This document shows positions 1-64,000 of a stretch of 64,000 nt of DNA, piece by piece; positions within the stretch are counted from its first letter, which is position 1, and the number at the start of each line of letters is the position of its first letter. Source of the stretch: Nitrospirota bacterium (GTDB lineage Bacteria; Nitrospirota; Thermodesulfovibrionia; Thermodesulfovibrionales; JdFR-86); the NCBI GenBank assembly GCA_963721805.1, contig CAVRJY010000001.1, positions 1 to 64,000 on the forward strand, read 5' to 3'. The position numbers and the translations under genes are program-made. The notes under the pieces are model-generated. The model saw only the letters and a program-made list of their open reading frames with translations. It did no database searches and was not told the origin of the DNA.

Positions 1-5
1 ACTGC

Positions 6-61
6 GGAACCCACTCCTAGGAACTGGTTCCTAGGAACTGGTTCCTAGGAACCAGTTCCCA
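6..61. repeat. Tandem array of four 14-bp mini-palindromes GGAAC-NN-GTTCC-TA
   Basis: Units GGAACCCACTCCTA, GGAACTGGTTCCTA x2, GGAACCAGTTCCCA; 34..59 is a perfect 26-bp palindrome; may extend left of the window. Confidence 0.85.
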
Positions 62-171
62 TTGACGCGTTCCGCGTTTAAGTTCTATCCTCGCGCATGG
101 GATATATACAGGGCATATTTAGGCGACTGAAAAACTGGAAGGGCCTCGCACTGAAACCAAACTTAAAATGC

Positions 172-330
172 GATCTGAACATCGCCAGGATTCAGGTCAT
201 CGCATCCGAACATCCGAACAGCGGCGAGCCCGGAAAAACGATGTTTTCCGGCAGGTTAGCCCCGATTGCAGCCCGCACATCCGAACACTCTAAAAAAAAA
301 GGCGCGCGCGCGGTAACTATGTATATAACC
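172..330 (+). repeat. CATCCGAAC-repeat element, copy 1
   Basis: CATCCGAAC at 203, 211, 278 (degenerate at 172), then A-run, GCGCGCGCG, TAACTAT; same layout at 42994-43166. Confidence 0.75.
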
Positions 331-345
331 AGAGGGGACGAGGTG

Positions 346-912
346 CTAGAACAGCGTGTTTTGTTTGGGCTTTTTTTCGGGGCCGACTGGCCCTTTTCCC
401 TTGACGGCGTGCTTGGGGGCGATTTCGGCGTCGGGGACATATTGAGCCACAGGCGCTACGACCTTTTCGGGTTCGTGGGCAGAGTGCGGCGAGTGTGCAA
501 TGTGCTTGGGTTTAGTCCCGTCCTCCACGCCCATCTTCGAGAGCGCGTCGGCGCGCTTGTTGAGCTCGCGCGGGACGTGGCTGATCTTGAACTTGCGCGC
601 CTGCTGAAGCAGGCCCATCGCCTCGGCATAGAGCGGCTTCATGTCCACGTGGCGCACCTTGTACTCGCCCTTGATCTGCTTTACGAGCAGCTCGCTGTCG
701 AGCTTGATATCGAGGTCTTGCGCGCCGTGCTGAAGCGCGCAGCGCAGGGCGTGTATGAGCGCGGAGTATTCCGCTACGTTATTGGTGGCGTGTCCGATGT
801 GCGCGTGGAGTTCGATCGCGTCGCGGCCCTCGATCTCGACCACCGCGCCGATCCCGGCAGGGCCGGGGTTGCCGCTTGAGGCCCCGTCGGCGTGTATGAG
901 GGCTCGGGGCAT
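346..912 (-). CDS. rnhA: Ribonuclease HI with C-terminal extension
   Basis: DGASSGNPG, TNNVAEY, DSELLV, HVPRELNKRAD motifs. Confidence 0.9.
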   Translation of the reverse strand: MPRALIHADGASSGNPGPAGIGAVVEIEGRDAIELHAHIGHATNNVAEYSALIHALRCALQHGAQDLDIKLDSELLVKQIKGEYKVRHVDMKPLYAEAMGLLQQARKFKISHVPRELNKRADALSKMGVEDGTKPKHIAHSPHSAHEPEKVVAPVAQYVPDAEIAPKHAVKGKGPVGPEKKPKQNTLF

Positions 913-919
913 AGCCCGA

Positions 920-1633
920 TCAGTCCTCTTCGGCCTTGTAGTAGATGATCCTGCCGCACTGGGGGCAGTAGGTGATCTCGTTGGTGTTCTGGAGCTCGAC
1001 GATGAGCTGGGGCATGATGTTCATGTGGCATCCCGTGCAGAGGCCCTTGCATGCGGCCGCGACGGCCACGCCCATGTGGCGCTTGAGGATGCGCATATAG
1101 TCGGCGTAGACGGCCTTGTCGATGCGCGCGATAAGCCCGGCGCGGCGGACCTTGAGCTCGCGGAGTTCGGCGTCTATGCGCTTGACCTCAAGCTCGATGA
1201 CCTGCTTGAGCTCTGCGGCCTGCGCCTCGAGTTCGGCCACGCGGGCCTCGGCGGCCTTGACCTCGGCGGTCTCAAGGTTGATCGTCTCGGTGAGCCGCGC
1301 GGCGGCGTCCTTGGCCTTCTTCTGGTCGCGCTCGGCCTGCTCGACCTCGCGGTGGTGGGCGTTGAAGGCCTTGGTGTCCTTGACCTGCGCGGTGCGCTCC
1401 TTGAGCTTGGCGAGGTGCTCGGCGGCCTCTTTGCCGGTGGCCTCGCGGTCGCGCTTCTTCATCTGGGCGTCGTCGGCGCGGCGCTGGTGGTACTCCATCG
1501 CGGAGCGCGCCTCGGCCAGGGGTTTTACGACCGCCTCGGCCCTCAGTGGGATGGCCTTCATCGCGCGGTCGCGGGATATCAGTTCGGTGTCGAGTGCCTG
1601 GAGTTCTATCAGAAGGCTGAGCTCTTCGGTCAA
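920..1633 (-). CDS. Coiled-coil C4-type zinc-ribbon protein (DUF164 family)
   Basis: Long helical region followed by CTGCHM...CPQCGRIIYY; TTG start at 1633 with GGAGGAG RBS. Confidence 0.88.
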   Translation of the reverse strand: MTEELSLLIELQALDTELISRDRAMKAIPLRAEAVVKPLAEARSAMEYHQRRADDAQMKKRDREATGKEAAEHLAKLKERTAQVKDTKAFNAHHREVEQAERDQKKAKDAAARLTETINLETAEVKAAEARVAELEAQAAELKQVIELEVKRIDAELRELKVRRAGLIARIDKAVYADYMRILKRHMGVAVAAACKGLCTGCHMNIMPQLIVELQNTNEITYCPQCGRIIYYKAEED

Positions 1634-1699
1634 GTGGTGTGCTCCTCCGCTATGGGATACCGGCTTGCCGGCTGCCGCACCCCCTCCCCGAAGGAGTGT

Positions 1700-1775
1700 T
1701 GGTGGGCCCACTAGGACTCGAACCTAGGACCAACCGGTTATGAGCCGGTAGCTCTACCAGCTGAGCTATGGGCCC
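1700..1775 (-). tRNA. tRNA with CAT anticodon, most likely tRNA-Ile2 (lysidine)
   Basis: GGGCCCATAGCTCAG...ACCGG CTCATAA CCGGT...GGTTCGAGTCC...GGGCCCACCA; C4:G69 and C5:G68 present, no initiator features. Confidence 0.92.
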
Positions 1776-1866
1776 TCGGGGTCGGCGCGACTGCCTGCAT
1801 TAGCCGAGCCATTATTGTAGTTATCCAGGCGATGCGGAGTCAAGTTGGTTGCGGGGCCGAGCGGCG

Positions 1867-2349
1867 CTAGAGTAGCCGCTTTGCGTATATGACCTTGCTG
1901 TCGCGGTCCGCGAAGTAGTCGAGCACGGTCGCGGCGACTGCATACCCGCATGAGGTATAGAACCCGCGCGCCTTGTCGTAGTCGTCGCGCGAGGAGGTAT
2001 CGACATAGACTATCGCGCAGCCCTCGGCGCGCATGATCCGCTCGGCCTCGGCCATCAGCCCGCGCCCGATGCCCCGCCTCTCATGCGCCGGGTCGGTCGC
2101 GATCCAGTAGAGGTCATACCTGTCCTCGGTTATGGTGATCGGCCCATAGCAGACGTATCCCGCGAGCTTACCCTCGGCCTCGGCGAAGACGAAGTGGTAT
2201 TCGCTCTGGGCCGCGTGCGTGATGCGGTCCTCGATCAGTTCTTGAGCCACTATGATCTCGCGCCCGGTGAAGACGCCGGTGCGCCGCAGTATATCGGCGA
2301 CCGCATCGAGGTCAGCGGGCAGCGGCTCGTAGCGGTAGCTCACGTTCAT
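1867..2349 (-). CDS. GNAT family N-acetyltransferase
   Basis: YWIATDPAHERRGIGRGLM acetyl-CoA motif, ARGFYTSCGY; ATGA overlap with the upstream gene. Confidence 0.88.
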   Translation of the reverse strand: MNVSYRYEPLPADLDAVADILRRTGVFTGREIIVAQELIEDRITHAAQSEYHFVFAEAEGKLAGYVCYGPITITEDRYDLYWIATDPAHERRGIGRGLMAEAERIMRAEGCAIVYVDTSSRDDYDKARGFYTSCGYAVAATVLDYFADRDSKVIYAKRLL

Positions 2350-3311
2350 GCGTGCGCCGAGGCGAGCACCGCCCGGATGAACCACTCATGCGTATGCCCG
2401 GCCTCCTCGAGCGCAGCGACGTACCCGGCGTCCGGGGATATGCAGGGGTTGGGATTTATCTCGATCACGTATGGCCGGTTGCCCTCGTCGAGCCTCATGT
2501 CCACGCGGGCGTACCCGCCGAGCCTGAACGCGGCCCAGCACTTCATGGCTAGCGCGCGCACCTCGTCAATCGGCAGGCCCGCCGGGTGGTAGTCGCGCAC
2601 CGAGTTTTCATATTCGAGCGTGCCCTTCGTCCACTTAGCGTCGTATCCGAGGATGCGGGGCTTGCCCTCGGGCCAGTCGAGATATCGCATCTCGGAGGGC
2701 GGGAGCATGAAGGCCGCGCCGTCGATCTCTAGCATCGGGACGCAGACCTCGCGGCCGGTGAGCAATCTTTCGATCAGCAGCGGCTGGCCGTGGCGGCTAT
2801 ATATCGCGGGCAGCGCGGCCATTAGCGCGGCTTGATCACTGAAGACCGACCCGTCCGTGATCCCGACCGATGCATCCTCGAGCGCGGGCTTCACTATCCA
2901 TGGCCCCGGCACGCGTGAGAGATCAGGCAGCCCGCCGCCCCGGTATACCGCGGCCTCTGGCGTCGGGATGCCCGATGCGCGCATGAGCGTCTTGGCGAGC
3001 GTCTTGTCGGTGCTGAGCATGATGCCCTCCGGCCCGGTGCCGGTATAGCGGTATCCCATCAGGCCGAGCATCGATGCGGCGGCGTGAGGCTCGACCAGCC
3101 CTATCGGCTCCTCGATCAGGTTGAATACGATGTCCGGCCCGAACTCCGCAAGCGGCTCGAAGACCAGCTCGAACGGATCGGACGCCGCGATGGTCATGTG
3201 CTTGACGCCCATGCTGTCAAGCGCAGCGGTGACGTACGCGGCCTCGTCGAGCACGTCGAGGGAATCGAGGCAAGTGGGCTTCGGGTCGTTATGCACCACG
3301 GCGACCCTCAC
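2346..3311 (-). CDS. D-Ala-D-Ala ligase-like ATP-grasp protein
   Basis: VFNLIE, DKTLAK, IVKPALEDASVGI, YARVDMR, IEINPNP; GTGA overlap. Confidence 0.85.
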   Translation of the reverse strand: MRVAVVHNDPKPTCLDSLDVLDEAAYVTAALDSMGVKHMTIAASDPFELVFEPLAEFGPDIVFNLIEEPIGLVEPHAAASMLGLMGYRYTGTGPEGIMLSTDKTLAKTLMRASGIPTPEAAVYRGGGLPDLSRVPGPWIVKPALEDASVGITDGSVFSDQAALMAALPAIYSRHGQPLLIERLLTGREVCVPMLEIDGAAFMLPPSEMRYLDWPEGKPRILGYDAKWTKGTLEYENSVRDYHPAGLPIDEVRALAMKCWAAFRLGGYARVDMRLDEGNRPYVIEINPNPCISPDAGYVAALEEAGHTHEWFIRAVLASAHA

Positions 3312-4300
3312 TTAATGCGGAGCCTTGCAGAGCCGATGATCTCCCCTATCAGGTCGCGGTACTCCATACCGGCCCCGGTGCATAGGATCGGCAGGTCGGA
3401 GTGTGTGGGGTGCAGGCCGGGTAATGGATTTACTTCCAGAAACTGCAGCCGCTCCTGCTCGTCAGCGCGCAGGTCCACGCGCCCCGCGTCGCGCACTCCA
3501 AGCACGCGGTACGCGTTTAGCGCGATCTCGGAGGCCTCCTCGATTATCGCCGCGTCCTCTACAGGTGCGTACTGCACGCGCTCCTCGCAGTGCTCCTTGT
3601 TCATGAACGAATATACATTCGGCTCGGCGCAGTGCAGGAGCTTTATCTCGACCATCCCGACCACGCGCGCGCTGTGGCCGGTGCCGAGTATGCCGACCGT
3701 GAACTCGCGGCCTGGCAGGTACTGCTCGACGAGCACCGGCTGGTCGTATTTCGCGATCAGCCTACGGCTGACCTCCCGAAGCGATATAGGGTCCTGCACC
3801 AGGCTCTCCGGCGAGACGCCCTTGCCGGTGCCCTCCTGGTTGGGTTTCAAAAAAAGCGGGCCATTACGCATCGCGATGGTCGGGCCGGTGAAGTCAAACG
3901 CATCGACCTCCTCGATCACCCAAAACGGCGGTGTAGGGACGCGCGCGTCGTGCACCACGCGCTTGGTCATGCCCTTATCCAGAGTCAGCGCGAGCGTGAG
4001 CGCGTCGCTGAACGTAAACGGTATGCCGTAGGCCTCAAGGAGCGCGGGCACCTGGGCCTCCCGGCTCCGGCCGAGCATGCCCTCGGTGACGTTAAAGACC
4101 AGCTCCCAGCGCTCGCCTGCCGCGAGCCTCCGCACCAGCTCGAAGATGTTGCCTATGCGGACGACCTCGTGCCCGAGCGAGCCTATCGTCTCGGCCAGTA
4201 TGTTTACCGTGTCCTCGCTGTCGAACTCGCCGGTCTGTTCGTCGGAGTATCCGAGCTTGAGGTAGTCAGCCCGGAGGTCGTAAGTAAAGCCGGTGCGCAC
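3308..4300 (-). CDS. D-Ala-D-Ala ligase-like ATP-grasp protein
   Basis: VFNVTEG, LDKGMTK, LKPNQEGTGKG, GREFTVG, GRVDLR, LEVNPLPG. Confidence 0.85.
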   Translation of the reverse strand: MRTGFTYDLRADYLKLGYSDEQTGEFDSEDTVNILAETIGSLGHEVVRIGNIFELVRRLAAGERWELVFNVTEGMLGRSREAQVPALLEAYGIPFTFSDALTLALTLDKGMTKRVVHDARVPTPPFWVIEEVDAFDFTGPTIAMRNGPLFLKPNQEGTGKGVSPESLVQDPISLREVSRRLIAKYDQPVLVEQYLPGREFTVGILGTGHSARVVGMVEIKLLHCAEPNVYSFMNKEHCEERVQYAPVEDAAIIEEASEIALNAYRVLGVRDAGRVDLRADEQERLQFLEVNPLPGLHPTHSDLPILCTGAGMEYRDLIGEIIGSARLRIK

Positions 4301-4307
4301 GGGGCCG

Positions 4308-5732
4308 CTATACCCCTTCGCCCAGCGGGAAGAGACTCTTTTTCTGCCTGCGCCTGCGGTATCTTGGGCTGTCTTCGGGCACCAAAGCCTTCTTCGTGCC
4401 GTCGAGGATCTGCTCCATGCCCTCGTCCTGGCGGCGCTTCGACGTGGCGCGGCGCGGCCGCTCAGTGTCGCTTTCAGATGGATTGAAATATTTAAATATC
4501 ATGCCCTCGTAGTTGCGGATCAGGACCTCGTGCTCCGAGACCGATAGCAGGTAAAACGGCTGAAGCGGCACCTTCCCGCCCCCGCCCGGCGCGTCGATCA
4601 CGAACGTGGGGATCGTAAGCCCGCCAGTATAGCCGCGCATCAGCTCGATGATCTGCATGCCCTTCCAGATGTTGGTGCGGAAGTGCTCGACCCCGCGCAC
4701 CGGGTCGCACTGGTAGAGGTAATACGGCCTCACCATGATGCGCTGGAGCGCGTGGCAGAGCTCGCGCATCGTCTCGACGGTGTCGTTGATCCCGCGCAGG
4801 AGCACCGACTGGTTGCTGACCGGGATGCCGGCCGAGAGTATGCGGTCGCAGGCCTCCTGGCTCTCTGGCGTGACCTCGCGCGGGTGGTTGAACTGCGTGT
4901 TGAGCCACAGCGGCCTGTGCGAGCGCAGCATCGTTACGACGTCGTCAGTGACGCGCATCGGCATCACGACCGGCACGCGCGTCCCGATGCGGAGCACCTC
5001 GACATGGGATATGTGGCCGAGTTCCCCCAAGAACCAGTCGAGGAGTTCGAGGTTCATCGTCAGCGGGTCGCCGCCCGAGACTATGACCTCGCGTATCTGG
5101 GGCGTGGAGCGGACGTAGCTGATCATGCCTTGCAGGTCCTTGCGTGAGCGCTCGGACTCGCCGCGGTGCCAGATGCGTTTTCTCGTGCAGTGGCGGCAGT
5201 ACATGCTGCAGCGGTTCGTGACCACGGCCAGCACGCGGTCTGGGTAGCGGTGCACGAGGCCGGGAGTCGGCGTGTCCTCGTCCTCCTCGAGCGGGTCGTT
5301 GTCTCCGACGACCTGAAACTCCATCTCGCGCAGGTCCGGGATGCACTGCCGCCGGACCGGGTCGTCCGGGTCGGACCAGTCGATGAGCGAGAGGTAGTAC
5401 GGGGTGATCGAAAAGTGGAAGCTCTCGAGGAGCCGCTTGAATCTGGGGAGCTGGTAGGGCCGTATATTTATCAGTTCTGCGAGCGTGGCGAGGGAGCTTA
5501 ACCGGTTTTGCATCTGCCAGCGCCAGTCGCGCCACTGGGCCTGAGTGACGCCCGGCCAGAGCCTCGCTATCGCGTCGCCACCGTTGAAAAGGTCGTCTGC
5601 GTAGGCGGGGAAACGGAGCGGCCCGGGTGCTGCCTTTGCTACCGGCGCTGCCGGCGACGGAGGCTGGTCTTCTTCGGTCAGAAGCACTCTTTCCATCGTC
5701 TCCCCTTGAGCGTCGCAAATAACGGCCGCCAT
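4308..5732 (-). CDS. kamA: KamA-family radical SAM/PLP 2,3-aminomutase (lysine 2,3-aminomutase-like)
   Basis: HRYPDR, CSMYCRHC, SGGDPL, YYLYQCD, DAPGGGGK; start may be 5696. Confidence 0.88.
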   Translation of the reverse strand: MAAVICDAQGETMERVLLTEEDQPPSPAAPVAKAAPGPLRFPAYADDLFNGGDAIARLWPGVTQAQWRDWRWQMQNRLSSLATLAELINIRPYQLPRFKRLLESFHFSITPYYLSLIDWSDPDDPVRRQCIPDLREMEFQVVGDNDPLEEDEDTPTPGLVHRYPDRVLAVVTNRCSMYCRHCTRKRIWHRGESERSRKDLQGMISYVRSTPQIREVIVSGGDPLTMNLELLDWFLGELGHISHVEVLRIGTRVPVVMPMRVTDDVVTMLRSHRPLWLNTQFNHPREVTPESQEACDRILSAGIPVSNQSVLLRGINDTVETMRELCHALQRIMVRPYYLYQCDPVRGVEHFRTNIWKGMQIIELMRGYTGGLTIPTFVIDAPGGGGKVPLQPFYLLSVSEHEVLIRNYEGMIFKYFNPSESDTERPRRATSKRRQDEGMEQILDGTKKALVPEDSPRYRRRRQKKSLFPLGEGV

Positions 5733-5833
5733 GGGCCGTATATCAAGAACCGCTTTACGATATTAATACATGGGTGCGCTAAAATCAATTTAAAAAAACG
5801 GATCGAAGAAAATAACCTGGAAGGGTGACTCGC

Positions 5834-6610
5834 TTATTGCTTTGAGAGCCGCTCGTCGATGCGCGAGCAGAGCCCAAGGAGCATGCTCAGTTCCCACTCG
5901 GCCATGCCCGCGCGGCCTATAAACTGCCTTATCAGGCGCATGATCTTGCGCTCGATGTCGCTGTCTCCGCGCTGGGTGTAGCCCAGCGTCCCAAGCAGCG
6001 AGGCGATGCGGCCGTAGAACTCCGAAAGTTCGTCGTGGCTTGCGAGCACGAGGGCGTCCTCGCCCTGCGTCGGGCGCTCAGGCGCCGTCTGCCCGGCGCG
6101 CGATATCTCGTAGGCCGCGATCAGGACGGCCTGCGCGAGGTTCAATGACGGCTGCTCGGCGCTACCGACCGGGATGCTGAACAGCAGGTTGCACTGCTCG
6201 AGGCCTGCTCGTTTGAGAGCCCTTTCCTCTCGCCCCCGAAGAGCACGACCACGCCCTGCGTCCCGGCAACCTCGCGTATGCGCCGCGATGCGGCCTCGAT
6301 AGGCAGGAACACGCCGCGCTTGCGGCCCTTGCGCCGCGTGGTGCCTACGACGAGCGCCGCGCCCGCAAGCGCGTCTCCGAGCGAGGCGAACCGCTCGGCG
6401 GTATCGAGCACGTCGTGGGCGTTTCTGGCGAACCATTGGGCCTCGTCACCGAGCGGCTCGGGCGCGTCGACGAAGGCCCAGGCGCGTAAAGCCCATGTTT
6501 TTTATCGCGCGGGCGGAGGCGCCTATATTGCCGGACTCACGCGGCGAGACCAGGACAAATCGGACGTTGTCTTTCCAAACGGCTTTTTCTATATTAGGTC
6601 GACGGCCCAT
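5834..6610 (-). CDS. trmJ: TrmJ/LasT family RNA methyltransferase (frameshifted, probably sequencing error)
   Basis: Three frames give GNIGASARAIKNMG, VVGTTRR...LFGGERKGLSNE and SLNLAQAVLIAAYE. Confidence 0.8.
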
Positions 6611-6644
6611 TGAGAATGTTAACACATGCACCTTTAGCTTTCTC

Positions 6645-6818
6645 AAAGCGCTCCAAATCGCTTGATACGTTGTCACCATTTGAAAATCGCCCTCCAGAGT
6701 ACATCCCAGTACACTTGCGGGCCATTTTCAAATGCTTCCTAGTCTGAAGACGATTTGGGCGCGCTTTCGGGGGGCACGGACAAAGGACGCCCCCCGTTCC
6801 CCACAAGGTCAACGGCAT
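6645..6818 (+). repeat. Rod-hairpin element (type A) with GGTCAACGGCAT tail
   Basis: AAAGCGCTCCAAATCGCTTGATAC...GTAC ATCCCA GTAC...GTCTGAAGACGATTTGGGCGCGCTTT; tail at 6807-6818. Confidence 0.9.
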
Positions 6819-6830
6819 TTAATTGAGATT

Positions 6831-6905
6831 AGCGCTGTGGCGCGAATAGTGAGTGGGGGCAGTCGCCCCCCGCGAATAGGAGCCGGGGGGCGCTGCCCCC
6901 GCACC
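6831..6905 (+). repeat. GAATAG(T)GAG-linked mini-hairpin module (type D)
   Basis: AGCGC..GGCGCGAATAGTGAG + GC hairpin + GCGAATAG + GC hairpin; also at 12594 and 52987. Confidence 0.7.
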
Positions 6906-7008
6906 CTTTGAAATTTCGCGGCCATAATGTGATAATTAACGGCGCGTCATTAGGGGTGATGCTTGTTGGGCGGTTAGGTAGGCAGTTAAACAGGGCGGGG
7001 GAGAACGA

Positions 7009-10000
7009 ATGGGCCTCAACAAGAGCGTGTTTTCTTTTTTCCTGAAGGTCAGCGCCTCATACCTCCTGCTGATCTCCGTGGCCGTTTCCCTTTTCCTGAC
7101 CGGAATTATCGTAGTGCCGATGAGCATACTGTTTCACGGCAGGGTAACCCCCGATTATATGATAACCGGCTTCGTCACGGCCGGGATCGTATCGGCTGTG
7201 ATCCTGTCGATCTTCATAATGGTCATTGCGCATCTGCGCGAGTCAGACCGCGCTCTCACCCGAAGCCGGGCCCGCTTCCAGTCGATCGTCGATTCGCAGG
7301 ACGAGTGCGTGATACGGTACCTTCCGGGCGGCACCATCACCTTCGCAAACGACACCCTCTGCAGGTACTGCGGCATGAGCCGCGAGCAGCTCCTTGGAAG
7401 CTCCGGCTTCAACTTCATGCGCGAGGACTACAGGGTCGAGTTCATCCGCCAGCTCGAGGCCCTGGACGCCGGGCATCCTTCGATGGTGGCCGAGGGGCCG
7501 GTGGCCATGCCCGACGGCCGCGAGGTCTGGCACCGCTGGGTGCATCAGGCCATATTCGACGAGGAGGGCAGGATCGTCGAGTACCAGGGCTCTGGCAGGG
7601 ACATCACCGAGCAGCACGAGGCCCAGATAGAGCTCGCGGAGAGCAGGGCGCGGTACAGGGCCATCGTCGACTCCCAGCACGAGTTCGTGGTGCGGTACCT
7701 TCCGGGCGGCATCATCACGTTTGCGAACGATACGATCTGCAAGTACTCCGGGTTCAGCCGCGAACAGCTCATCGGCAGCACGTTTTTCAGGTTCGTGGGC
7801 GAGGACTATCTGCCCGAACTCATCCGGCGCATAGAGTCGCTGACCCCCGAGCAGCCCGAGACCGTGACCGAGGGCCCGGTGAACTACCCCGACGGCCGCA
7901 GTTTCTGGCACCACTGGATGCAGCGCGCGATATTTGACGATAACGGCAGGATAATCGAGTACCAGTGCACGGGACGCGACATCACCGAGCAGCACGAGGC
8001 GGAGCGGAGGCTCGCGCTGATGAACTTCGCGCTGAACAACGTCCATGAGGCCGCGATCCTCGTCGACGAGGACAGCCGCATGCAGTACGCCAACGAGGAG
8101 GCCTGCCGGTCACTGGGATACGGCCGCGAGGAGCTCCTCGGCATAGCCGTGGCCGAGCTCGACGCCGAGCCCATGCCCGTAAGCTGGCCGGAACACTGGC
8201 GGCATCTCCAGGGCGTCAGGGCGATGACCTTCGAGGGGCGCCACAAGAGGAAAGACGGCAGCACATTTCCGGTCGAGATCAGCGCGAACTATTTCGAGTA
8301 CGGCGGCCGGGGCTTCAACATGGGCCTGGTGCGCGACATCACCGAGCGCAAGAGGGCCGAGGAGGCCATCAGGCGCAGCGAACTGCAGCTTGCCGAGGCG
8401 CAGCGCATCGCGCATATCGGGAGCTTCGAGATCGACGCCGGCACCGGGGCGCTCCAGTGGTCCGACGAGGTCTACCGCATCTGCGAGGTGCCAGAAGACA
8501 GGAAAGACGCTCCATGTCCCGGATTATCTCGCGGTCGTCCACCCCGCCGACCGCGACCTGCTGGACAGCAATTTTTCCGAGGCGCTCCGCAACAGGACCA
8601 TACACGATTTAGTCAACAGGCTCCTGATGCCGGACGGCAGGGTAAAGTACGTGCATTCGCTTGCCGAGACCACGTATGATGCCGGGGGCTCACCGGTGCG
8701 TACGATCGGCACGATACACGACATCACCGAGCGGAGGGAGTCGGAGATCGCGCGCAGGAAGAGCGATGAGATGCTCCAGGCGATCATCGACGTAGAGCCG
8801 GAGTGCGTCAAGCTCCTCGATAGGGACGCCAACCTCATCTTCATGAGCGCGGCCGGGCTCGGCATGATCGAGGCCGACTCGCTTGATCAGGTCAGGGGCC
8901 AGAGCATGCTCCCAATTGTCGACCCTGAGGACCGCGAGGGGTTCCTGGAGCTTACGCGCCGGGTGTTCGAGGGCGATTCAGGCGGACTGGAGTTCGATAT
9001 AAACGGGCTCAGGACAGGGCGGAGGCTGACGGTCGATACCCACGCCGTACCGTTTAGGGACGAGGAGGGCCGGATCATCGCGCTGCTCGGCGTCACGCGC
9101 GACGTGACCTCCCAGAGGCTCGCCGAGGCCGCGGTCCGCGCCAGCGAGGCCCGGCTGGCCGAGGCCCAGCGCATCGCGAGGCTCGGCAGCTGGGAGATCG
9201 ACATCACCACGGGCGACTCGTTCTGGTCCGACGAGATATACGACGTCTTCGGCCTCGACCGCCAGGCACACCCTGCCTCTATCGAGGAGTTCCTGCACCT
9301 CGTGCACCCCGAGGACCTCGAGAGGGTCGAGGCGGCATACACGGAATCGGTCCTTAACAGGACCCCGCTTGTGCTGGGCCACCGGCTGCTCCTGCCCCAG
9401 GGCGAGGTGCGCCACATACTGATGCGCTGCGAGACCGTATTTAACTCCGCGGGCAGGCCGATGCGGTCCATCGGCACCGCGCAGGACGTCACCGCGCAGA
9501 AGGAGGCCGAGGAGAAGATCGAGCGCTCGCTCAGGGAAAAGGAGGTCCTCCTCAGCGAGGTCCACCACCGCGTCAAGAACAACATGGCCGTCATATCCTC
9601 GCTGCTGAAGATGCAGTCCGCGTACGCCAGGGACCCCGAGGACCGCATGATGCTGCTGGAGTGCCAGTCGCGCATAAAATCCATGGCCCTCGTGCACGAG
9701 AAGCTCTACCAGAGCCGGGACTTCTCGGACATCAACCTCCAGGACTACGTCCAGTCGCTGATAAACAGCATCCGCGGGCTGTTCGACGCGGGCGGCCGGG
9801 TGCGCACGAGGGTCGAGGCCGACGGCCTCACGCTCGACATAGACACGATGATCCCCTGCGGCCTGATCATAAACGAGCTGGTCTCGAACTCCTTCAAGCA
9901 CGCCTTCGAGGGCGCTGGGCCGCACGAGCTCTCGGTCGAGTTCCGCGCGTCGGGGGAGGGCATGGTCACGCTGAGCGTGTCGGACAACGGCCGCGGGCTG

Positions 10001-10156
10001 CCGGACGGCCTGGGGCTTGGCGGCTCCAAGGGGCTCGGCTTCAAGCTCGTCGAAGCCCTGAGCAGCCAGCTGCGCGCCGAGGTCTCGATCGGGCGCGAGA
10101 GCGGGGCCGGGTTCAGCCTCAGGTTCCCGCGCTCGCTGCGGACGGCGAGGGGCTGA
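7009..10156 (+). CDS. Membrane-anchored multi-PAS sensor histidine kinase (HisKA_2 type), one frameshift near 8500
   Basis: Two N-terminal TM helices, about six PAS/PAC units (GRDITE), EVHHRVKNN, NELVSNSFKHAF, DNGRG. Confidence 0.88.
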
Positions 10157-10159
10157 TTT

Positions 10160-10843
10160 ATGGCGAATGGGGCGACAGTGACTAAGAAGGCCGTGGTGCT
10201 CCTAAGCGGGGGCGTGGACAGCACGACCGCGTTCGCCATAGCGAAGTCCGAGGGCTATGAGGTCTACGCCCTGAGCTTCCACTACGGCCAGCGCCACGCG
10301 ATAGAGCTCGAGCACGCCCGGATGGTGGCGCGCGCCCTGGGCGCGGTCGAGCACCGCATCACGAGCATCGACCTGTGGGGCATCGGGGGCTCGGCGCTGA
10401 CCTCGACCTCGATCGAGGTCCCGAAGTGCGGCCCCGTGGCGGGCACGATCCCGGTCACGTACGTCCCGGCCCGAAACACGATATTCCTCTCCCACGCCCT
10501 CGCATGGGCCGAGGTCCTCGGGGCCTGGGACATCGTAATCGGCGCAAACGCGGTGGACTACAGCGGGTATCCCGACTGCCGCCCCGAGTACCTCGAGGCC
10601 TTCGAGCGCATGGCGAACCTAGCAACGAAGACAGCAGTTGAGGGCAGGGGGAGGTTCAGGATACACGCCCCGCTTCTGAGGCTCACGAAGGCCGGGATCA
10701 TCCGCCTGGGCCACAGCCTCGGCGTGGATTACTCGCTCACCTGGAGCTGCTACGATCCTACGCCCGAGGGCACGCCCTGCGGCCGGTGCGACAGCTGCGT
10801 GTTCAGGGACCGGGGGTTTCAGGAGGCCGGCCTGTCCGGATAA
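10160..10843 (+). CDS. queC: 7-cyano-7-deazaguanine synthase
   Basis: SGGVDS, YGQRH, TYVPARN, GYPDCR, SCY...CGRCDSC. Confidence 0.95.
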
Positions 10844-10917
10844 CACAAGATAAAACCTTTCCTTTTTATGGCGCCTTCTGTTATAGTAAGAGCGTTGTTT
10901 CCAAACGGACAATAATA

Positions 10918-12099
10918 ATGATGAAAAAGTTTACAGCTACAGCCATATTCATAACGGTGTTAGTCCTGTTTCTGGCCCCATGGGCCGAGGCCAGCCGCAC
11001 GCACGTCGTGACCGAGGGCGATAACCTCTACGATATATCGAGGCACTACGGCGTTACTGTCAAGCAGATCATGCGCGCCAACAAGATGCGCACCAACCGC
11101 CTCAAGATCGACGCCGTACTGACGATCCCCGACTCCAAGACCGCCTCCAGCGCCAAGCAGTCGCCCAAGGCGGCCCCGGTCGCATCAGCCGCCCCCTCAC
11201 AGGCCGAGCGCAAGCTGGCCAGCGAGATCACCGCAGATGCCGGGCCTTCGCAGGCCGAGCGCGAACTCGCCAGGGATCTCACCGGGGCTGGCGCTCCTTC
11301 GCGGGCCGAGCGCAACCTGGCGGACGAGATAGCGGCCCAGGCCAGCGAGCAGGCCGAGATCGAGGAAGAGGCCGACTCCGGCGCCGCCGCGGCAGACGAG
11401 ACCGTGGTCGAAAACATCACCTATACCGTAAAGAAGGGCGACACCCTCGCATCGATAGCCCGCAAAAACGGCATCACCGTAACGGAGCTCAAGCGCCTGA
11501 ACCACGCAAAGCGCCTGGCGCTCAGGCCCCGCAAGACCATAGTCATCGGCACCCAGACCGTCAGGCGCGAGGAGTCGAGGGCAGCGCGCGCCGAGACCCT
11601 GAACGACCAGATAAAGGTCATGGTCGCCTCGCCCGAGATCAAGACCATGGGCGTGACGAACCGCGTCCTGCTGCTTGCAAACAAGATGCTCGACATCCCG
11701 TACCGCTTCGGCGGCAACACGTTTATGGGGATCGACTGCTCGGCGTTCGTCCGCACAGTATTCGGGCTCCTGAACCTGAACCTGCCGCGCACCGCGCGCG
11801 AACAGTTCAAGGTCGGCGAAAAGGTGGCTAAAGACGACCTCCTCCCCGGCGACCTCGTGTTCTTCCACACCTACGCCAAGTTCCCCTCGCACGTCGGCAT
11901 ATACCTGGGGGACAACCTCTTCATACACGCCTCGTCCGTTGCGCGCAAGATCACTATAGACAACATCACCCGCAACTACTATTCCAAACACTATATAGGC
12001 GCTCGCCGCATCGTGGACGACTCGCTCGACGCCGATTCTGACGACGACGTTTCCGCGCCCAAGGCCGACCGGTCCGGAGTGCCAGAACCCAAGATGTAG
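10918..12099 (+). CDS. LysM x2 - NlpC/P60 peptidoglycan endopeptidase
   Basis: Signal peptide, two LysM domains, GIDCSAFV, GDLVFF, SHVGIY, FIHAS. Confidence 0.9.
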   Translation: MMKKFTATAIFITVLVLFLAPWAEASRTHVVTEGDNLYDISRHYGVTVKQIMRANKMRTNRLKIDAVLTIPDSKTASSAKQSPKAAPVASAAPSQAERKLASEITADAGPSQAERELARDLTGAGAPSRAERNLADEIAAQASEQAEIEEEADSGAAAADETVVENITYTVKKGDTLASIARKNGITVTELKRLNHAKRLALRPRKTIVIGTQTVRREESRAARAETLNDQIKVMVASPEIKTMGVTNRVLLLANKMLDIPYRFGGNTFMGIDCSAFVRTVFGLLNLNLPRTAREQFKVGEKVAKDDLLPGDLVFFHTYAKFPSHVGIYLGDNLFIHASSVARKITIDNITRNYYSKHYIGARRIVDDSLDADSDDDVSAPKADRSGVPEPKM

Positions 12100-12151
12100 G
12101 CCCCACGGGGGAGCCACGGGCTCCTCTTCCTTTCAAACCCGTCTCGCCGCG

Positions 12152-12514
12152 TTACTTAAGCAGCCAGTCCTTCGCTTCCGCCAACTTATCATTGCCGAAT
12201 GTCTGCACGGGGCAGGGGATCATCACCGAGAAGACCTTCACAGCGTTCAGCATCCATTCGACGTCCGTGACGAACGCGATCTTTTCATATGCCTTGAGGT
12301 GCTGCATACCCATCTTTGCGTCGTCAAACATCGCGCCCGGCGTGAAGTTCCTAAACTCCCCGCCCATCAGATAGATCATCCTGATCTTCGCGTGACGCTT
12401 AAGCGCAGCCTCGACGGCCGGGATCAGGATTTTTTCGTAGTCCTCGGCGGTGACCGTGCCTTTGGCGTCGACGCCCACTACGTTATCCGGCAGACCGGCG
12501 ATAAGCTCAATCAT
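12152..12514 (-). CDS. STAS/SEC14 (SpoIIAA-like) domain protein
   Basis: GTVTAEDYEK...KIAFVTDVEW...EAKDWL; GGAGG RBS. Confidence 0.8.
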   Translation of the reverse strand: MIELIAGLPDNVVGVDAKGTVTAEDYEKILIPAVEAALKRHAKIRMIYLMGGEFRNFTPGAMFDDAKMGMQHLKAYEKIAFVTDVEWMLNAVKVFSVMIPCPVQTFGNDKLAEAKDWLLK

Positions 12515-12550
12515 GTTTGTATCCTCCTCCCTAGATAGTATCATGTTTTC

Positions 12551-12662
12551 AAAGCGCTCCAAATCGCTTGATACGTCGTTGGTCTTCAGAGATGAGCGCG
12601 AAGGCGCGAATAGTGAGAGGGGCCAGTCGGCCTCGCGAATAGAGAGAGGGGTCTATGACCCC
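12551..12662 (+). repeat. Left arm of rod-hairpin element fused to a type D module
   Basis: AAAGCGCTCCAAATCGCTTGATACGTCGTTGG, then GAGCGCGAAGGCGCGAATAGTGAGAGGGGCCAGTCGGCC. Confidence 0.8.
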
Positions 12663-15084
12663 GCGACGAGGGGTTTTCCGCTCTTGTCCAGGCTGAAGCC
12701 GAGCTTCGCGCCGAGGGCGCCGAAGCGCCTGAGCCAGTCCTTGTCCTCGGATGCGCGCATATCGCCCGCGATCCGGAAATAGGTGTTCTGGACCTGCCAG
12801 AGGTTCGTCTCGAACGGCAGGAGCTCCAGCGCGGCGAGGCAGTCCTCGATCTCCGCGAACACGACCTGATCGTTGGGCGTTGCGGAGAGCTGCGCCATCA
12901 GCCGCCCGAGCCGCAGGCGGAACGCGAACTCAAGCCCGACCGCGTCGGGCGTCACGCCCCAGCGCTCGAACTCGCGCAGTATCACCGGGACGCGACCGGC
13001 CACGCCGGTTATGCCATCGCCGAGCAGCCGGCTGAGGTCGGTGTTCAGGGTGAACTCGGCCGCGGCCATGAAGGCCTTCGGCACCGGGATCAGGAAATCC
13101 TTGAGAAACCCCATCAGTATGTGGTTGTCGCTGTAGAGCCTGCGGTTCGTGTCCTCGAAGTCGCGCGTGGTCTCGGCCAGCAGGGTCGTAAGAATAGAGC
13201 GCTGCTCGTCCTTGAACAGGTTTGCGATAGTGAAGCGGTGCTGCCCGAAGTTGCCGTCTATGAGCCTGACGAGGTCCGCGAAGGCCCCGCGCTCGAGCGC
13301 CTCGGCGAGCTCCGAGGCCATCGTCTCGTATGCGGCCGCCTCGCCCACGCCGCGCACCCCGCAGGTGAAGTCCTGGTTGCCGAGGTACAGCAGGGCGAAC
13401 TCCAGCCTGTCGGAGCGGCCCGTTATGCCGGAGGCGACCTTGCAGCGGCCGACGACCAGCTCGGTGTGTCCGGCCTGCTGGTGGCGGTAGTCCTCGACGC
13501 CGACGCCGAAGTGGTATATCCGGGCCTCGGACTCGTAGTGCTCAAAGAGCGAGCTGATCGCGAAGTGCGCGCAGACCTTGGGGAGGTCGATGAACTTGAC
13601 GAACCTGCGGTATACCCCGGCGCCGTTACGGTACTCCGCGAGGTTGCTCGGCGCGGCCTCGAGGTCTTTTATCAGCGCGGGCTCCAGGTCGATGTCGAAG
13701 CATTTGCGGGCGAGCTGCGCCGCGCGGCCGGCGCACCCGAGTATCTGCACGGACTCGATCCCGGAGATCTCGTCGAAGAACCAGCCGCAGCTCGTATACA
13801 TCAGCATCGCGTTGCGCGCAAGCTCCATCAGCGACAGGGCCGAGGTGCGCTCGTCGTCCGCCAGCGCGTGGCTGGCGTAGGTCGCGAGGAACGCATCTAT
13901 CGAGACCTTCGAGCGGTCGAGCACGACCGAGACGTAGGCGTCGCGCGCGGCCCAGGGGTCCTTGAATATCATGCCCCCGGCGTCCTCGAAGGGTTTTATC
14001 AAAGCGTCGCGGAGCCTGTCGAGCGCAGCGCGCAGCGGGGCGCGCCACTCCTGGTGCCATCCGGGGTGGCCCCCCGCGCTGCAGCCGCAGTCGGACCTCC
14101 AGCGCTCGACCCCGTGGCCTGCAGCTCCACGAGGTGTTCTCGAATATCTCGGCCTCGTACACAGGCGGGACCTTCTCGAGGAACTCGCCGTAGTTCGTCA
14201 GCCGCGCAAGGCCCTTATTCTGTATCTCGCCTATCGTGTAGGCCAGCGCCATGTCGCCGAACTTGTGGTGGTGGCCGTAGCTCTCGCCGTCGGTCGCTAT
14301 GTGCATGAGCTGGGGGCCGATCCTCGCGTCCGAAAACCCTCCCATGAAGCCTCGAGGAGAAGGCCTCGCCGCTGTTTAGCAGGCCCTCGAACGCGACCGC
14401 GTGCGATATCGGCGAGTCATAGAAAAACACCGCGATCTTCCGGGCCGAGGGCAGCCGCACCCAGTAGGGGCGCGAGGGGTCGACCTTGCCCCCCGAGACG
14501 TCCTCCCAGGCCTTCGTCGCGTGGCGCACGCGCCTGGCCTGATGCGGGGCGAGCACCGTAAAGAGGATGCCCTCGGCGGCCATGATGTCCAGCGTCTCGA
14601 GGTCCACGGCGGTCTCCGGCAGCCACATGCCCTCCGGCCTGCGCATAAACCTGCGCTCGAAGTCCGCGATCCCCCATAGCACCTGCGTGCGCTTGTCCCG
14701 GGAGTTCGCAAGCGGCATGATCATGTGGCTGTAGGCCTGAGACATGGCCGAGCCGTGGCCGGAGCGCTGCGCCATGCTCTGGCGGTCGCTCTCGAGGATG
14801 AGCGCATAGACCTCGGGGGCGTGCAGCTGCAGCCACGACAGCAGCGTCGGGCCGATATTGAAGCTGATGCTTGAGTAGTTGCTCACGATCCGGCTGATCT
14901 TCTTCTGGCTGTCCAGTATGCGCGAGAGCGCGTTGGGGCCGTAGCACTCGGCCGTTATCCGCTCGTTCCAATCGTGGTAGGGGTAGGCGCTGTCCTGTGT
15001 TTCGACCTCCTCGAGCCACGGGTTCTCGCGCGGGGGCTGGTAGAAATGCCCGTGTATGCACAGGTATCGGTCCTTGGGCTGCAT
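12653..15084 (-). CDS. Glycoside hydrolase family 57 / DUF3536 protein (frameshifts near 14340 and 14115)
   Basis: HGHFYQPPRENPW, GMWLPETAVD, ATDGESYGHH, MYTSCGWFFDEISG across three frames. Confidence 0.88.
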
Positions 15085-15165
15085 AGTCCATTATACGATT
15101 TATCGGGACGTCTGTCGCGGCTGATGTTAAAATACTGCTAACTCGAATATAAGGAGGAATCTTAG

Positions 15166-16102
15166 ATGGACGCTGTGGAGCTAAGGCGGATATGGGGAGG
15201 GTTTCAGGGGGCGCGCGTGGTGATGAGCGCTGTAAACTTGGGGCTGTTCGAGCGGCTGCGCACTCCGGCAGACGCCGGGGAGGTCGCCGGGGGCTGAGCT
15301 TGAATCCCCGAGCGGCCGCGATCATGCTCGACGCGCTTGCCGCGATGGGGCTGATAAAGAAGGCCAAGTCGGTATACTCGCTCACGCCCGACTCCGCGAG
15401 GATGCTGCTTAAGGACGGGGCTGAGTATCAGGGCGATATCATCCAGCACGCGGACATCCTCGGCGCAACTGGTCCGGGCTCGACGAGGTCTGCCGCACCG
15501 GCATGCCCGCGCACCACGCGCACGACCACCACTCGTTCATCATGGGGATGCACAACCTCGCGCTTCGGAAGGCCCCGTGGTGCTCAGCGCAGTCGGGCTC
15601 AAGGGCGTGAAGCGCGCGCTCGATCTGGGCGGCGGCCCCTGGGACCTATAGCATAGTGATGGCTGGCAAGGGCATCAGCACGACGCTATTCGACATACCC
15701 GAAACCGTGGCCATCGCGCGCACCGTGACGCGCGGGAGCGGGATCAGGTTTTTGGAGGGCGATTTCAATGCAGACCCCATAGGGCGCGGGTATGACCTGA
15801 TATTCATAAGCCAGATCCTGCACGCGTTCAGCGTCGAAGAATGCGGCGCGTTGCTTGCCAAGTGCGCCAAGGCTTTAACCCCCGGCGGCAGGGTCGCGGT
15901 GCAGGAGTTCCCGATCTCGGCGACTCTGGATAGTCCGCTTCCTGGCGCGCTGTTCAGCGTCAACATGCTCGTCAATACCCCGGCCGGCAGGTGCCACGCC
16001 ACGGACGAGATCGCCGGGTGGATGAAGGACGCGGGGCTTATGCGGATCAGGCACAAGGACCTCAAGGAGACGGTGCTCGTGATCGGGGCTAAGAAGGCTT
16101 GA
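15166..16102 (+). CDS. SAM-dependent O-methyltransferase with dimerisation domain (several frameshifts)
   Basis: AAGGAGG RBS, AVNLGLFERL, LDLGGG, FDIPET, EGDF, ILHAF. Confidence 0.78.
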
Positions 16103-16383
16103 GCGAGGCGGAAAAGCCCTGCTGGAGCCGGACGGCGGATGGGATCACGCTTCGGGTGCGCGTGCAGCCGCGCGCATCGCACGCCGGGATCGAGGGGATC
16201 AAGGGCGATACCCTCCGCGTGCGCCTCAACGCCCCCCCGGCGGATGGCAGGGCCAACGCCGAGCTGATCGAGATGCTGTCGAAGGCGCTCCACATCAGAA
16301 AAAGTGACATCGAGATAATACGGGGACATGCCGCACGAGAGAAGACTGTCGCGATCAGAGGGCTGGATAAGTTACCTCTTTGA
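16099..16383 (+). CDS. DUF167/YggU family protein
   Basis: VRVQPRAS...APPADGRANAEL...GHAAREK. Confidence 0.88.
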   Translation: MSEAEKPCWSRTADGITLRVRVQPRASHAGIEGIKGDTLRVRLNAPPADGRANAELIEMLSKALHIRKSDIEIIRGHAAREKTVAIRGLDKLPL

Positions 16384-16552
16384 AAGCGCTCCAAATCGCT
16401 TGATACTGCGTTAGGCATCAAAGACTCGCCCTCTATGTACGTCACAGTACACCATCGGGCGGTCTTCTCGCCCTGCCTTGTCTGAAGACGATTTGGGCGC
16501 GCTTTCGGGGGGGGGGGCAGACGTGGCCCAGCCGCTGGACCCCCGTGCCCCC
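16383..16552 (+). repeat. Rod-hairpin element (type A), altered tail
   Basis: Arms 16383-16505, apex GTAC GTCACA GTAC, then G-run and ACGTGGCCCAGCCGCTG. Confidence 0.9.
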
Positions 16553-16563
16553 GAGGAATTAAA

Positions 16564-17314
16564 TTATGCGTATATTGATTGTTTTAGATTAAAGTTCTTT
16601 GCTATAAGATGTGCTGCGACATTTCTCATAAGCCATAAGTCTCTTGATAATCTGCGTACATCAGTAGCATCATCCGGGTCTGACGATTGGGTCTGAATAT
16701 GCATGAGCTACAGCGCATCTACAGGATTTGTAAAGATAGTTGGCCGCATCACCGTTTTCTCGCTCAATCTCTGTGATTCTTTTAATGCATTCGGTGTCTT
16801 CCATTTCTGTCAATGTTGAGCGCAACCCCTCGACAAGCTCATTTTTTCCGTCTCTTGTTTTGCCGTTCCAAAAAATGTTCAAAATTTTAAAATAGCCAAG
16901 AATTTTATATGATATGTTCTCTAAGCTTAATGCCTCGCGATACAAGGCAACAGCAAGCATAGCGTCGTAAGGTATGGTGTAAACTTCATTCGGAAATTCA
17001 TTGATCTGATCGGCTCCGAATGGAATTTGATGTTTTGGTAAGGATCCGGGCGCAATAGCCCCGTTTCTTCCAATATGATAATGAGTTATTGCCGGATTGT
17101 CGTCTTTCCAACTTAATGCGCTAAGAAACCTATCAATAATCGTATAGCCTTCAATGTCTGTCATTTGAACAAGCTGAATGTGGATAGACGCAAAGTTATC
17201 TCTGGTACGCGGCATCAGTATAAAAGTGTGATTTCCATATTTGATTTCTTTCTTTTCTTTAGGCCAGGCAGTTTGAGTGGTTACTGCAACGCTTAGCCAC
17301 TTAGGAATTGACAT
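16564..17314 (-). CDS. MauJ-like protein with HEPN-type RxxxxH motif (frameshift near 16681)
   Basis: AVALYREALS...GYFKILN...YLYKSCRCAVAHA; removing one base extends the frame to a stop at 16564; visibly AT-rich. Confidence 0.65.
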
Positions 17315-17366
17315 AATACGATAGGACTGATGAAGGCAATAAGGTTTTCATTTTGTTGATGTCCTG

Positions 17367-17627
17367 CTATTTCTGGCGGGGGGCGGGTGCGCCGCGCAGC
17401 ATGCCTTCGGTGCTCAGGTCTTCGTCGATCTCGGGCCAGTGGATGCCATACCCGCCGGCGCTGATCTCCCACTTGGCTCGCTGGCTCGGCGTTGCGTTTA
17501 GCAGCCTCGGATACCAGACAAGGGGCACTATGATAGTGCGACCGTCCATCAGGTTCACGCTCAACGTTTCCTCATCAATCCGGACGTCCTTTGCGCGCTC
17601 ATCCGCCTGAAGCGCCAAAATACCCAT
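17367..17627 (-). CDS. DUF2442 family protein (putative TA partner)
   Basis: LMDGRTIIVPLVWYPRLLNAT...GIHWPEIDEDLS. Confidence 0.88.
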   Translation of the reverse strand: MGILALQADERAKDVRIDEETLSVNLMDGRTIIVPLVWYPRLLNATPSQRAKWEISAGGYGIHWPEIDEDLSTEGMLRGAPAPRQK

Positions 17628-17844
17628 GCCATGCCTCCAATAAGCTCAAACGGTTTGCGGAGACCAGGGCCTGCAGCTCCCTTAGCTCCTTCGGGCCGAA
17701 GCCGAGGTTCTTGGCAAGCCCCACCGGATCAAGCCAGAACTTCGCCGAAAACCTCTCCCGGTCAATATGGATATGCGGCGGTTCGTTCGTCTCATGGCTG
17801 AAAAAGTAAAAACGATACGCCCCTTCGCGCATGACCGTCGGCAT
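17599..17844 (-). CDS. DUF4160 family protein (putative TA partner)
   Basis: YRFYFFSHETNEPPHIHI...AKFWL. Confidence 0.88.
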   Translation of the reverse strand: MPTVMREGAYRFYFFSHETNEPPHIHIDRERFSAKFWLDPVGLAKNLGFGPKELRELQALVSANRLSLLEAWHGYFGASGG

Positions 17845-17957
17845 GGATAATTATATCACGCTGGGTTTCAAATGACACGGCCAGTCGGCCACGTTCACGT
17901 TTAGCTAATGCTATTAACCACGGAGGCGTGATGGCAGCGGATGGGCTGCTCTTATCA

Positions 17958-18146
17958 ATGCCGTTGACCGCTCGCACGATTAGGCAATATAAACTTAAAG
18001 CGCGATAAATCGCTTCAGACAAGGGGGCCGGTTGGCCCCTGTCTTTTAGGAGAAGTGCCCGTGGCACCCCGACGGTGTACTGAGACGTACTCCGAGGGCG
18101 CGTCTTTGAAGCCATGACGCAGTATCACGCGTATTTAGTGCACTTT
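17958..18146 (-). repeat. Rod-hairpin element (type B) with two inserted mini-hairpins and tail
   Basis: Reverse strand AAAGTGCACTAAATACGCGTGATAC...GTAC GTCTCA GTAC...GTCTGAAGCGATTTATCGCGCTTT...GGTCAACGGCAT. Confidence 0.88.
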
Positions 18147-18173
18147 GAAGAAAGTGACGGTTGCTTGGAGGAG

Positions 18174-19140
18174 CTACAGAAGTTTGGCGGCGTCTTTGGC
18201 GTGGTAGGTGAGTATCAGATCCGCCCCGGCCCGTCTTGATCGAGATCAGTATCTCCATCATCACGCGCTCATAATCGACCCAGCCGCGCTCGGCCGCGGC
18301 CTTCACGAGCGAGTACTCGCCGCTCACGTTATATGCGGCCACCGGCAGGTCGAACGAGGAGCGGACCTCGGAGATGATGTCCAGGTACGAAAGCGCGGGC
18401 TTGACCATGATGATGTCCGCCCCCTCCTCGATGTCGAGCTCGACCTCACGGATCGCCTCGCGGCGGTTGGCCGGGTCCATCTGGTAGGACCGGCGGTCCC
18501 CGAACTGGGGGGCGCACTCGGCGGCCTCCCTAAACGGGCCGTAGAACGAAGAGGCGTACTTCGCGGCATAGCTCATGATCGGGGTGTCGGAAAGGCCCTC
18601 GTCGTCGAGGGCGTCGCGTATGGCCTCCACACGGCCGTCCATCATGTCGGACGGGGCGACCATGTCAGCGCCGGCCTTGGCGTGGGACACGGCCTCGCGC
18701 GCCAGGAGCTCGAGCGTCGGGTCGTTGAGCACGCGGCCGTCCTTGATCACGCCGCAGTGGCCGTGCTCGGTGTACTCGCAGAGGCAGACGTCGGTGATGA
18801 CGTAGAGCTCGGGTACGGCGTCCTTGATCGCGCGGATCGCCTCCTGCACCACGCCGTGGTCGTCGTATGCGCCGGAGCCCAGGGCGTCCTTGGTATCCGG
18901 GATGCCGAAGAGGAGGACCGAGGGGATGCCGAGCTTATGTATCTCCTTGCAGTTTTCGACGAGCATGTCGGCCGATTCCTGATAGCAGCCGGGCATGGAG
19001 GAAATCTCTTTCCTCATGCCCTTGCCGGAGGTGGCGAAGAGCGGGTATATCAGGTCGTCGGGCGTGACGATAGTCTCGCGCACCATGCGCCTGATCACCG
19101 CGTTCTGCCTGAGCCTCCGTGGCCGCTTTATCGGGAACAT
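18174..19140 (-). CDS. hemB: Porphobilinogen synthase (frameshift near 18235)
   Basis: [44 protein letters not shown]-terminus [18 protein letters not shown] in the shifted frame. Confidence 0.95.
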
Positions 19141-19155
19141 GGTCCTTCCCTTATC

Positions 19156-19488
19156 TCAGTGGCAGGAGCTGCCGCAGCTGCCGCTCGAGCAGGAGGACGC
19201 CTTGGGGTTCAGGTCGCGTATGACGAAGCCCTGCGCCTGTCCGTTGTCGACGAAGTCGAATACCTTGCCGCTGAGCTGGCCCTGGGTGTTGGCGTCCGCG
19301 AAGACCCTCATGCCGTTGTGCTCGGTGACGACGTCGCCCTCGGCCGGGTTCTCTTCGAGGTCGAGGCCGAAAGACGGGCCGCAGCAGGAGCTGCCGGAGG
19401 TGAATATCCTCAGGCCCCAGCCGGTCTTGCCCTCGGTGGTGAGGACCTCTTTCGCCTTCTCGGATGCAGTGTCAGTGATCGTAAACAT
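19156..19488 (-). CDS. HesB/IscA-family Fe-S assembly accessory protein
   Basis: ITDTASEK...GLRIF...CCGPSFGLDL...GFVI...SSCSSGSCGSSCH. Confidence 0.8.
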   Translation of the reverse strand: MFTITDTASEKAKEVLTTEGKTGWGLRIFTSGSSCCGPSFGLDLEENPAEGDVVTEHNGMRVFADANTQGQLSGKVFDFVDNGQAQGFVIRDLNPKASSCSSGSCGSSCH

Positions 19489-19595
19489 GGTTTGTTACCT
19501 CCTGAAAATGTTGTCTTTTAGAATAAAACATCAATATGGCAAATGACAACAAGCGATTTGCAATGCCCGTGGGATTCGTTTAGAATCAATGAGAT

Positions 19596-20378
19596 ATGCC
19601 GATACTCGATACCATAGTGACGAAGCGGCGCGAGAGGCTCTCCGCGCGGCGCGCCGAGATGCCTATGCATGAGCTGCGCTCTCTGATCGCCTCGAATGAG
19701 GCCGCGCGCGACTTCAGCGCGGCCATCAGGCGGCGCGGGGCGCGCGTGCGCCTGATCGCGGAGGTGAAGAAGGCCTCGCCCTCGCAGGGGCTGATACGGC
19801 CTGACTTCGACCCGGCGATGATCGCGCGCGTATACGACGGCCGTGCGGACGCGATCTCGGTGCTCACCGAGGAGGACCACTTCATGGGCGATATCGCGTT
19901 TATAGGGATCGTCAAGGCGAACTCGCGCCTCCCCGCGCTCAGGAAGGACTTCATAATAGACGAATACCAGATATACGAGGCGCGCGCGTTCGGCGCGGAC
20001 GCGATCCTGCTGATCGACGCGATACTGGATCCCGCGCAGGCGGACGAGTACCGCCGGATGGCCGCGGAGCTTGGGATGAGCGTGCTGTATGAGGTGCACG
20101 ACATGCATGAGCTCGAGCGCGCCCTTAAGCTCGATATGCCGGTCATCGGGGTTAACAACCGCAACCTCAAGACGATGAAGGTCGACCTGGAGACTACGTT
20201 TATGATGCGCTCCGAGGTGCCCCGCGATAAGATCATGGTGAGCGAGAGCGGTATCTCGACATTCGAGGACGTGCAGCGGCTCGATGCGGCCGGGGTGGAC
20301 GCGATGCTCGTAGGGACGTCCCTGATGCGCGCACCGGACATCGCCGGTGCGATCGACGCGCTGCGGGGCGGCGCGTAA
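19596..20378 (+). CDS. trpC: Indole-3-glycerol phosphate synthase
   Basis: IAEVKKASPSQG, ISVLTE, LRKDFI, GVNNRNL, SESGI. Confidence 0.95.
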   Translation: MPILDTIVTKRRERLSARRAEMPMHELRSLIASNEAARDFSAAIRRRGARVRLIAEVKKASPSQGLIRPDFDPAMIARVYDGRADAISVLTEEDHFMGDIAFIGIVKANSRLPALRKDFIIDEYQIYEARAFGADAILLIDAILDPAQADEYRRMAAELGMSVLYEVHDMHELERALKLDMPVIGVNNRNLKTMKVDLETTFMMRSEVPRDKIMVSESGISTFEDVQRLDAAGVDAMLVGTSLMRAPDIAGAIDALRGGA

Positions 20379-21022
20379 TGCTCAGGGTCAAGATCTGCGG
20401 GATCACCAATATCGAGGACGCGCGTGCGGCGGTCTCGTTCGGGGCCGATGCGCTCGGGTTCATCTTCCACCCCAGGAGCGCGCGATATATTTCACCCGAT
20501 GCTGCGGGCCGGATAATAGCGGCCATGCCCCCGTTCGTTATGACGGTGGGAGTCTTCGTCGATGAGACGGCCGAGGCCGTGGTCGAGACCGCGCGCATCG
20601 CGGGGCTCGGGGCGGTGCAGCTCCATGGGGCCGAGACGCCCGAGGTCTGCGCGTCGATAATGGGCCGCGGGATACGGGTGATCAAGGCCGCGCGCGTGCG
20701 CGAGGCCGCCGATGTATACGCGCTCGCGGCATACGACGTCTCGGGCTTCCTTCTCGACGCATACTCGCCCGACCTCCACGGCGGAAGCGGGATCAATGCG
20801 ACTGGACGCTCGCGGCCTCGGCGGTAAGGTCATGACAGGCCGATCATACTCGCCGGAGGGCTCACGCCCGACAACGTAGCCGAGGCGGTGGCTGCGGTGC
20901 AGCCATACGCGGTGGACGTCGCAAGCGGTGTCGAGTCTGCTCCGGGGAGGAAGGATCACGAGAAGGTGCGGAGGTTTATCGAGGCGGCAAAGGGCAAGGC
21001 TTTAAGAGGAAGGGGTCTGTGA
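20378..21022 (+). CDS. trpF: Phosphoribosylanthranilate isomerase (frameshift near 20800)
   Basis: VKICGIT, VQLHG, LLDA, then [11 protein letters not shown] and VDVASGVE in the shifted frame. Confidence 0.92.
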
Positions 21023-21385
21023 CCCCCGTGACCCCACGCGGATGATCGTCTTGAGGTTGCCCCTCGGGTTGAAGTCCCCGGTGACCTCCAGGGCGCGCGG
21101 CTTGAGTTTCTTTTTGAGCGTGTCGTAGATAAGGTTCGTCACCTCCTCGTGCGAGATGCTGCGGTCGCGGAAGGAGTTGAGGTATAGCTTCAGGGCCTTG
21201 AGTTCGACGATCTTCTTATCCGGGATATAAACAATCTTGATCGTGGCGAAGTCCGGATACCCCGAGCGCGGGCACAGGCAGGTGAACTCCGGGAAGCTCA
21301 TGTCGACCTCGTAGTCGCGGTCCGGGCTGGGGTTGTCCCAGAGCTCGAGCCGGGCGGTCTTTATGGCGCGCTCGCCGTATTTCAT
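21002..21385 (-). CDS. queF: PreQ0 reductase, type I
   Basis: [31 protein letters not shown]. Confidence 0.93.
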
Positions 21386-21498
21386 CCGGGCAATCTAACA
21401 CGGCCCCGGCCGAAATGTAAAGCGGGCACGGCCCTTCACCCAGGCGCATGTATGTTAAAATTCCTCTGCCTATAAATTTTGAAGGAGTGCCGAGCGGA

Positions 21499-22260
21499 TT
21501 GACCAGCGACGAACAGATGGCGCCCCGCCCCGAGTTTCTGAGCGTCGTTATACCGGCCTATAACGAGGCCCTGCGGGTGCCGCCCACGATAGAGAGGGTC
21601 TCTGAGTTCCTCAGGGGACGCATGGGAGGCTTCGAGATCCTGCTCGTCGACGACGGGAGCACCGACCACACCGTGACGTTCGTCCGCCGTATGACCTACA
21701 AGTTCCCGGCGGTGCGCATCATCCAGTCGCCCCGCAACATGGGCAAGGGCCATGCGGTGCGCGCGGGCGTGATGGAGGCCAGGGGAGAGCTCATCCTCAT
21801 CACGGATGCCGACCTCTCGACGCCTATAGAGGAGATCAAGAAACTTCTGCCCGCGATAGACGGCGGCGCGGACTTCGCGATAGGCTCTCGCGCGCTCGCG
21901 CGCTCCGAGATCATGATCCGCCAGCCCTGGCACCGCGAGGTCATGGGCCGGACGTTCAACCTCATCGTCAGGGCGCTCGTGATGGGCGGGCTGCACGATA
22001 CGCAGTGCGGGTTCAAGCTGATGAGGGCGGAGGCGGCGCGCCGGGTCTTCGGGCTTGCGCGCATAGACGGCTTCGCGTTTGACGTCGAGGCGCTCTATAT
22101 CGCGCGGAGGCTCGGGTACGGGATCGCGGAGGTCCCGGTCGTCTGGCTGAACTCGCCCTCGTCGCGCGTGGGTCTCGTCGCTGCGCCCGCCTCGATGTTC
22201 GGAGAGCTGCTCCGCATCCGCCTGAACGCGGCGCTCAAGCGCTACGCCCCGCCTGCTTAG
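21499..22260 (+). CDS. GT2 glycosyltransferase (dolichyl-phosphate glucosyltransferase-like)
   Basis: SVVIPAYNE, DDGSTD, GKGHAV, DADLS, DTQCGFK; start uncertain. Confidence 0.88.
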   Translation: MTSDEQMAPRPEFLSVVIPAYNEALRVPPTIERVSEFLRGRMGGFEILLVDDGSTDHTVTFVRRMTYKFPAVRIIQSPRNMGKGHAVRAGVMEARGELILITDADLSTPIEEIKKLLPAIDGGADFAIGSRALARSEIMIRQPWHREVMGRTFNLIVRALVMGGLHDTQCGFKLMRAEAARRVFGLARIDGFAFDVEALYIARRLGYGIAEVPVVWLNSPSSRVGLVAAPASMFGELLRIRLNAALKRYAPPA

Positions 22261-22678
22261 CGGCCCCGCACTTCCCGCACAGCCCCTTGATCTCGAGCGT
22301 GTGCGCGGTGCCCTTAAACGAGCGCTCGGCGCAGAGCTCGTCCTGCAGCCTCTCAAGCTCCGGCGAGTAGAACTCTATCACGCGGCCGCAGCCGGTGCAG
22401 AGCATGTGGTCGTGGTGGCCCCGGCCTATCGCAAGCTCAAACCTCGAGTGCCTGCCGGAGGTCTCGACCGGCTGGATGATGCCAGCCTCAAGCAGGAGCG
22501 GCAGCGTGCGGTATACGGATGCTGTCGAGACGCCCCTGGAATGCCGCCTCGCGGCCGCGAGCAGGTCCTCGGGGTCGAAGTGCCCCCGAAGCCCGAGCGC
22601 GCCGCGCAGTATCGCCTCGCGCCCGGCCGTATAGCGGAGCCCCCTGGCCTTGACGAATTCCCTGAACCGCTCTGACAT
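22235..22678 (-). CDS. fur: Fur family transcriptional repressor
   Basis: SVYRTL, HHDHMLCTGCG, GLCGKC. Confidence 0.9.
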   Translation of the reverse strand: MSERFREFVKARGLRYTAGREAILRGALGLRGHFDPEDLLAAARRHSRGVSTASVYRTLPLLLEAGIIQPVETSGRHSRFELAIGRGHHDHMLCTGCGRVIEFYSPELERLQDELCAERSFKGTAHTLEIKGLCGKCGAAKQAGRSA

Positions 22679-22682
22679 CGGG

Positions 22683-23342
22683 CTATATCTGCCTGACGTA
22701 TATCCCGGCCGCGATCTCCTCGTCGAGAGCCAGCGTGGTCTCGTCGATCATGATCACGTACGAGGGCCTCTTCTGGCTCAGGCGTATGGTCGCGCCCGGC
22801 ACCAGCCCCATCGAGGCGAGCCTCTCGGGGGCGGTGGCGGCGATGAACTGCACGCGCGCGGACTTCCCGACGTCCATGTCCCGGAGGCTCTGGACGAGCG
22901 GCTTCATCTTTTTGGTGAGCATCGTGCAGCACTTCCCGGGCGGGATCGGCTTGCCGTGCGGGCAGGTGGGCGGGTGGCCGAGCATCGTGCATATCGCGCC
23001 CTCGACTTCGGAGCTGATCGCGTGCTCGATCAGGCAGGCGTCGCGCTCGAAGTCCTTCAAGTCCAGGACGTCCGCGAACAGCCGCTCGGCGAGCCTGTGG
23101 CGGCGGATGATGTCGCGCGCGCGGCCCTCGCCCGCCTTGCCGAAGGTTACGGTCTCGCCCTCGATCAAAAGATATCCGTCGCCGCGCATCCGCATGATCG
23201 CGGCCTCGTCCTTGAAGGTCGCGATCAGGTCCTGAAGCCTCACCGGCCCCTGCTCGGACTTCTCCCAGACCTCCTCCAAAACCTCGTCTTCAAAAAGCGC
23301 CTTGTCGATCCCGGCGCATGCCATTACCTTTTCTTCGCCCAT
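22683..23342 (-). CDS. DtxR/MntR-like metal-dependent regulator with C-terminal FeoA domain
   Basis: IIRRHRLAERLF, ACLIEHAIS, CPHGKPIP, RLASMGLVPG. Confidence 0.85.
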   Translation of the reverse strand: MGEEKVMACAGIDKALFEDEVLEEVWEKSEQGPVRLQDLIATFKDEAAIMRMRGDGYLLIEGETVTFGKAGEGRARDIIRRHRLAERLFADVLDLKDFERDACLIEHAISSEVEGAICTMLGHPPTCPHGKPIPPGKCCTMLTKKMKPLVQSLRDMDVGKSARVQFIAATAPERLASMGLVPGATIRLSQKRPSYVIMIDETTLALDEEIAAGIYVRQI

Positions 23343-23352
23343 ACGTGCCCCC

Positions 23353-25356
23353 TTAGATCGTTATCCCGAAGGTATGGATGGCCCAGTTCAGGAGCCCGCC
23401 GGCCCCGAGCGCGACCAGCAGTATCAGGCCGGTCATCGACAGGGCCGCGGCCATGCCGCGCTCCTTGATCATCATCAGAAAATGCGCCATGCACGGCACG
23501 AACAGCGTGATCGTGACGATGCTCACCAGCGACTGCACGGGATCGAGCATCCCCTTTTCCGCAAGCGCGTAGAGCCCGGCGGCGCCGTAGTCGCGCCTGA
23601 AAAACCCGATCAGGAACGAGTCGGTCGCTGCCTCCGGCAGCCCGAGAAACCCGGTCACGAGCGGCGCGCCGAGCTTGTGTATCACAGCGAGCAGCTGCAG
23701 CTTGTCGAGCATGAAGAGCGCGAACGTCCCGGCCATGAACAGCGGCACGGCCTCCTTGAGATACCATATCGCACGGTTCCAGGTCTTCATGCCGATGTTC
23801 TTGGCCACCGGCACCCGCATCGGCGGGATCTCGAGGAAAAACTCCGAGGGCTCGCCCTTTACTATCTTAGCGGCCAGCCAGCCGCCCAGCAGCAGCACGC
23901 CTATCAGTATCCCAAGCCAGATGATAAACGCCTTGGCCGATAGCCCACCCAGTATGCCCAGTATCACGCCGAGCTGGGCCGAGCACGGCACCGCGAGCCC
24001 GAGCAGGAACGTGGCGATCATCCGGTCGCGCCATGTGTCGAGTATGCGCGTCGTCATCACTGCCATAGTGCCGCACCCAAGCCCCAGCACCATCGGGAGC
24101 ACGGCCTTGCCGTTTAGGCCCATCACCTTAAAGGTACTGTTGCTCATGATCGCGAGCCGCGGCAGATATCCGCTGTCTTCGAGGATCGAAAACGCTATGA
24201 AAAAGGTCGTCGTTATCGGAAGCACTATGCCTATCGCGTACGTGACGGCCATCGTGATCAGGCCGTACTGCCCGACGAGCATGTCCTTTAGAAATTGCGT
24301 TGGGACGGCCGCGTTGACCAGCGCGGTCACGGCCGGGTTGAGGTACTTTCCGAAGATCGTATGCTCGAGGAAGTCCACGAGCACCCCGGCCCCGAACACG
24401 CCGACGAACTCGTACATCAGGTACAGCACGACCGCGAGCACCGGCAGCCCCCAGAATGGGTGGATGCTCAGCCTGCCGAGCGCGGCGAGCGGGGAGTCCG
24501 GCTTTGCGGTCTCGCGGCTTATGTGGCGCTCCGCGATCTCCGAGGCCGTGCGCATCCGGGTCTCGTTCACTATCGCCACGACCTGCCGTCCGCCTAGCTT
24601 GCGGTTTAGCTCGACGCTCAGGCGCTCTATCTCCTGCAGCACCGAGAGCGAGAGCCGCTGGTTTAACCACTCCCAGATCGCGCGGTCCCCGGAGAGCGCC
24701 ATCACCGCGACCGAGCGCTTCGAGATCCCGGTATCCGGCAGGAGGAACACGACCTCCTGCACGTATTCTTCGAGCGGCGCGGGGTACGAGATCGGGATCT
24801 GCGGCACCGCCGACGGGCAGCGGCCTATGGCCGCGCGCAGCTCGCGCAGGCCGCGGCGCTCCGGGGCCACGGTGCTCAGCACCTCTATGCCCAGCAGCTT
24901 CGAGAGCCCCGTTCTGTCTATCTCGATGCCGCGCTCGGCGGCCTCGTCCGCCATGTTAAGGACGAGCACGACCGCGACGCCCATCTCGGCCAGCTGCACC
25001 GTGAGGGCCAGCGTGCGCTTGAGGTTCTTGGTGTCGCCTACCTGCACGACCAGCTCCGGCCGCTCGGCGAGCAGGATGTCGCGCGTCACGCGCTCGTCCT
25101 CGCTCATCGGCAGGAGGCTGTTGACGCCCGGCGTGTCGACGAGGTGAAACCCCCGGCCCTCTATCGTCAGGTTGCCGCTGAAGACCTCGACCGTGGTGCC
25201 CGGATAGTTGGAGACCGTGGCGTATTTGCCCGTAAGGAGGCCGAACAGGACGCTCTTGCCTACGTTGGGTGCGCCTACGAGCAGCACGCGGCCGTAGCCT
25301 TCCTTGTTGTTTCGCCGGACCTCGGCCTCGCCGCGTTCGGTCGTGTGGCAAGCCAT
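23353..25356 (-). CDS. feoB: Ferrous iron transporter B
   Basis: GAPNVGKS, NYPGTTV, DTPG, NMAD, EDSGYLPR, GLGC, VPCSAQ. Confidence 0.95.
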   Translation of the reverse strand: MACHTTERGEAEVRRNNKEGYGRVLLVGAPNVGKSVLFGLLTGKYATVSNYPGTTVEVFSGNLTIEGRGFHLVDTPGVNSLLPMSEDERVTRDILLAERPELVVQVGDTKNLKRTLALTVQLAEMGVAVVLVLNMADEAAERGIEIDRTGLSKLLGIEVLSTVAPERRGLRELRAAIGRCPSAVPQIPISYPAPLEEYVQEVVFLLPDTGISKRSVAVMALSGDRAIWEWLNQRLSLSVLQEIERLSVELNRKLGGRQVVAIVNETRMRTASEIAERHISRETAKPDSPLAALGRLSIHPFWGLPVLAVVLYLMYEFVGVFGAGVLVDFLEHTIFGKYLNPAVTALVNAAVPTQFLKDMLVGQYGLITMAVTYAIGIVLPITTTFFIAFSILEDSGYLPRLAIMSNSTFKVMGLNGKAVLPMVLGLGCGTMAVMTTRILDTWRDRMIATFLLGLAVPCSAQLGVILGILGGLSAKAFIIWLGILIGVLLLGGWLAAKIVKGEPSEFFLEIPPMRVPVAKNIGMKTWNRAIWYLKEAVPLFMAGTFALFMLDKLQLLAVIHKLGAPLVTGFLGLPEAATDSFLIGFFRRDYGAAGLYALAEKGMLDPVQSLVSIVTITLFVPCMAHFLMMIKERGMAAALSMTGLILLVALGAGGLLNWAIHTFGITI

Positions 25357-25382
25357 CTGTTGAGCCTCACCTCGCCTTCCTT

Positions 25383-25401
25383 ATTGAAAATGATTCTCAA
25401 T
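25383..25401. promoter_or_regulatory. Fur-box-like operator upstream of feoB
   Basis: 19-bp imperfect palindrome ATTGAAAATGATTCTCAAT about 27 bp before the feoB start. Confidence 0.8.
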
Positions 25402-25447
25402 ATCAAGTATGCAGGGAGGTGCCCTTTATTGTCAAGCCGCCCTACTG

Positions 25448-25767
25448 AAAGCCGCGCTAAATGCGCGTGATACGTTGTCAGTGCTTCAAAGACGCGCCCT
25501 CGGAGTACGTTCAGTACTCCTCCGGGGTGCCATGGGCACCTCTGCCCCCAAGGAAAGGGGCCAACCGGCCCCTCTTATAAATGCCGTTGACCGCCCGCGC
25601 GATTAAGCATAGATAACACTAAAGCGCGATAAATCGCGTCAGACAAGGGTGCCACGGGCACTTTCTTTTTAGGAGAGGGTCCGAGACCCCGCAAGTGTAC
25701 TGGGATGTACTCTGGAGGACGGATTTCCGAGCCGTGACGACGTATCACGCGCATTTAGCGCGGCTTT
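25448..25767. repeat. Convergent pair of type B rod-hairpin elements (no cargo)
   Basis: Forward partial copy 25448-25573 and reverse full copy 25581-25767; the termini AAAGCCGCGCTAAATGCGCGTGATACG are perfectly inverted. Confidence 0.88.
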
Positions 25768-25825
25768 CCCATTAGATACATAACCCTTACATATACTTAT
25801 ATACTTGTGATAAAATGGGGGCACA

Positions 25826-27682
25826 ATGTTGACTAACAAGGCTATAAGCAAACTAATAGGGGACCTCTCAAGCCACGACGAGACCCGGCGCCGAAACGCC
25901 GCCCTCGAGCTGGCCGACGCCGACGAGCGCGCCCTCTACCCCCTGATACTCGCCCTCGACGACCCGAACTCCGGCGTCCAGGACGCCGCGATGCGCTCGG
26001 TCATCTCCATCGGCGGCGAGGTCGCGGCCTATATGGTCATCCCTCTGCTGAGGGGCGACGCGCTTCAGCGCAACACGGCGATAATCATACTTCAAAGCCT
26101 CGGGCGGGTCTCGGTGCCGCTGCTCTACCACCTCCTGAAGGACAAGGACGACGACGTCCGCAAGTTCGCCCTCGACATGATGGGCGAGATCAGGGAGGAC
26201 GTGATCCCGGAGCGCCTGATCCCGTGCATCGAGGACCCGAACGCCAACGTGCGCGCCGCGGCCGCAAAGACGCTCGGCGCGCTCCAGTTCACGGACGCGG
26301 TCCCGGAGCTGGCCGCCGCATTGGGCAGCGACGAGGAGTGGGTGATATTCTCGATATTGGAGACGCTCGGGATGCTGCGCGCCGAGGAGTCCGTACCGGC
26401 CATAGCCAAGCTGCTCAAAAGCGAATCGGTCGCGACGCGCTACGCCGCGATAGAGACGCTCGGGGTGATAGGCTCGGACGCCGCCATAGAGCCGCTGATG
26501 GAGGGAGTCCACAGGGCCCAGGACGGCGACGAGCGCGGCGCGCTCGTGCGGAGCCTCGTGCAGATCGGGCTCAGGCCCGAGATGAAGGAGCTCGCGCCCA
26601 CCCTCAGCTCGATGGTCCACGAGGGCGGGTGGGACGATAAATTGATAGCCATACGCGGGCTGGTCGCGCTCGGAGACTGCTCGGCCACGGTCGCGATAAT
26701 AGACGCCGCCGGGGCGCTCGACCCCTCGATGCCCGAGGACGAGGAGCGCCTGAGCGCGGCCCTCGACGCCCTCCGCACGCTGGGCTGCGCGGACGAGGTC
26801 CTCTCCGCGTTCGAGGACCAGAGGATAAAGTTCAAGGGCCGCACGATAGCGGCCGAGCTCCTCGGTGACATCGGCAGCCGCGAGGCCGTCCCCGCGCTGA
26901 TCGCCCACATGAGGGCCGACAAGCGCGACGTCAGGCGCGCATGCGCCGGGGCCATGGCCAAGCTCGCTGACGAAGAGAGCGCCGGGGCGCTGGTGGAATT
27001 CATACACGACGCGGACGGCCACGTGCGCAAGTCCGTAATCGGCACGCTCGGAAGCGTCAGGTACAAGCCCGCATACGACGCGCTACTGAAGATCGCCACA
27101 TCCCCCAAGGAATATATCGACGTGCTCGAGGAGTCCGTCAAGGCCATCTGCCTGATAGACCCCGATGCCGTGAGATTGGCTGTGCCTGCATTCTCCCCGC
27201 TGCTGCGCGAGATGTGCGGCAGGTACTCAGACGACCTCGCGACCCTGCTCGCGCTCTCGGACGACCGCGAGCCGGGCGTCAGGACCGCTGCCATCGCGGG
27301 GCTCGGGAAGCTCTCGGACGCAGCCGCGACCGAACGCCTCGAGCGAGCGCTCGCCGAGCCGGAGGCCGGGATCAGGCGCGCGGCCGTGATGGCGCTCGGC
27401 GCGAGCGAACGCTCGTCAGATAAGATCAACGCCATGCTCGCGGACCCGGACATCTGGGTGCGCGCCTATGCGGTCAAGGCCATCGGCGACAAGCTGGACC
27501 CCTCGACTATCGGGACGCTCGCCGTGATGATCGCCGACCCCGAGGCAGTCGTGGCGCTCGCAGCGGTCGAGGCGCTGTCGCGCATGGGCGGCGAGGACGC
27601 GATGCGCGCCCTGAGCGAGCAGTCCGCCTCGGCCGAAGGCCAGGTGCTAGAGGCCATAGAGCGCGCCCTGGAGTTTGCATGA
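25826..27682 (+). CDS. HEAT-repeat protein of the chemotaxis cluster
   Basis: Repeated D.D..VR..A...LG units; ATGA overlap with cheR. Confidence 0.88.
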   Translation: MLTNKAISKLIGDLSSHDETRRRNAALELADADERALYPLILALDDPNSGVQDAAMRSVISIGGEVAAYMVIPLLRGDALQRNTAIIILQSLGRVSVPLLYHLLKDKDDDVRKFALDMMGEIREDVIPERLIPCIEDPNANVRAAAAKTLGALQFTDAVPELAAALGSDEEWVIFSILETLGMLRAEESVPAIAKLLKSESVATRYAAIETLGVIGSDAAIEPLMEGVHRAQDGDERGALVRSLVQIGLRPEMKELAPTLSSMVHEGGWDDKLIAIRGLVALGDCSATVAIIDAAGALDPSMPEDEERLSAALDALRTLGCADEVLSAFEDQRIKFKGRTIAAELLGDIGSREAVPALIAHMRADKRDVRRACAGAMAKLADEESAGALVEFIHDADGHVRKSVIGTLGSVRYKPAYDALLKIATSPKEYIDVLEESVKAICLIDPDAVRLAVPAFSPLLREMCGRYSDDLATLLALSDDREPGVRTAAIAGLGKLSDAAATERLERALAEPEAGIRRAAVMALGASERSSDKINAMLADPDIWVRAYAVKAIGDKLDPSTIGTLAVMIADPEAVVALAAVEALSRMGGEDAMRALSEQSASAEGQVLEAIERALEFA

Positions 27683-28500
27683 GCCTCATCTTGCTGAAGG
27701 ACGACACCTTCAGGCAGATCACGGACTTCATCTACGAACACAGCGGCATATACCTGCCCGCCGCAAAGAAATACCTCGTCGAAAACCGGCTCCAGAAGGT
27801 CCTGGAGGAGAACAACTACAAGGGGTTCGAGGAGTTCCTCTACGCCGTGAAGTTCTCCCCCGGCGGCAAGGAGAGCACCCGCCTCTTTGATGCGATCACG
27901 ACGAACGAGACGTACTTCTTCCGCGAGCCGATGCAGTTCGACGTCTTCATAGACCATATCGTGCCGCGCGTGCTCGAGGACAAGAAGTCCATCGGGGACG
28001 TGAAGGTCTGGTCCGCGGCGAGCTCCACCGGCGAGGAGCCCTTCACGGTATCGATGATAATGCGCGAGCGGAGGCCCAACGTGCGGGCCGACATCTCGGG
28101 CTCGGACATAAGCACCAAGGTGCTGGATTCAGCGCGCACCGGGGTGTTCAGCTCGTACTCGATCAGAAACGTGCCGGAGGCGTACATGAAGAAGTACTTC
28201 ATGCAGCGCGGCCAGGAGTACCTGCTCTCGGCCTCGGTGAAGGCCTCGGTGAAGTTCAAGAACATCAACCTGATAGACCGCCGCCAGATGTCGGAGATGC
28301 GCAACGTAGACGTGATATTCTGCCGAAACGTCCTGATCTACTTCGACGAGAAGGCCAAGCAGAAGGTCGTCTCCGGGCTCTACGACGCCCTGCGGCCGGG
28401 CGGTTTCCTGATAATCGGCTCCAGCGAGAGCCTGCATAACGTCACCAGGGCCTTCAAGCCCGTGACGATAAACAAAGTCGTGGTATATCATAAGGCATAG
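27679..28500 (+). CDS. cheR: Chemotaxis methyltransferase
   Basis: TTNETYFFRE, WSAASSTGEEP, GSDIS, IFCRNVLIYF. Confidence 0.95.
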   Translation: MSLILLKDDTFRQITDFIYEHSGIYLPAAKKYLVENRLQKVLEENNYKGFEEFLYAVKFSPGGKESTRLFDAITTNETYFFREPMQFDVFIDHIVPRVLEDKKSIGDVKVWSAASSTGEEPFTVSMIMRERRPNVRADISGSDISTKVLDSARTGVFSSYSIRNVPEAYMKKYFMQRGQEYLLSASVKASVKFKNINLIDRRQMSEMRNVDVIFCRNVLIYFDEKAKQKVVSGLYDALRPGGFLIIGSSESLHNVTRAFKPVTINKVVVYHKA

Positions 28501-28517
28501 GGGGCAGCGGGCGGAAC

Positions 28518-28901
28518 ATGAAAATTCTCGTTGTTGACGACGACAAGACGACTCGCAAGATACTCGGCCTTTACCTCAAGAGCAAGGGCTACGAGGTCGT
28601 GTTCGCCGAAAACGGGCTCGACGCCATGGAGCAGCTCGGGCAGGAGACCGTCAACCTCGTCATGACGGACCTCAACATGCCCTACATGGACGGGCTCGAA
28701 CTCATCAAGACGATCAGGGCCGAGCCGAGGGTCCGGCACATACCGATCCTTATGGTCACGACCGAGGCCGACGAGGAGGAGCGCAAGAAGGCGTTCTCGG
28801 CCGGGGCGGACGGGTATCTCGTCAAGCCGGTCACGGCCACGATGGTCTCTGACAACATCAAGGAAATTCTCGCAAAGATATTCTCAAAAGGGGGATCATA
28901 G
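28518..28901 (+). CDS. Single-domain CheY-like response regulator
   Basis: VVDDD, TDLNMP, MVTTE, YLVKP. Confidence 0.9.
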   Translation: MKILVVDDDKTTRKILGLYLKSKGYEVVFAENGLDAMEQLGQETVNLVMTDLNMPYMDGLELIKTIRAEPRVRHIPILMVTTEADEEERKKAFSAGADGYLVKPVTATMVSDNIKEILAKIFSKGGS

Positions 28902-28904
28902 GAT

Positions 28905-29298
<394 letters not shown>

Positions 29299-29300
<2 letters not shown>

Positions 29301-29319
29301 GGGCCGACTGGCCCTTTTT
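29299..29319 (+). terminator. Possible intrinsic terminator / mini-hairpin after cheY
   Basis: AGGGGCCGACTGGCCCTTTTT. Confidence 0.45.
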
Positions 29320-29381
29320 ATCACGGCCGCTTTTTTGTAACGCTTAGTCTGAAACCCGCGCGAAGGGGGGGAGTACCGGCG

Positions 29382-31181
29382 ATGTCTGACGGAATGGAAG
29401 AGATCATAGAGGAGTTCGTTACCGAGGCCATGGAGTCTCTGGAGAAGATAGACCCGCTCTTCGTGCAGCTCGAGACCCAGGGCACCTCCGACAAGGAGAT
29501 CCTCAACGACATATTCCGCAGCATGCACACCATAAAGGGGGCCGCCGGGTTCCTCGGGTTTCAGCCGATAGTGGACGTGGCCCACAGGGCCGAGAGCATC
29601 ATGAAGCGCCTTAGAGAGGACGAGATGCAGGTCAGCACCTCCATCATCAGCGTCATCCTCAAGAGCGTCGACATGCTCCGCCTGCTGCTGACCCACATCA
29701 AGGTCCACGACAACGTCGAGGAGGACGTATCTGACCTGCTCAAGGAGCTCGACGGCGCGCTCGTAGGCTCACCGGCCGCGACCCCGCCTCCCCAGACGAT
29801 TAATGTGGCCGCAGCGCCAGGCCCTACCGCCGAGGAGGAGCTTTTAAGCGGGATCCCCGAGGCCGGGGAACACCTCGAGCCCGCTGCGGCCCAAAGCGCC
29901 GCGGCCAAGGCCGAGATCCCGCATACGCCCGGCGCGGCCCCAAAGCCCGGCGCGCCCCAGCACCAGCAGGGGCAGCCGCCCGCGGTGGCCCAGGACGCAC
30001 AGACGCTTAGAGTCGACGTCACGCGCATAGACAAGGTCATGAACCTCACCGGCGAGATCGTGCTCGTGCGCAACCGGCTGTTAAACGTCGCCAACTACCT
30101 CGACGCCAAGTACTCCGGCGACACGCACGTCGACGGCCTACAGGAGGCCGTCTCCTTCCTCGACCTCGTGACCTCGGACATCCAGCTCGCGGTCATGAAG
30201 ATGCGCATGCAGCCGATCAAGAAGGTCTTCAGCAAGTTTCCGCGCCTCGTGCGCGACCTCTCGCAGAGCCTCGGCAAGGACGTAGAGCTGCTCATAAGCG
30301 GCGAGACGACCGAGGTCGACCGCACCGTGATCGAGCGCATCGGCGACCCGATGGTGCATATCATCCGTAACGCGATAGACCACGGGCTCGAGCAGCGCGA
30401 GGCCCGCTTAAAGACAGGCAAGCCCGAGAAGGGCATCGTCGACATCAGCGCCTACCAGAAGGGCAACCAGATCGTGATCGAGGTCAGCGACGACGGCAAG
30501 GGCATGGACGTCGAGCGCATAAGGAAGAAGGTCGTCGACCGGGGCCTGCTCTCGGCCGAGGACGCCGCCAAGACCTCCGACAAGGACGTCCTGGAATTCG
30601 TCTTCCTGCCCGGGTTCTCGACCGTCGAGGTCGCGACCGAGCTCAGCGGCCGCGGCGTGGGGATGGACGTCGTCAAGACGAACATCTCGAAGCTCAACGG
30701 CTACGTCGAGATATTCACCACCAAGGGCGTGGGCACGACGTTTCGCATCAGCATCCCGCTTACGCTCGCCATAATACAGGCCCTCATGGTGCGCACCGAG
30801 GGCGTGCAGTACGCGATCCCTCTGGCGCCCATCGAGGAGACGCTCAAGGTCTCGAAGGACAAGGTCGACTACGTCACCGGCTCCAAGGTGCTCGCGATAC
30901 GCGGCAAGGTCTTCCCTCTCAAGGAGCTTACGGATGTCCTTGGCTCTCCCGCAGCCGGGGAGAAGGACAGCCGCTACGTGCTCGTTATAGCGATGGGCGA
31001 TAAGCGCTTCTGCGTTGCGGTCGACGAGCTGCTCGGTCAGGAAGAGGTCGTCATCAAGACCATCGACGGCATCGACACCGACTCGACCGGCATCCAGGGG
31101 GCCACGATCACCGGAGACGGCAAGGTCGTCCTGATCCTCGACCCCGCGAGCATGGCCAAGAGGTTCGCGGGTCAGGCTTAA
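29382..31181 (+). CDS. cheA: Chemotaxis histidine kinase (no evident P2 domain)
   Basis: FRSMHTIKG, HIIRNAIDHG, DDGKG, SGRGVGMDVV, C-terminal CheW domain. Confidence 0.95.
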   Translation: MSDGMEEIIEEFVTEAMESLEKIDPLFVQLETQGTSDKEILNDIFRSMHTIKGAAGFLGFQPIVDVAHRAESIMKRLREDEMQVSTSIISVILKSVDMLRLLLTHIKVHDNVEEDVSDLLKELDGALVGSPAATPPPQTINVAAAPGPTAEEELLSGIPEAGEHLEPAAAQSAAAKAEIPHTPGAAPKPGAPQHQQGQPPAVAQDAQTLRVDVTRIDKVMNLTGEIVLVRNRLLNVANYLDAKYSGDTHVDGLQEAVSFLDLVTSDIQLAVMKMRMQPIKKVFSKFPRLVRDLSQSLGKDVELLISGETTEVDRTVIERIGDPMVHIIRNAIDHGLEQREARLKTGKPEKGIVDISAYQKGNQIVIEVSDDGKGMDVERIRKKVVDRGLLSAEDAAKTSDKDVLEFVFLPGFSTVEVATELSGRGVGMDVVKTNISKLNGYVEIFTTKGVGTTFRISIPLTLAIIQALMVRTEGVQYAIPLAPIEETLKVSKDKVDYVTGSKVLAIRGKVFPLKELTDVLGSPAAGEKDSRYVLVIAMGDKRFCVAVDELLGQEEVVIKTIDGIDTDSTGIQGATITGDGKVVLILDPASMAKRFAGQA

Positions 31182-31216
31182 TCAAAACACACTAACCGCT
31201 GGAGGTTTTTCATAAA

Positions 31217-32497
31217 ATGCAGCAGTACATAGGCTTCAAGCTCGGCAGGAGCGAATACACCATACCGATCCTCAAGGTCCGGGAGATCATCAACACCCCT
31301 TCGATCACGCGCCTCCCGAAGTCCCCATATTACATGAAGGGCATAATCAACCTCAGAGGCCGCATCGTCCCGGTCGTGGACCTCAAGGAGCTGGTCTCCT
31401 CGGGCGAGGGCGCAAGCCGTGCTACCAAGGTCATCGTGCTCTCGACCGAGCGCAGCACGTTCGGGATACTGGTGGACGAGATCACGAGCGTCATAAACAT
31501 CGACGAGGCCAACATCGAGCTCCCAGAGGGGTTCATGCACGACAACATGGAGCGGGTCGAGGGCGTGGCGAAGTTTGACGACCGGCTCGTCATACTGCTC
31601 GATACCGACAAGCTGGTGGACGAGGACGAGGTGCGCGCCTTCGGGGGCGGAAACATCTCTGAGATCGATACGATCCCGGTCATCTCGGGCGAGCCCGAGC
31701 CGATAGAGCGGCAGGTCACGGCTCCCGCTCCCGCACCAATTGCCGCGCCAGCGCCCAAGCCTGCCCCGGCGCCCGAGCCTGCGCCGCCATCTCCAGCACC
31801 CGAGCCCGCGCACCTAAGCGCCGGGCAGGAGGCCAAGGAGATACTCCACAAGAAGTTCGGCGAGACAGGCGTTCGCTCGAAGCTCCTCAACACGATAGTC
31901 GACCTGCTCGATACGATGTCGGCGCACGACTACGAGAAGGCCGACCTCCTGCTCTCTAAGATGGTCACGGACACCTCCGAGAAGGAGGGCGAGCTCTATA
32001 ACGAGATCGGCCGCGTCACGAGAAAGCTCCACGACTCGATAAGCGACTTCCGCCAGGCGCTCGACCCCCGCATAAAGATGATGGCCAACGAGGACGTCCC
32101 CAACGCGGTCGACAACCTCCAGTTCGTGATGAAGAAGACCGAGGAGGCCGCCAACAAGACGATGACCATTGTCGAGAAATACCTCGGCTCGCAGCCCGAG
32201 TACACCAAGCACCTCCAGAGCGTCATCGGCACGCCCGAGACGATGCAGTACCTCGAGCGGTTCAACCGCGAGCTTTTCTCGGACCTCACCGACATACTGG
32301 TCGCGCAGGAGTTTCAGGACATCACCGGCCAGACGATCCGCAAGGTCATCGACCTCGTTAACGCGGTCGAGACCGAGCTGGTGAGCCTGATCGCGACCTT
32401 CGGCGTCAAGATCGAAGAGGGCGAGGCCGAGGTGGTGGTGCCTGAGATCGTGGTCCAGTCGGACGTCGAGGACCTGCTCAAGGAATTCGGCTTCTGA
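31217..32497 (+). CDS. CheW-CheZ fusion protein
   Basis: N-terminal GIINLRGRIVPVVDL (CheW), Pro/Ala linker, then TEEAANKTM, AQEFQDITGQTI and C-terminal QSDVEDLLKEFGF (CheZ). Confidence 0.85.
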   Translation: MQQYIGFKLGRSEYTIPILKVREIINTPSITRLPKSPYYMKGIINLRGRIVPVVDLKELVSSGEGASRATKVIVLSTERSTFGILVDEITSVINIDEANIELPEGFMHDNMERVEGVAKFDDRLVILLDTDKLVDEDEVRAFGGGNISEIDTIPVISGEPEPIERQVTAPAPAPIAAPAPKPAPAPEPAPPSPAPEPAHLSAGQEAKEILHKKFGETGVRSKLLNTIVDLLDTMSAHDYEKADLLLSKMVTDTSEKEGELYNEIGRVTRKLHDSISDFRQALDPRIKMMANEDVPNAVDNLQFVMKKTEEAANKTMTIVEKYLGSQPEYTKHLQSVIGTPETMQYLERFNRELFSDLTDILVAQEFQDITGQTIRKVIDLVNAVETELVSLIATFGVKIEEGEAEVVVPEIVVQSDVEDLLKEFGF

Positions 32498-33546
32498 TGG
32501 CGGTTAAGGTACTGATAGTAGACGACTCGGCCTTCATGCGCACGGCGCTTAGCAGCATGCTCGGCTCCGACCGCGAGATACAGGTGGTCGGCATGGCCAA
32601 GGACGGCCTGGAGGCCATCGCCAAGGTCAAGACCCTGCGGCCCGACATCGTGACGATGGACATCGAGATGCCGCGCATGGACGGCCTGCACGCGCTTAAG
32701 GTCATAATGGCCGAAAACCCGGTCCCGGTCATCATGGTCAGCTCGCTCACGAACGAGGGGGCCAAGGTCACGCTCGAGTGCCTCGAGGCCGGCGCGCTGG
32801 ACTTCATACCCAAAAACCTCTCTGAGCTCTCTGTCAACATCCTCAAGATCAAAGAGATCCTGATAGACAAGATCAAGAAGCTCTCGACGAAGAAGCTCGC
32901 GCGCATCCCCCGAAGCGCCGTAACGGCAGAGCGCCACGACCTGACGCCGCTTACCCTGCGCGCCACCGGGGAGAGGAAGGCCGGGGTGCTCGCCATAGGC
33001 ACCTCCACCGGCGGGCCTAAGGCCCTGCAGGAGATCATCCCCCGGTTTCCCAAGGACTTCCCGGTGCCGATTGTCATAGCCCAGCACATGCCGCCGAACT
33101 TCACCGGCCCGTTCGCCGAGCGCTTAAACCAGCTCAGCCAGATAGAGGTCCGCGAGGCGAAGGAAGGCGACGTCCTCAAGCCGGGCCTCGCCCTCGTCGC
33201 CCCGGGCGGCGGGCATATGAGGGTCAAAAAACAGACCGCCATCGAGGTCGCGGTCACGCTCACGACCGACCGCGAGGAGTTCATCTACCGCCCGTCGGTC
33301 GACGCGCTGATGGCCTCGGTCGCCGAGTGCTACCCGGGCCGCACGCTCGCGGTGATACTCACCGGCATGGGCAACGACGGCCTCAAGGGCATCGAGAAGG
33401 TCAAGAAGAGCGGCGGCAGGATATTCGCCCAGAACGAGCAGTCGTGCGTCGTCTACGGAATGCCGAAGGCAGTTGTAGACGCGGGGCTGGCCGACAAGGT
33501 ATTATCTATCGAGGAGATCGCGGGCGAGATCATAAACGCGATCTGA
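32497..33546 (+). CDS. cheB: Chemotaxis response regulator methylesterase
   Basis: REC domain + GTSTGGP, QHMP, RPSVD, LTGMGNDG, VYGMP. Confidence 0.95.
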   Translation: MAVKVLIVDDSAFMRTALSSMLGSDREIQVVGMAKDGLEAIAKVKTLRPDIVTMDIEMPRMDGLHALKVIMAENPVPVIMVSSLTNEGAKVTLECLEAGALDFIPKNLSELSVNILKIKEILIDKIKKLSTKKLARIPRSAVTAERHDLTPLTLRATGERKAGVLAIGTSTGGPKALQEIIPRFPKDFPVPIVIAQHMPPNFTGPFAERLNQLSQIEVREAKEGDVLKPGLALVAPGGGHMRVKKQTAIEVAVTLTTDREEFIYRPSVDALMASVAECYPGRTLAVILTGMGNDGLKGIEKVKKSGGRIFAQNEQSCVVYGMPKAVVDAGLADKVLSIEEIAGEIINAI

Positions 33547-33591
33547 TCTGACTTGACCGGGAGATCCCGGGGGCGACAAAAGGAGGCATCC

Positions 33592-34083
33592 ATGGAAGCG
33601 CTTACGACTACCGCAGGTGAGATACTGCAGCTCGTCACCTTCACGCTCGGCAACGAGGAGTACGCGGTCGACATCCTCAAGGTCCAGGAGATCAACCGCA
33701 TGACCGAGGTCGCGAAGGTCCCGAACTCGCCCTCATACGTCGAGGGGGTCATCAACCTGCGCGGCAGGGTCATCCCGGTCGTCAACCTCCGCAGCCGCTT
33801 CGGCCTCGGCGAAAAGGAGATGGACGAGCGCTCCCGCATCATGATAATGGACATCCAGGGGCTGACGATCGGGGTCGTCGTCGATGCGGTCTCGGAGGTC
33901 CTGCGCATACCGTCCAACACCGTCGAGCCCGCACCGCACATGGCCTCGGACATAGGCACGGAATTCATACGCGGCATAGCGAAGCTCGACGACAGGCTGA
34001 TCATACTGATCGACATGGATCAGATCATTGACAGGCCGGAACGGGCGGGCATAGTCGGGTCCACTAAGGCGATTGAGTACTAG
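33592..34083 (+). CDS. cheW: Chemotaxis coupling protein
   Basis: AAGGAGG RBS, QLVTF, GVINLRGRVIPVV, VDAVSEV. Confidence 0.93.
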   Translation: MEALTTTAGEILQLVTFTLGNEEYAVDILKVQEINRMTEVAKVPNSPSYVEGVINLRGRVIPVVNLRSRFGLGEKEMDERSRIMIMDIQGLTIGVVVDAVSEVLRIPSNTVEPAPHMASDIGTEFIRGIAKLDDRLIILIDMDQIIDRPERAGIVGSTKAIEY

Positions 34084-34111
34084 TACGCGCTGACCGCGGT
34101 CGGAACATTAC

Positions 34112-34136
34112 GGGGGGCCGCTGGCCCCCCTTTTTT
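34112..34136 (+). terminator. Intrinsic terminator after the che operon
   Basis: GGGGGGCC-GCT-GGCCCCCC followed by T6. Confidence 0.75.
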
Positions 34137-34169
34137 ATGCCCCCTATTAACCGCTCCCGCTTATTCGTG

Positions 34170-34573
34170 AAAGCGCTCCAAATCGCTTGATACTTCGTTG
34201 GGCTTCAAAGACTCGCCCTCTATGTACGCCCAAGTACACCATCGGGCGGTCTTCTCGCCCTGCCTCGTCTGAAGACGATTTGGGCGCGCTTTGCGGGGAG
34301 TAAAGAAGCCCCCGCGCCCCCGCGGTCAACGGCGTTATAATATTTTGCATTCACGCGTTTCAAGTTTCGGAGTGTTATAGCGGGTAGGTTGTTCAATCAA
34401 TGCCGTTGACCGCTCGCACGATTAAGCATCGGAAACTTAAAGCGCGATAAATCGCGTCAGACTAGGAACGGCGAGCGGGCCAACCGGAGGCGTATATGGA
34501 CATACGTTGAGGATTGGGCCCGCTTGGTCAAATAGTGCCGTGACGCAGTATCACGCGCATTTAGCGCGACTTT
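34170..34573. repeat. Convergent pair of rod-hairpin elements: type A forward (34170-34335) and type B reverse (34400-34573)
   Basis: Tails GGTCAACGGCGT and ATGCCGTTGACC face each other across about 65 bp. Confidence 0.9.
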
Positions 34574-34625
34574 CAAATATGGTATCATTAAAGCTCATTT
34601 TTTCACTTCGGGGGTATAACCAGCT

Positions 34626-35222
34626 ATGGCAAGAATTGAGCGTTGCGTTATCAGCGTTTTCGACAAGACCGGAGTAGTCGAGCTCGCCCGCGAACTAAGC
34701 GCGCTGGGCGTCGAGATCCTCTCCACCGGAGGCACCAGCCGCACGATCAAGGCGGCCGGAGTGCCCGTGAAGGACGTATCGGAGCACACCGGCTTCCCCG
34801 AGATGATGGACGGCCGCGTAAAAACCCTTCACCCCAAGGTCCATGGCGGCCTGCTCGCGCGGCGCCGAAACCCGAAGGACATCGCCGAGATGGCAGCCAA
34901 CGGCATCCTCCCGATAGACCTCGTCGTAGTGAACCTCTACCCGTTTGAGAAGGTCACCGCTAAAGAGGGGGTCACGTTCGAGGACGCGATAGAGAACATC
35001 GACATCGGGGGCCCGACGATGCTGCGCGCGGCCGCCAAGAACTTCGAGGACGTGACCGTGGTGGTCGACCCGGCGGACTATGCGCCCATATTAAGCGAGA
35101 TGAAGGCCAACGGCGGGGCGACGACGCGTGAGACACGCTACCGGCTTTGCAGGAAGGTGTTCGCGACGACCTCGCGGTACGACTCGATCATCAGCGCGTA
35201 TCTGGAGAAGACCCCGCTATGA
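34626..35222 (+). CDS. purH: Stand-alone IMP cyclohydrolase (N-terminal domain of PurH only)
   Basis: [39 protein letters not shown]; stops at 198 aa with ATGA overlap to purD. Confidence 0.85.
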
Positions 35223-36490
35223 AGGTCCTCGTAATTGGCGGAGGGGGCAGGGAGCACGCGATCTGCTGGGCGCTCTCGCGCTCGCGGAGCGTGGACAAGA
35301 TCTTCTGCGCTCCCGGAAACGCCGGTATCTCCTCCATCGCGGAATGCATAGACATCAAGCCCACGGACTTCGGCGCGCTTCTGGACTTCGTCAAGTACGA
35401 GTGGATCGAATTAACCATAGTAGGCCCGGAGGTGCCGCTCTCTATGGGCATCGCCGACGCGTTTGAGAAGGAGGGCCGCAGGATAGTCGGCCCTACGCGC
35501 GCCGCGGCGCAGCTTGAAAGCAGCAAGGCCTTCGCCAAGGACTTCATGCGCCGCCACGGGATTCCGACCGCCGCATACAACACCTTCACCTCATACACCC
35601 AGGCCGAGGACTACATCCGCCTCAAGGGCGGCCCGATGGTCATAAAGGCCGACGGCCTCGCCGCGGGCAAGGGCGTCATCATGGCCCAGACGTACGACGA
35701 GGCGATAGACGCGATACGCATGATACTTAAAGACCGCGCGTTCGGCGAGGCCGGCGAGCGCGTCGTGATCGAGGAGTGCCTCACCGGCGAGGAGGCCTCG
35801 TTCATCGCCTTTACGGACGGCCACAAGATCGTCCCGATGGCGAGCTCACAAGACCACAAGCGCATATTCGACCGCGATGAGGGCCCGAACACCGGGGGGA
35901 TGGGCGCATACAGCCCGGCCCCGGTCGTGACCCCGGCGCTCGAGACCGAGATCATGGAGCGGATCATGTACCCTGTGCTGCGCGGGATGCGCAACGACGG
36001 GATCGTGTATAAGGGCGCGCTGTACGCCGGTGTCATGGTCAAGGATGGAAAGCCCTCTGTGCTGGAGTTCAACTGCCGCCTCGGCGACCCCGAGACGCAG
36101 CCGATACTGGCGCGCCTGGAGACGGATTTTGTCGATCTCTGCCTCGCGGTGACGGACGGCAAGCTCGCGGAGCTTGAGCTAAAGTGGCGTCAGGAGGCCG
36201 CGGTATGCGTCGTGATGGCCGCGGCCGGGTATCCGGGCGAATACAAAAAAGGCATCCCGATAGAGGGGCTCGATGCGGCCTCTTCGATGCAGGACGTGGT
36301 CGTATTCCATGCCGGAACGGGATACCGCGACGGGAAGATCGTGACCGCCGGGGGCCGCGTGCTAGGCGTGACCGCGCTTGGCGAGGATATCGCCGCGGCG
36401 AAGGCGCGGGCGTACGAGGCGGTCGGGAAGATAAGATTCGAGGGCGCGCAGTACAGGCGCGACATCGCTGACAGGGCCGTGGGTCGGTAG
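35219..36490 (+). CDS. purD: Phosphoribosylamine-glycine ligase
   Basis: [39 protein letters not shown]. Confidence 0.96.
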
Positions 36491-36492
36491 TT

Positions 36493-36527
36493 CGATCCAA
36501 ATTCTCGCTGCGCTCGGATTTGGATCG
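36493..36527. repeat. 35-bp REP-like hairpin (type C), copy 1
   Basis: CGATCCAAATTCTCGCTGCGCTCGGATTTGGATCG; related copy at 51664. Confidence 0.7.
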
Positions 36528-36566
36528 GGCGTTAACGACACAATACATGCGACAGGGGGTGGGCAG

Positions 36567-37058
36567 ATGCAGGTGCTTATATTGATGGGCTCGGACTCGG
36601 ACTTGCAGGTGATGGAGGAGGCAGCGAAGGCGCTCGAGTCCTTCGGCATCTCGTACAAGCTCACGATAGCCTCCGCGCACCGCACCCCGGAGCGCGCGGC
36701 CAGGCTCGTGGCCGAGGCCGAGAAGAAGGGCGCGTACGCGATCATCTGCGGCGCGGGGATGGCCGCGCACCTGGCAGGGAACGTCGCCGCCAATACGATC
36801 CTCCCCGTGATCGGCGTGCCGATCAGCTCGTCCACCCTTAACGGCATGGACGCCCTGCTCTCAACCGTGCAGATGCCGCCCGGCGTGCCCGTGGCGACCG
36901 TATCGATAGGCAAGGCCGGGGCGCGCAACGCCGCGATACTCGCGATACAGATCATCGCGCGCTCGGACAAGGGGCTCGCCCAGAAGCTCCGCGCGTACAA
37001 GAAGCGCATGGCCGACGAAGTCACGAAGAAGGCCGCCACGCTGGAGCGTGAGGGCTGA
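36567..37058 (+). CDS. purE: N5-CAIR mutase
   Basis: MGSDSD, SAHRTP, AGMAAHL, VQMPPGVPVATV. Confidence 0.96.
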   Translation: MQVLILMGSDSDLQVMEEAAKALESFGISYKLTIASAHRTPERAARLVAEAEKKGAYAIICGAGMAAHLAGNVAANTILPVIGVPISSSTLNGMDALLSTVQMPPGVPVATVSIGKAGARNAAILAIQIIARSDKGLAQKLRAYKKRMADEVTKKAATLEREG

Positions 37059-37606
37059 TGGACTGTAACCCGCCCGAGGGGGCTTCGCAGAGAAGCGGCG
37101 GGGCCGAGGCCCCGAAGCTCGACGACCTGATCGACCTCTCGTACCGGGCCGAGCGCGAGGCGATGCGGTTTTATGAGGGCCTCGCGGTGAAGTTCCGCCA
37201 CCTGCCCGAGATCGCGGAGTTCTGGCGCGGCCTGGCCGCGGACGAGGAGGAGCACATAGAGATCGTCGACGAGATCCGCACGCAGATCCCGGAGGATGAC
37301 CTGCACCGCCTGGTCGACGCGGGGCTCGCGGCGAGGGCCACGCAGTTTCTGAGCTTCAGCGCGCCTGAGGTCCTAAAGGACATCCACACGCTCGAGGACG
37401 CCTACCGCTTCGCGGTGAACCTAGAGTACTCCGAGCTCAACAAGCTCCTGAGCATGCTCGTCGACGACACCGTGGCCGAGGAGGCCGAGCGGCTGCGCAT
37501 CAACGAGATGGTCCGCGGGCATCAGGGGAAGTTCAAGAAATTCGCGGCGCTGTTCGGCGACTCGGTCTGGCGGCGCGGCATCGAGGCCGTCGAGCCCGGG
37601 GACTAG
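37058..37606 (+). CDS. Ferritin/rubrerythrin-like protein
   Basis: AEREAMRFYEGLA...FWRGLAADEEEH...AVNLEYSE. Confidence 0.65.
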   Translation: MDCNPPEGASQRSGGAEAPKLDDLIDLSYRAEREAMRFYEGLAVKFRHLPEIAEFWRGLAADEEEHIEIVDEIRTQIPEDDLHRLVDAGLAARATQFLSFSAPEVLKDIHTLEDAYRFAVNLEYSELNKLLSMLVDDTVAEEAERLRINEMVRGHQGKFKKFAALFGDSVWRRGIEAVEPGD

Positions 37607-37728
37607 CCCTTCACGCGTAGCGCTGCCGCAGCCGTTATCCATCACAAACCCGCGCCAATCATTACTGCCGGCATAATTTCTGCTATAATTTAGACGCCGT
37701 TACATCCGCGCCAGGGGACAGACAGATC

Positions 37729-39096
37729 TTGGAAGGCACCGTCAGGACATTTAAGCCGATCGAATACATCATGGGGCGCATCGCCGCCAAGCAGCAGGAC
37801 TTCGAGCGCTACGGCTTTGACGAGGACGAGAACAACGCCTTCAAGATATTCTTCGACCTCGCGCAGGAGCTGCCCCGCAAGGAGGAGCTGCTAAACCTCT
37901 GCGTGGCGATCCCGAAGATCGTCTTCGGCGTCGAGGCGAGGCTATACCTCGTCGGCGCGGGCGGCGTGGCGCTGGACCTCGCGGCCACGACCGACGGCAA
38001 GGGCGACGCCGACACCCTGGCCGTATCGAAGCTCATCGCCCCGGCCCTCATCCGCGAGACCGCATACGCCCTGCCGATCCGGGGCAACCACTCCCTGATC
38101 GACCAGCTCCCGTTTCAGACCAGGGACGACCTGATCGGCGCGCTCGTGATCGAGCCGTTCACCGGAGAGGTCGCGCGGCGCACCCTGTTTTTCGAGAAGT
38201 ACTCAAACCGCATAGGGTATAACGTCCATAACCGCTTCCTCGTGGAGAAGAACGTCGAGCACCTGAGGTTCATCCGCAACCTCGTGGCCGACATCGAGCA
38301 CAACATCATCGCGCCGAACATCGTCTACAGCCTCTACCTGCGCAACCTCAAGGCCAAGATCAAGAAGAACACCGCGCTCGAGACAGACCTGAAGAATGCC
38401 GTAAACAGCGGCAGCCCGACCCCCACCGAGCTCAGCCGCATGATCGGCGAGATCGAGGAGGTCAACCGGGGGCTCGGCACGGAGCTCGACAACATGGAGC
38501 GGCACTACCGCAACATGAGTCTCTTTTTGGAGACGCTGCTGCGGCGCAGCCACTTCGAGCACGGACGGCTGATGCCGCGCACCCGGCTCTGCAACATGAA
38601 GCGCGACGTCCTGATGCCGCAGATCGAGCAGTACCGCGAGCGATTCCAGAACCTCGGCATCGACATCAACGAGCGGACATCGGGCATCCCGGACGAGGAG
38701 ACCGTCAGCACCGTCGACGTGGGGCTGCTCTCGCAGGTCTACGCCAACCTCTTCAGCAACGCGCTTAAGTACACGCAGGAGGTCCAGGACGGCCACCCGA
38801 TGAAGTACATGTCATACGGTTACGAGATCCTCAAGAACCACTTTGGCGACGGCAAGGACGGGATGAAGTACAACGTCTACACGACCGGCCCGCACCTGCA
38901 CCCGGACGAGCACGAAAAGATCTTCGAGGTCGGCTACAGGGGCCGCGATACGGCTGACCGGCCCGGCACGGGACATGGCCTGGCGTTCATCAAAAACGTG
39001 ATCGAGATACATGGCGGGACGGTTGGATATGAACCGACGCAGTATGGCAATAACTTTTATTTTATCCTGCCTAAGGAGACGAAGAAGGCCGCGTAA
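37729..39096 (+). CDS. Cytoplasmic sensor histidine kinase-like protein
   Basis: Atypical H-box DIEHNII, NLFSNALKY, FEVGYRG, GTGHGL, HGG. Confidence 0.8.
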   Translation: MEGTVRTFKPIEYIMGRIAAKQQDFERYGFDEDENNAFKIFFDLAQELPRKEELLNLCVAIPKIVFGVEARLYLVGAGGVALDLAATTDGKGDADTLAVSKLIAPALIRETAYALPIRGNHSLIDQLPFQTRDDLIGALVIEPFTGEVARRTLFFEKYSNRIGYNVHNRFLVEKNVEHLRFIRNLVADIEHNIIAPNIVYSLYLRNLKAKIKKNTALETDLKNAVNSGSPTPTELSRMIGEIEEVNRGLGTELDNMERHYRNMSLFLETLLRRSHFEHGRLMPRTRLCNMKRDVLMPQIEQYRERFQNLGIDINERTSGIPDEETVSTVDVGLLSQVYANLFSNALKYTQEVQDGHPMKYMSYGYEILKNHFGDGKDGMKYNVYTTGPHLHPDEHEKIFEVGYRGRDTADRPGTGHGLAFIKNVIEIHGGTVGYEPTQYGNNFYFILPKETKKAA

Positions 39097-39105
39097 GGGG
39101 CGGGC

Positions 39106-39315
39106 TTACGCCGCCTGAAGCTTTTTGCCCATCGGCAGGAGGATGTCCTTAAAGACCTTTGAGGCTCCGAAGACTTCCACCCCTATTAGGTTGCCGTCGG
39201 CGTCAAGCTCCATGTTTACGCCAGGCGAGACCTCGACCACCTCGGCCTCATGCCCCTCGCGGGAAAGATAAAGTATGTCTTCAGCCTCGTCGTAATGCGC
39301 CTCAAAACCTTCCAT
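39106..39315 (-). CDS. DUF2283-family putative antitoxin
   Basis: YDEAEDILYL...DADGNLIGVEVFGAS. Confidence 0.82.
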   Translation of the reverse strand: MEGFEAHYDEAEDILYLSREGHEAEVVEVSPGVNMELDADGNLIGVEVFGASKVFKDILLPMGKKLQAA

Positions 39316-39596
39316 CAGATAGCCCTCCATCTTCCGGAGGCCAGCCTGTTTTCGAGCTGGCCGTCCTTTAGCGGATGTATTGTTAATAGTTTAACATAGC
39401 CGTCTTCTTCTCGATAGGCCACCATGACGTCACGCACTTTCCCGTACAGCTCCGCCCTATCCACTGCGATGCGGTGGCTGGTCTCGGTGTCCAGAAATCT
39501 CTGCGCTGCTTCGCGACATATCCTCTCAGGCAAGGCTCGCTCTATCCCCCTGAGCCTGAGCCGCACCTCGATATGCTGCGAATACTCGATTGTCAT
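39315..39596 (-). CDS. DUF4258/RelE-like putative toxin
   Basis: YSQHIEVRLRLRGI...VAYREE...LLTIHP; TGATG coupling to the DUF2283 gene. Confidence 0.65.
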   Translation of the reverse strand: MTIEYSQHIEVRLRLRGIERALPERICREAAQRFLDTETSHRIAVDRAELYGKVRDVMVAYREEDGYVKLLTIHPLKDGQLENRLASGRWRAI

Positions 39597-39666
39597 TTCA
39601 CCGCTTCCCCTCCACTATCGCAATCTCGTCATATTATATCCGAGCGATGGCGGGGATTGGATAATT

Positions 39667-39737
39667 ATCTCGTGCGAGCGGTCAACGGCATTGATTATGT
39701 ATCGCGTTTTCGGGGGGTAACGTGGCCAAGCCGCTGC
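39667..39737 (+). repeat. Isolated tail of rod-hairpin element plus junction motif
   Basis: CGTGCGAGCGGTCAACGGCATTGA then CGCGTTTTCGGGGGG..ACGTGGCCAAGCCGCTG (compare 16498-16537). Confidence 0.75.
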
Positions 39738-39768
39738 CTTGGCCTCTGTGAAATTGGAGTGGGAAAGA

Positions 39769-40194
39769 TCAGGCTTTATTCCCAGCGTCGGAAAAAAATT
39801 TATTAATTTTGCGAGTGAGTTGAACATTATCGATTAACTGACATTCCCATACTACCAATACTTGCCATCCAAGTTTTTTCAGTTGCTTAACGTTTATTCT
39901 GTCTCGGTCGATATTTCTTTGAATTTTGGGTATCCAATAATCAACATTCGACTTAGGTTTTCTTCTTCCTTCCTTGCAGCTATGTCCGTGCCAAAAGCAG
40001 CCATTGATAAAGATAGCCTTTTTCTTTTTGAGCCATGCTAAGTCTGGTTTCCCCGGTAAATCCGCCCTATATAGACGATATCCAGCATATCCGAGTCTCC
40101 ATACAATACGGCGGATTTGCAGCTCAGACATGGTGTTTTTTGCACGTATCTGGCGCATATTGTGTGATCGTCTTAGCGGGTCGATATTATCCAT
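39769..40194 (-). CDS. vsr: Very short patch repair endonuclease
   Basis: RSHNMRQIRAKNT, LPGKPDL, FINGCFWHGH, RNIDRD, GWQVLVVWEC. Confidence 0.92.
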   Translation of the reverse strand: MDNIDPLRRSHNMRQIRAKNTMSELQIRRIVWRLGYAGYRLYRADLPGKPDLAWLKKKKAIFINGCFWHGHSCKEGRRKPKSNVDYWIPKIQRNIDRDRINVKQLKKLGWQVLVVWECQLIDNVQLTRKINKFFSDAGNKA

Positions 40195-40248
40195 AACGCT
40201 TAGCCCTCTTGTCATTAATGCATGGCGTAATTGCTGGGCTAAATAGGG

Positions 40249-41109
40249 CTAAACTGCAAGGTCTAAAGGTAAATCAGAAATATCCTTTAGCCTCTTGCCT
40301 TCAACCATTATTTTTAAAAGCTCCATTGCTTCTTCATTTTGAAGAGTATTTACTCTTTCTTGGAGTTCATGTAAGGCAAAATGATATACACAATCAATTT
40401 CGCCAGTTCCTAACGCAATGGAAGATAACCGGCTGGGAAGAGGCTCTGCGGTAACAACAACAATATGCGGCAGATGCCCTTTTCGGTTCTTTATAAGATT
40501 GAGCGCTTCAGAGCGGCTATTCTGGCTTCTATCGGAGCGGATAGTCCATTTGGATGAGATGGAGGCATGCAAAAGTGGTTTGCCTCCGTTTGCCTTTCGC
40601 AGATCGGCTTTTCTTGCAACAGATTCATCAACCAATATATTAGTTTTATTGATTTCATCATCCTCAAGCAGATGGCGTATTATGATCACATCGGGTGTTA
40701 TAGTGTAATCGCTACCCAAAGAAGCGGCAAGCTCTGGATCATGTTTCGCCGCTTTGTCTAACGCTATGAGATGCTTATATTGCTCAAACTCAGCAATTGC
40801 AAGGCGGTTTCGATTTCCGATCCTTCGAATTTCCCATCTGCCGGGCCTAATATTGCCAAGAGCAAGAAAGGTTTCTTGAATATAATCTGCTGTGATTGCT
40901 TCAAACTCAGACCCGCTTGTTTGGCCCGCCAAGCGTTTACCGGTTTCACTTTGTAGTTTCTCTGCTATTCCAGAGGCGATACGTACTGAAAGCTTATTAT
41001 CCTTGTCAGCATTGCTGGGAATGCCATGGGCGTCAATTGTCAAAACGGACTCTAACAGCTTTGCATGGAATTTTTTGCGAGCCTTAGCGATAAAAGATTC
41101 TTTAGGCAT
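40249..41109 (-). CDS. NgoMIV-family type II restriction endonuclease (predicted site GCCGGC)
   Basis: GQTSG..FE, YTITPD, LHASISSKWTIRSDRSQNSRSE, VTAEPLPSRL; TGATG coupling to the MTase. Confidence 0.88.
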   Translation of the reverse strand: MPKESFIAKARKKFHAKLLESVLTIDAHGIPSNADKDNKLSVRIASGIAEKLQSETGKRLAGQTSGSEFEAITADYIQETFLALGNIRPGRWEIRRIGNRNRLAIAEFEQYKHLIALDKAAKHDPELAASLGSDYTITPDVIIIRHLLEDDEINKTNILVDESVARKADLRKANGGKPLLHASISSKWTIRSDRSQNSRSEALNLIKNRKGHLPHIVVVTAEPLPSRLSSIALGTGEIDCVYHFALHELQERVNTLQNEEAMELLKIMVEGKRLKDISDLPLDLAV

Positions 41110-42071
41110 CAGATCACCTTCTTCAATTTTCTTTTTGATGCTAACTCCATTGCGGACTTTATTTGATATCCTACAGCGCACGCTACCGGTGAAGGAAAAG
41201 CATTGCCTACCTGCCGGTATGCAGCTGTCTTCTTTCCGTGAAATTGCCATTCATCTGGAAAGCCTTGTATGCGGGCGGCCATCCGCACCGTTAAGCGTGG
41301 CATACCTATAAAATCACGATCAGGCGCAAGGTCAGCGATTCCGTGGCCATCAACGCCCAAACTGGCCCATGCACGTTTTGCACGCGTCGGGCCTAAATCT
41401 GGCCCTCCATGTTTCTTGCTGCCACCGACCAGCGTTGGGGCAATGTCACAGGCGCGTTCTCTCCAGGATTTAGCGCCTCTCCAGCCACGCTCTGCCATTA
41501 GGTCAAATAAAACTTTCCCAACAGAAGGCGGATTGAGCTTGTATGGTTCAGGCCAATTGAAGTGATCAGCCAGATCGCTTCGCAATGCAACAAAAACCAC
41601 GCGTGGGCGCAGCTGCGGAACCCCATAATCACAGGCATTCAAAAGACGCCACTCGGTTGAATAGCCAAGCTTGCGTAGTGCTTTCACGATGCCCGCCCGA
41701 TATTCGTCAAAGACAGTATCGAGCAAGCCTCGGACGTTTTCAAGCATAACGGCGCGTGGACGGCATTCGCTAATAAGCCGAATCGCTTCTGGAAACAAAT
41801 CCCGCTCATCTTCATCCCCGAGCTGCTTACCTGCTTTAGAAAATGGCGGACAAGGAACACCCCCGGCAATCAGATCAACTCCGGCATAGTGCTTCGCGTT
41901 GAAATCCTTAATATCACCTTCAAGCACCATCCATCCCGGACGGTTGAGCCTAAGTGTAGCGCAGGCAGATGGGTCAATCTCAACAAGACACGCGTGCTCA
42001 AACCCGGCCACCTCCAAGCCCAAAGCCTGGCCGCCAGCACCAGCACATATCTCAATCGACGTTAACGGCAT
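41109..42071 (-). CDS. C5-cytosine DNA methyltransferase (M.NgoMIV/NaeI-like)
   Basis: ICAGAGG, GGVPCPPFS, ENVRG, PQLRPR, TRD GGSKKHGGPDLGPTRAK, QVGNA. Confidence 0.93.
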   Translation of the reverse strand: MPLTSIEICAGAGGQALGLEVAGFEHACLVEIDPSACATLRLNRPGWMVLEGDIKDFNAKHYAGVDLIAGGVPCPPFSKAGKQLGDEDERDLFPEAIRLISECRPRAVMLENVRGLLDTVFDEYRAGIVKALRKLGYSTEWRLLNACDYGVPQLRPRVVFVALRSDLADHFNWPEPYKLNPPSVGKVLFDLMAERGWRGAKSWRERACDIAPTLVGGSKKHGGPDLGPTRAKRAWASLGVDGHGIADLAPDRDFIGMPRLTVRMAARIQGFPDEWQFHGKKTAAYRQVGNAFPSPVACAVGYQIKSAMELASKRKLKKVI

Positions 42072-42213
42072 GTATTTCGAGCTATAATTATTATGCGGAA
42101 TCCCATGAGATATTCTAACAGACTACAATCGCATTGTGTCAAAAAATGAAGCACTCTGTGTTATAAACGTCGGCCCATTAGATGCCATATGCTTCCCCTT
42201 TCCACTAACCATA

Positions 42214-42813
42214 GTGAAGCTCCCCGTGGCAAGCCACGGGGCATCCGTGGCGCAGCTATAAGTCCAGCTGCGCAGGCAATTGCTTCTCTGCTCTGTGGCC
42301 GCGTATGTATTTGCGGATCATTTCCGAGGTCAAGCTGTCCCCGACTGTCCGCGCAAAGTACCCATCCTCCCACAGCTCACCCTTCCATAGTCTTTGCCTC
42401 AGCGATGGGTATTGCTTGAACAGCTCACGGGCGCTGATACTTTTCAGGGTTCTGACCACCACCCCTATCGAGTACCGTGGCGGGAACGATAGAAATATAT
42501 GCACATGGTCCTCCGCCACTTCCATCTCCACTATCTCATATTCATACTCTTCAGCTATCTCCCTGAAAAGTTCCGCGCACCGCTCGCGCATGTAACTTTG
42601 CGCGAACAGTCTCTTGCGATACTTAGGACACCATACCAGATGGTACCCGGTGTCATATACAGCGTGACTCGTCCTGCGTAACCCCATGCCTCATGATAGC
42701 CCGCAATTGCCTCGGCGGGAAAGGGGGACTTCCAGCCCCCCTTACATCCCCCCGGCAGGGATGCCATTCATCCCCGTGGCAAGCCACGGGGCATACTGGC
42801 ATGGTTTTCGTTA
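42214..42813 (-). mobile_element. IS200/IS605-family element, tnpA only
   Basis: Identical subterminal hairpins TCCCCGTGGCAAGCCACGGGGCAT at 42221 and 42771; reverse strand ends ...GCTTCAC and begins after TTGAT; exact ends inferred. Confidence 0.85.
42256..42687 (-). CDS. tnpA: Y1 (HUH) transposase
   Basis: YHLVWCPKYR, DHVHI, LKSISAR, LWEDGYF, KYI. Confidence 0.95.
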   Translation of the reverse strand: MGLRRTSHAVYDTGYHLVWCPKYRKRLFAQSYMRERCAELFREIAEEYEYEIVEMEVAEDHVHIFLSFPPRYSIGVVVRTLKSISARELFKQYPSLRQRLWKGELWEDGYFARTVGDSLTSEMIRKYIRGHRAEKQLPAQLDL

Positions 42814-42851
42814 ATCAAAAACGCACGTTTTCTAATTTTTCCTATTAGCTT

Positions 42852-42869
42852 CGGTTTATATATAAACCG
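42852..42869. promoter_or_regulatory. Perfect 18-bp palindrome, possible operator
   Basis: CGGTTTATATATAAACCG. Confidence 0.45.
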
Positions 42870-42993
42870 TAGTTGGATCGACATTTTGTGCGGAGTGTGC
42901 TTCAATACGGAATGGGCCAGATAAGGTCATATTGGAGGGCGCGGAAAGCACTCGACGGCATCCGGAAAAATGCCTTTGAGTGCCCGGTTGGCG

Positions 42994-43166
42994 CATCCGA
43001 ACAAAACCCCGAAAAACCGGCTAAAACATCCGAACATCCGAACACCCTCAAAACAAGAAAATGTAGGCTTTTCGCATGGTTTCACACTATTTTACGCCCA
43101 ACATCCGAACAAAAACGGCAAAAACGCGCGCGCACGCGCGCGGAATGCATAACTATACCTATGACC
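42994..43166 (+). repeat. CATCCGAAC-repeat element, copy 2
   Basis: CATCCGAAC at 42994, 43027, 43035, 43102, then AAAAACGCGCGCG...TAACTAT. Confidence 0.75.
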
Positions 43167-43178
43167 GGCCCTCAAATC

Positions 43179-43352
43179 ATGCCGTTGACCTTGTGGGGTG
43201 CGGGGGGCTTCCGTCATCCTCTCCCCCCGAAAGCGCGCCCAAATCGACTTCAGACAAGGCAGGGCGAGAAGACCGCCCGATGGTGTACTTGGGCGTACAT
43301 AGAGGGCGAGTCTTCGATGCCCAACGCAGTATCAAGCGATTTGGCGCGCTTT
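43179..43352 (-). repeat. Rod-hairpin element (type A), reverse
   Basis: Near-identical reverse complement of the 34170 and 52792 copies, including the tail. Confidence 0.9.
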
Positions 43353-43380
43353 GAAAGACCGTGCATGAAGGAGGTAAGCG

Positions 43381-43815
43381 ATGTTAAAAGAATTTAAAGA
43401 GTTCGCAGTTAGGGGCAACGTCGTGGATATGGCCGTCGGTATCGTGATCGGCGCTGCCTTCGGCAAGATCGTGACCTCGTTCGTGAGCGACATGCTCATG
43501 CCGCCCATCGGCCTGCTGATGGGCAAGGTCGATTTCTCGAACCTGTTTATCAACCTATCGGCCACGTCATATGGCACGCTCGCCGAGGCCAAGGCCGCCG
43601 GGGCACCGACGCTGAACTACGGCCTGTTCTTGAACACGCTGATCGACTTCGTGATCGTGGCGTTCGCGATATTCCTCTTCGTGCGCCAGATGAACCGCCT
43701 GCGCCGCTCGGAGGCGCCTCCGCCGCCCGCGACAAAGGACTGCGCATACTGCCTGTCGGCCATACCGGTATTGGCGACGCGCTGCCCGCATTGTACGTCC
43801 GAGCTAAAGGGCTGA
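43381..43815 (+). CDS. mscL: Large-conductance mechanosensitive channel with C-terminal zinc ribbon
   Basis: [33 protein letters not shown]...CPHC tail. Confidence 0.95.
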
Positions 43816-43876
43816 GAGGCCGTCTGGCCTCTCTTGCTAACGGCATGTTACCTTGGGAGGGAGGGAGAGGGGGTTG

Positions 43877-44344
43877 CTAGTAGATCGAGCGGATGCGGCC
43901 GGTCCTGCGGTCGAAGATCACGGTGTCGATGACCTTGTTGCCGAGCACGACGTCGGCCCTGATGAACCGGCCCGCGCCCAGGATGTGCTGGACCCCCATG
44001 CCGCGCTCGTGGAAATAGGCCATAAGGGCCTCCTCGGCCTGCTGGGACATCATCACGACCGGGTGCCTGAACCCCTCGCCGCCGGTGCTCTCACCGCCGT
44101 AATGGGTGCACTTGGCGCAGTAATCGCCGTAGGGTACGACGGTGTTGCTGACGTCGCCGGCTATCGCGGCCGAAGCGGTCGAAAGTACGACGAAGAGGGC
44201 GAGGCCCGAGAGCGTGCGGCGCGTCAGCCTTGTTGCGGGTAGGTGCCTGAGGCCCGTCCCTCCACGGAGGGTTGGGGAAGGGACGGGCCTTCGGCTGGAT
44301 ACTGCCCCTGTCCTTGGGGGGTGGGATGGAGCAGTTTTACACAC
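43877..44344 (-). CDS. Hypothetical exported protein (start uncertain)
   Basis: Signal-like hydrophobic stretch, YGDYCAKC, C-terminal IFDRRTGRIRSIY. Confidence 0.6.
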   Translation of the reverse strand: MCKTAPSHPPRTGAVSSRRPVPSPTLRGGTGLRHLPATRLTRRTLSGLALFVVLSTASAAIAGDVSNTVVPYGDYCAKCTHYGGESTGGEGFRHPVVMMSQQAEEALMAYFHERGMGVQHILGAGRFIRADVVLGNKVIDTVIFDRRTGRIRSIY

Positions 44345-44357
44345 TTTTTATATGACC

Positions 44358-45047
44358 TTATTGCCTGCAGCCGCAGTTGCCGTGACGCGGTGCGTCACAG
44401 CCGCTCTCATAGCGCTGTCCGCAGTTGCCGCAGCCGCTATCATAGCGCTGGCCGCAGCCGTTGTCGCAGCCGCTATCGCAGGGCTGTCCGCAGTTGCCGC
44501 AGCCGCTGTCATAGCGCTGGCCGCTCATCCCGCAGCCATCATGGCGCTCATGCTGGGGGCAGCCGCTGGGGCCGCCCTGAGACATGCCATACGCGCCACC
44601 GAGCATCGCGGGGCCGCCGCCGGGGTGCTTGGGGCAGCTCTTGACGCCGCCCTGGCCCATCATCCTGTGGTGCATCGGGCCCATGCCCATGCCCACGGGG
44701 CTGTTGCCCATGCCCATGCCGGCCGGCATGCCGAGCTTGTCGGCGAGTTCGGCGCGGAGCTTCTGGAGCTCGGCGCTTATGGCCTCGGCCTGCTTCTGGT
44801 CGCCTTTTCTTACGGCCTCGCGGTAGTCGAACCACTTGTTGTGGATCTCACGGCGCAGGGGTGCGGTCGCATCGAGGGCCTTCTGGACATCCTCGGGGGC
44901 TTTTACGGAATCGTTTAGGGAGGGAACGCCGTCCCATCCCCATACCGGGCCGCCGCCCCACCACGCATATGCGGCACCGCTCATCGACAGCAGGCCGACG
45001 ATCAGCGCGGCAATCAGCATCCTTTTATTTCCGAAGTATCTGCTCAA
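44358..45047 (-). CDS. ZraP/Spy-like periplasmic protein with Cys/Gly-rich repeat tail
   Basis: Signal peptide ending AYA, ATAPLRREIHNK helical core, GM-rich linker, GQRYDSGCGNC repeats; CAGGAGG RBS. Confidence 0.7.
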   Translation of the reverse strand: MSRYFGNKRMLIAALIVGLLSMSGAAYAWWGGGPVWGWDGVPSLNDSVKAPEDVQKALDATAPLRREIHNKWFDYREAVRKGDQKQAEAISAELQKLRAELADKLGMPAGMGMGNSPVGMGMGPMHHRMMGQGGVKSCPKHPGGGPAMLGGAYGMSQGGPSGCPQHERHDGCGMSGQRYDSGCGNCGQPCDSGCDNGCGQRYDSGCGNCGQRYESGCDAPRHGNCGCRQ

Positions 45048-45092
45048 TCAAGCCTCCTGGAACCGCCTTGTATGGTATAAGCCTACCATTTA

Positions 45093-45134
45093 ACTTTGAA
45101 GACCATTTGAAGTAATTATGAAATCATTATGAAG
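45093..45134. promoter_or_regulatory. Four direct repeats at 11-bp period (response-regulator-type operator)
   Basis: TGAA at 45097, 45108, 45119, 45130 (ACTTTGAAG, ATTTGAAG, ATTATGAAA, ATTATGAAG). Confidence 0.65.
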
Positions 45135-45210
45135 GCCTCTAATGCAAGCCCGCTTGCCACGGCCGCGGGGCGGGGGTTACAATCATAGCTGCCGCAGGGG
45201 AGGTATTACG

Positions 45211-45810
45211 ATGAAGATCATGCGCGCCACGGATCCGCGCGCCCTGGACGAGGCCGTACGCGTGCTCGCGATAGGCGGTGTCGTGGCATACCCGACCGAG
45301 ACCTTCTACGGGCTCGGCGTCAGGTTCGACAACGTCACCGCGCTGGAGAAGCTCGCGTCGCTGAAGGGCCGCGCGGCCGGGAAGGCGTTTCCGCTGATAG
45401 TGGGCGACGAGGCCGTTTTAGCGCTCGTGGCGGCCGAGGTCGGCGAGCAGGCCGAGGCGCTGATCTCGGTATACTGGCCCGGCGCACTTACGATCCTGTT
45501 CCCCGTGCGGCCCGGCCTGCCCGAGCGCATAAGCGCGAACCGCAAGGTCGCGGTGCGTATGCCCGGCGGCGCGTTCGCGCTGACGCTTGCCAAGGCGGCC
45601 GGTGTGCCTGTCACCTCTACGAGCGCCAACCCAGGCGCGATGTACCCGCCGGTCACGGCCGGCGAGGTAATGCGGTATTTCATGGCCGGGGGCGTGGACC
45701 TCCTGATCGACGGCGGCACGACGGCCGGGGGCGAGCCCTCGACCATAGTGGACGCCAGCGGCCCGGAGATCAAGCTCGTGCGCAAGGGCGCGGTGCGGCT
45801 CATTGACTGA
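45211..45810 (+). CDS. tsaC: L-threonylcarbamoyladenylate synthase (YrdC/Sua5)
   Basis: YPTETFYGL, LKGR, WPGALT, AVRMP, STSAN, PSTIVD. Confidence 0.92.
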   Translation: MKIMRATDPRALDEAVRVLAIGGVVAYPTETFYGLGVRFDNVTALEKLASLKGRAAGKAFPLIVGDEAVLALVAAEVGEQAEALISVYWPGALTILFPVRPGLPERISANRKVAVRMPGGAFALTLAKAAGVPVTSTSANPGAMYPPVTAGEVMRYFMAGGVDLLIDGGTTAGGEPSTIVDASGPEIKLVRKGAVRLID

Positions 45811-46231
45811 ACGCGCGCGCGCCCGCTCCGAGGAGATGCGCGCGGCCTACGATGCGGTAAGCCCGTTTATCGAGTCCCACACCGCGCTCATATGCCCGAG
45901 CTGCGAACGCGTCTGCTGCATGGACCGCCACGGGGAATATTCGGCCGAGGACCTCGCGTACCTCTCCGCGCTGGGCGAGCCGCTCCCGGATACGACGCGC
46001 AAAGCCAACGACACCGAGCCCTGCCGGTACATGACCCGGACCGGATGCGGCATCGCGCGCTGGCAGAGGCCCTTCAGGTGCACGTGGTTTTTCTGCGACG
46101 CGCTGCTGGAGGAGATGCCCCGGAAGGACAAGCGCGGCTACAGGAAGTTCATCCAGTCCCTCCGCGAGCTTCAGGCGCTCAGGGCCGAGATCGCGGCGGA
46201 GTTGGAGTTGGACTCTACGAGGGTTCGTTAA
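45803..46231 (+). CDS. Cysteine-cluster hypothetical protein (YkgJ-like)
   Basis: CPSCERVCC...PCRYM...GC.I...RPFRCTWFFC. Confidence 0.6.
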   Translation: MTERARARSEEMRAAYDAVSPFIESHTALICPSCERVCCMDRHGEYSAEDLAYLSALGEPLPDTTRKANDTEPCRYMTRTGCGIARWQRPFRCTWFFCDALLEEMPRKDKRGYRKFIQSLRELQALRAEIAAELELDSTRVR

Positions 46232-47770
46232 AGGCGGTGCAGCGCCGCCCTTTTGCGCGTAGTATATCGCGCGCTTTTGCAATGTCTGCCAGTATCTGCG
46301 CTCGGAGCGCATCGACCGAGGAAAACGCGCGCTCCTCGCGGATGCGGTCGATAAAGTGCATGCGAAGCTCCCGGCCGAGTATGTCGCCCTTGAAGTCCAT
46401 GATATGCACCTCCTGGCTCGGGGCCGCGCCCTTGAACGTCGGGTTGTCGCCTATGTTCGCGGCAGCGTCGTAGAGCACTCCGTCGAGTTCGGCGCGCACC
46501 GCGTAAACGCCCTTTCTTCGGCACGAGTTCGCTTTGCGACTGTATGTTCGCGGTCGGGATGCCGAGAACGGATGAGCCCCGGCCCGCGCCCTTCACGACG
46601 ATGCCGTGTATGGAATAGGCCCGGCCCAGGAGCGTCGATGCCTCGCACACGCGGCCCCAGTTAAGCAGGCTCCGCACACGGCTCGAACTCGCCTTCTCGC
46701 CATTGACCGAGACGCTGCGCACGACGCGCACCTTAAACCCGAGCCTCCTGCCGCGCCGCCTCAGCAGTTCGGTTGTTGCCCTTCCTGCCCTTGCCGAACG
46801 TGTATCCGTGCCCGACCACGACGCCGCGCACGCCGAGCCTCCCTACGAGGACGCCCTCGATAAACTCCTCGGCGTCCATCGAGGCGAACTCGCGCGTAAA
46901 CGGGACGAAGAGCACGCGTTCGGCCCCGGCGCGCATCAAGAGCGCCGCGCGGTCCTCCGGGGTGCAGAGCAGTCTGAGGTCGCGCTCCGGCGCGAGCACC
47001 TTTATCGGGTGGGGGTCGAACGTGAGGGCCATCACGCCGGCGTCGAGGCTGCCGGCCATGTCCGAGGCGGTCGAGATGATGCGGCGGTGACCGGCGTGCA
47101 TCCCGTCGAAGTTCCCTATCGAGACGACCATGCCGCGCGCCGTGCGGTCCACGTTACGGAGCCCCCTGATGACAGCGGTTGGCTGGGGCATAGCGGCGCT
47201 GAGCCTCGGCATGAGTTCGCTGACCTGTGCGGCGAGCGCATCGCGCGTGGTGCGGTTGACGAGCACGTAGTCCGCGCGGCGGACCTTCTCGGCCTCCGGC
47301 CACTGGGCGCGGCGGCGGGCGAGCGAGGCCCTCGAGCTTATGCCGGTCTCGCGGAGCCTCGCGCTCGACAGCGCATGGCCCGATTCGACCACTACGGTGC
47401 GGTCGAAGCGGCCGGCCATGCCCGCCTCGAAAAGCAGCGGCACCTCGATGACCGCTACCTTGGCGCGCACACGCGAGAGAGCGCGCTCGATGCGCTCGAG
47501 CACGAGGGGGTGCAGGAAAGCCTCGAGGCGGGCGCGCGCGTCGTCGTCCGCGAATATGGCCTTGGCGATCGCGCACTTGTCGGCCGCTCCCTGCGGCGTC
47601 ACGGCCTGTGGCCCGATGATCGAGCGGACTTTGGCAAGGACCTCCGGTTCTTCGAGCAGCGAGGCCACGACGTCGTCGGCCGAGAGCGTAAAGGCCCCCT
47701 CGCGCCTGAATTCCCCAAGCGCCGTGCTCTTACCCGAGCCGTAGTTTCCTGTGAGCCCGACCCTGACCAT
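46215..47770 (-). CDS. coaE-ribF: Dephospho-CoA kinase fused in frame to FAD synthetase/riboflavin kinase (frameshifts near 46770 and 46510)
   Basis: GLTGNYGSGKS, HPLV, EVPLLFE, ADYVLVN, then without a stop IGNFDGMHAGH, TFDPHP; SSSRVR, GIPTAN and EVHIMDF in shifted frames. Confidence 0.8.
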
Positions 47771-47869
47771 GACAGGTATTATACACTTCACGGCACAATG
47801 GGGATAATGCCCATAAGCGGGATGTATTATAATATCGGGGCGATACAATAACGACTTGCGAGGTGAGAG

Positions 47870-48265
47870 ATGGAGAAAGCCGAGCTTAAACAGGCGCTGG
47901 CCGTAAGCCTCAAGGAATCCGACGAGGCGGCCGCCTCGATAGCCGGGCGCGTGCTGGCATGCGCCAACGCCCTGCGCACGAACCCAGGCCGCGAGACTCT
48001 CGGCATGGTGGCCTCAGTTGCCGAGGACCTCGGCAGCCTGGCAGAGCTCGTCCGCAACATGCGCGTCTCGTCGCTGGGGCTCGGGCTCTCCTCCGGCGAC
48101 GCGTTTTCGGCCTGGGACCGGAGCGTCGTGCACTTCAGCGAGATGGTCGCCGCGTTCGGCCGCCAGGACTGGGGCGCGCTGGCCGATCTGCTGCAGTACG
48201 AGATCCACCCCCTGCTGCTCGATACCCGCAAAGGGCTTGGCTCGATGCTCGACGCACTTAAGTGA
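47870..48265 (+). CDS. Hypothetical helical protein preceding motility genes
   Basis: GAGGTG RBS; DWGALADLLQYEIHP. Confidence 0.6.
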   Translation: MEKAELKQALAVSLKESDEAAASIAGRVLACANALRTNPGRETLGMVASVAEDLGSLAELVRNMRVSSLGLGLSSGDAFSAWDRSVVHFSEMVAAFGRQDWGALADLLQYEIHPLLLDTRKGLGSMLDALK

Positions 48266-48331
48266 AAGCCGTATTCGGTCGATATTAACTCATGGGTATA
48301 ACCATGCGGCAGAGGGCTAAGGGGGGAGCAT

Positions 48332-49221
48332 ATGCTTAAGTTTCACGCCGAGGCGACCGTGCAGTGGCGGTTTCCGGACGAGAAGGTCTTCTACGCGGCC
48401 CGCATCGTCTCGCAGGGCGAGGCCCAGCTCGCGCTCCGCATGCTGGACCGCCCCGGCCGCACCCCTGTCAAGGGCCAGGACCTCGTGCTGCGCGTCGACG
48501 TCGACGACTACCATACGGAGGTCCTCGAGACCTCAGACGGCGCCACGCTGTTTCTCAGGCCGGTCATGAGCGAGCAGCGCCGGTACTTCCGCGTGGACGA
48601 CTACTTCCCTGTTATCGCCAGAAAGAGTGCGCGCGGCAAGTCCGCGTCAGGCCGCTCGCGCGTGATCCCGGTCTTCGGGTTCGAGAGCGCGGAGCTGGAA
48701 CTCCCGGAGGAGCTCGACGACCCGGCCCAGATGCGCATCTGGCGGGCCCTGCACGGCCTCAACAGCAAGCTCAGCATCGTGGCCTACCACATGGAGGTCA
48801 CGCAAGACCCCCTCTCCAAGCAGGCCGATCGCGCCGGGCAGATCATAAAGCTCATCGAGCAGGCCGACGCCGAGGCTCGCCTCGGTGATGGAGCAGCTCG
48901 GCATCAGCCGCCAGCGCCTCGCGCGCGCCGAAAACAAGCGCATCAACATCAGCGCCACCGGGATCAGGTTCGTCACGGACGAGCCGCTGCGCGCCGGAGA
49001 CTACCTGGACCTGCGGCTGCTGCTGCCGACCGAGCCACCCGACGGCCATAGTCGCGCGCGCGCGGGTGGTGACGGCCAACGACCTGGGCCAGGGCAGGTT
49101 CGAGGTCGCGCTGAACTTCGCGGACATGGACGAAAACATCCAGGACCTCATCGTGCGCTACGCGATGGACCGCCAGCGCGATCTCGTAAAGCGGGGCCAG
49201 CGCGGCCCGGTCGAGGACTAG
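48332..49221 (+). CDS. PilZ-domain protein (frameshifts near 48885 and 49045)
   Basis: QRRYFRV and NISATGIRF motifs, EVALNFADMDE. Confidence 0.75.
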
Positions 49222-49224
49222 CCC

Positions 49225-49984
49225 ATGGACCCGGCCGCGATATTCGGCCTCCTGATCGGCCTTGCTGCGGTAGTGCTCGGCAATATGCTCGACGGCGGAA
49301 AGACCGCGGGCATACTTCAGCTCACGGCGGCCGTGATCGTCTTCGGCGGGACGCTCGGGGCTACGATGCTCAGCTACCCGATGCCGTATATCATGAAAGC
49401 CTTGCGCGCGCTCGGCCGTGCGTTCTCTGACCGGCGGCCGGACACCCGCGAGACGGTCTCGGAGCTCGTCGTCTTCGCGGCGCGCGTCAGGCGCACCGGG
49501 CTCCTCTCGATGGAGCCGGAATTCGGCAACATCAGCCGATCCCTTCATGCGCCGGGGCCTGCGGCTGGCGATGGACGGCATATCGCCCTCCACCCTCAGA
49601 GAGACGATGGAGCAGGAGCTCCGGAGCTTCGAGGACGACTCGCGCCGCGCGACCCGGGTGTTCGAGACCGCCGGGGGCTATGCCCCGACGATAGGGATAC
49701 TGGGCGCGGTGCTCGGCCTGATCGAGGTCATGCGCAACCTGGCCGACCCCACGCGCCTCGGGCTCGGGATAGCCGTGGCCTTCGTCTCGACCCTGTACGG
49801 CGTCGGGGTCGCGAACCTCGTCCTGCTGCCCCTGCACCGCAAGCTCCTAAACCTGCTCGAGCTCGAACTCGGCCACCGCGAGATGATCATCGAGGGCGTC
49901 CTGGGCATACAGGGCGGGATGAACCCCCGTTACCTGGAGGACCGCCTCATGGCGCACGTACCCAAAGAGGAGCGCATCAGGTGA
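49225..49984 (+). CDS. motA: Flagellar stator A subunit (MotC/PomA-like short type), frameshift near 49535
   Basis: IVFGGTLGA, RRTGLLSME, YAPTIGILGAVLGL, AFVSTLYG. Confidence 0.88.
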
Positions 49985-50676
49985 GAAGGCGCTGGCGGAG
50001 GGGAAGCCGCGAGGACCGCGAGAACACTGACCGCTGGATGGTCTCGTACGCGGACTTCGTGACGCTCCTGTTCGCGGTATTCACGACACTCTATGCCCTG
50101 AGCCACCTGGACGTCGGCAAGGTGCAGCAGTTCGCCGGATCGGTGCGCGGCGCGTTTTCGCAGACCGCTCCGCCGGTCACGGAGCAGCCCCCGCCGCTTA
50201 TACCGGGCATCAAGCCCCTGAGCCCGGACGTCACGGGGCTGGAGCGGGAGTTTCAGGAGGTGCTGGCCCCGCTTAAGGACAAAGACTCGATCACGCTGCG
50301 GCGCGACGACGCGGGGGCTGATCGTCTCGCTCGGCGACGCGCTGCTGTTTGAGAGCGGCAGCGCGGACCTCAAGGCCTCGGCGCGCCCGGCGCTGGACGC
50401 CGTAGCCTCGGTTTTGAGGCCCGCCCCAACGAGGTCACGGTCGAGGGCCATACCGACGACGTCGCGATCCATACCGAACGCTTTCCCTCGAACTGGGAGC
50501 TCTCGACGATGAGGGCCACGAACGTCCTGCGCTACCTGACCCAGAACTACGGCCTGCCGGCCGCGCGGTTTTCGGCCGCGGGCTACGGGGAGCAAAGGCC
50601 GATAGCCCCGAACGTAACGCTTGAGGGCAGGACCAAAAACAGAAGGGTTGACATAGTAATACATGTCAGGCAATAA
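49981..50676 (+). CDS. motB: Flagellar stator B subunit (MotD-like), frameshifted
   Basis: WMVSYADFVTLLFA, EGHTD, NWELS, NRRVDI. Confidence 0.85.
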
Positions 50677-50800
50677 TTTGGTGACGGCGCGGGGGCAGGC
50701 GTCCATGCGCGCGCGGCGTGCGGCTCACATCGTAATGTCCTTGTTATTGTTTAAAGTTCTGGGGGACTTGCGCCGATATGAAAGGCCGGACTGACACGAC

Positions 50801-51650
50801 ATGTTTGCGATAATAGGCATAATAGCGGTTCTTGGGTGCGTCATCGGGGGATACCTGATGGAGCACGGCAACCTCTCGGTCCTGTTCCAGCCGCAGGAGC
50901 TGCTCATCATCGGCGGCGGCGCGACCGGCGCCCTGCTGATAGCTTCGCCCAAGCACGTCATAGCTCGGTATCCTGAGAAACTTCAAGGGCATATTCACCG
51001 GCTCGGCCATATCCAAGTCAGCGTACCTCGAACTGCTGGCGCTACTGAGCCTGATACTCTCCAAAATCCGCAAGGACGGCCTGATCTCGATCGAAGCCGA
51101 CATCGAGAACCCGACCAAGAGCGCGATATTCACGAAGTTCAAGACCGTGCTCAACAACAAGCACGCGCTTGAGTTCCTCTGCGACAACCTCAAGGTCATC
51201 ATCACGGCCAACATGCCGCCGCACGAGCTTGACAGCCTGATGGACATCGACATCGAGGCCCATCACCACGAGGAGATGACCCCGGCAACCAGCCTTGGGA
51301 CAACGGCCGACGGCCTGCCCGGCCTCGGTATCGTCGCCGCGGTCATGGGCGTCGTGCTCACGATGGGCAAGATCGACCAGCCCCCGAAGGTCCTCGGTGA
51401 GAGCATCGGCGCGGCGCTGGTCGGCACGTTCCTCGGCGTCCTGCTGTGCTACGGCTTTGTCGGCCCGATGTCCCAGAACATGACCCACGCCGCAAACGAA
51501 AAAGAGGTCTACCTGCAGGTCATAAAGGTCGTGCTCGTCGCGTTCGTCGGGGGCTCGGCCCCGCAGATGGCCGTCGAGAGCGGACGGCGCGCGATCCCCG
51601 GCTCCTCGCGCCCCTCGTTTAACGAGCTCGAAAAAGCCATAAGGAAGTAG
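50801..51650 (+). CDS. motA: Flagellar stator MotA (E. coli type), frameshift near 50965
   Basis: QPQELLIIGG, RKDGLISIE, LPGLGIVAAVMG, ALVGTFLG. Confidence 0.88.
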
Positions 51651-51663
51651 GTGCCCTATCATG

Positions 51664-51698
51664 CGCTGCAAGTTCTCGCAACGCTCGGATTTGCAGCG
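51664..51698. repeat. 35-bp REP-like hairpin (type C), copy 2
   Basis: CGCTGCAAGTTCTCGCAACGCTCGGATTTGCAGCG. Confidence 0.7.
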
Positions 51699-51753
51699 GC
51701 ACTTCGCTGAACCAGACCTGGTGCCGTTGCCGCGTACAGGGCATGGGTGGTAA

Positions 51754-52763
51754 ATGAAGGGCGCGAAGGTCATAATCAAGAAGGTCAAGAAGCGCGGCCA
51801 CGCGGGCGGCCACGGCGGCAGCTGGAAGGTCGCCTACGCGGACTTCGTCACGGCCATGATGGCCTTCTTCCTCCTGCTTTGGCTCCTCTCTATGGTATCC
51901 CCCGAAAAACGCGCGCGCCTTGCCGAGTACTTCAAGTTCTTCGCGATATTCGAGAAGTCCGGCAACGCTCGATGATGGACGGCAACATGAGCCTCGTCGG
52001 CGAGAGCTCGGGCGAGGCCCCGAAGGTCCCGGAGGAGTTCGGCAGCAGGAAGGAGGAGGTCCGCCCGGCGCAGGGCCAGACCCAGCTTCCGACCCCCGCT
52101 CCCCAGCAGCAGGACATCCAGAGCATGGAGCAGCAACTCCAGCAGAAGGCCCTCGACCAGAGCAAAGAGGCCCTGATGGAGAAGATCAAGCGCGAGATCG
52201 AGCGTAAGCTCGCGGAACTCAAAGACCAGGTCATTATCGACATCTTCGAGGGCGGCGTGCGCATACAGCTCGTGGACAAGGACAAAAAGCCTATGTTCGC
52301 GCTCGCAAGCGCCGAGCCCACGCCGGACGCAAAGCGCATCCTGCGCGTCATCGCGGACAACATCAACGGCCTCAATAACAAGATCGCGATCGAGGGCCAT
52401 ACGGACTCGCTCTCGTACGCCTCGGGGAAGTTCACTAACTGGGAGCTCTCGACCGAGCGCGCCTCGGCCGCGCGCAAGGAACTCGAGCGCGACGGCATGA
52501 GCCCGGACCGCCTGACCCGCGTTGCGGGATATGCCGCGACCGACCCGCTCATACCCGAAAACCCGGCCGACCCCCGCAACCGCCGCATCAGCATAATGCT
52601 CATGTTCCAGAAACCCAAGAGCCCGCCCTCATATGGCGAGGCCGACGGAGCATCGAAGCCGAGCATCTATAAGCCCGCACAGCGCACGGGCTCAACCGGC
52701 ACGATCTCGCTGGGCACCAAACTGGACGACGTGACCGAGATCAAGCCGGTCAAGAAGCCGTAA
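51754..52763 (+). CDS. motB: Flagellar stator MotB, frameshift near 51965
   Basis: HGGSWKVAYADFVTAMMAFF, EGHTD, NWELSTERA, NRRISI. Confidence 0.9.
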
Positions 52764-52791
52764 CCGCAATCGGCAAACCGCTACCTTTTTC

Positions 52792-53054
52792 AAAGCGCGC
52801 CAAATCGCTTGATACTTCGTTGGGCTTCAAAGACTCGCCCTCCATGTACGCCCAAGTACACCATCGGGCGGTCTTCTCGCCCTGCCTTGTCTGAAGCCGA
52901 TTTGGGCGCGCTTTCGGGGGGAGAGGAAGGGGGCCAGTCGGCCCCGCCCCCCGCGCCCCACAAGGTCAACGGCATTAGCTAGAGGTGAGCGCTTTGGCGC
53001 GATTAGTGAGAGGGCCAGTCGGCCCCGAATAGTGAGAGGTGCCCGTGGCACCCC
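52792..53054 (+). repeat. Rod-hairpin element (type A) with tail (to 52975) plus type D module
   Basis: Arms 52792-52914, GGTCAACGGCAT at 52964, GAGCGCTTTGGCGCGATTAGTGAG... at 52987. Confidence 0.9.
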
Positions 53055-53183
53055 TTATGCGCTTTTAAGGGCCGCGATATCGAGCTTGGTCATTTTAATC
53101 AAGGCCGCCATCACGCGCTCGGCCTTCGCTGCATCGCTGTTTTGCAGCAATTCGTCCAGAACGCTGGGGACGATCTTCTGCAT
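53055..53183 (-). pseudogene. Internally deleted PhnB/VOC-family gene (42 aa)
   Basis: AAGGAGG RBS + MQKIVPSVLDELLQNSDAAKAERVMAALIKMTKLDIAALKSA: a typical N-terminus joined to a typical C-terminus. Confidence 0.65.
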
Positions 53184-53337
53184 GCCAGCCTCCTTAGATG
53201 GTGTGATCCACAGATCTTAGTGCAAGACGAGGCCGGGCGCAATCAGGCTTGACAGCCCGCTTAATCGCCACTAGAATTCACTCAAGAGGCGGTTACTGCG
53301 ATACAAACAATCCTCACGAGTGCCGAAGGAGGCGTCA

Positions 53338-53709
53338 ATGACACACAACCCGGTCATCTGGTTCGAGATCTACGTGGAGGACATGGACAGGGCGACTCAT
53401 TTTTACAAGAACGTCTTTCAGGTCAAGCTGACCAAGATGGACATGCCCGGCATGCAGATGTGGGGCTTTCCGATGGAGATGAACCAGGTCGGCGCCGGAG
53501 GCGCGCTGGTGAAGATGGAAGGCATTCCGGTCGGCGGCAACAGCACGGTCGTCTACTTCGGCTGCGAGGACTGCGCGGTCGAGGAGTCGCGCGTGGTCGA
53601 GCACGGAGGCAGCGTCCATAAGCCCAAGTTCTCGATAGGCGAATACGGGTTTATCTCGCTGGTCATGGACCCGGAAGGCAATATGATCGGCCTGCACTCG
53701 ATGAAGTAG
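53338..53709 (+). CDS. VOC/glyoxalase family protein
   Basis: NPVIWFEIYVEDMDRA, GAGGALV, DPEGNMIGLHS. Confidence 0.9.
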   Translation: MTHNPVIWFEIYVEDMDRATHFYKNVFQVKLTKMDMPGMQMWGFPMEMNQVGAGGALVKMEGIPVGGNSTVVYFGCEDCAVEESRVVEHGGSVHKPKFSIGEYGFISLVMDPEGNMIGLHSMK

Positions 53710-53753
53710 GGGGCCGCGCCACCTGGCAACTATTCGCTGCTTGCCGCTCACTT

Positions 53754-53780
53754 AAAGGGGCCGTAAGGCCCCTTTTCTTT
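53754..53780. terminator. Intrinsic terminator, possibly bidirectional
   Basis: AAAGGGGCC-GTAA-GGCCCCTTTTCTTT between convergent genes. Confidence 0.78.
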
Positions 53781-53783
53781 CAA

Positions 53784-53850
53784 GGCTTCAAAGTCGCGCC
53801 CCCGGAGTGCGTCTCAGTACACCTGCGGGGCGCCGCGGGCACTTCCCTCC
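53784..53850 (+). repeat. Degenerate internal fragment of type B element
   Basis: GGCTTCAAAGTCGCGCCCCCGGAGTGCGTCTCAGTACACC...GGGCACTT matches the reverse of 18050-18115. Confidence 0.7.
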
Positions 53851-53879
53851 CCAGGCCCACCACTGAAGCCAGCCCCATT

Positions 53880-56564
53880 TCATTTGTCCAGGACTTCTCT
53901 TATCTTTTTTAACAGATCCTTAGGCGATACCGGTTTCATGATAAAATTCAATTCTTCTTTAAACATACTGTCCTTCTCTATCCTGTCCGCGGTGTACCCG
54001 CTGGAAAAGAGGGCTTTCAGATCGGGCCTCAAGTTTATCATGCTGTCATACGCCTCTTTGCCGCTTTTCCTGGGCATTATCATGTCAAGCATGACAAGCT
54101 GAATTTTATCTTTGTTGTCCATGAATTTATTTATTGCTTCCTCTCCGTCTTCAGCGAGAATTACGTTGTAGCCGTACGACTGCAGTACGGTTGAAAAGAG
54201 TTTTCTTAATGCGGCGTCATCCTCGGCAACGAGTATCGTCTCGGTCCCTCTCGATGGAAGCGGTTCGGCGGCTGTTTTGACAATGACTTCTTCCGTTGAT
54301 TTGATTGCCGGAAGATATATCCTGAATGTAGTTCCCTTTTCAGGCTCACTGTATACGTTTATATAACCGTTGTGCTGCTTTATTATGCCGTATGACATCG
54401 CAAGACCCAGCCCGGTGCCCTTCCCGACCTCCTTGGTAGTAAAGAAAGGCTCGAATATCTTGGACATTGTCTCTTTTCCCATCCCGCTGCCTGTGTCAGA
54501 GACGGAAATGACCGCAAACATTCCGGGCTCCCCGTAACCATGGGCTTGAATGAAGGTCTCGTCCAGTTCCACGAGTTGCGTGTCCAGGGTCAGCTGTCCT
54601 CCGTGTGGCATGGCATCCCTCGCGTTCATCGCAAGGTTCAGGAGCACCTGCTCTATCTGGCCGGCGTCCGCCATACTGATCGCTTCTTTTCCGGCGAAGT
54701 GCGTGCTCAGCTCGATATCCTCGCCGATCAGCCTGGAGAGTAACTTCCCGAACCGCTGCATCAAGGCGTTTATATTTACAGGCTTGGGATTCAATATCTG
54801 TTTTCTGCTGAAGGCAAGAAGGCTGTATGTGATCTCAGCGGCCCTGTCTGCCGATGTGAGTATCAGGTCCACGTATTCTCTCAGGGGGTCTTCGCTCTTA
54901 ATGTCCGCCTGAAGGAGACTTCCATAGCCCATGATTGCCTGCAGGATATTGTTGAAGTCATGCGCGATCCCTCCGGCAAGAAGCCCGACGGATTCCATCT
55001 TCTGGGCCTGGAGAAGTTGCTCTTCGAGATTGTTGCGTTCCGTGAGGTCTCTGCCTACGCCGCTTATGCCTATCGGCTTCCCTGTATGGTCCCTGAGCAG
55101 TGCGGCTTTGAATTCATGGGGGATCTGCTTACCCTCTTTAGTGACAACCGCGGCATCAAGCGTGGCGCTGCCTTCGCTAACCGCCTTCCCAAAGGCCTCG
55201 GATACCCGCACTATATCATCGTTTCGGAAGAAATCAGTAACCTTCATCAGGGCGATTTCGCTGTCGGTGTAGCCTATGACCTCATTCATTGCCTTATTCC
55301 ACCTGATGAACCTTCCATCCAAATCAAAGACAAAGAATATGTCATTCAGTGTGTTTAGCGCATCTTCAATAAACGTCTTTTCTTTTTTAAGCGTTTCCTC
55401 GGCCAGCTTCCGATCGGTGACATCGCGAATATTGCATTGTGCCAGCCTTGCCCTGTCGACCATGTATATGTCCGCGAAGATATCTTGCCCTGACTTGGTT
55501 TTTATCGAAACTTCATCGTAATTAATAATGGAGCTCTTGCCCAAAGCCTGCATTATCGCCGGGAAGTCACTCGTGTCCAGCGACACGCCGATTTCCTGAA
55601 GCTGTTTCCCGACCGACTCCTCTTCGGAATAGCCCAACATCTTCTTGGTGGCCGGATTCACATGGACTATAGTCCCCGCGTGTTTTTCGAGGAGCACTAT
55701 CCCGTCGCTTGCGGTCTCAAAAATTCTCCTGTATTGCTCTTCGGAGTCTGTTAACAAGTCTTCCAGGCGCTTGCGCTCTGTGATGTCCTCGATGGCGAGA
55801 AGGATGATCCGCTCTTTCCCGGACGCTCTTTTGATCTGCCGGGCGTTTAACAGCATTATGCGCCTGCCGATGTCAGAAAAATCGTGTTCAACCTCATAGT
55901 CGTCAAAGGTGGCCTTCTGTGGGAGGATGTTCTCCAGCAGCTCCCGCAGGCTCGGGATGTCCCACTGCTTGTTGCCGAGGTCATAGATAAGCTGTCCCAC
56001 GGTCTCGGTGGGGTTTACCTTAAAGACCTCATAGAAGGAGCGGCTGGCGGAGACCACCCTCAGGTCCTGGTCCAGGGCGATTAAGGGCTCGCGCACGGTA
56101 TTGATGATGTTCACGGCGTATTCGCGCGCTTCGTCCACGGTTATTTTAGCCGACTGCAGCTCTATGCGGGCTTTTTCGAGCCCGTTTTCTATCTCCTTGC
56201 GCTCGGTGATGTCCTCGATGGCGAGAAGGATTATCGGCAGCGCGTCTTTCTTTTCCCTGATTTTGCAGGCGTTAAGGAGCATGGTCTTCTGCCCGATGCT
56301 CTCAAAAACATGTTCGATTTCGTAGTCATCGACCGTGTCGTTCTTCGAGAGGATATCCTCAAGCAGCACGCGGAGGTACGGGATGTCCCATTGTCCGTTT
56401 CCGAGTTCGTATAAAAGAGAGCCGATCGTATTAGCGGAATCCACCTTGAAGATTTTGAAGAAACTGCGATTGGCCGACAGGACTCTCATGTTTTCATCCA
56501 GTATGAGAATGGCCTCGCGAACCGTGTTAAAAATGTTCCTGAAATAGTCGTCCTGGATTAACAC
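53880..56564 (-). CDS. Multi-PAS hybrid sensor kinase/response regulator
   Basis: Four PAS units, AGGIAHDFNN, NARDAM, PFFTTK, GTGLGL, C-terminal REC; visibly lower GC than the flanks. Confidence 0.92.
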   Translation of the reverse strand: MLIQDDYFRNIFNTVREAILILDENMRVLSANRSFFKIFKVDSANTIGSLLYELGNGQWDIPYLRVLLEDILSKNDTVDDYEIEHVFESIGQKTMLLNACKIREKKDALPIILLAIEDITERKEIENGLEKARIELQSAKITVDEAREYAVNIINTVREPLIALDQDLRVVSASRSFYEVFKVNPTETVGQLIYDLGNKQWDIPSLRELLENILPQKATFDDYEVEHDFSDIGRRIMLLNARQIKRASGKERIILLAIEDITERKRLEDLLTDSEEQYRRIFETASDGIVLLEKHAGTIVHVNPATKKMLGYSEEESVGKQLQEIGVSLDTSDFPAIMQALGKSSIINYDEVSIKTKSGQDIFADIYMVDRARLAQCNIRDVTDRKLAEETLKKEKTFIEDALNTLNDIFFVFDLDGRFIRWNKAMNEVIGYTDSEIALMKVTDFFRNDDIVRVSEAFGKAVSEGSATLDAAVVTKEGKQIPHEFKAALLRDHTGKPIGISGVGRDLTERNNLEEQLLQAQKMESVGLLAGGIAHDFNNILQAIMGYGSLLQADIKSEDPLREYVDLILTSADRAAEITYSLLAFSRKQILNPKPVNINALMQRFGKLLSRLIGEDIELSTHFAGKEAISMADAGQIEQVLLNLAMNARDAMPHGGQLTLDTQLVELDETFIQAHGYGEPGMFAVISVSDTGSGMGKETMSKIFEPFFTTKEVGKGTGLGLAMSYGIIKQHNGYINVYSEPEKGTTFRIYLPAIKSTEEVIVKTAAEPLPSRGTETILVAEDDAALRKLFSTVLQSYGYNVILAEDGEEAINKFMDNKDKIQLVMLDMIMPRKSGKEAYDSMINLRPDLKALFSSGYTADRIEKDSMFKEELNFIMKPVSPKDLLKKIREVLDK

Positions 56565-56654
56565 CTATCCGCTCCGGTCATGAAACAATAAATATACTGT
56601 GCCCACACCTCATGTTAGTCCAATCCGCATGCCTTTGCAAGCAGCGTGCGGCCT

Positions 56655-56717
56655 AGTGCGTGCTCCGGGGACGATTTTCGAGCGGTGGCGCATTATCACG
56701 CAAGTTTAGGGCGCTTT
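56655..56717 (-). repeat. Degenerate left arm of type B element
   Basis: Reverse strand AAAGCGCCCTAAACTTGCGTGATAATGCGCCAC...AAAATCGTCCCCGGAGCAC. Confidence 0.65.
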
Positions 56718-56725
56718 GAAGAAAG

Positions 56726-59185
56726 CTATCGAGAGCGGGGTGAGGGTGGAACAGGCGGCGTGTGCGGGGCGGGCGGAGTTGGCGGCACATTCGGCTGGTT
56801 CTGGCTCGCGGGAACGAGCGGGTTCGCTGCGGTGAGAGGGTTCTCGCGTTCCCTCGTGCGCCATATCGTGGTCGAGCTTTCCTTCGGCTCGGAGCCCTCG
56901 CGGAAGTATTCCGTATACGCGTCCTGCGTCCAGCGCGTGGCGAGCTTTCCGGTCTCGGGGTCGATCTGCCGCGTGACGATGCCCTCGGGGACATCGAAGT
57001 CCACCGGCTTGCCGCGCGAGGGGACGCTCTGCATGAAGTTCACCCAGATCGGCGCGGCGGCCCCGCCGCCCGTTGCTCCGGTCTCTGCCGAGCCCAGGGG
57101 CTTCATCTCGTCAAACCCGACCCATACGGCCGCCAGCATCTCGGTCGTGAACCCCACGAACCAGGCGTCCTTGAAGTCGTTCGTCGTGCCGGTCTTGCCG
57201 GCCACGGGGCGGCCGAGGGCGCGCGCCGCGCCTCCGGTGCCGAACTGCACGACGTCGCGCATCATCGAGCCCACGAGGTATGCGCTCTGCGGGTCGACGG
57301 CCTGCACGGGGTCGGCCTTCGGCAGCGGCAGGATGTTGCCCGAGGCGTCCTTGACGTATTTTATGCCGACCGGCTCGACCTTGAGCCCGCCGTTTGCGAG
57401 CACGTCGTATACCGAGGTCAGCTCCAGGGGCGTGAGGCTCAGCGAGCCGAGCGCGATCGTGAAGTTGCGGGGCATTGCCGTGCGCACGCCCATGCGCGAG
57501 GCGGTATCGAGCACGCGGTCTATGCCGAGGGCCTCGACGAGCCTGACCGAGACGACGTTTACGGAGTGCGTGAGGGCCTCGCGCAGCCGCGTCGGGCCGT
57601 GGTATTTGCCGTCGAAGTTCTTGGGCGACCAGACCGAGCCGTCGGGGTTTCTAAACTTGATCTCCTCGTCGTTGACCAGGCTTGCCGGGGTGAACGAGCC
57701 GCTCTCCATGGCCGAGGTGTAGATCACCGGCTTGAAGGCCGAGCCGACCTGGCGCGAGGCGTTTATCGCCCGGTTAAACTGGCTCTTCGAGTAGTCAGGG
57801 CCGCCGACCAGCGCGCGGATATAGCCTGTATCCGGCTCCATCGCGACGAGCGCGGACTGGACGTCAGGCTCCTGATCGAGGCTGAACTCGGCGCGCCCGG
57901 GGGTGTTGAGCTTGACCGCCACCTCGATCACGTCGCCGGGGTGCAGCAGCTCGCGCAGCCTCACGCGGCCCTTGTGCACCGTCCGCTGGCGCTTCGGGTC
58001 GAACACGGCCTCGGCCCACTGGCAGTCCTTCTCGGCCAGCCGTCCGGTCAGGGCCTCGGTATGCACCGTGGCCGCGCCGTCGCTGACGCTCATGACCGTG
58101 CCGCGCAGGATCTCGCCGGGGACCGGATTTTTGAATACGAGCGAGGGCTTGACGTTGCCCTTGGCCTCCAGCGACTTGAGGTCGCGGTGGCCCATCGGGC
58201 CGCGCCAGCCGCGGCGCTTGTCGAACGCGCGCAGGCCGGAACGGATCGCTGATTCGGCCGCGTGCTGCATGCGGCGGTCCATCGTGGTATAGACGCGCAG
58301 GCCGCCGCGGAAGACCGCTTCCTCGCCGTATTCCTTAAGCGCGATGCCCTTTACGTAGTCGATGAAATAGTTGTTCTCGCCGCCCTCGGAGGCGCGCGAC
58401 GAGAGCGAGACCGGCGACTGCTCGGCCTCGACCCTCTGGCGGCGGGTGATGAAGCCGACCTCCTCCATGCGCTGCAGGACGGTCTGCTGCCTGGCGCGCG
58501 AGCGCTCGATGTCGTTAAACGGCGAGAACGAGCTCGGGGCCTTCAGCAGCCCGGCGATCATCGCGGCCTCGGGCAGCGTCAGGCGCTTGGCGTCCTTGTT
58601 GAAGTAGGCGTGCGCGGCCATCTGCACCCCGTACGCCCCGGAGCCGAGGTAGACCTTGTTTAGGTAGTACTCGAGGATCTCCTCCTTGCTCATGCTCTGC
58701 TCGATGCGGCGGGCTAGGATGAGTTCCTTGATCTTGCGGGTGAAGGTCTTCTCGGAAGACAGGAGGGTGTTCTTGGCCAGCTGCTGCGTGATCGTGCTGC
58801 CGCCCTCCCTGAGCTGGCCCTTCGTGATGTCTATGAACGCGGCGCGCAGGATCGCCATGTAGTCGATGCCCCCGTGGCGCCAGAAGCTCTCGTCCTCGAC
58901 CGCGACGACCGCGTTTATCATCTGCGGCGAGATGTCCTGGAGCTTGACGTACACGCCCTGCGAGGGCTTTATCTCCCCTATCAACGTGCCGTCGTCCGCG
59001 TAGACCTTCGTGCCGGGGGCCTCCGGGCCCTGCCGCAGTTCGGCTATCGAGGGGATCGTGCGCGAGAAGGAGTAGTACATGCCGATGCCGATGCCGATTA
59101 CCGCCGGCACGAGCACGAACAGGAGGATAACGAGGACCACACCCCCCTTTGCGGGGCGGGGGTCATGTCTGTGGATCAAGCCCAT
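56726..59185 (-). CDS. mrcA: Penicillin-binding protein 1A
   Basis: TM anchor, EDESFWRHGG, GGSTITQQLAK, RKIKE, SAFK, SVN, KTGT. Confidence 0.93.
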   Translation of the reverse strand: MGLIHRHDPRPAKGGVVLVILLFVLVPAVIGIGIGMYYSFSRTIPSIAELRQGPEAPGTKVYADDGTLIGEIKPSQGVYVKLQDISPQMINAVVAVEDESFWRHGGIDYMAILRAAFIDITKGQLREGGSTITQQLAKNTLLSSEKTFTRKIKELILARRIEQSMSKEEILEYYLNKVYLGSGAYGVQMAAHAYFNKDAKRLTLPEAAMIAGLLKAPSSFSPFNDIERSRARQQTVLQRMEEVGFITRRQRVEAEQSPVSLSSRASEGGENNYFIDYVKGIALKEYGEEAVFRGGLRVYTTMDRRMQHAAESAIRSGLRAFDKRRGWRGPMGHRDLKSLEAKGNVKPSLVFKNPVPGEILRGTVMSVSDGAATVHTEALTGRLAEKDCQWAEAVFDPKRQRTVHKGRVRLRELLHPGDVIEVAVKLNTPGRAEFSLDQEPDVQSALVAMEPDTGYIRALVGGPDYSKSQFNRAINASRQVGSAFKPVIYTSAMESGSFTPASLVNDEEIKFRNPDGSVWSPKNFDGKYHGPTRLREALTHSVNVVSVRLVEALGIDRVLDTASRMGVRTAMPRNFTIALGSLSLTPLELTSVYDVLANGGLKVEPVGIKYVKDASGNILPLPKADPVQAVDPQSAYLVGSMMRDVVQFGTGGAARALGRPVAGKTGTTNDFKDAWFVGFTTEMLAAVWVGFDEMKPLGSAETGATGGGAAAPIWVNFMQSVPSRGKPVDFDVPEGIVTRQIDPETGKLATRWTQDAYTEYFREGSEPKESSTTIWRTRERENPLTAANPLVPASQNQPNVPPTPPAPHTPPVPPSPRSR

Positions 59186-59314
59186 CGAAGAATTATAACA
59201 CCCCCGCATCAGCCGGGGCCAACCGGGTGCATCGAGGCATCCCGCCCGCATATGCAGTTACGCATTCAGGCATATGGTGATAGGATGTGTATATATATTG
59301 GAAAGGAGACGGTC

Positions 59315-59545
59315 ATGGGCTACGGCGATTATGGCATGAACATGAGATGGTTCGGGTGGATAGGCATGCTGGCCTTCTGGTTGCTGGTAATCATTGTGGT
59401 AGTGCTTTTGATCCGGTGGATCATAGTGTCGTTGAACCGGGGGGCCGGTGGCGCAAAGGGCCCGCTCGATATCCTCAAGAAGCGCTACGCCAAAGGCGAG
59501 ATAACCAAGGAGGAGTTCGAGGAGAAAAAAAAGGACCTCGGATAG
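59315..59545 (+). CDS. SHOCT-domain membrane protein
   Basis: TM helix + [31 protein letters not shown]. Confidence 0.88.
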
Positions 59546-59549
59546 GCCC

Positions 59550-61949
59550 ATGAAGGTAACAGACCCCGTCTGCGGGATGGCCATGGAGGACAAGGACGCC
59601 GCCGGGACATCCTCGTATAAGGGCTCGACCTATTATTTCTGCTCCCCGAATTGCAAAGAGAAGTTCGACAGGGGCCCGGCATCTTATGCCATCGAAAAAC
59701 CCCCGGCGCAGCCAGCCGCAAGCACTGCGCTCTACACCTGCCCGATGCACACCGACGTGCGCTCTGACAAACCGGGGACGTGCCCCAAGTGCGGGATGGC
59801 CCTTGAGCCGGTTGCCGCGGCGATGCCTGCTGCCAAGACCGAGTGGGTCTGCCCGATGCACCCCGAGGTCGTACGCGACGCGCCCGGAAGCTGCCCGATC
59901 TGCGGCATGGCCCTTGAGCCGAAGACGGTCATGCCCGAGGAGGTGGAAAACCCCGAGCTCACGGACATGAAGCGCCGGTTTATTGCGAGCGTAGCGCTTA
60001 CGGTCCCGGTCTTCCTTATCGCGATGAGCGGTATCATTCCGGGGCTCGGCGTGCTGGAGGACATCATCCCGCGCGAGTTCATGAAATGGATCGAGCTGAT
60101 CCTTGCCACGCCGGTCGTCCTCTGGGGCGGCTGGCCGTTTTTCGTACGCGGCTGGCAGTCGGTCATAAACCGGAGCCCGAACATGTTCACGCTTATCGGC
60201 CTCGGCACGGGGGTAGGGTATGCCTACAGCGTCGCCGCGACCGTAGCGCCAGGCATATTCCCCGAGTCCTTCCGCCGTGGCGGAGAGGTCGAAGTGTATT
60301 TCGAGGCCTCGGCGGTCATCGTCACGCTCGTCCTGCTCGGGCAGGTGCTGGAGCTCATGGCCAGAGGCAGGACAGGGGCCGCGATCAAGGCCCTCCTGGG
60401 CCTCGCGCCCAAGACCGCCCGCCGCATCAAGGACGGCTCCGAGGAGGACGTCCCCCTCGATACCGTCAGCCCAGGCGACCTCCTGCGGGTGCGCCCCGGC
60501 GAGAAGGTGCCTGTAGACGGCGTGGTCACCGAGGGCTCAAGCCCGGTGGACGAGTCGATGGTCACCGGAGAGCCCATCCCGGTGGGGAAGAAAGCAGGCG
60601 ACCATATTATCGGCGCCACGATTAACGGCACCGGCTCGCTCGTGATGCGTGCCGAGAAGGTCGGAGCCGAGACCCTGCTTGCGCAGATCGTCCGCATGGT
60701 GGCCGAGGCGCAGCGGAGCCGGGCCCCGATCCAGAAGCTGGCCGATACGGTAGGCGGGTATTTCGTGCAGGCAGTGATCGCGGCCGCGGCCCTGACATTC
60801 GCTGTCTGGGCATGGATCGGCCCCGAGCCCCGGATGGCCTTCGCACTCATAAACGCGGTCGCGGTCCTGATCATAGCCTGCCCCTGCGCGCTGGGGCTCG
60901 CAACGCCTATGTCGATCATGGTAGCGATGGGCAAGGGCGCGACGGCGGGGGTGCTTTTTAAGGACGCCGAGGCGGTCGAGATCGCGCGGAAGGTCGACAC
61001 GCTCGTCGTGGACAAGACAGGCACGCTGACCGAGGGAAGGCCGAAGCTCGTCGAGGTCTCACCGGCCGCCGGGTTTGACGAAAATACGGTGCTTCGCTTG
61101 GCGGCCAGCCTAGAGCAGGGCAGCGAGCACCCTCTGGGTGCTGCCATTCTAAAAGGCGCGGCTGAGCGGGGCATTAAACCCGCACGCGTGGAGTCCTTCG
61201 AGTCCGTAACCGGGGAGGGCGTAAAGGGAGGAGTCGAAGGCCGCGAGGTCGCGCTCGGCAACGCGAAGCTCATTGAGGGGCTGGGCATTGCGCCCGGCGA
61301 GCTCTCCTCTAAGGCCGAGGCGATGCGCACCGGGGGCCAGACCGCTATGTTCCTCGCGGTGGACGGCAAACCGGCAGGGCTCCTTGGCGTCGCCAACCCG
61401 ATTAAGGCGACCACGCCCGAGGCCATAGAGGGGCTTCATGCAGAGGGCGTCCGCATAGTGATGCTCACCGGCGACAGCCGCACCACGGCCGAGGCGGTCT
61501 CGAGAAAGCTCGGCATAGACGAGACGGTCGCGGAGATAATGCCCGACCAGAAGGCCGAGATCGTAAAGCGCCTGCAGGCCGAAGGCCGGATCGTGGCCAT
61601 GGCGGGCGACGGGATCAACGACGCCCCGGCCCTCGCCCAGGCCCACGTCGGCATCGCGATGGGCACGGGCACGGACGTTGCCATGCAGAGCGCGGGCGTG
61701 ACGCTCGTCAAAGGCGACCTGCGCGGCATCCTCAGGGCAAGGCGGCTGAGCCGGGCGACGATGCGCAACATAAGGCAAAACCTCTTTTGGGCCTTCATCT
61801 ACAACGCCCTGGGCGTGCCTGTGGCGGCAGGCGTGCTATATCCCTTTTTCGGCATCCTCCTGAGCCCTATGATCGCGGCCGCGGCGATGAGCTTCAGCTC
61901 GGTCTCGGTCATCGGAAACGCGCTCAGGCTCAGGCGGGCCAAGCTGTGA
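59550..61949 (+). CDS. copA: Cu(+)-transporting P1B ATPase with YHS and two CPMH metal-binding domains
   Basis: DPVCGM, YTCPMH/WVCPMH, TGE, CPCALG, DKTGT, SEHP, GDGIND, YN, MSFSS. Confidence 0.93.
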
Positions 61950-62040
61950 TAGAAGGGGCAACCGCCCCCTTGTATAGCGTAAGGCAAGGTTGAGCAGCAC
62001 ACGTGTGGCACCGCGAACAGAAAAGGGGGCACCCGGCCCC

Positions 62041-63085
62041 CTATTGGTGCTGCTCGAAGATCTCCTCAAATACCGGCGCGATCTCCTTAAACGCCCTGAG
62101 CACGGCGGGGTCGAAGTGCTCAGGCATCGTCCTGCCGTCGCCCACGGTTATGATCCTCAGCGCCTTGTCATGGTCATAGGCCGGTTTATAGGGCCTGGCT
62201 GCACCTAAGCGCGTCATACTGATCGACGAGCATGACGATCCTCCCCTCAAGCGGGATCCTCTCCCCGCGCAGCCCCCGCGGGTATCCGCCGCCGCCCCAG
62301 CGCTCGTGGTGGTTCAGCGCTATCGAGGCGGTCATCTGGATGCGGGGATAGGCCGAGCCCGCCAGTATCTTTTCCCCTATCGTGGGGTGAGTCCTCATGA
62401 TCTCGGTTTCGACCCTGTTGAGCGGCCCGGGCTTGAGCAGTATGTTGTCGGGTATGCCTATCTTGCCTATGTCATGCAGCGGGCTTGCGAAGGTTATCGT
62501 CTCGATGAAGTCCGCCGGCATCTCCATCGCCTCCGCGATCTTGTTGGAATAAAACCCTATCCGCGATATATGCGCCCCGGTGTCCGTGTCCCTGAACTCC
62601 GCGGCCACGGTCAGTTTGCGCACCATCTCGTTGCTCATGTTCCAAAGTTCCAGGGTCCTCTCGCGGACCTGCCGCTCCAGTATCTGGTTGTGCGAGAGCA
62701 TGAAGTCCTCGAACGCCTTGATCTTAAGGAGGTTTCTGACGCGGATCATCAGCTCGGTCTGGTCTATCGGCTTTGAGAGGAAATCGTTGGCCGAGACCGA
62801 GAGGCCTTTTATCTTGGACTCCCTGTCGTTAAGCGCGGTCACCATGATTACCGGTATATTTTTCGTGTCCGGGTCTTCCCTGATGAGCCTGCACGCCTCG
62901 AAGCCGTCCATGACCGGCATCATGATATCGAGGATTATCAGGTCGGGCAAGAAGTCCCTTGCCTTCCGGACCGCATCGGCTCCATTGTCCGCTATGTCTA
63001 TATCATATCCAAGAGGCGCCAGCCAGGCGATGAGCATCCTGAGGTTGGGTTTCTCGTCGTCCACGATCAGGATCTTCTCTGTCAT
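62041..63085 (-). CDS. REC + HD-GYP cyclic di-GMP phosphodiesterase (RpfG-like), frameshift near 62200
   Basis: [24 protein letters not shown] and HFDP in the shifted frame. Confidence 0.9.
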
Positions 63086-64000
63086 CTGTCGAGGATCTCC
63101 CTGACCCTTCTGAGGAAGTCCTTCGGCCTGATCGGCTTGCTGATGAAATCGAAGCCCGCGTCCGTCAGCTCGTGTATCTTGTCCGTGCCCATCGAATACC
63201 CGCTCGTAAAGAGGATTTTCGTCCGGGGGCTTGCACCCCTTATGATCTCTCCGGCCTCCCTGCCGCCCTTCCTGGGCATGATGACGTCGAGCACCACAAG
63301 GGCGATCCTGTCGCGGTTCTCCATGAATTTCGAGACCGCGTCCTGCCCGTCCTCGGCCGCAATGACGCTGTAGCCGAAGGACTCCAGGACAGTCTTGGTG
63401 AACTTCCGCATCGAGGCGTCGTCTTCCGCGATGAGTATCGTCTCGGAGCCGCCCTCGGGGGAATGCGTCTCGGCTGAAACAGCCTTTTCCGCTTCAGCGG
63501 CCTCGATGACCGGCAGCCAGATCTTAAACGTGGTGCCCCTGCCCGGTTCGCTGTAGACCTTGATATACCCGTTGTGCTGTTTTATTATGCCGTATGCTAT
63601 AGAGAGCCCCAGCCCCGTGCCCTTCCCGGCCTCCTTGGTCGTGAAGTAGGGGTCGAATATCCTCTCCTGTCGCTCTTTCTCTATGCCGACGCCGGTGTCC
63701 GTCACCGAGATGACCGCATAATCGCCCGGCACGCCATAGCCGGAGGCCTCGATAAACCCGGCGTCCATCGTCCTGAGCTCGGTGCTGATCGTCAGGGTCC
63801 CGCCGCCGGGCATCGCGTCGCGGGCGTTCGTCGCGAGGTTTACGAGCACCTGCTCCATCTGGCCTAGGTCGGCCATCACCATGGCCTGCGAGCCCATGAG
63901 GTCCGTAACGAGGCTGATGTCCTCCCCTATGATCCGCGAGAGCATCTTCGCGATGTTGGCCACCATCTCGTTTATGTCCAGGGGCTTGAATTCCGCATGC
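63082..64000 (-). CDS. Hybrid sensor kinase, C-terminal part (HATPase + REC), truncated by the window edge
   Basis: NLATNARDAM, DTGVG, PYFTTK, GTGLGL, REC; ATGA overlap with the HD-GYP gene. Confidence 0.9.
   Translation of the reverse strand, partial: HAEFKPLDINEMVANIAKMLSRIIGEDISLVTDLMGSQAMVMADLGQMEQVLVNLATNARDAMPGGGTLTISTELRTMDAGFIEASGYGVPGDYAVISVTDTGVGIEKERQERIFDPYFTTKEAGKGTGLGLSIAYGIIKQHNGYIKVYSEPGRGTTFKIWLPVIEAAEAEKAVSAETHSPEGGSETILIAEDDASMRKFTKTVLESFGYSVIAAEDGQDAVSKFMENRDRIALVVLDVIMPRKGGREAGEIIRGASPRTKILFTSGYSMGTDKIHELTDAGFDFISKPIRPKDFLRRVREILDR

Follow-up and report, generated by a model that had tools for sequence, protein, structure and literature searches.

Several described systems share features with element E, a structured repeat in the chromosome of a Nitrospirota-like bacterium. 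The dif modules of Acinetobacter plasmids, like the cargo of E, are small, heterogeneous accessory modules without a recombinase of their own, and the cited accounts describe many modules per replicon, with toxin-antitoxin and resistance or defense genes included (PMC6449649, PMC13141974, PMC7399989). A pdif XerC/XerD site stands at either end of each module, the two in inverse orientation, just as E cargo lies between two inverted sites, and movement of the modules is ascribed to a recombinase acting in trans, as is proposed below for E cargo; an IS family directed specifically at these borders is also reported (PMC10132070). Integron cassettes and CALINs (PMC4889954 / 10.1101/030866; 10.1101/2022.02.28.482270) are likewise recombinase-less accessory-gene cassettes that lie below host GC, and their recombination site, like E, is folded and imperfectly paired, with structure better conserved than sequence. 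The REP, BIME and REPIN repeats associated with RAYT resemble E in being abundant, intergenic and palindromic, and the cited work describes inverted doublets near gene ends, long residence in lineages and mosaic composites (PMC3116915, PMC3337134, PMC2817692). Finally, MITE pairs around Acinetobacter integrons and other MITE-flanked composites provide cases in which two non-autonomous repeats flank unrelated cargo, and the review concerned proposes mobilization in trans (PMC10969869).

The window analyzed here is a stretch of 64,000 nucleotides at the start of contig CAVRJY010000001.1 (assembly GCA_963721805.1). E is a folded element of about 190 nt in which a rod hairpin leads to a 3' head, GGTCAACGGCAT. 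The head sequence is matched eight times in the window at no more than one mismatch, versus 0.24 expected, and can be generalized as GGTCAACGGC(A/T)T, with TGATTAGAG-like bases next in most cases. A profile was made from eight window copies and then used to find 240 copies across the 2.78-Mb genome, and the motif is present at 177 of 178 E 3' ends genome-wide. E is a resident structured repeat of host-like composition (0.57 GC), with stems and tails that are shuffled (a/A 91, b/B 22, a/B 21, b/A 20) and with outer ends that share only a loosely conserved T-rich lead-in. Full-length copies outside pairs number 67. The 5' end of E lies close against host genes: by the gene calls of a crude home-made caller, the outer neighbor of 142 of 222 copies presents its end, at a median distance of 11 nt, and that of the other 80 its start.

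The first-pass annotation had proposed five convergent pairs in the window, and motif and profile searches recover all five at the coordinates proposed. Not all members are complete: the left copy of pair 2 is truncated, that of pair 4 is reduced to about 25 nt of tail and head, and both copies of pair 5 are headless fragments. Boundaries of E given here are from the profile search except where another basis is named. In pair 1, the left E (16375..16556, +) overlaps with its 5' end the stop of a DUF167 gene (16099-16383), and its likeness to other copies stops at ..GAGG, directly before the head motif. The right E (17954..18154, -; head 17958-17969) has a B-type tail, and the hemB (ALAD) reading frame (18046-19140, -) extends for about 39 codons into this E. 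Between them, cargo 1 (16557..17953; 1397 bp, GC 0.472) encodes a MauJ-like protein (16670-17314, -), DUF2442 (17367-17627, -) and DUF4160 (17599-17844, -). Pairs 2 and 3 are empty, as had been claimed. Pair 2 (25445..25772; inverted repeat I7) lies between a divergent feoB and HEAT-repeat gene, with a gap of 36 bp between the truncated left E (25445-25540, +) and a full right E (25577-25772, -). In pair 3 (34163..34579), between cheW and a purH-like gene, two full copies (34163-34339, + and 34396-34579, -) meet head to head across 56 nt of 0.41 GC.

The left border of pair 4 (39667..39691, +), recognized by eye and motif search, consists of a B-type tail and head (39680-39691) with no rod. 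The pair encloses 3483 bp (GC 0.481), beginning with the low-GC genes of cargo 2 (39692..42212), which encode Vsr (39769-40215, -), an NgoMIV-type endonuclease (40249-41250, -) and a C5 DNA methylase (41109-42071, -). Next are a 602-bp IS200 (42213..42814, -) whose tnpA gene for a Y1 transposase is at 42256-42687, a module termed M (42818..43169, -), and a full-length right E (43175..43358, -; head 43179-43190) with its 5' end 23 nt ahead of the mscL start (43381). This copy of M, which carries five GTTCGGATG iterons and a terminator-like GC hairpin (43142-43125), is oriented like the right E and comes directly after its head. The IS200, one of six identical copies in the genome, is inserted after TTAAC at the distal end of M and is thus a secondary passenger; its own hairpin is unrelated to E. 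Pair 5 comprises a rod fragment (53783..53848, +; profile positions 41-106) and a 5' fragment (56658..56724, -; profile positions 4-70), the latter abutting the end of a PBP1A-type gene (56726-59251, -). Cargo 3 between them (53849..56657; 2809 bp, GC 0.508) encodes a PAS-PAS-HisKA-HATPase-receiver hybrid kinase (53880-56564, -). Flanking GC is 0.626-0.647 at every pair, such that pairs 1, 4 and 5 do hold AT-richer DNA with the gene content first assigned to them.

Outside the pairs, a full-length solo E (6637..6822, +; head 6807-6818) is followed by module T at about 6825-6900 (repeats D7 and D15), which is a GAGNNNAGCGC..GCGCGAATAG unit with small GC hairpins. Another full solo E (52783-52977, +), beginning 20 nt past an OmpA-family stop codon, has module T units behind it (52982-53051, +; joint feature 52783..53051). 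A T unit (12589-12632, +; repeats D3 and D7) is also fused directly to an E 5' fragment (12546-12596, +; joint feature 12546..12632).

Across the genome, 73 neighboring pairs of E are convergent, at a median gap of 1600 bp (45 under 2 kb), and 71 are divergent, at a median gap of 8748 bp (nine under 2 kb). Among 105 adjacent pairs less than 3 kb apart, 54 are convergent, compared to 26.2 +/- 3.9 after strand shuffling and a maximum of 40 in 5000 shuffles. The 60 enclosed segments of 300-10,000 bp have a mean GC of 0.477, versus 0.618 in their flanks. Where a low-GC islet edge has an E in reach, the head points inward in 120 cases of 127 and outward in seven, and 36 islets have an inward E on both edges. 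The inward pairing, the GC deviation and the non-random orientation at islet borders therefore hold well beyond the window; the genome-wide scale, module M and the occurrence of the rod core in other phyla were not part of the first-pass annotation. The DNA after 180 heads is M in 47 cases, other low-GC DNA in 61, an inverted second head in five, module T in 15 and ordinary-GC DNA in 52. Seven empty doublets have gaps under 100 nt and no foreign DNA between the copies.

If E simply marked the 3' ends of host genes, and convergent genes happened to have islets between them, copies would only appear to face the islets. The excess of gene ends over gene starts before E (142 versus 80) fits such a by-product, but among the 94 cargo-flanking copies with a near neighbor the outer gene presents, by the calls of the same crude caller, its start in 28 and its end in 66, and this gene-start share of about 30% equals that of solo copies. 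Moreover, at about 240 copies among about 2400 called genes, independent placement on both sides of an islet should be rare, yet it is seen at 36. The orientation rule is not a consequence of flanking gene direction, and the by-product reading is poorly supported and the least likely of those considered.

Each cargo segment is unique, and only the IS200, an IS481-like element and M are common to several. Among the genes are restriction-modification and toxin-antitoxin functions, Abi, HEPN and KAP NTPase genes and others of this kind, and many that have no family match. The only recombinases in cargo belong to secondary IS copies; no tyrosine or serine recombinase was found among the 165 ORFs scanned (from 160 cargo ORFs plus window ORFs). 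It had also been suggested that each pair is a non-autonomous composite unit, in which case the inverted copies would be the long terminal inverted repeats of a composite or foldback transposon, with E-cargo-E moved by a transposase encoded elsewhere. Pairs do formally resemble transposon ends, with inverted arms that reach 147 nt and are 92-96% complementary (I1-I3), empty doublets look like MITEs, and identical MITEs around disparate integrons offer a precedent in the review cited above (PMC10969869). However, no target-site duplications were found at the outer ends of 55 pairs (longest shared word 5.11 on average, versus 5.16 in shuffled pairings), and no E-cargo-E unit is duplicated in the genome. 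The arms of a pair often differ in subtype, in combinations that are random (AB 23, AA 16, BB 4), no E-flanked transposase gene occurs among the cargo ORFs scanned, and the outer ends have little beyond the loose lead-in. Movement of the composite as a whole is disfavored and very unlikely. The alternative offered in the same annotation, a recurrent insertion platform with its recombinase elsewhere, is supported by the inward heads, the unique and heterogeneous cargo, the empty doublets and the lack of tyrosine and serine recombinases in the cargo ORFs scanned.

M is a non-coding module of roughly 400 nt with a terminator-like hairpin, five 9-nt iterons and, at its distal end, a sharply defined 16-bp palindrome. 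There are 54 copies, of which 47 begin between -15 and +43 nt from a same-orientation head, and 36 of these 47 have a convergent E within 8 kb. All 34 full copies stop at the same palindrome and diverge beyond it. M adjoins A-type (36) and B-type (9) tails alike, and the head is the sole sequence common to all E-M junctions of both tail types. The IS481-like element sits in or beside M in 10 of 10 copies. At the window start, a fragment of M (95..327, -; nhmmer with the M profile, model positions 14-261) lies beside palindromic GGAAC..GTTCC repeats (4-75; I16 and I18), which recur before an IS481-like copy elsewhere in the genome (L014).

Taken together, the pattern resembles a so far undescribed system in which acquired genes dock. 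In this tentative reading, which is preferred here although it falls somewhat short of probable, the heads would be docking or recombination sites at which low-GC cassettes lacking a recombinase are inserted or exchanged by an enzyme acting in trans. Cassettes, often led by M, would typically enter between two copies of E that meet head to head, and such entry would give rise to the E> cargo <E arrangement. The empty doublets would then be acceptor sites, the borders products of recombination, and the cargo captured DNA. The genome encodes seven tyrosine recombinases (XerD, a XerC-like protein and five phage-type integrases), none of which adjoins E, and one serine recombinase; no candidate enzyme linked to E was found in the genome. 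The only public run with this genome, made up of short contigs at low coverage, showed no excision, insertion, inversion or presence/absence variation, and relatives lack the elements as well as the synteny that a comparison would require. Counting against docking are the 52 of 180 heads that face ordinary-GC DNA, the 112 of 199 low-GC segments with no E at either edge, an imprecise head-M junction with linkers of 0-22 nt, the 23 of 58 classified pairs that have no M, and the headless pair 5. In addition, the one convergent pair of G003, a relative from the same family, holds mostly ordinary-GC DNA.

A dedicated enzyme would not be needed if E served as portable homology, with passive exchange of cassettes from related cells by homologous recombination in the 190-nt arms, much like the exchange of minimal mobile elements in Neisseria, which takes place between conserved flanks. 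Inverted arms would persist, since recombination across them flips the cargo and does not excise it. The absence of target-site duplications and of a recombinase in cis agrees with this, as do the random subtype combinations within pairs, the variable head-M linkers and the stem and tail mosaics, which are expected from frequent recombination between copies. Passive exchange leaves unexplained, however, why only heads face cargo, given that divergent inverted repeats should be equally stable yet only nine of 71 are under 2 kb. Nor does it explain the first entry of DNA of 0.35-0.55 GC between host-like repeats or the fusion of M to heads in 47 of 54 copies. It is a serious contender, if an unlikely one.

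The rod core is a member of an uncatalogued structured family that is old and cross-phylum, with the 3' head carried in the present lineage. Rod structure is kept across phyla, with 82.1% of cells paired versus 64.9% in shuffles (0 of 500 shuffles reach the observed value), which points to a function of the rod itself. Of 23 loci from other phyla, which are not independent, 19 have less GC on the 3' side than on the 5' side. The conserved rod structure and this GC asymmetry would suit a history in which E came second, either inserting preferentially, through some copying mechanism, at borders of host and AT-rich DNA or being selected there as an insulator against islet transcription; in the latter variant, the rod and adjoining terminator-like hairpins would shield host genes. 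The proximity of E 5' ends to host genes is consistent with this, as is the terminator-like hairpin of M, which faces transcripts that come through E. Late arrival accords poorly with the seven doublets that hold no foreign DNA and with the 67 unpaired full-length copies, and the joining of M to heads is too regular for independent arrival. No known mechanism would orient an insertion by the composition of one flank, and this history is considered improbable.

The docking reading can be set against the systems with which this account began. Membership of E in the integron, Xer/dif and RAYT systems was tested and failed. A dif-like site occurs at none of the 180 heads, with one perfect dif-like site elsewhere in the genome. 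Whereas dif modules are plasmid-borne with 28-bp Xer sites, E is a chromosomal system of 190-nt structured repeats with a 12-nt head and an asymmetric 400-nt M, in a Nitrospirota-like lineage; the IS481-like element in or beside M (10/10) parallels the IS that targets dif-module borders. With respect to integrons, no integron integrase was found in the genome (best TIGR02249 score 126.5 bits, cut-off 265). An attI-type platform resembles M in having repeated binding-site-like iterons and a defined junction, but integron cassettes form a direct array rather than lying singly between inverted sites, and their junction is within the hairpin rather than 30-40 nt outside it. The E head matches the RYYYAAC box of integron sites at only six of seven positions, without a partner box. 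REPs are 20-40 nt long in the cited descriptions, compared to about 190 nt for E; the genome has no RAYT, its only Y1 transposases being the six IS200 copies, and bracketing of gene cargo is not described for REPINs in the accounts drawn on here (PMC3116915, PMC3337134, PMC2817692). MITE pairs differ in that E has neither target-site duplications nor an autonomous partner, and encloses about 60 different cargos in this one genome with a strict head-inward polarity.

The rod-hairpin element recognized in the first-pass annotation is real, and eight copies of it in the window, here called E, can be aligned over about 190 nt. The genome that contains the window, G000, is a 2.78-Mb assembly of 9 contigs with 0.60 GC and 94% completeness, and its HemB shares 72-77% identity with proteins from Nitrospirota and Thermodesulfovibrionales metagenome-assembled genomes. 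In the 8-copy alignment, E begins with a loosely conserved, T-rich lead-in, followed by a rod of about 125 nt. In the rod, a 5' arm with AAAGCGC at its start and an invariant TGATAC further in leads to a GTAC-N6-GTAC apex, and the 3' arm, which has an invariant CCTNGTCTGA, closes with GCGCTTT. Between the rod and the terminal head, GGTCAACGGC(A/T)T, lies a variable tail of 30-60 nt that is mainly of type A (GC-rich) or type B. The window has 8 instances of the head motif, where 0.24 would be expected. When folded, the copy at 52782-52980 forms one long rod, at -90.4 kcal/mol (z = -4.0). A search of the window with Rfam at the gathering threshold returned a single match, a tRNA, and a search with the E copies, their relatives from other genomes and the associated module M at an E-value of at most 1 returned nothing besides a tRNA. 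Within the rod, an invariant unpaired UGAU(AC) lies opposite (GU)CUGA beside a canonical stem (for example, window 52805-52815 and 52889-52898), an arrangement that resembles a box C/D-type kink-turn. The kink-turn reading is without support: no L7Ae-family protein was found in G000 or in two other genomes, G033 and G034; G031 and G032 have one each.

All five convergent pairs of E claimed for the window are present, at 16375/18154, 25445/25772, 34163/34579, 39667/43358 and 53783/56724, and the first and third consist of full copies. Although every pair member could be located, the left copy of the second pair is truncated, the left copy of the fourth is reduced to the last ~25 nt (tail and head), and both copies of the fifth are headless fragments. 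The DNA within the first, fourth and fifth pairs is AT-richer, as had been described (0.472, 0.481 and 0.508 GC versus 0.63-0.65 in the flanks), and encodes the genes that had been named there, with MauJ-HEPN and DUF2442/DUF4160 in the first, vsr, restriction endonuclease and methyltransferase genes with IS200 in the fourth, and a PAS kinase in the fifth.

The first-pass annotation had also proposed that orientation and GC content be compared genome-wide, and the pattern holds at that scale. An E profile finds 240 copies in G000, 170 of them full length; the plus strand has 128 of the 240 and the minus strand 112. Among 234 adjacent E pairs, 73 are convergent with a median gap of 1600 bp (45 under 2 kb), 71 are divergent with a median gap of 8748 bp (9 under 2 kb), and 90 are in tandem with a median gap of 4066 bp (38 under 2 kb). 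For neighbours less than 3 kb apart, 54 of 105 pairs are convergent, versus 26.2 +/- 3.9 when strands are shuffled and a maximum of 40 in 5000 shuffles. In the 60 convergent pairs with 300-10,000 bp between their members, the interior has a mean GC of 0.477, versus 0.618 in the flanks. E is most dense on the 97-kb contig C5, with 29 copies, or about one per 3.3 kb, and 7 cargo pairs among them. At C1:456391-456633, three partial copies lie in tandem, each cut at the apex and then restarting.

The association can also be read from the low-GC DNA outward. With 400-nt windows under 0.50 GC, 199 low-GC segments were called in G000, and E at their edges has its head facing inward in 120 cases and outward in 7. 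Both edges carry an inward E in 36 segments. The head-inward pattern is strong, yet part of the foreign-looking DNA lies outside it, because 112 of the 199 segments have no E at either edge. E may arrive second at islet borders, or be retained there, as an insulator; this explanation is regarded as unlikely.

The placement of E relative to host genes was judged from crude, home-made gene calls. Of 222 copies, 142 have their 5' (outer) end next to a gene end, with a median distance of 11 nt, and the other 80 adjoin a gene start there. The two proportions are equal for cargo-flanking and solo copies; therefore, the cargo-ward orientation is not simply inherited from the neighbouring gene, and it is most improbable that the bracketing is a by-product of E placement at gene ends. 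One E copy in the window overlaps the stop of a DUF167 gene. The hemB (ALAD) frame at 18046-18210 runs about 39 codons beyond the end of the relatives' proteins and into E, such that an E copy appears to have replaced the native hemB stop.

The cargo includes defence and accessory genes. The 57 enclosed segments no longer than 6.5 kb yielded 160 ORFs, and 135 of these (4 + 80 + 51) were scanned against Pfam, together with 34 ORFs near orphan copies of M; the 25 omitted are mostly shorter than 90 aa. Restriction-modification is represented by MmeI-type proteins, an N6/N4 methylase fused to Mrr, and an NgoMIV type with Vsr, and toxin-antitoxin genes by HicA, Gp49 with HTH, MazE, ParE with Phd, HepT with MNT, and DUF2442 with DUF4160. 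Other matches include Abi_C, HEPN, KAP NTPase, HNH, PLD, HD-CE with TPR, SRAP, ankyrin, kinases and radical SAM, and many ORFs belong to no family. The only recombinases in the scanned ORFs are the transposases of an IS200 and an IS481-like element. DNA of at least 150 nt common to different cargo segments is limited to these two IS elements, M, and a single further match (557 nt, 83% identity), and the same cargo-versus-cargo comparison gave no sign that any E-cargo-E unit has copied itself within G000.

Many heads are followed directly on their 3' side by M, a conserved, non-coding module. There are 54 copies longer than 100 nt, with 76-90% identity and 0.46 GC. M starts with a GC hairpin and T-run that score as terminator-like and carries five iterons, GTTCGGATG or the variant GTTCAAATGA. 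All 34 full-length copies end at one point, a 16-bp perfect palindrome, ATTAACTATAGTTAAT, with one more ATTAAC before it, and the sequences past this palindrome are unrelated. M starts -15 to +43 nt from a head, in the same orientation, in 47 of the 54 copies, and for 36 of the 47 a convergent E lies no more than 8 kb away. Therefore, E> M> genes <E is the common layout, of which the window has an instance reading from 43358 back to 39680. M is missing from 23 of 58 classified pairs, including the first and fifth of the window. Most copies have an open frame of about 85-110 codons on the reverse strand, across the iterons and the GC hairpin (for example, window 42873-43397, +). A coding role for M was rejected despite this frame, which is probably non-coding because variation per codon position (0.69, 0.75 and 0.74) lacks codon periodicity and gives no coding signal. 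Neither species genomes nor viral contigs gave a match to M by pattern search, and blastn found none in plasmids.

A third module, T, is found behind some solo heads; in all, it follows 15 of 180 heads. It is a repeated unit, GAGNNNAGCGC..GCGCGAATAG, with small GC-rich hairpins such as GGCCAGTCGGCC, and is found in the window at 6825-6900, 12589-12632 and 52982-53051. Repeats of another kind occur at 7009-10156, where PAS-domain sensor genes contain direct repeats, of families D2 and D5, that are about 380 nt long.

The composition of these junctions bears on how cassettes might be exchanged. M adjoins E tails of both the A and B types, and the sole constant at E-M junctions is the head. E stems and tails are reshuffled among copies, and a search for left/right specialisation of E subtypes within pairs found none. 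Ordinary homologous recombination between E copies could exchange cassettes, an explanation that is somewhat unlikely. The reading put forward here, tentatively and as rather less than probable, is that an enzyme supplied in trans inserts or exchanges cassettes lacking a recombinase, in a site-directed manner with the head as the site. In such a scheme, head-to-head E doublets would be the acceptor sites, and M would be a conserved leader on many cassettes that may supply iterons for protein binding, a host-facing terminator and a defined junction. The putative enzyme would possibly recognise the folded rod.

Two insertion sequences are closely associated with these modules. IS200 is an independent unit of 602 bp with six identical copies in G000, at window 42213-42814 and five other loci. 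TTAAC precedes each of the six, which all lie to the head side of an E copy; for two, this TTAAC is that of M's distal end. The IS481-like element has 10 copies of about 1.2-1.3 kb that are 98.5-100% identical and encode a 344-aa rve-type transposase. All 10 are inside or adjoin M, which is truncated at differing positions; convergent pairs enclose seven, and the remaining three have a copy of M at a distance of 170-270 nt. The start of the window (1-95) is the palindromic end region of this element, adjoining an M fragment at 95-327. It looks like an IS with a target preference for M.

The rod is older than the head-bearing system. Searched with a degenerate pattern drawn from E's invariant motifs, species genomes gave at least 64 loci. 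Some chance matches are expected among them, the pattern being loose. Many of the loci agree with E at additional conserved bases and in their fold. A covariance model of the rod was built from 24 copies from G000 and 24 foreign copies. It gives 35, 24 and 62 matches in three uncultured Clostridia genomes, 59 in a deltaproteobacterial MAG and 3 in a betaproteobacterium; with few candidates scored per genome, 13 of 150 other Nitrospirota genomes sampled have a match, and 8 of 11 in one family. Subject to the relatedness of the sequences in the mixed alignment, 82.1% of cells are paired, versus 64.9% when shuffled and 34-44% with slid partners, and 330 cells are changed on both sides, versus 130 in shuffles. 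The rod core is thus an uncatalogued structured element that is multi-copy in genomes of Clostridia, Desulfobacterota and Nitrospirota, and therefore a rod-binding factor may be widespread.

The foreign copies have no head. Among the matches listed for the Clostridia genomes, neighbours on a contig are on the same strand, sometimes in tandem arrays, with no convergent pairs. In two of these genomes, G031 (C5:109985-110429 and C6:102870-103268, for example) and G033, rods lie head-to-tail with a period of about 130 nt. Bracketing seems to be tied to the head-bearing form in this lineage, yet a weak hint against this comes from 19 of 23 foreign loci, not independent of one another, in which the 3' side has lower GC than the 5' side. 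A convergent pair in G003, a relative from the same family, has an interior mostly of 0.59-0.64 GC. Of seven pattern matches in viral contigs, one is a real rod copy (65.6 bits), located between two opposite-strand ORFs at 1475-1616 of L358, a 13-kb predicted viral contig. Four of five other rod-carrying genomes have Y1 transposases, none near a rod copy among the matches listed.

Closer relatives of the complete element were also sought. The exact 26-nt core of E has no match in species genomes, and BLAST found no match to E in 30 relatives. No E-like match was obtained in 80 metagenome loci around purD (best 73% identity; 755,511 bases) or in 16 Nitrospirota loci around hemB (136,981 bases), which share with the window only the MGS-purD-next gene and FeS-hemB arrangements. 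One public DNA run, and no listed RNA run, contained sampled words of the window (18% of them). Over 6001-26000 it gave only short contigs, about 3x deep and without usable joints, and the gap in coverage at the first pair's cargo carries no weight.

If the heads are true docking sites, G000 has about 60 loaded cassette slots along the chromosome, comprising about 5% of its DNA. Restriction-modification, toxin-antitoxin and other defence genes fill these slots, and no integron, Xer-module or transposon machinery is present. This would be a further route by which bacteria organise and trade accessory genes, with an enzyme and site pair to seek.

That no target-site duplications could be identified, as first reported for the window, proved true genome-wide: at the outer ends of 55 pairs, the longest word in common averages 5.11, versus 5.16 for shuffled pairings. 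Only 1 of 67 solo copies has a shared flanking word of at least 10 nt. No autonomous element with E ends was found, and the only cargo transposases, those of IS200 and the IS481-like element, each have their own, different ends. A DDE-type transposon or MITE composite was therefore rejected, and a composite or foldback transposon is very unlikely. An IS200/IS605-derived (PATE-like) origin was likewise rejected, given that the IS200 end hairpin is absent from E and M. With respect to Tn7/Mu-like ends, iterons occur only in M, at one end, and the other end of the fourth pair's cargo, the sole cargo scanned, has no inverted iteron. Searches of G000 gave no match for IS110 or TnpB and one serine recombinase; a Y2/IS91 search gave no match, and its control likewise matched nothing.

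REP and REPIN sequences are palindromes of 20-40 bp, whereas E is about 190 nt with a rod of about 125 nt, though doublets do exist. No RAYT, the single-copy, REP-associated Y1 protein, was found: PF01797 matches in G000 only the six identical IS200 transposases of 143-144 aa. The seven tyrosine recombinases of G000 are XerD (335.1 bits, cut-off 329.6), a XerC-like protein (332.6 bits, cut-off 335.15) and five phage-type integrases, such that the host XerC and XerD required by dif modules are available. Xer-dependent dif modules were nonetheless rejected. Within +/-60 nt of heads, 0 of 180 have a dif-like site (at most 3 mismatches over the 15 specified bases of the consensus), although G000 has one 0-mismatch site elsewhere. 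That site, near C1 1448128 (-), is the only 0-mismatch match to the dif core and XerD arm, and is probably the chromosomal dif.

An integron was rejected because no tyrosine recombinase reaches the integron-integrase cut-off; in this 94% complete assembly, the best NCBIfam match to TIGR02249 among the seven is 126.5 bits versus a cut-off of 265, and the protein is XerD. The sites differ as well. Arrays of attC are in direct orientation with paired R''/R' and L''/L' boxes, whereas E sites are inverted pairs. By eye, GGTCAAC of the head agrees with 6 of 7 positions of the RYYYAAC box, with no partner box.

No description of such a system was found in a search of a paper library without subscription journals or bioRxiv supplements. 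It is possible, though doubtful, that this is an undescribed gene-capture system, in which a cross-phylum structured repeat gives oriented docking heads and an enzyme in trans inserts or exchanges recombinase-less defence and accessory cassettes chromosome-wide, functionally parallel to integrons and dif modules and made of unrelated parts. Of the systems described so far, dif modules, integron cassettes, REPINs and MITE-flanked integrons come nearest, and none of them passes all its defining tests. In short, the system is tentatively read as trans-mobilised cassettes bounded by inverted sites, with a fair chance of its being something wholly distinct from the trans-mobilised cassettes already known.
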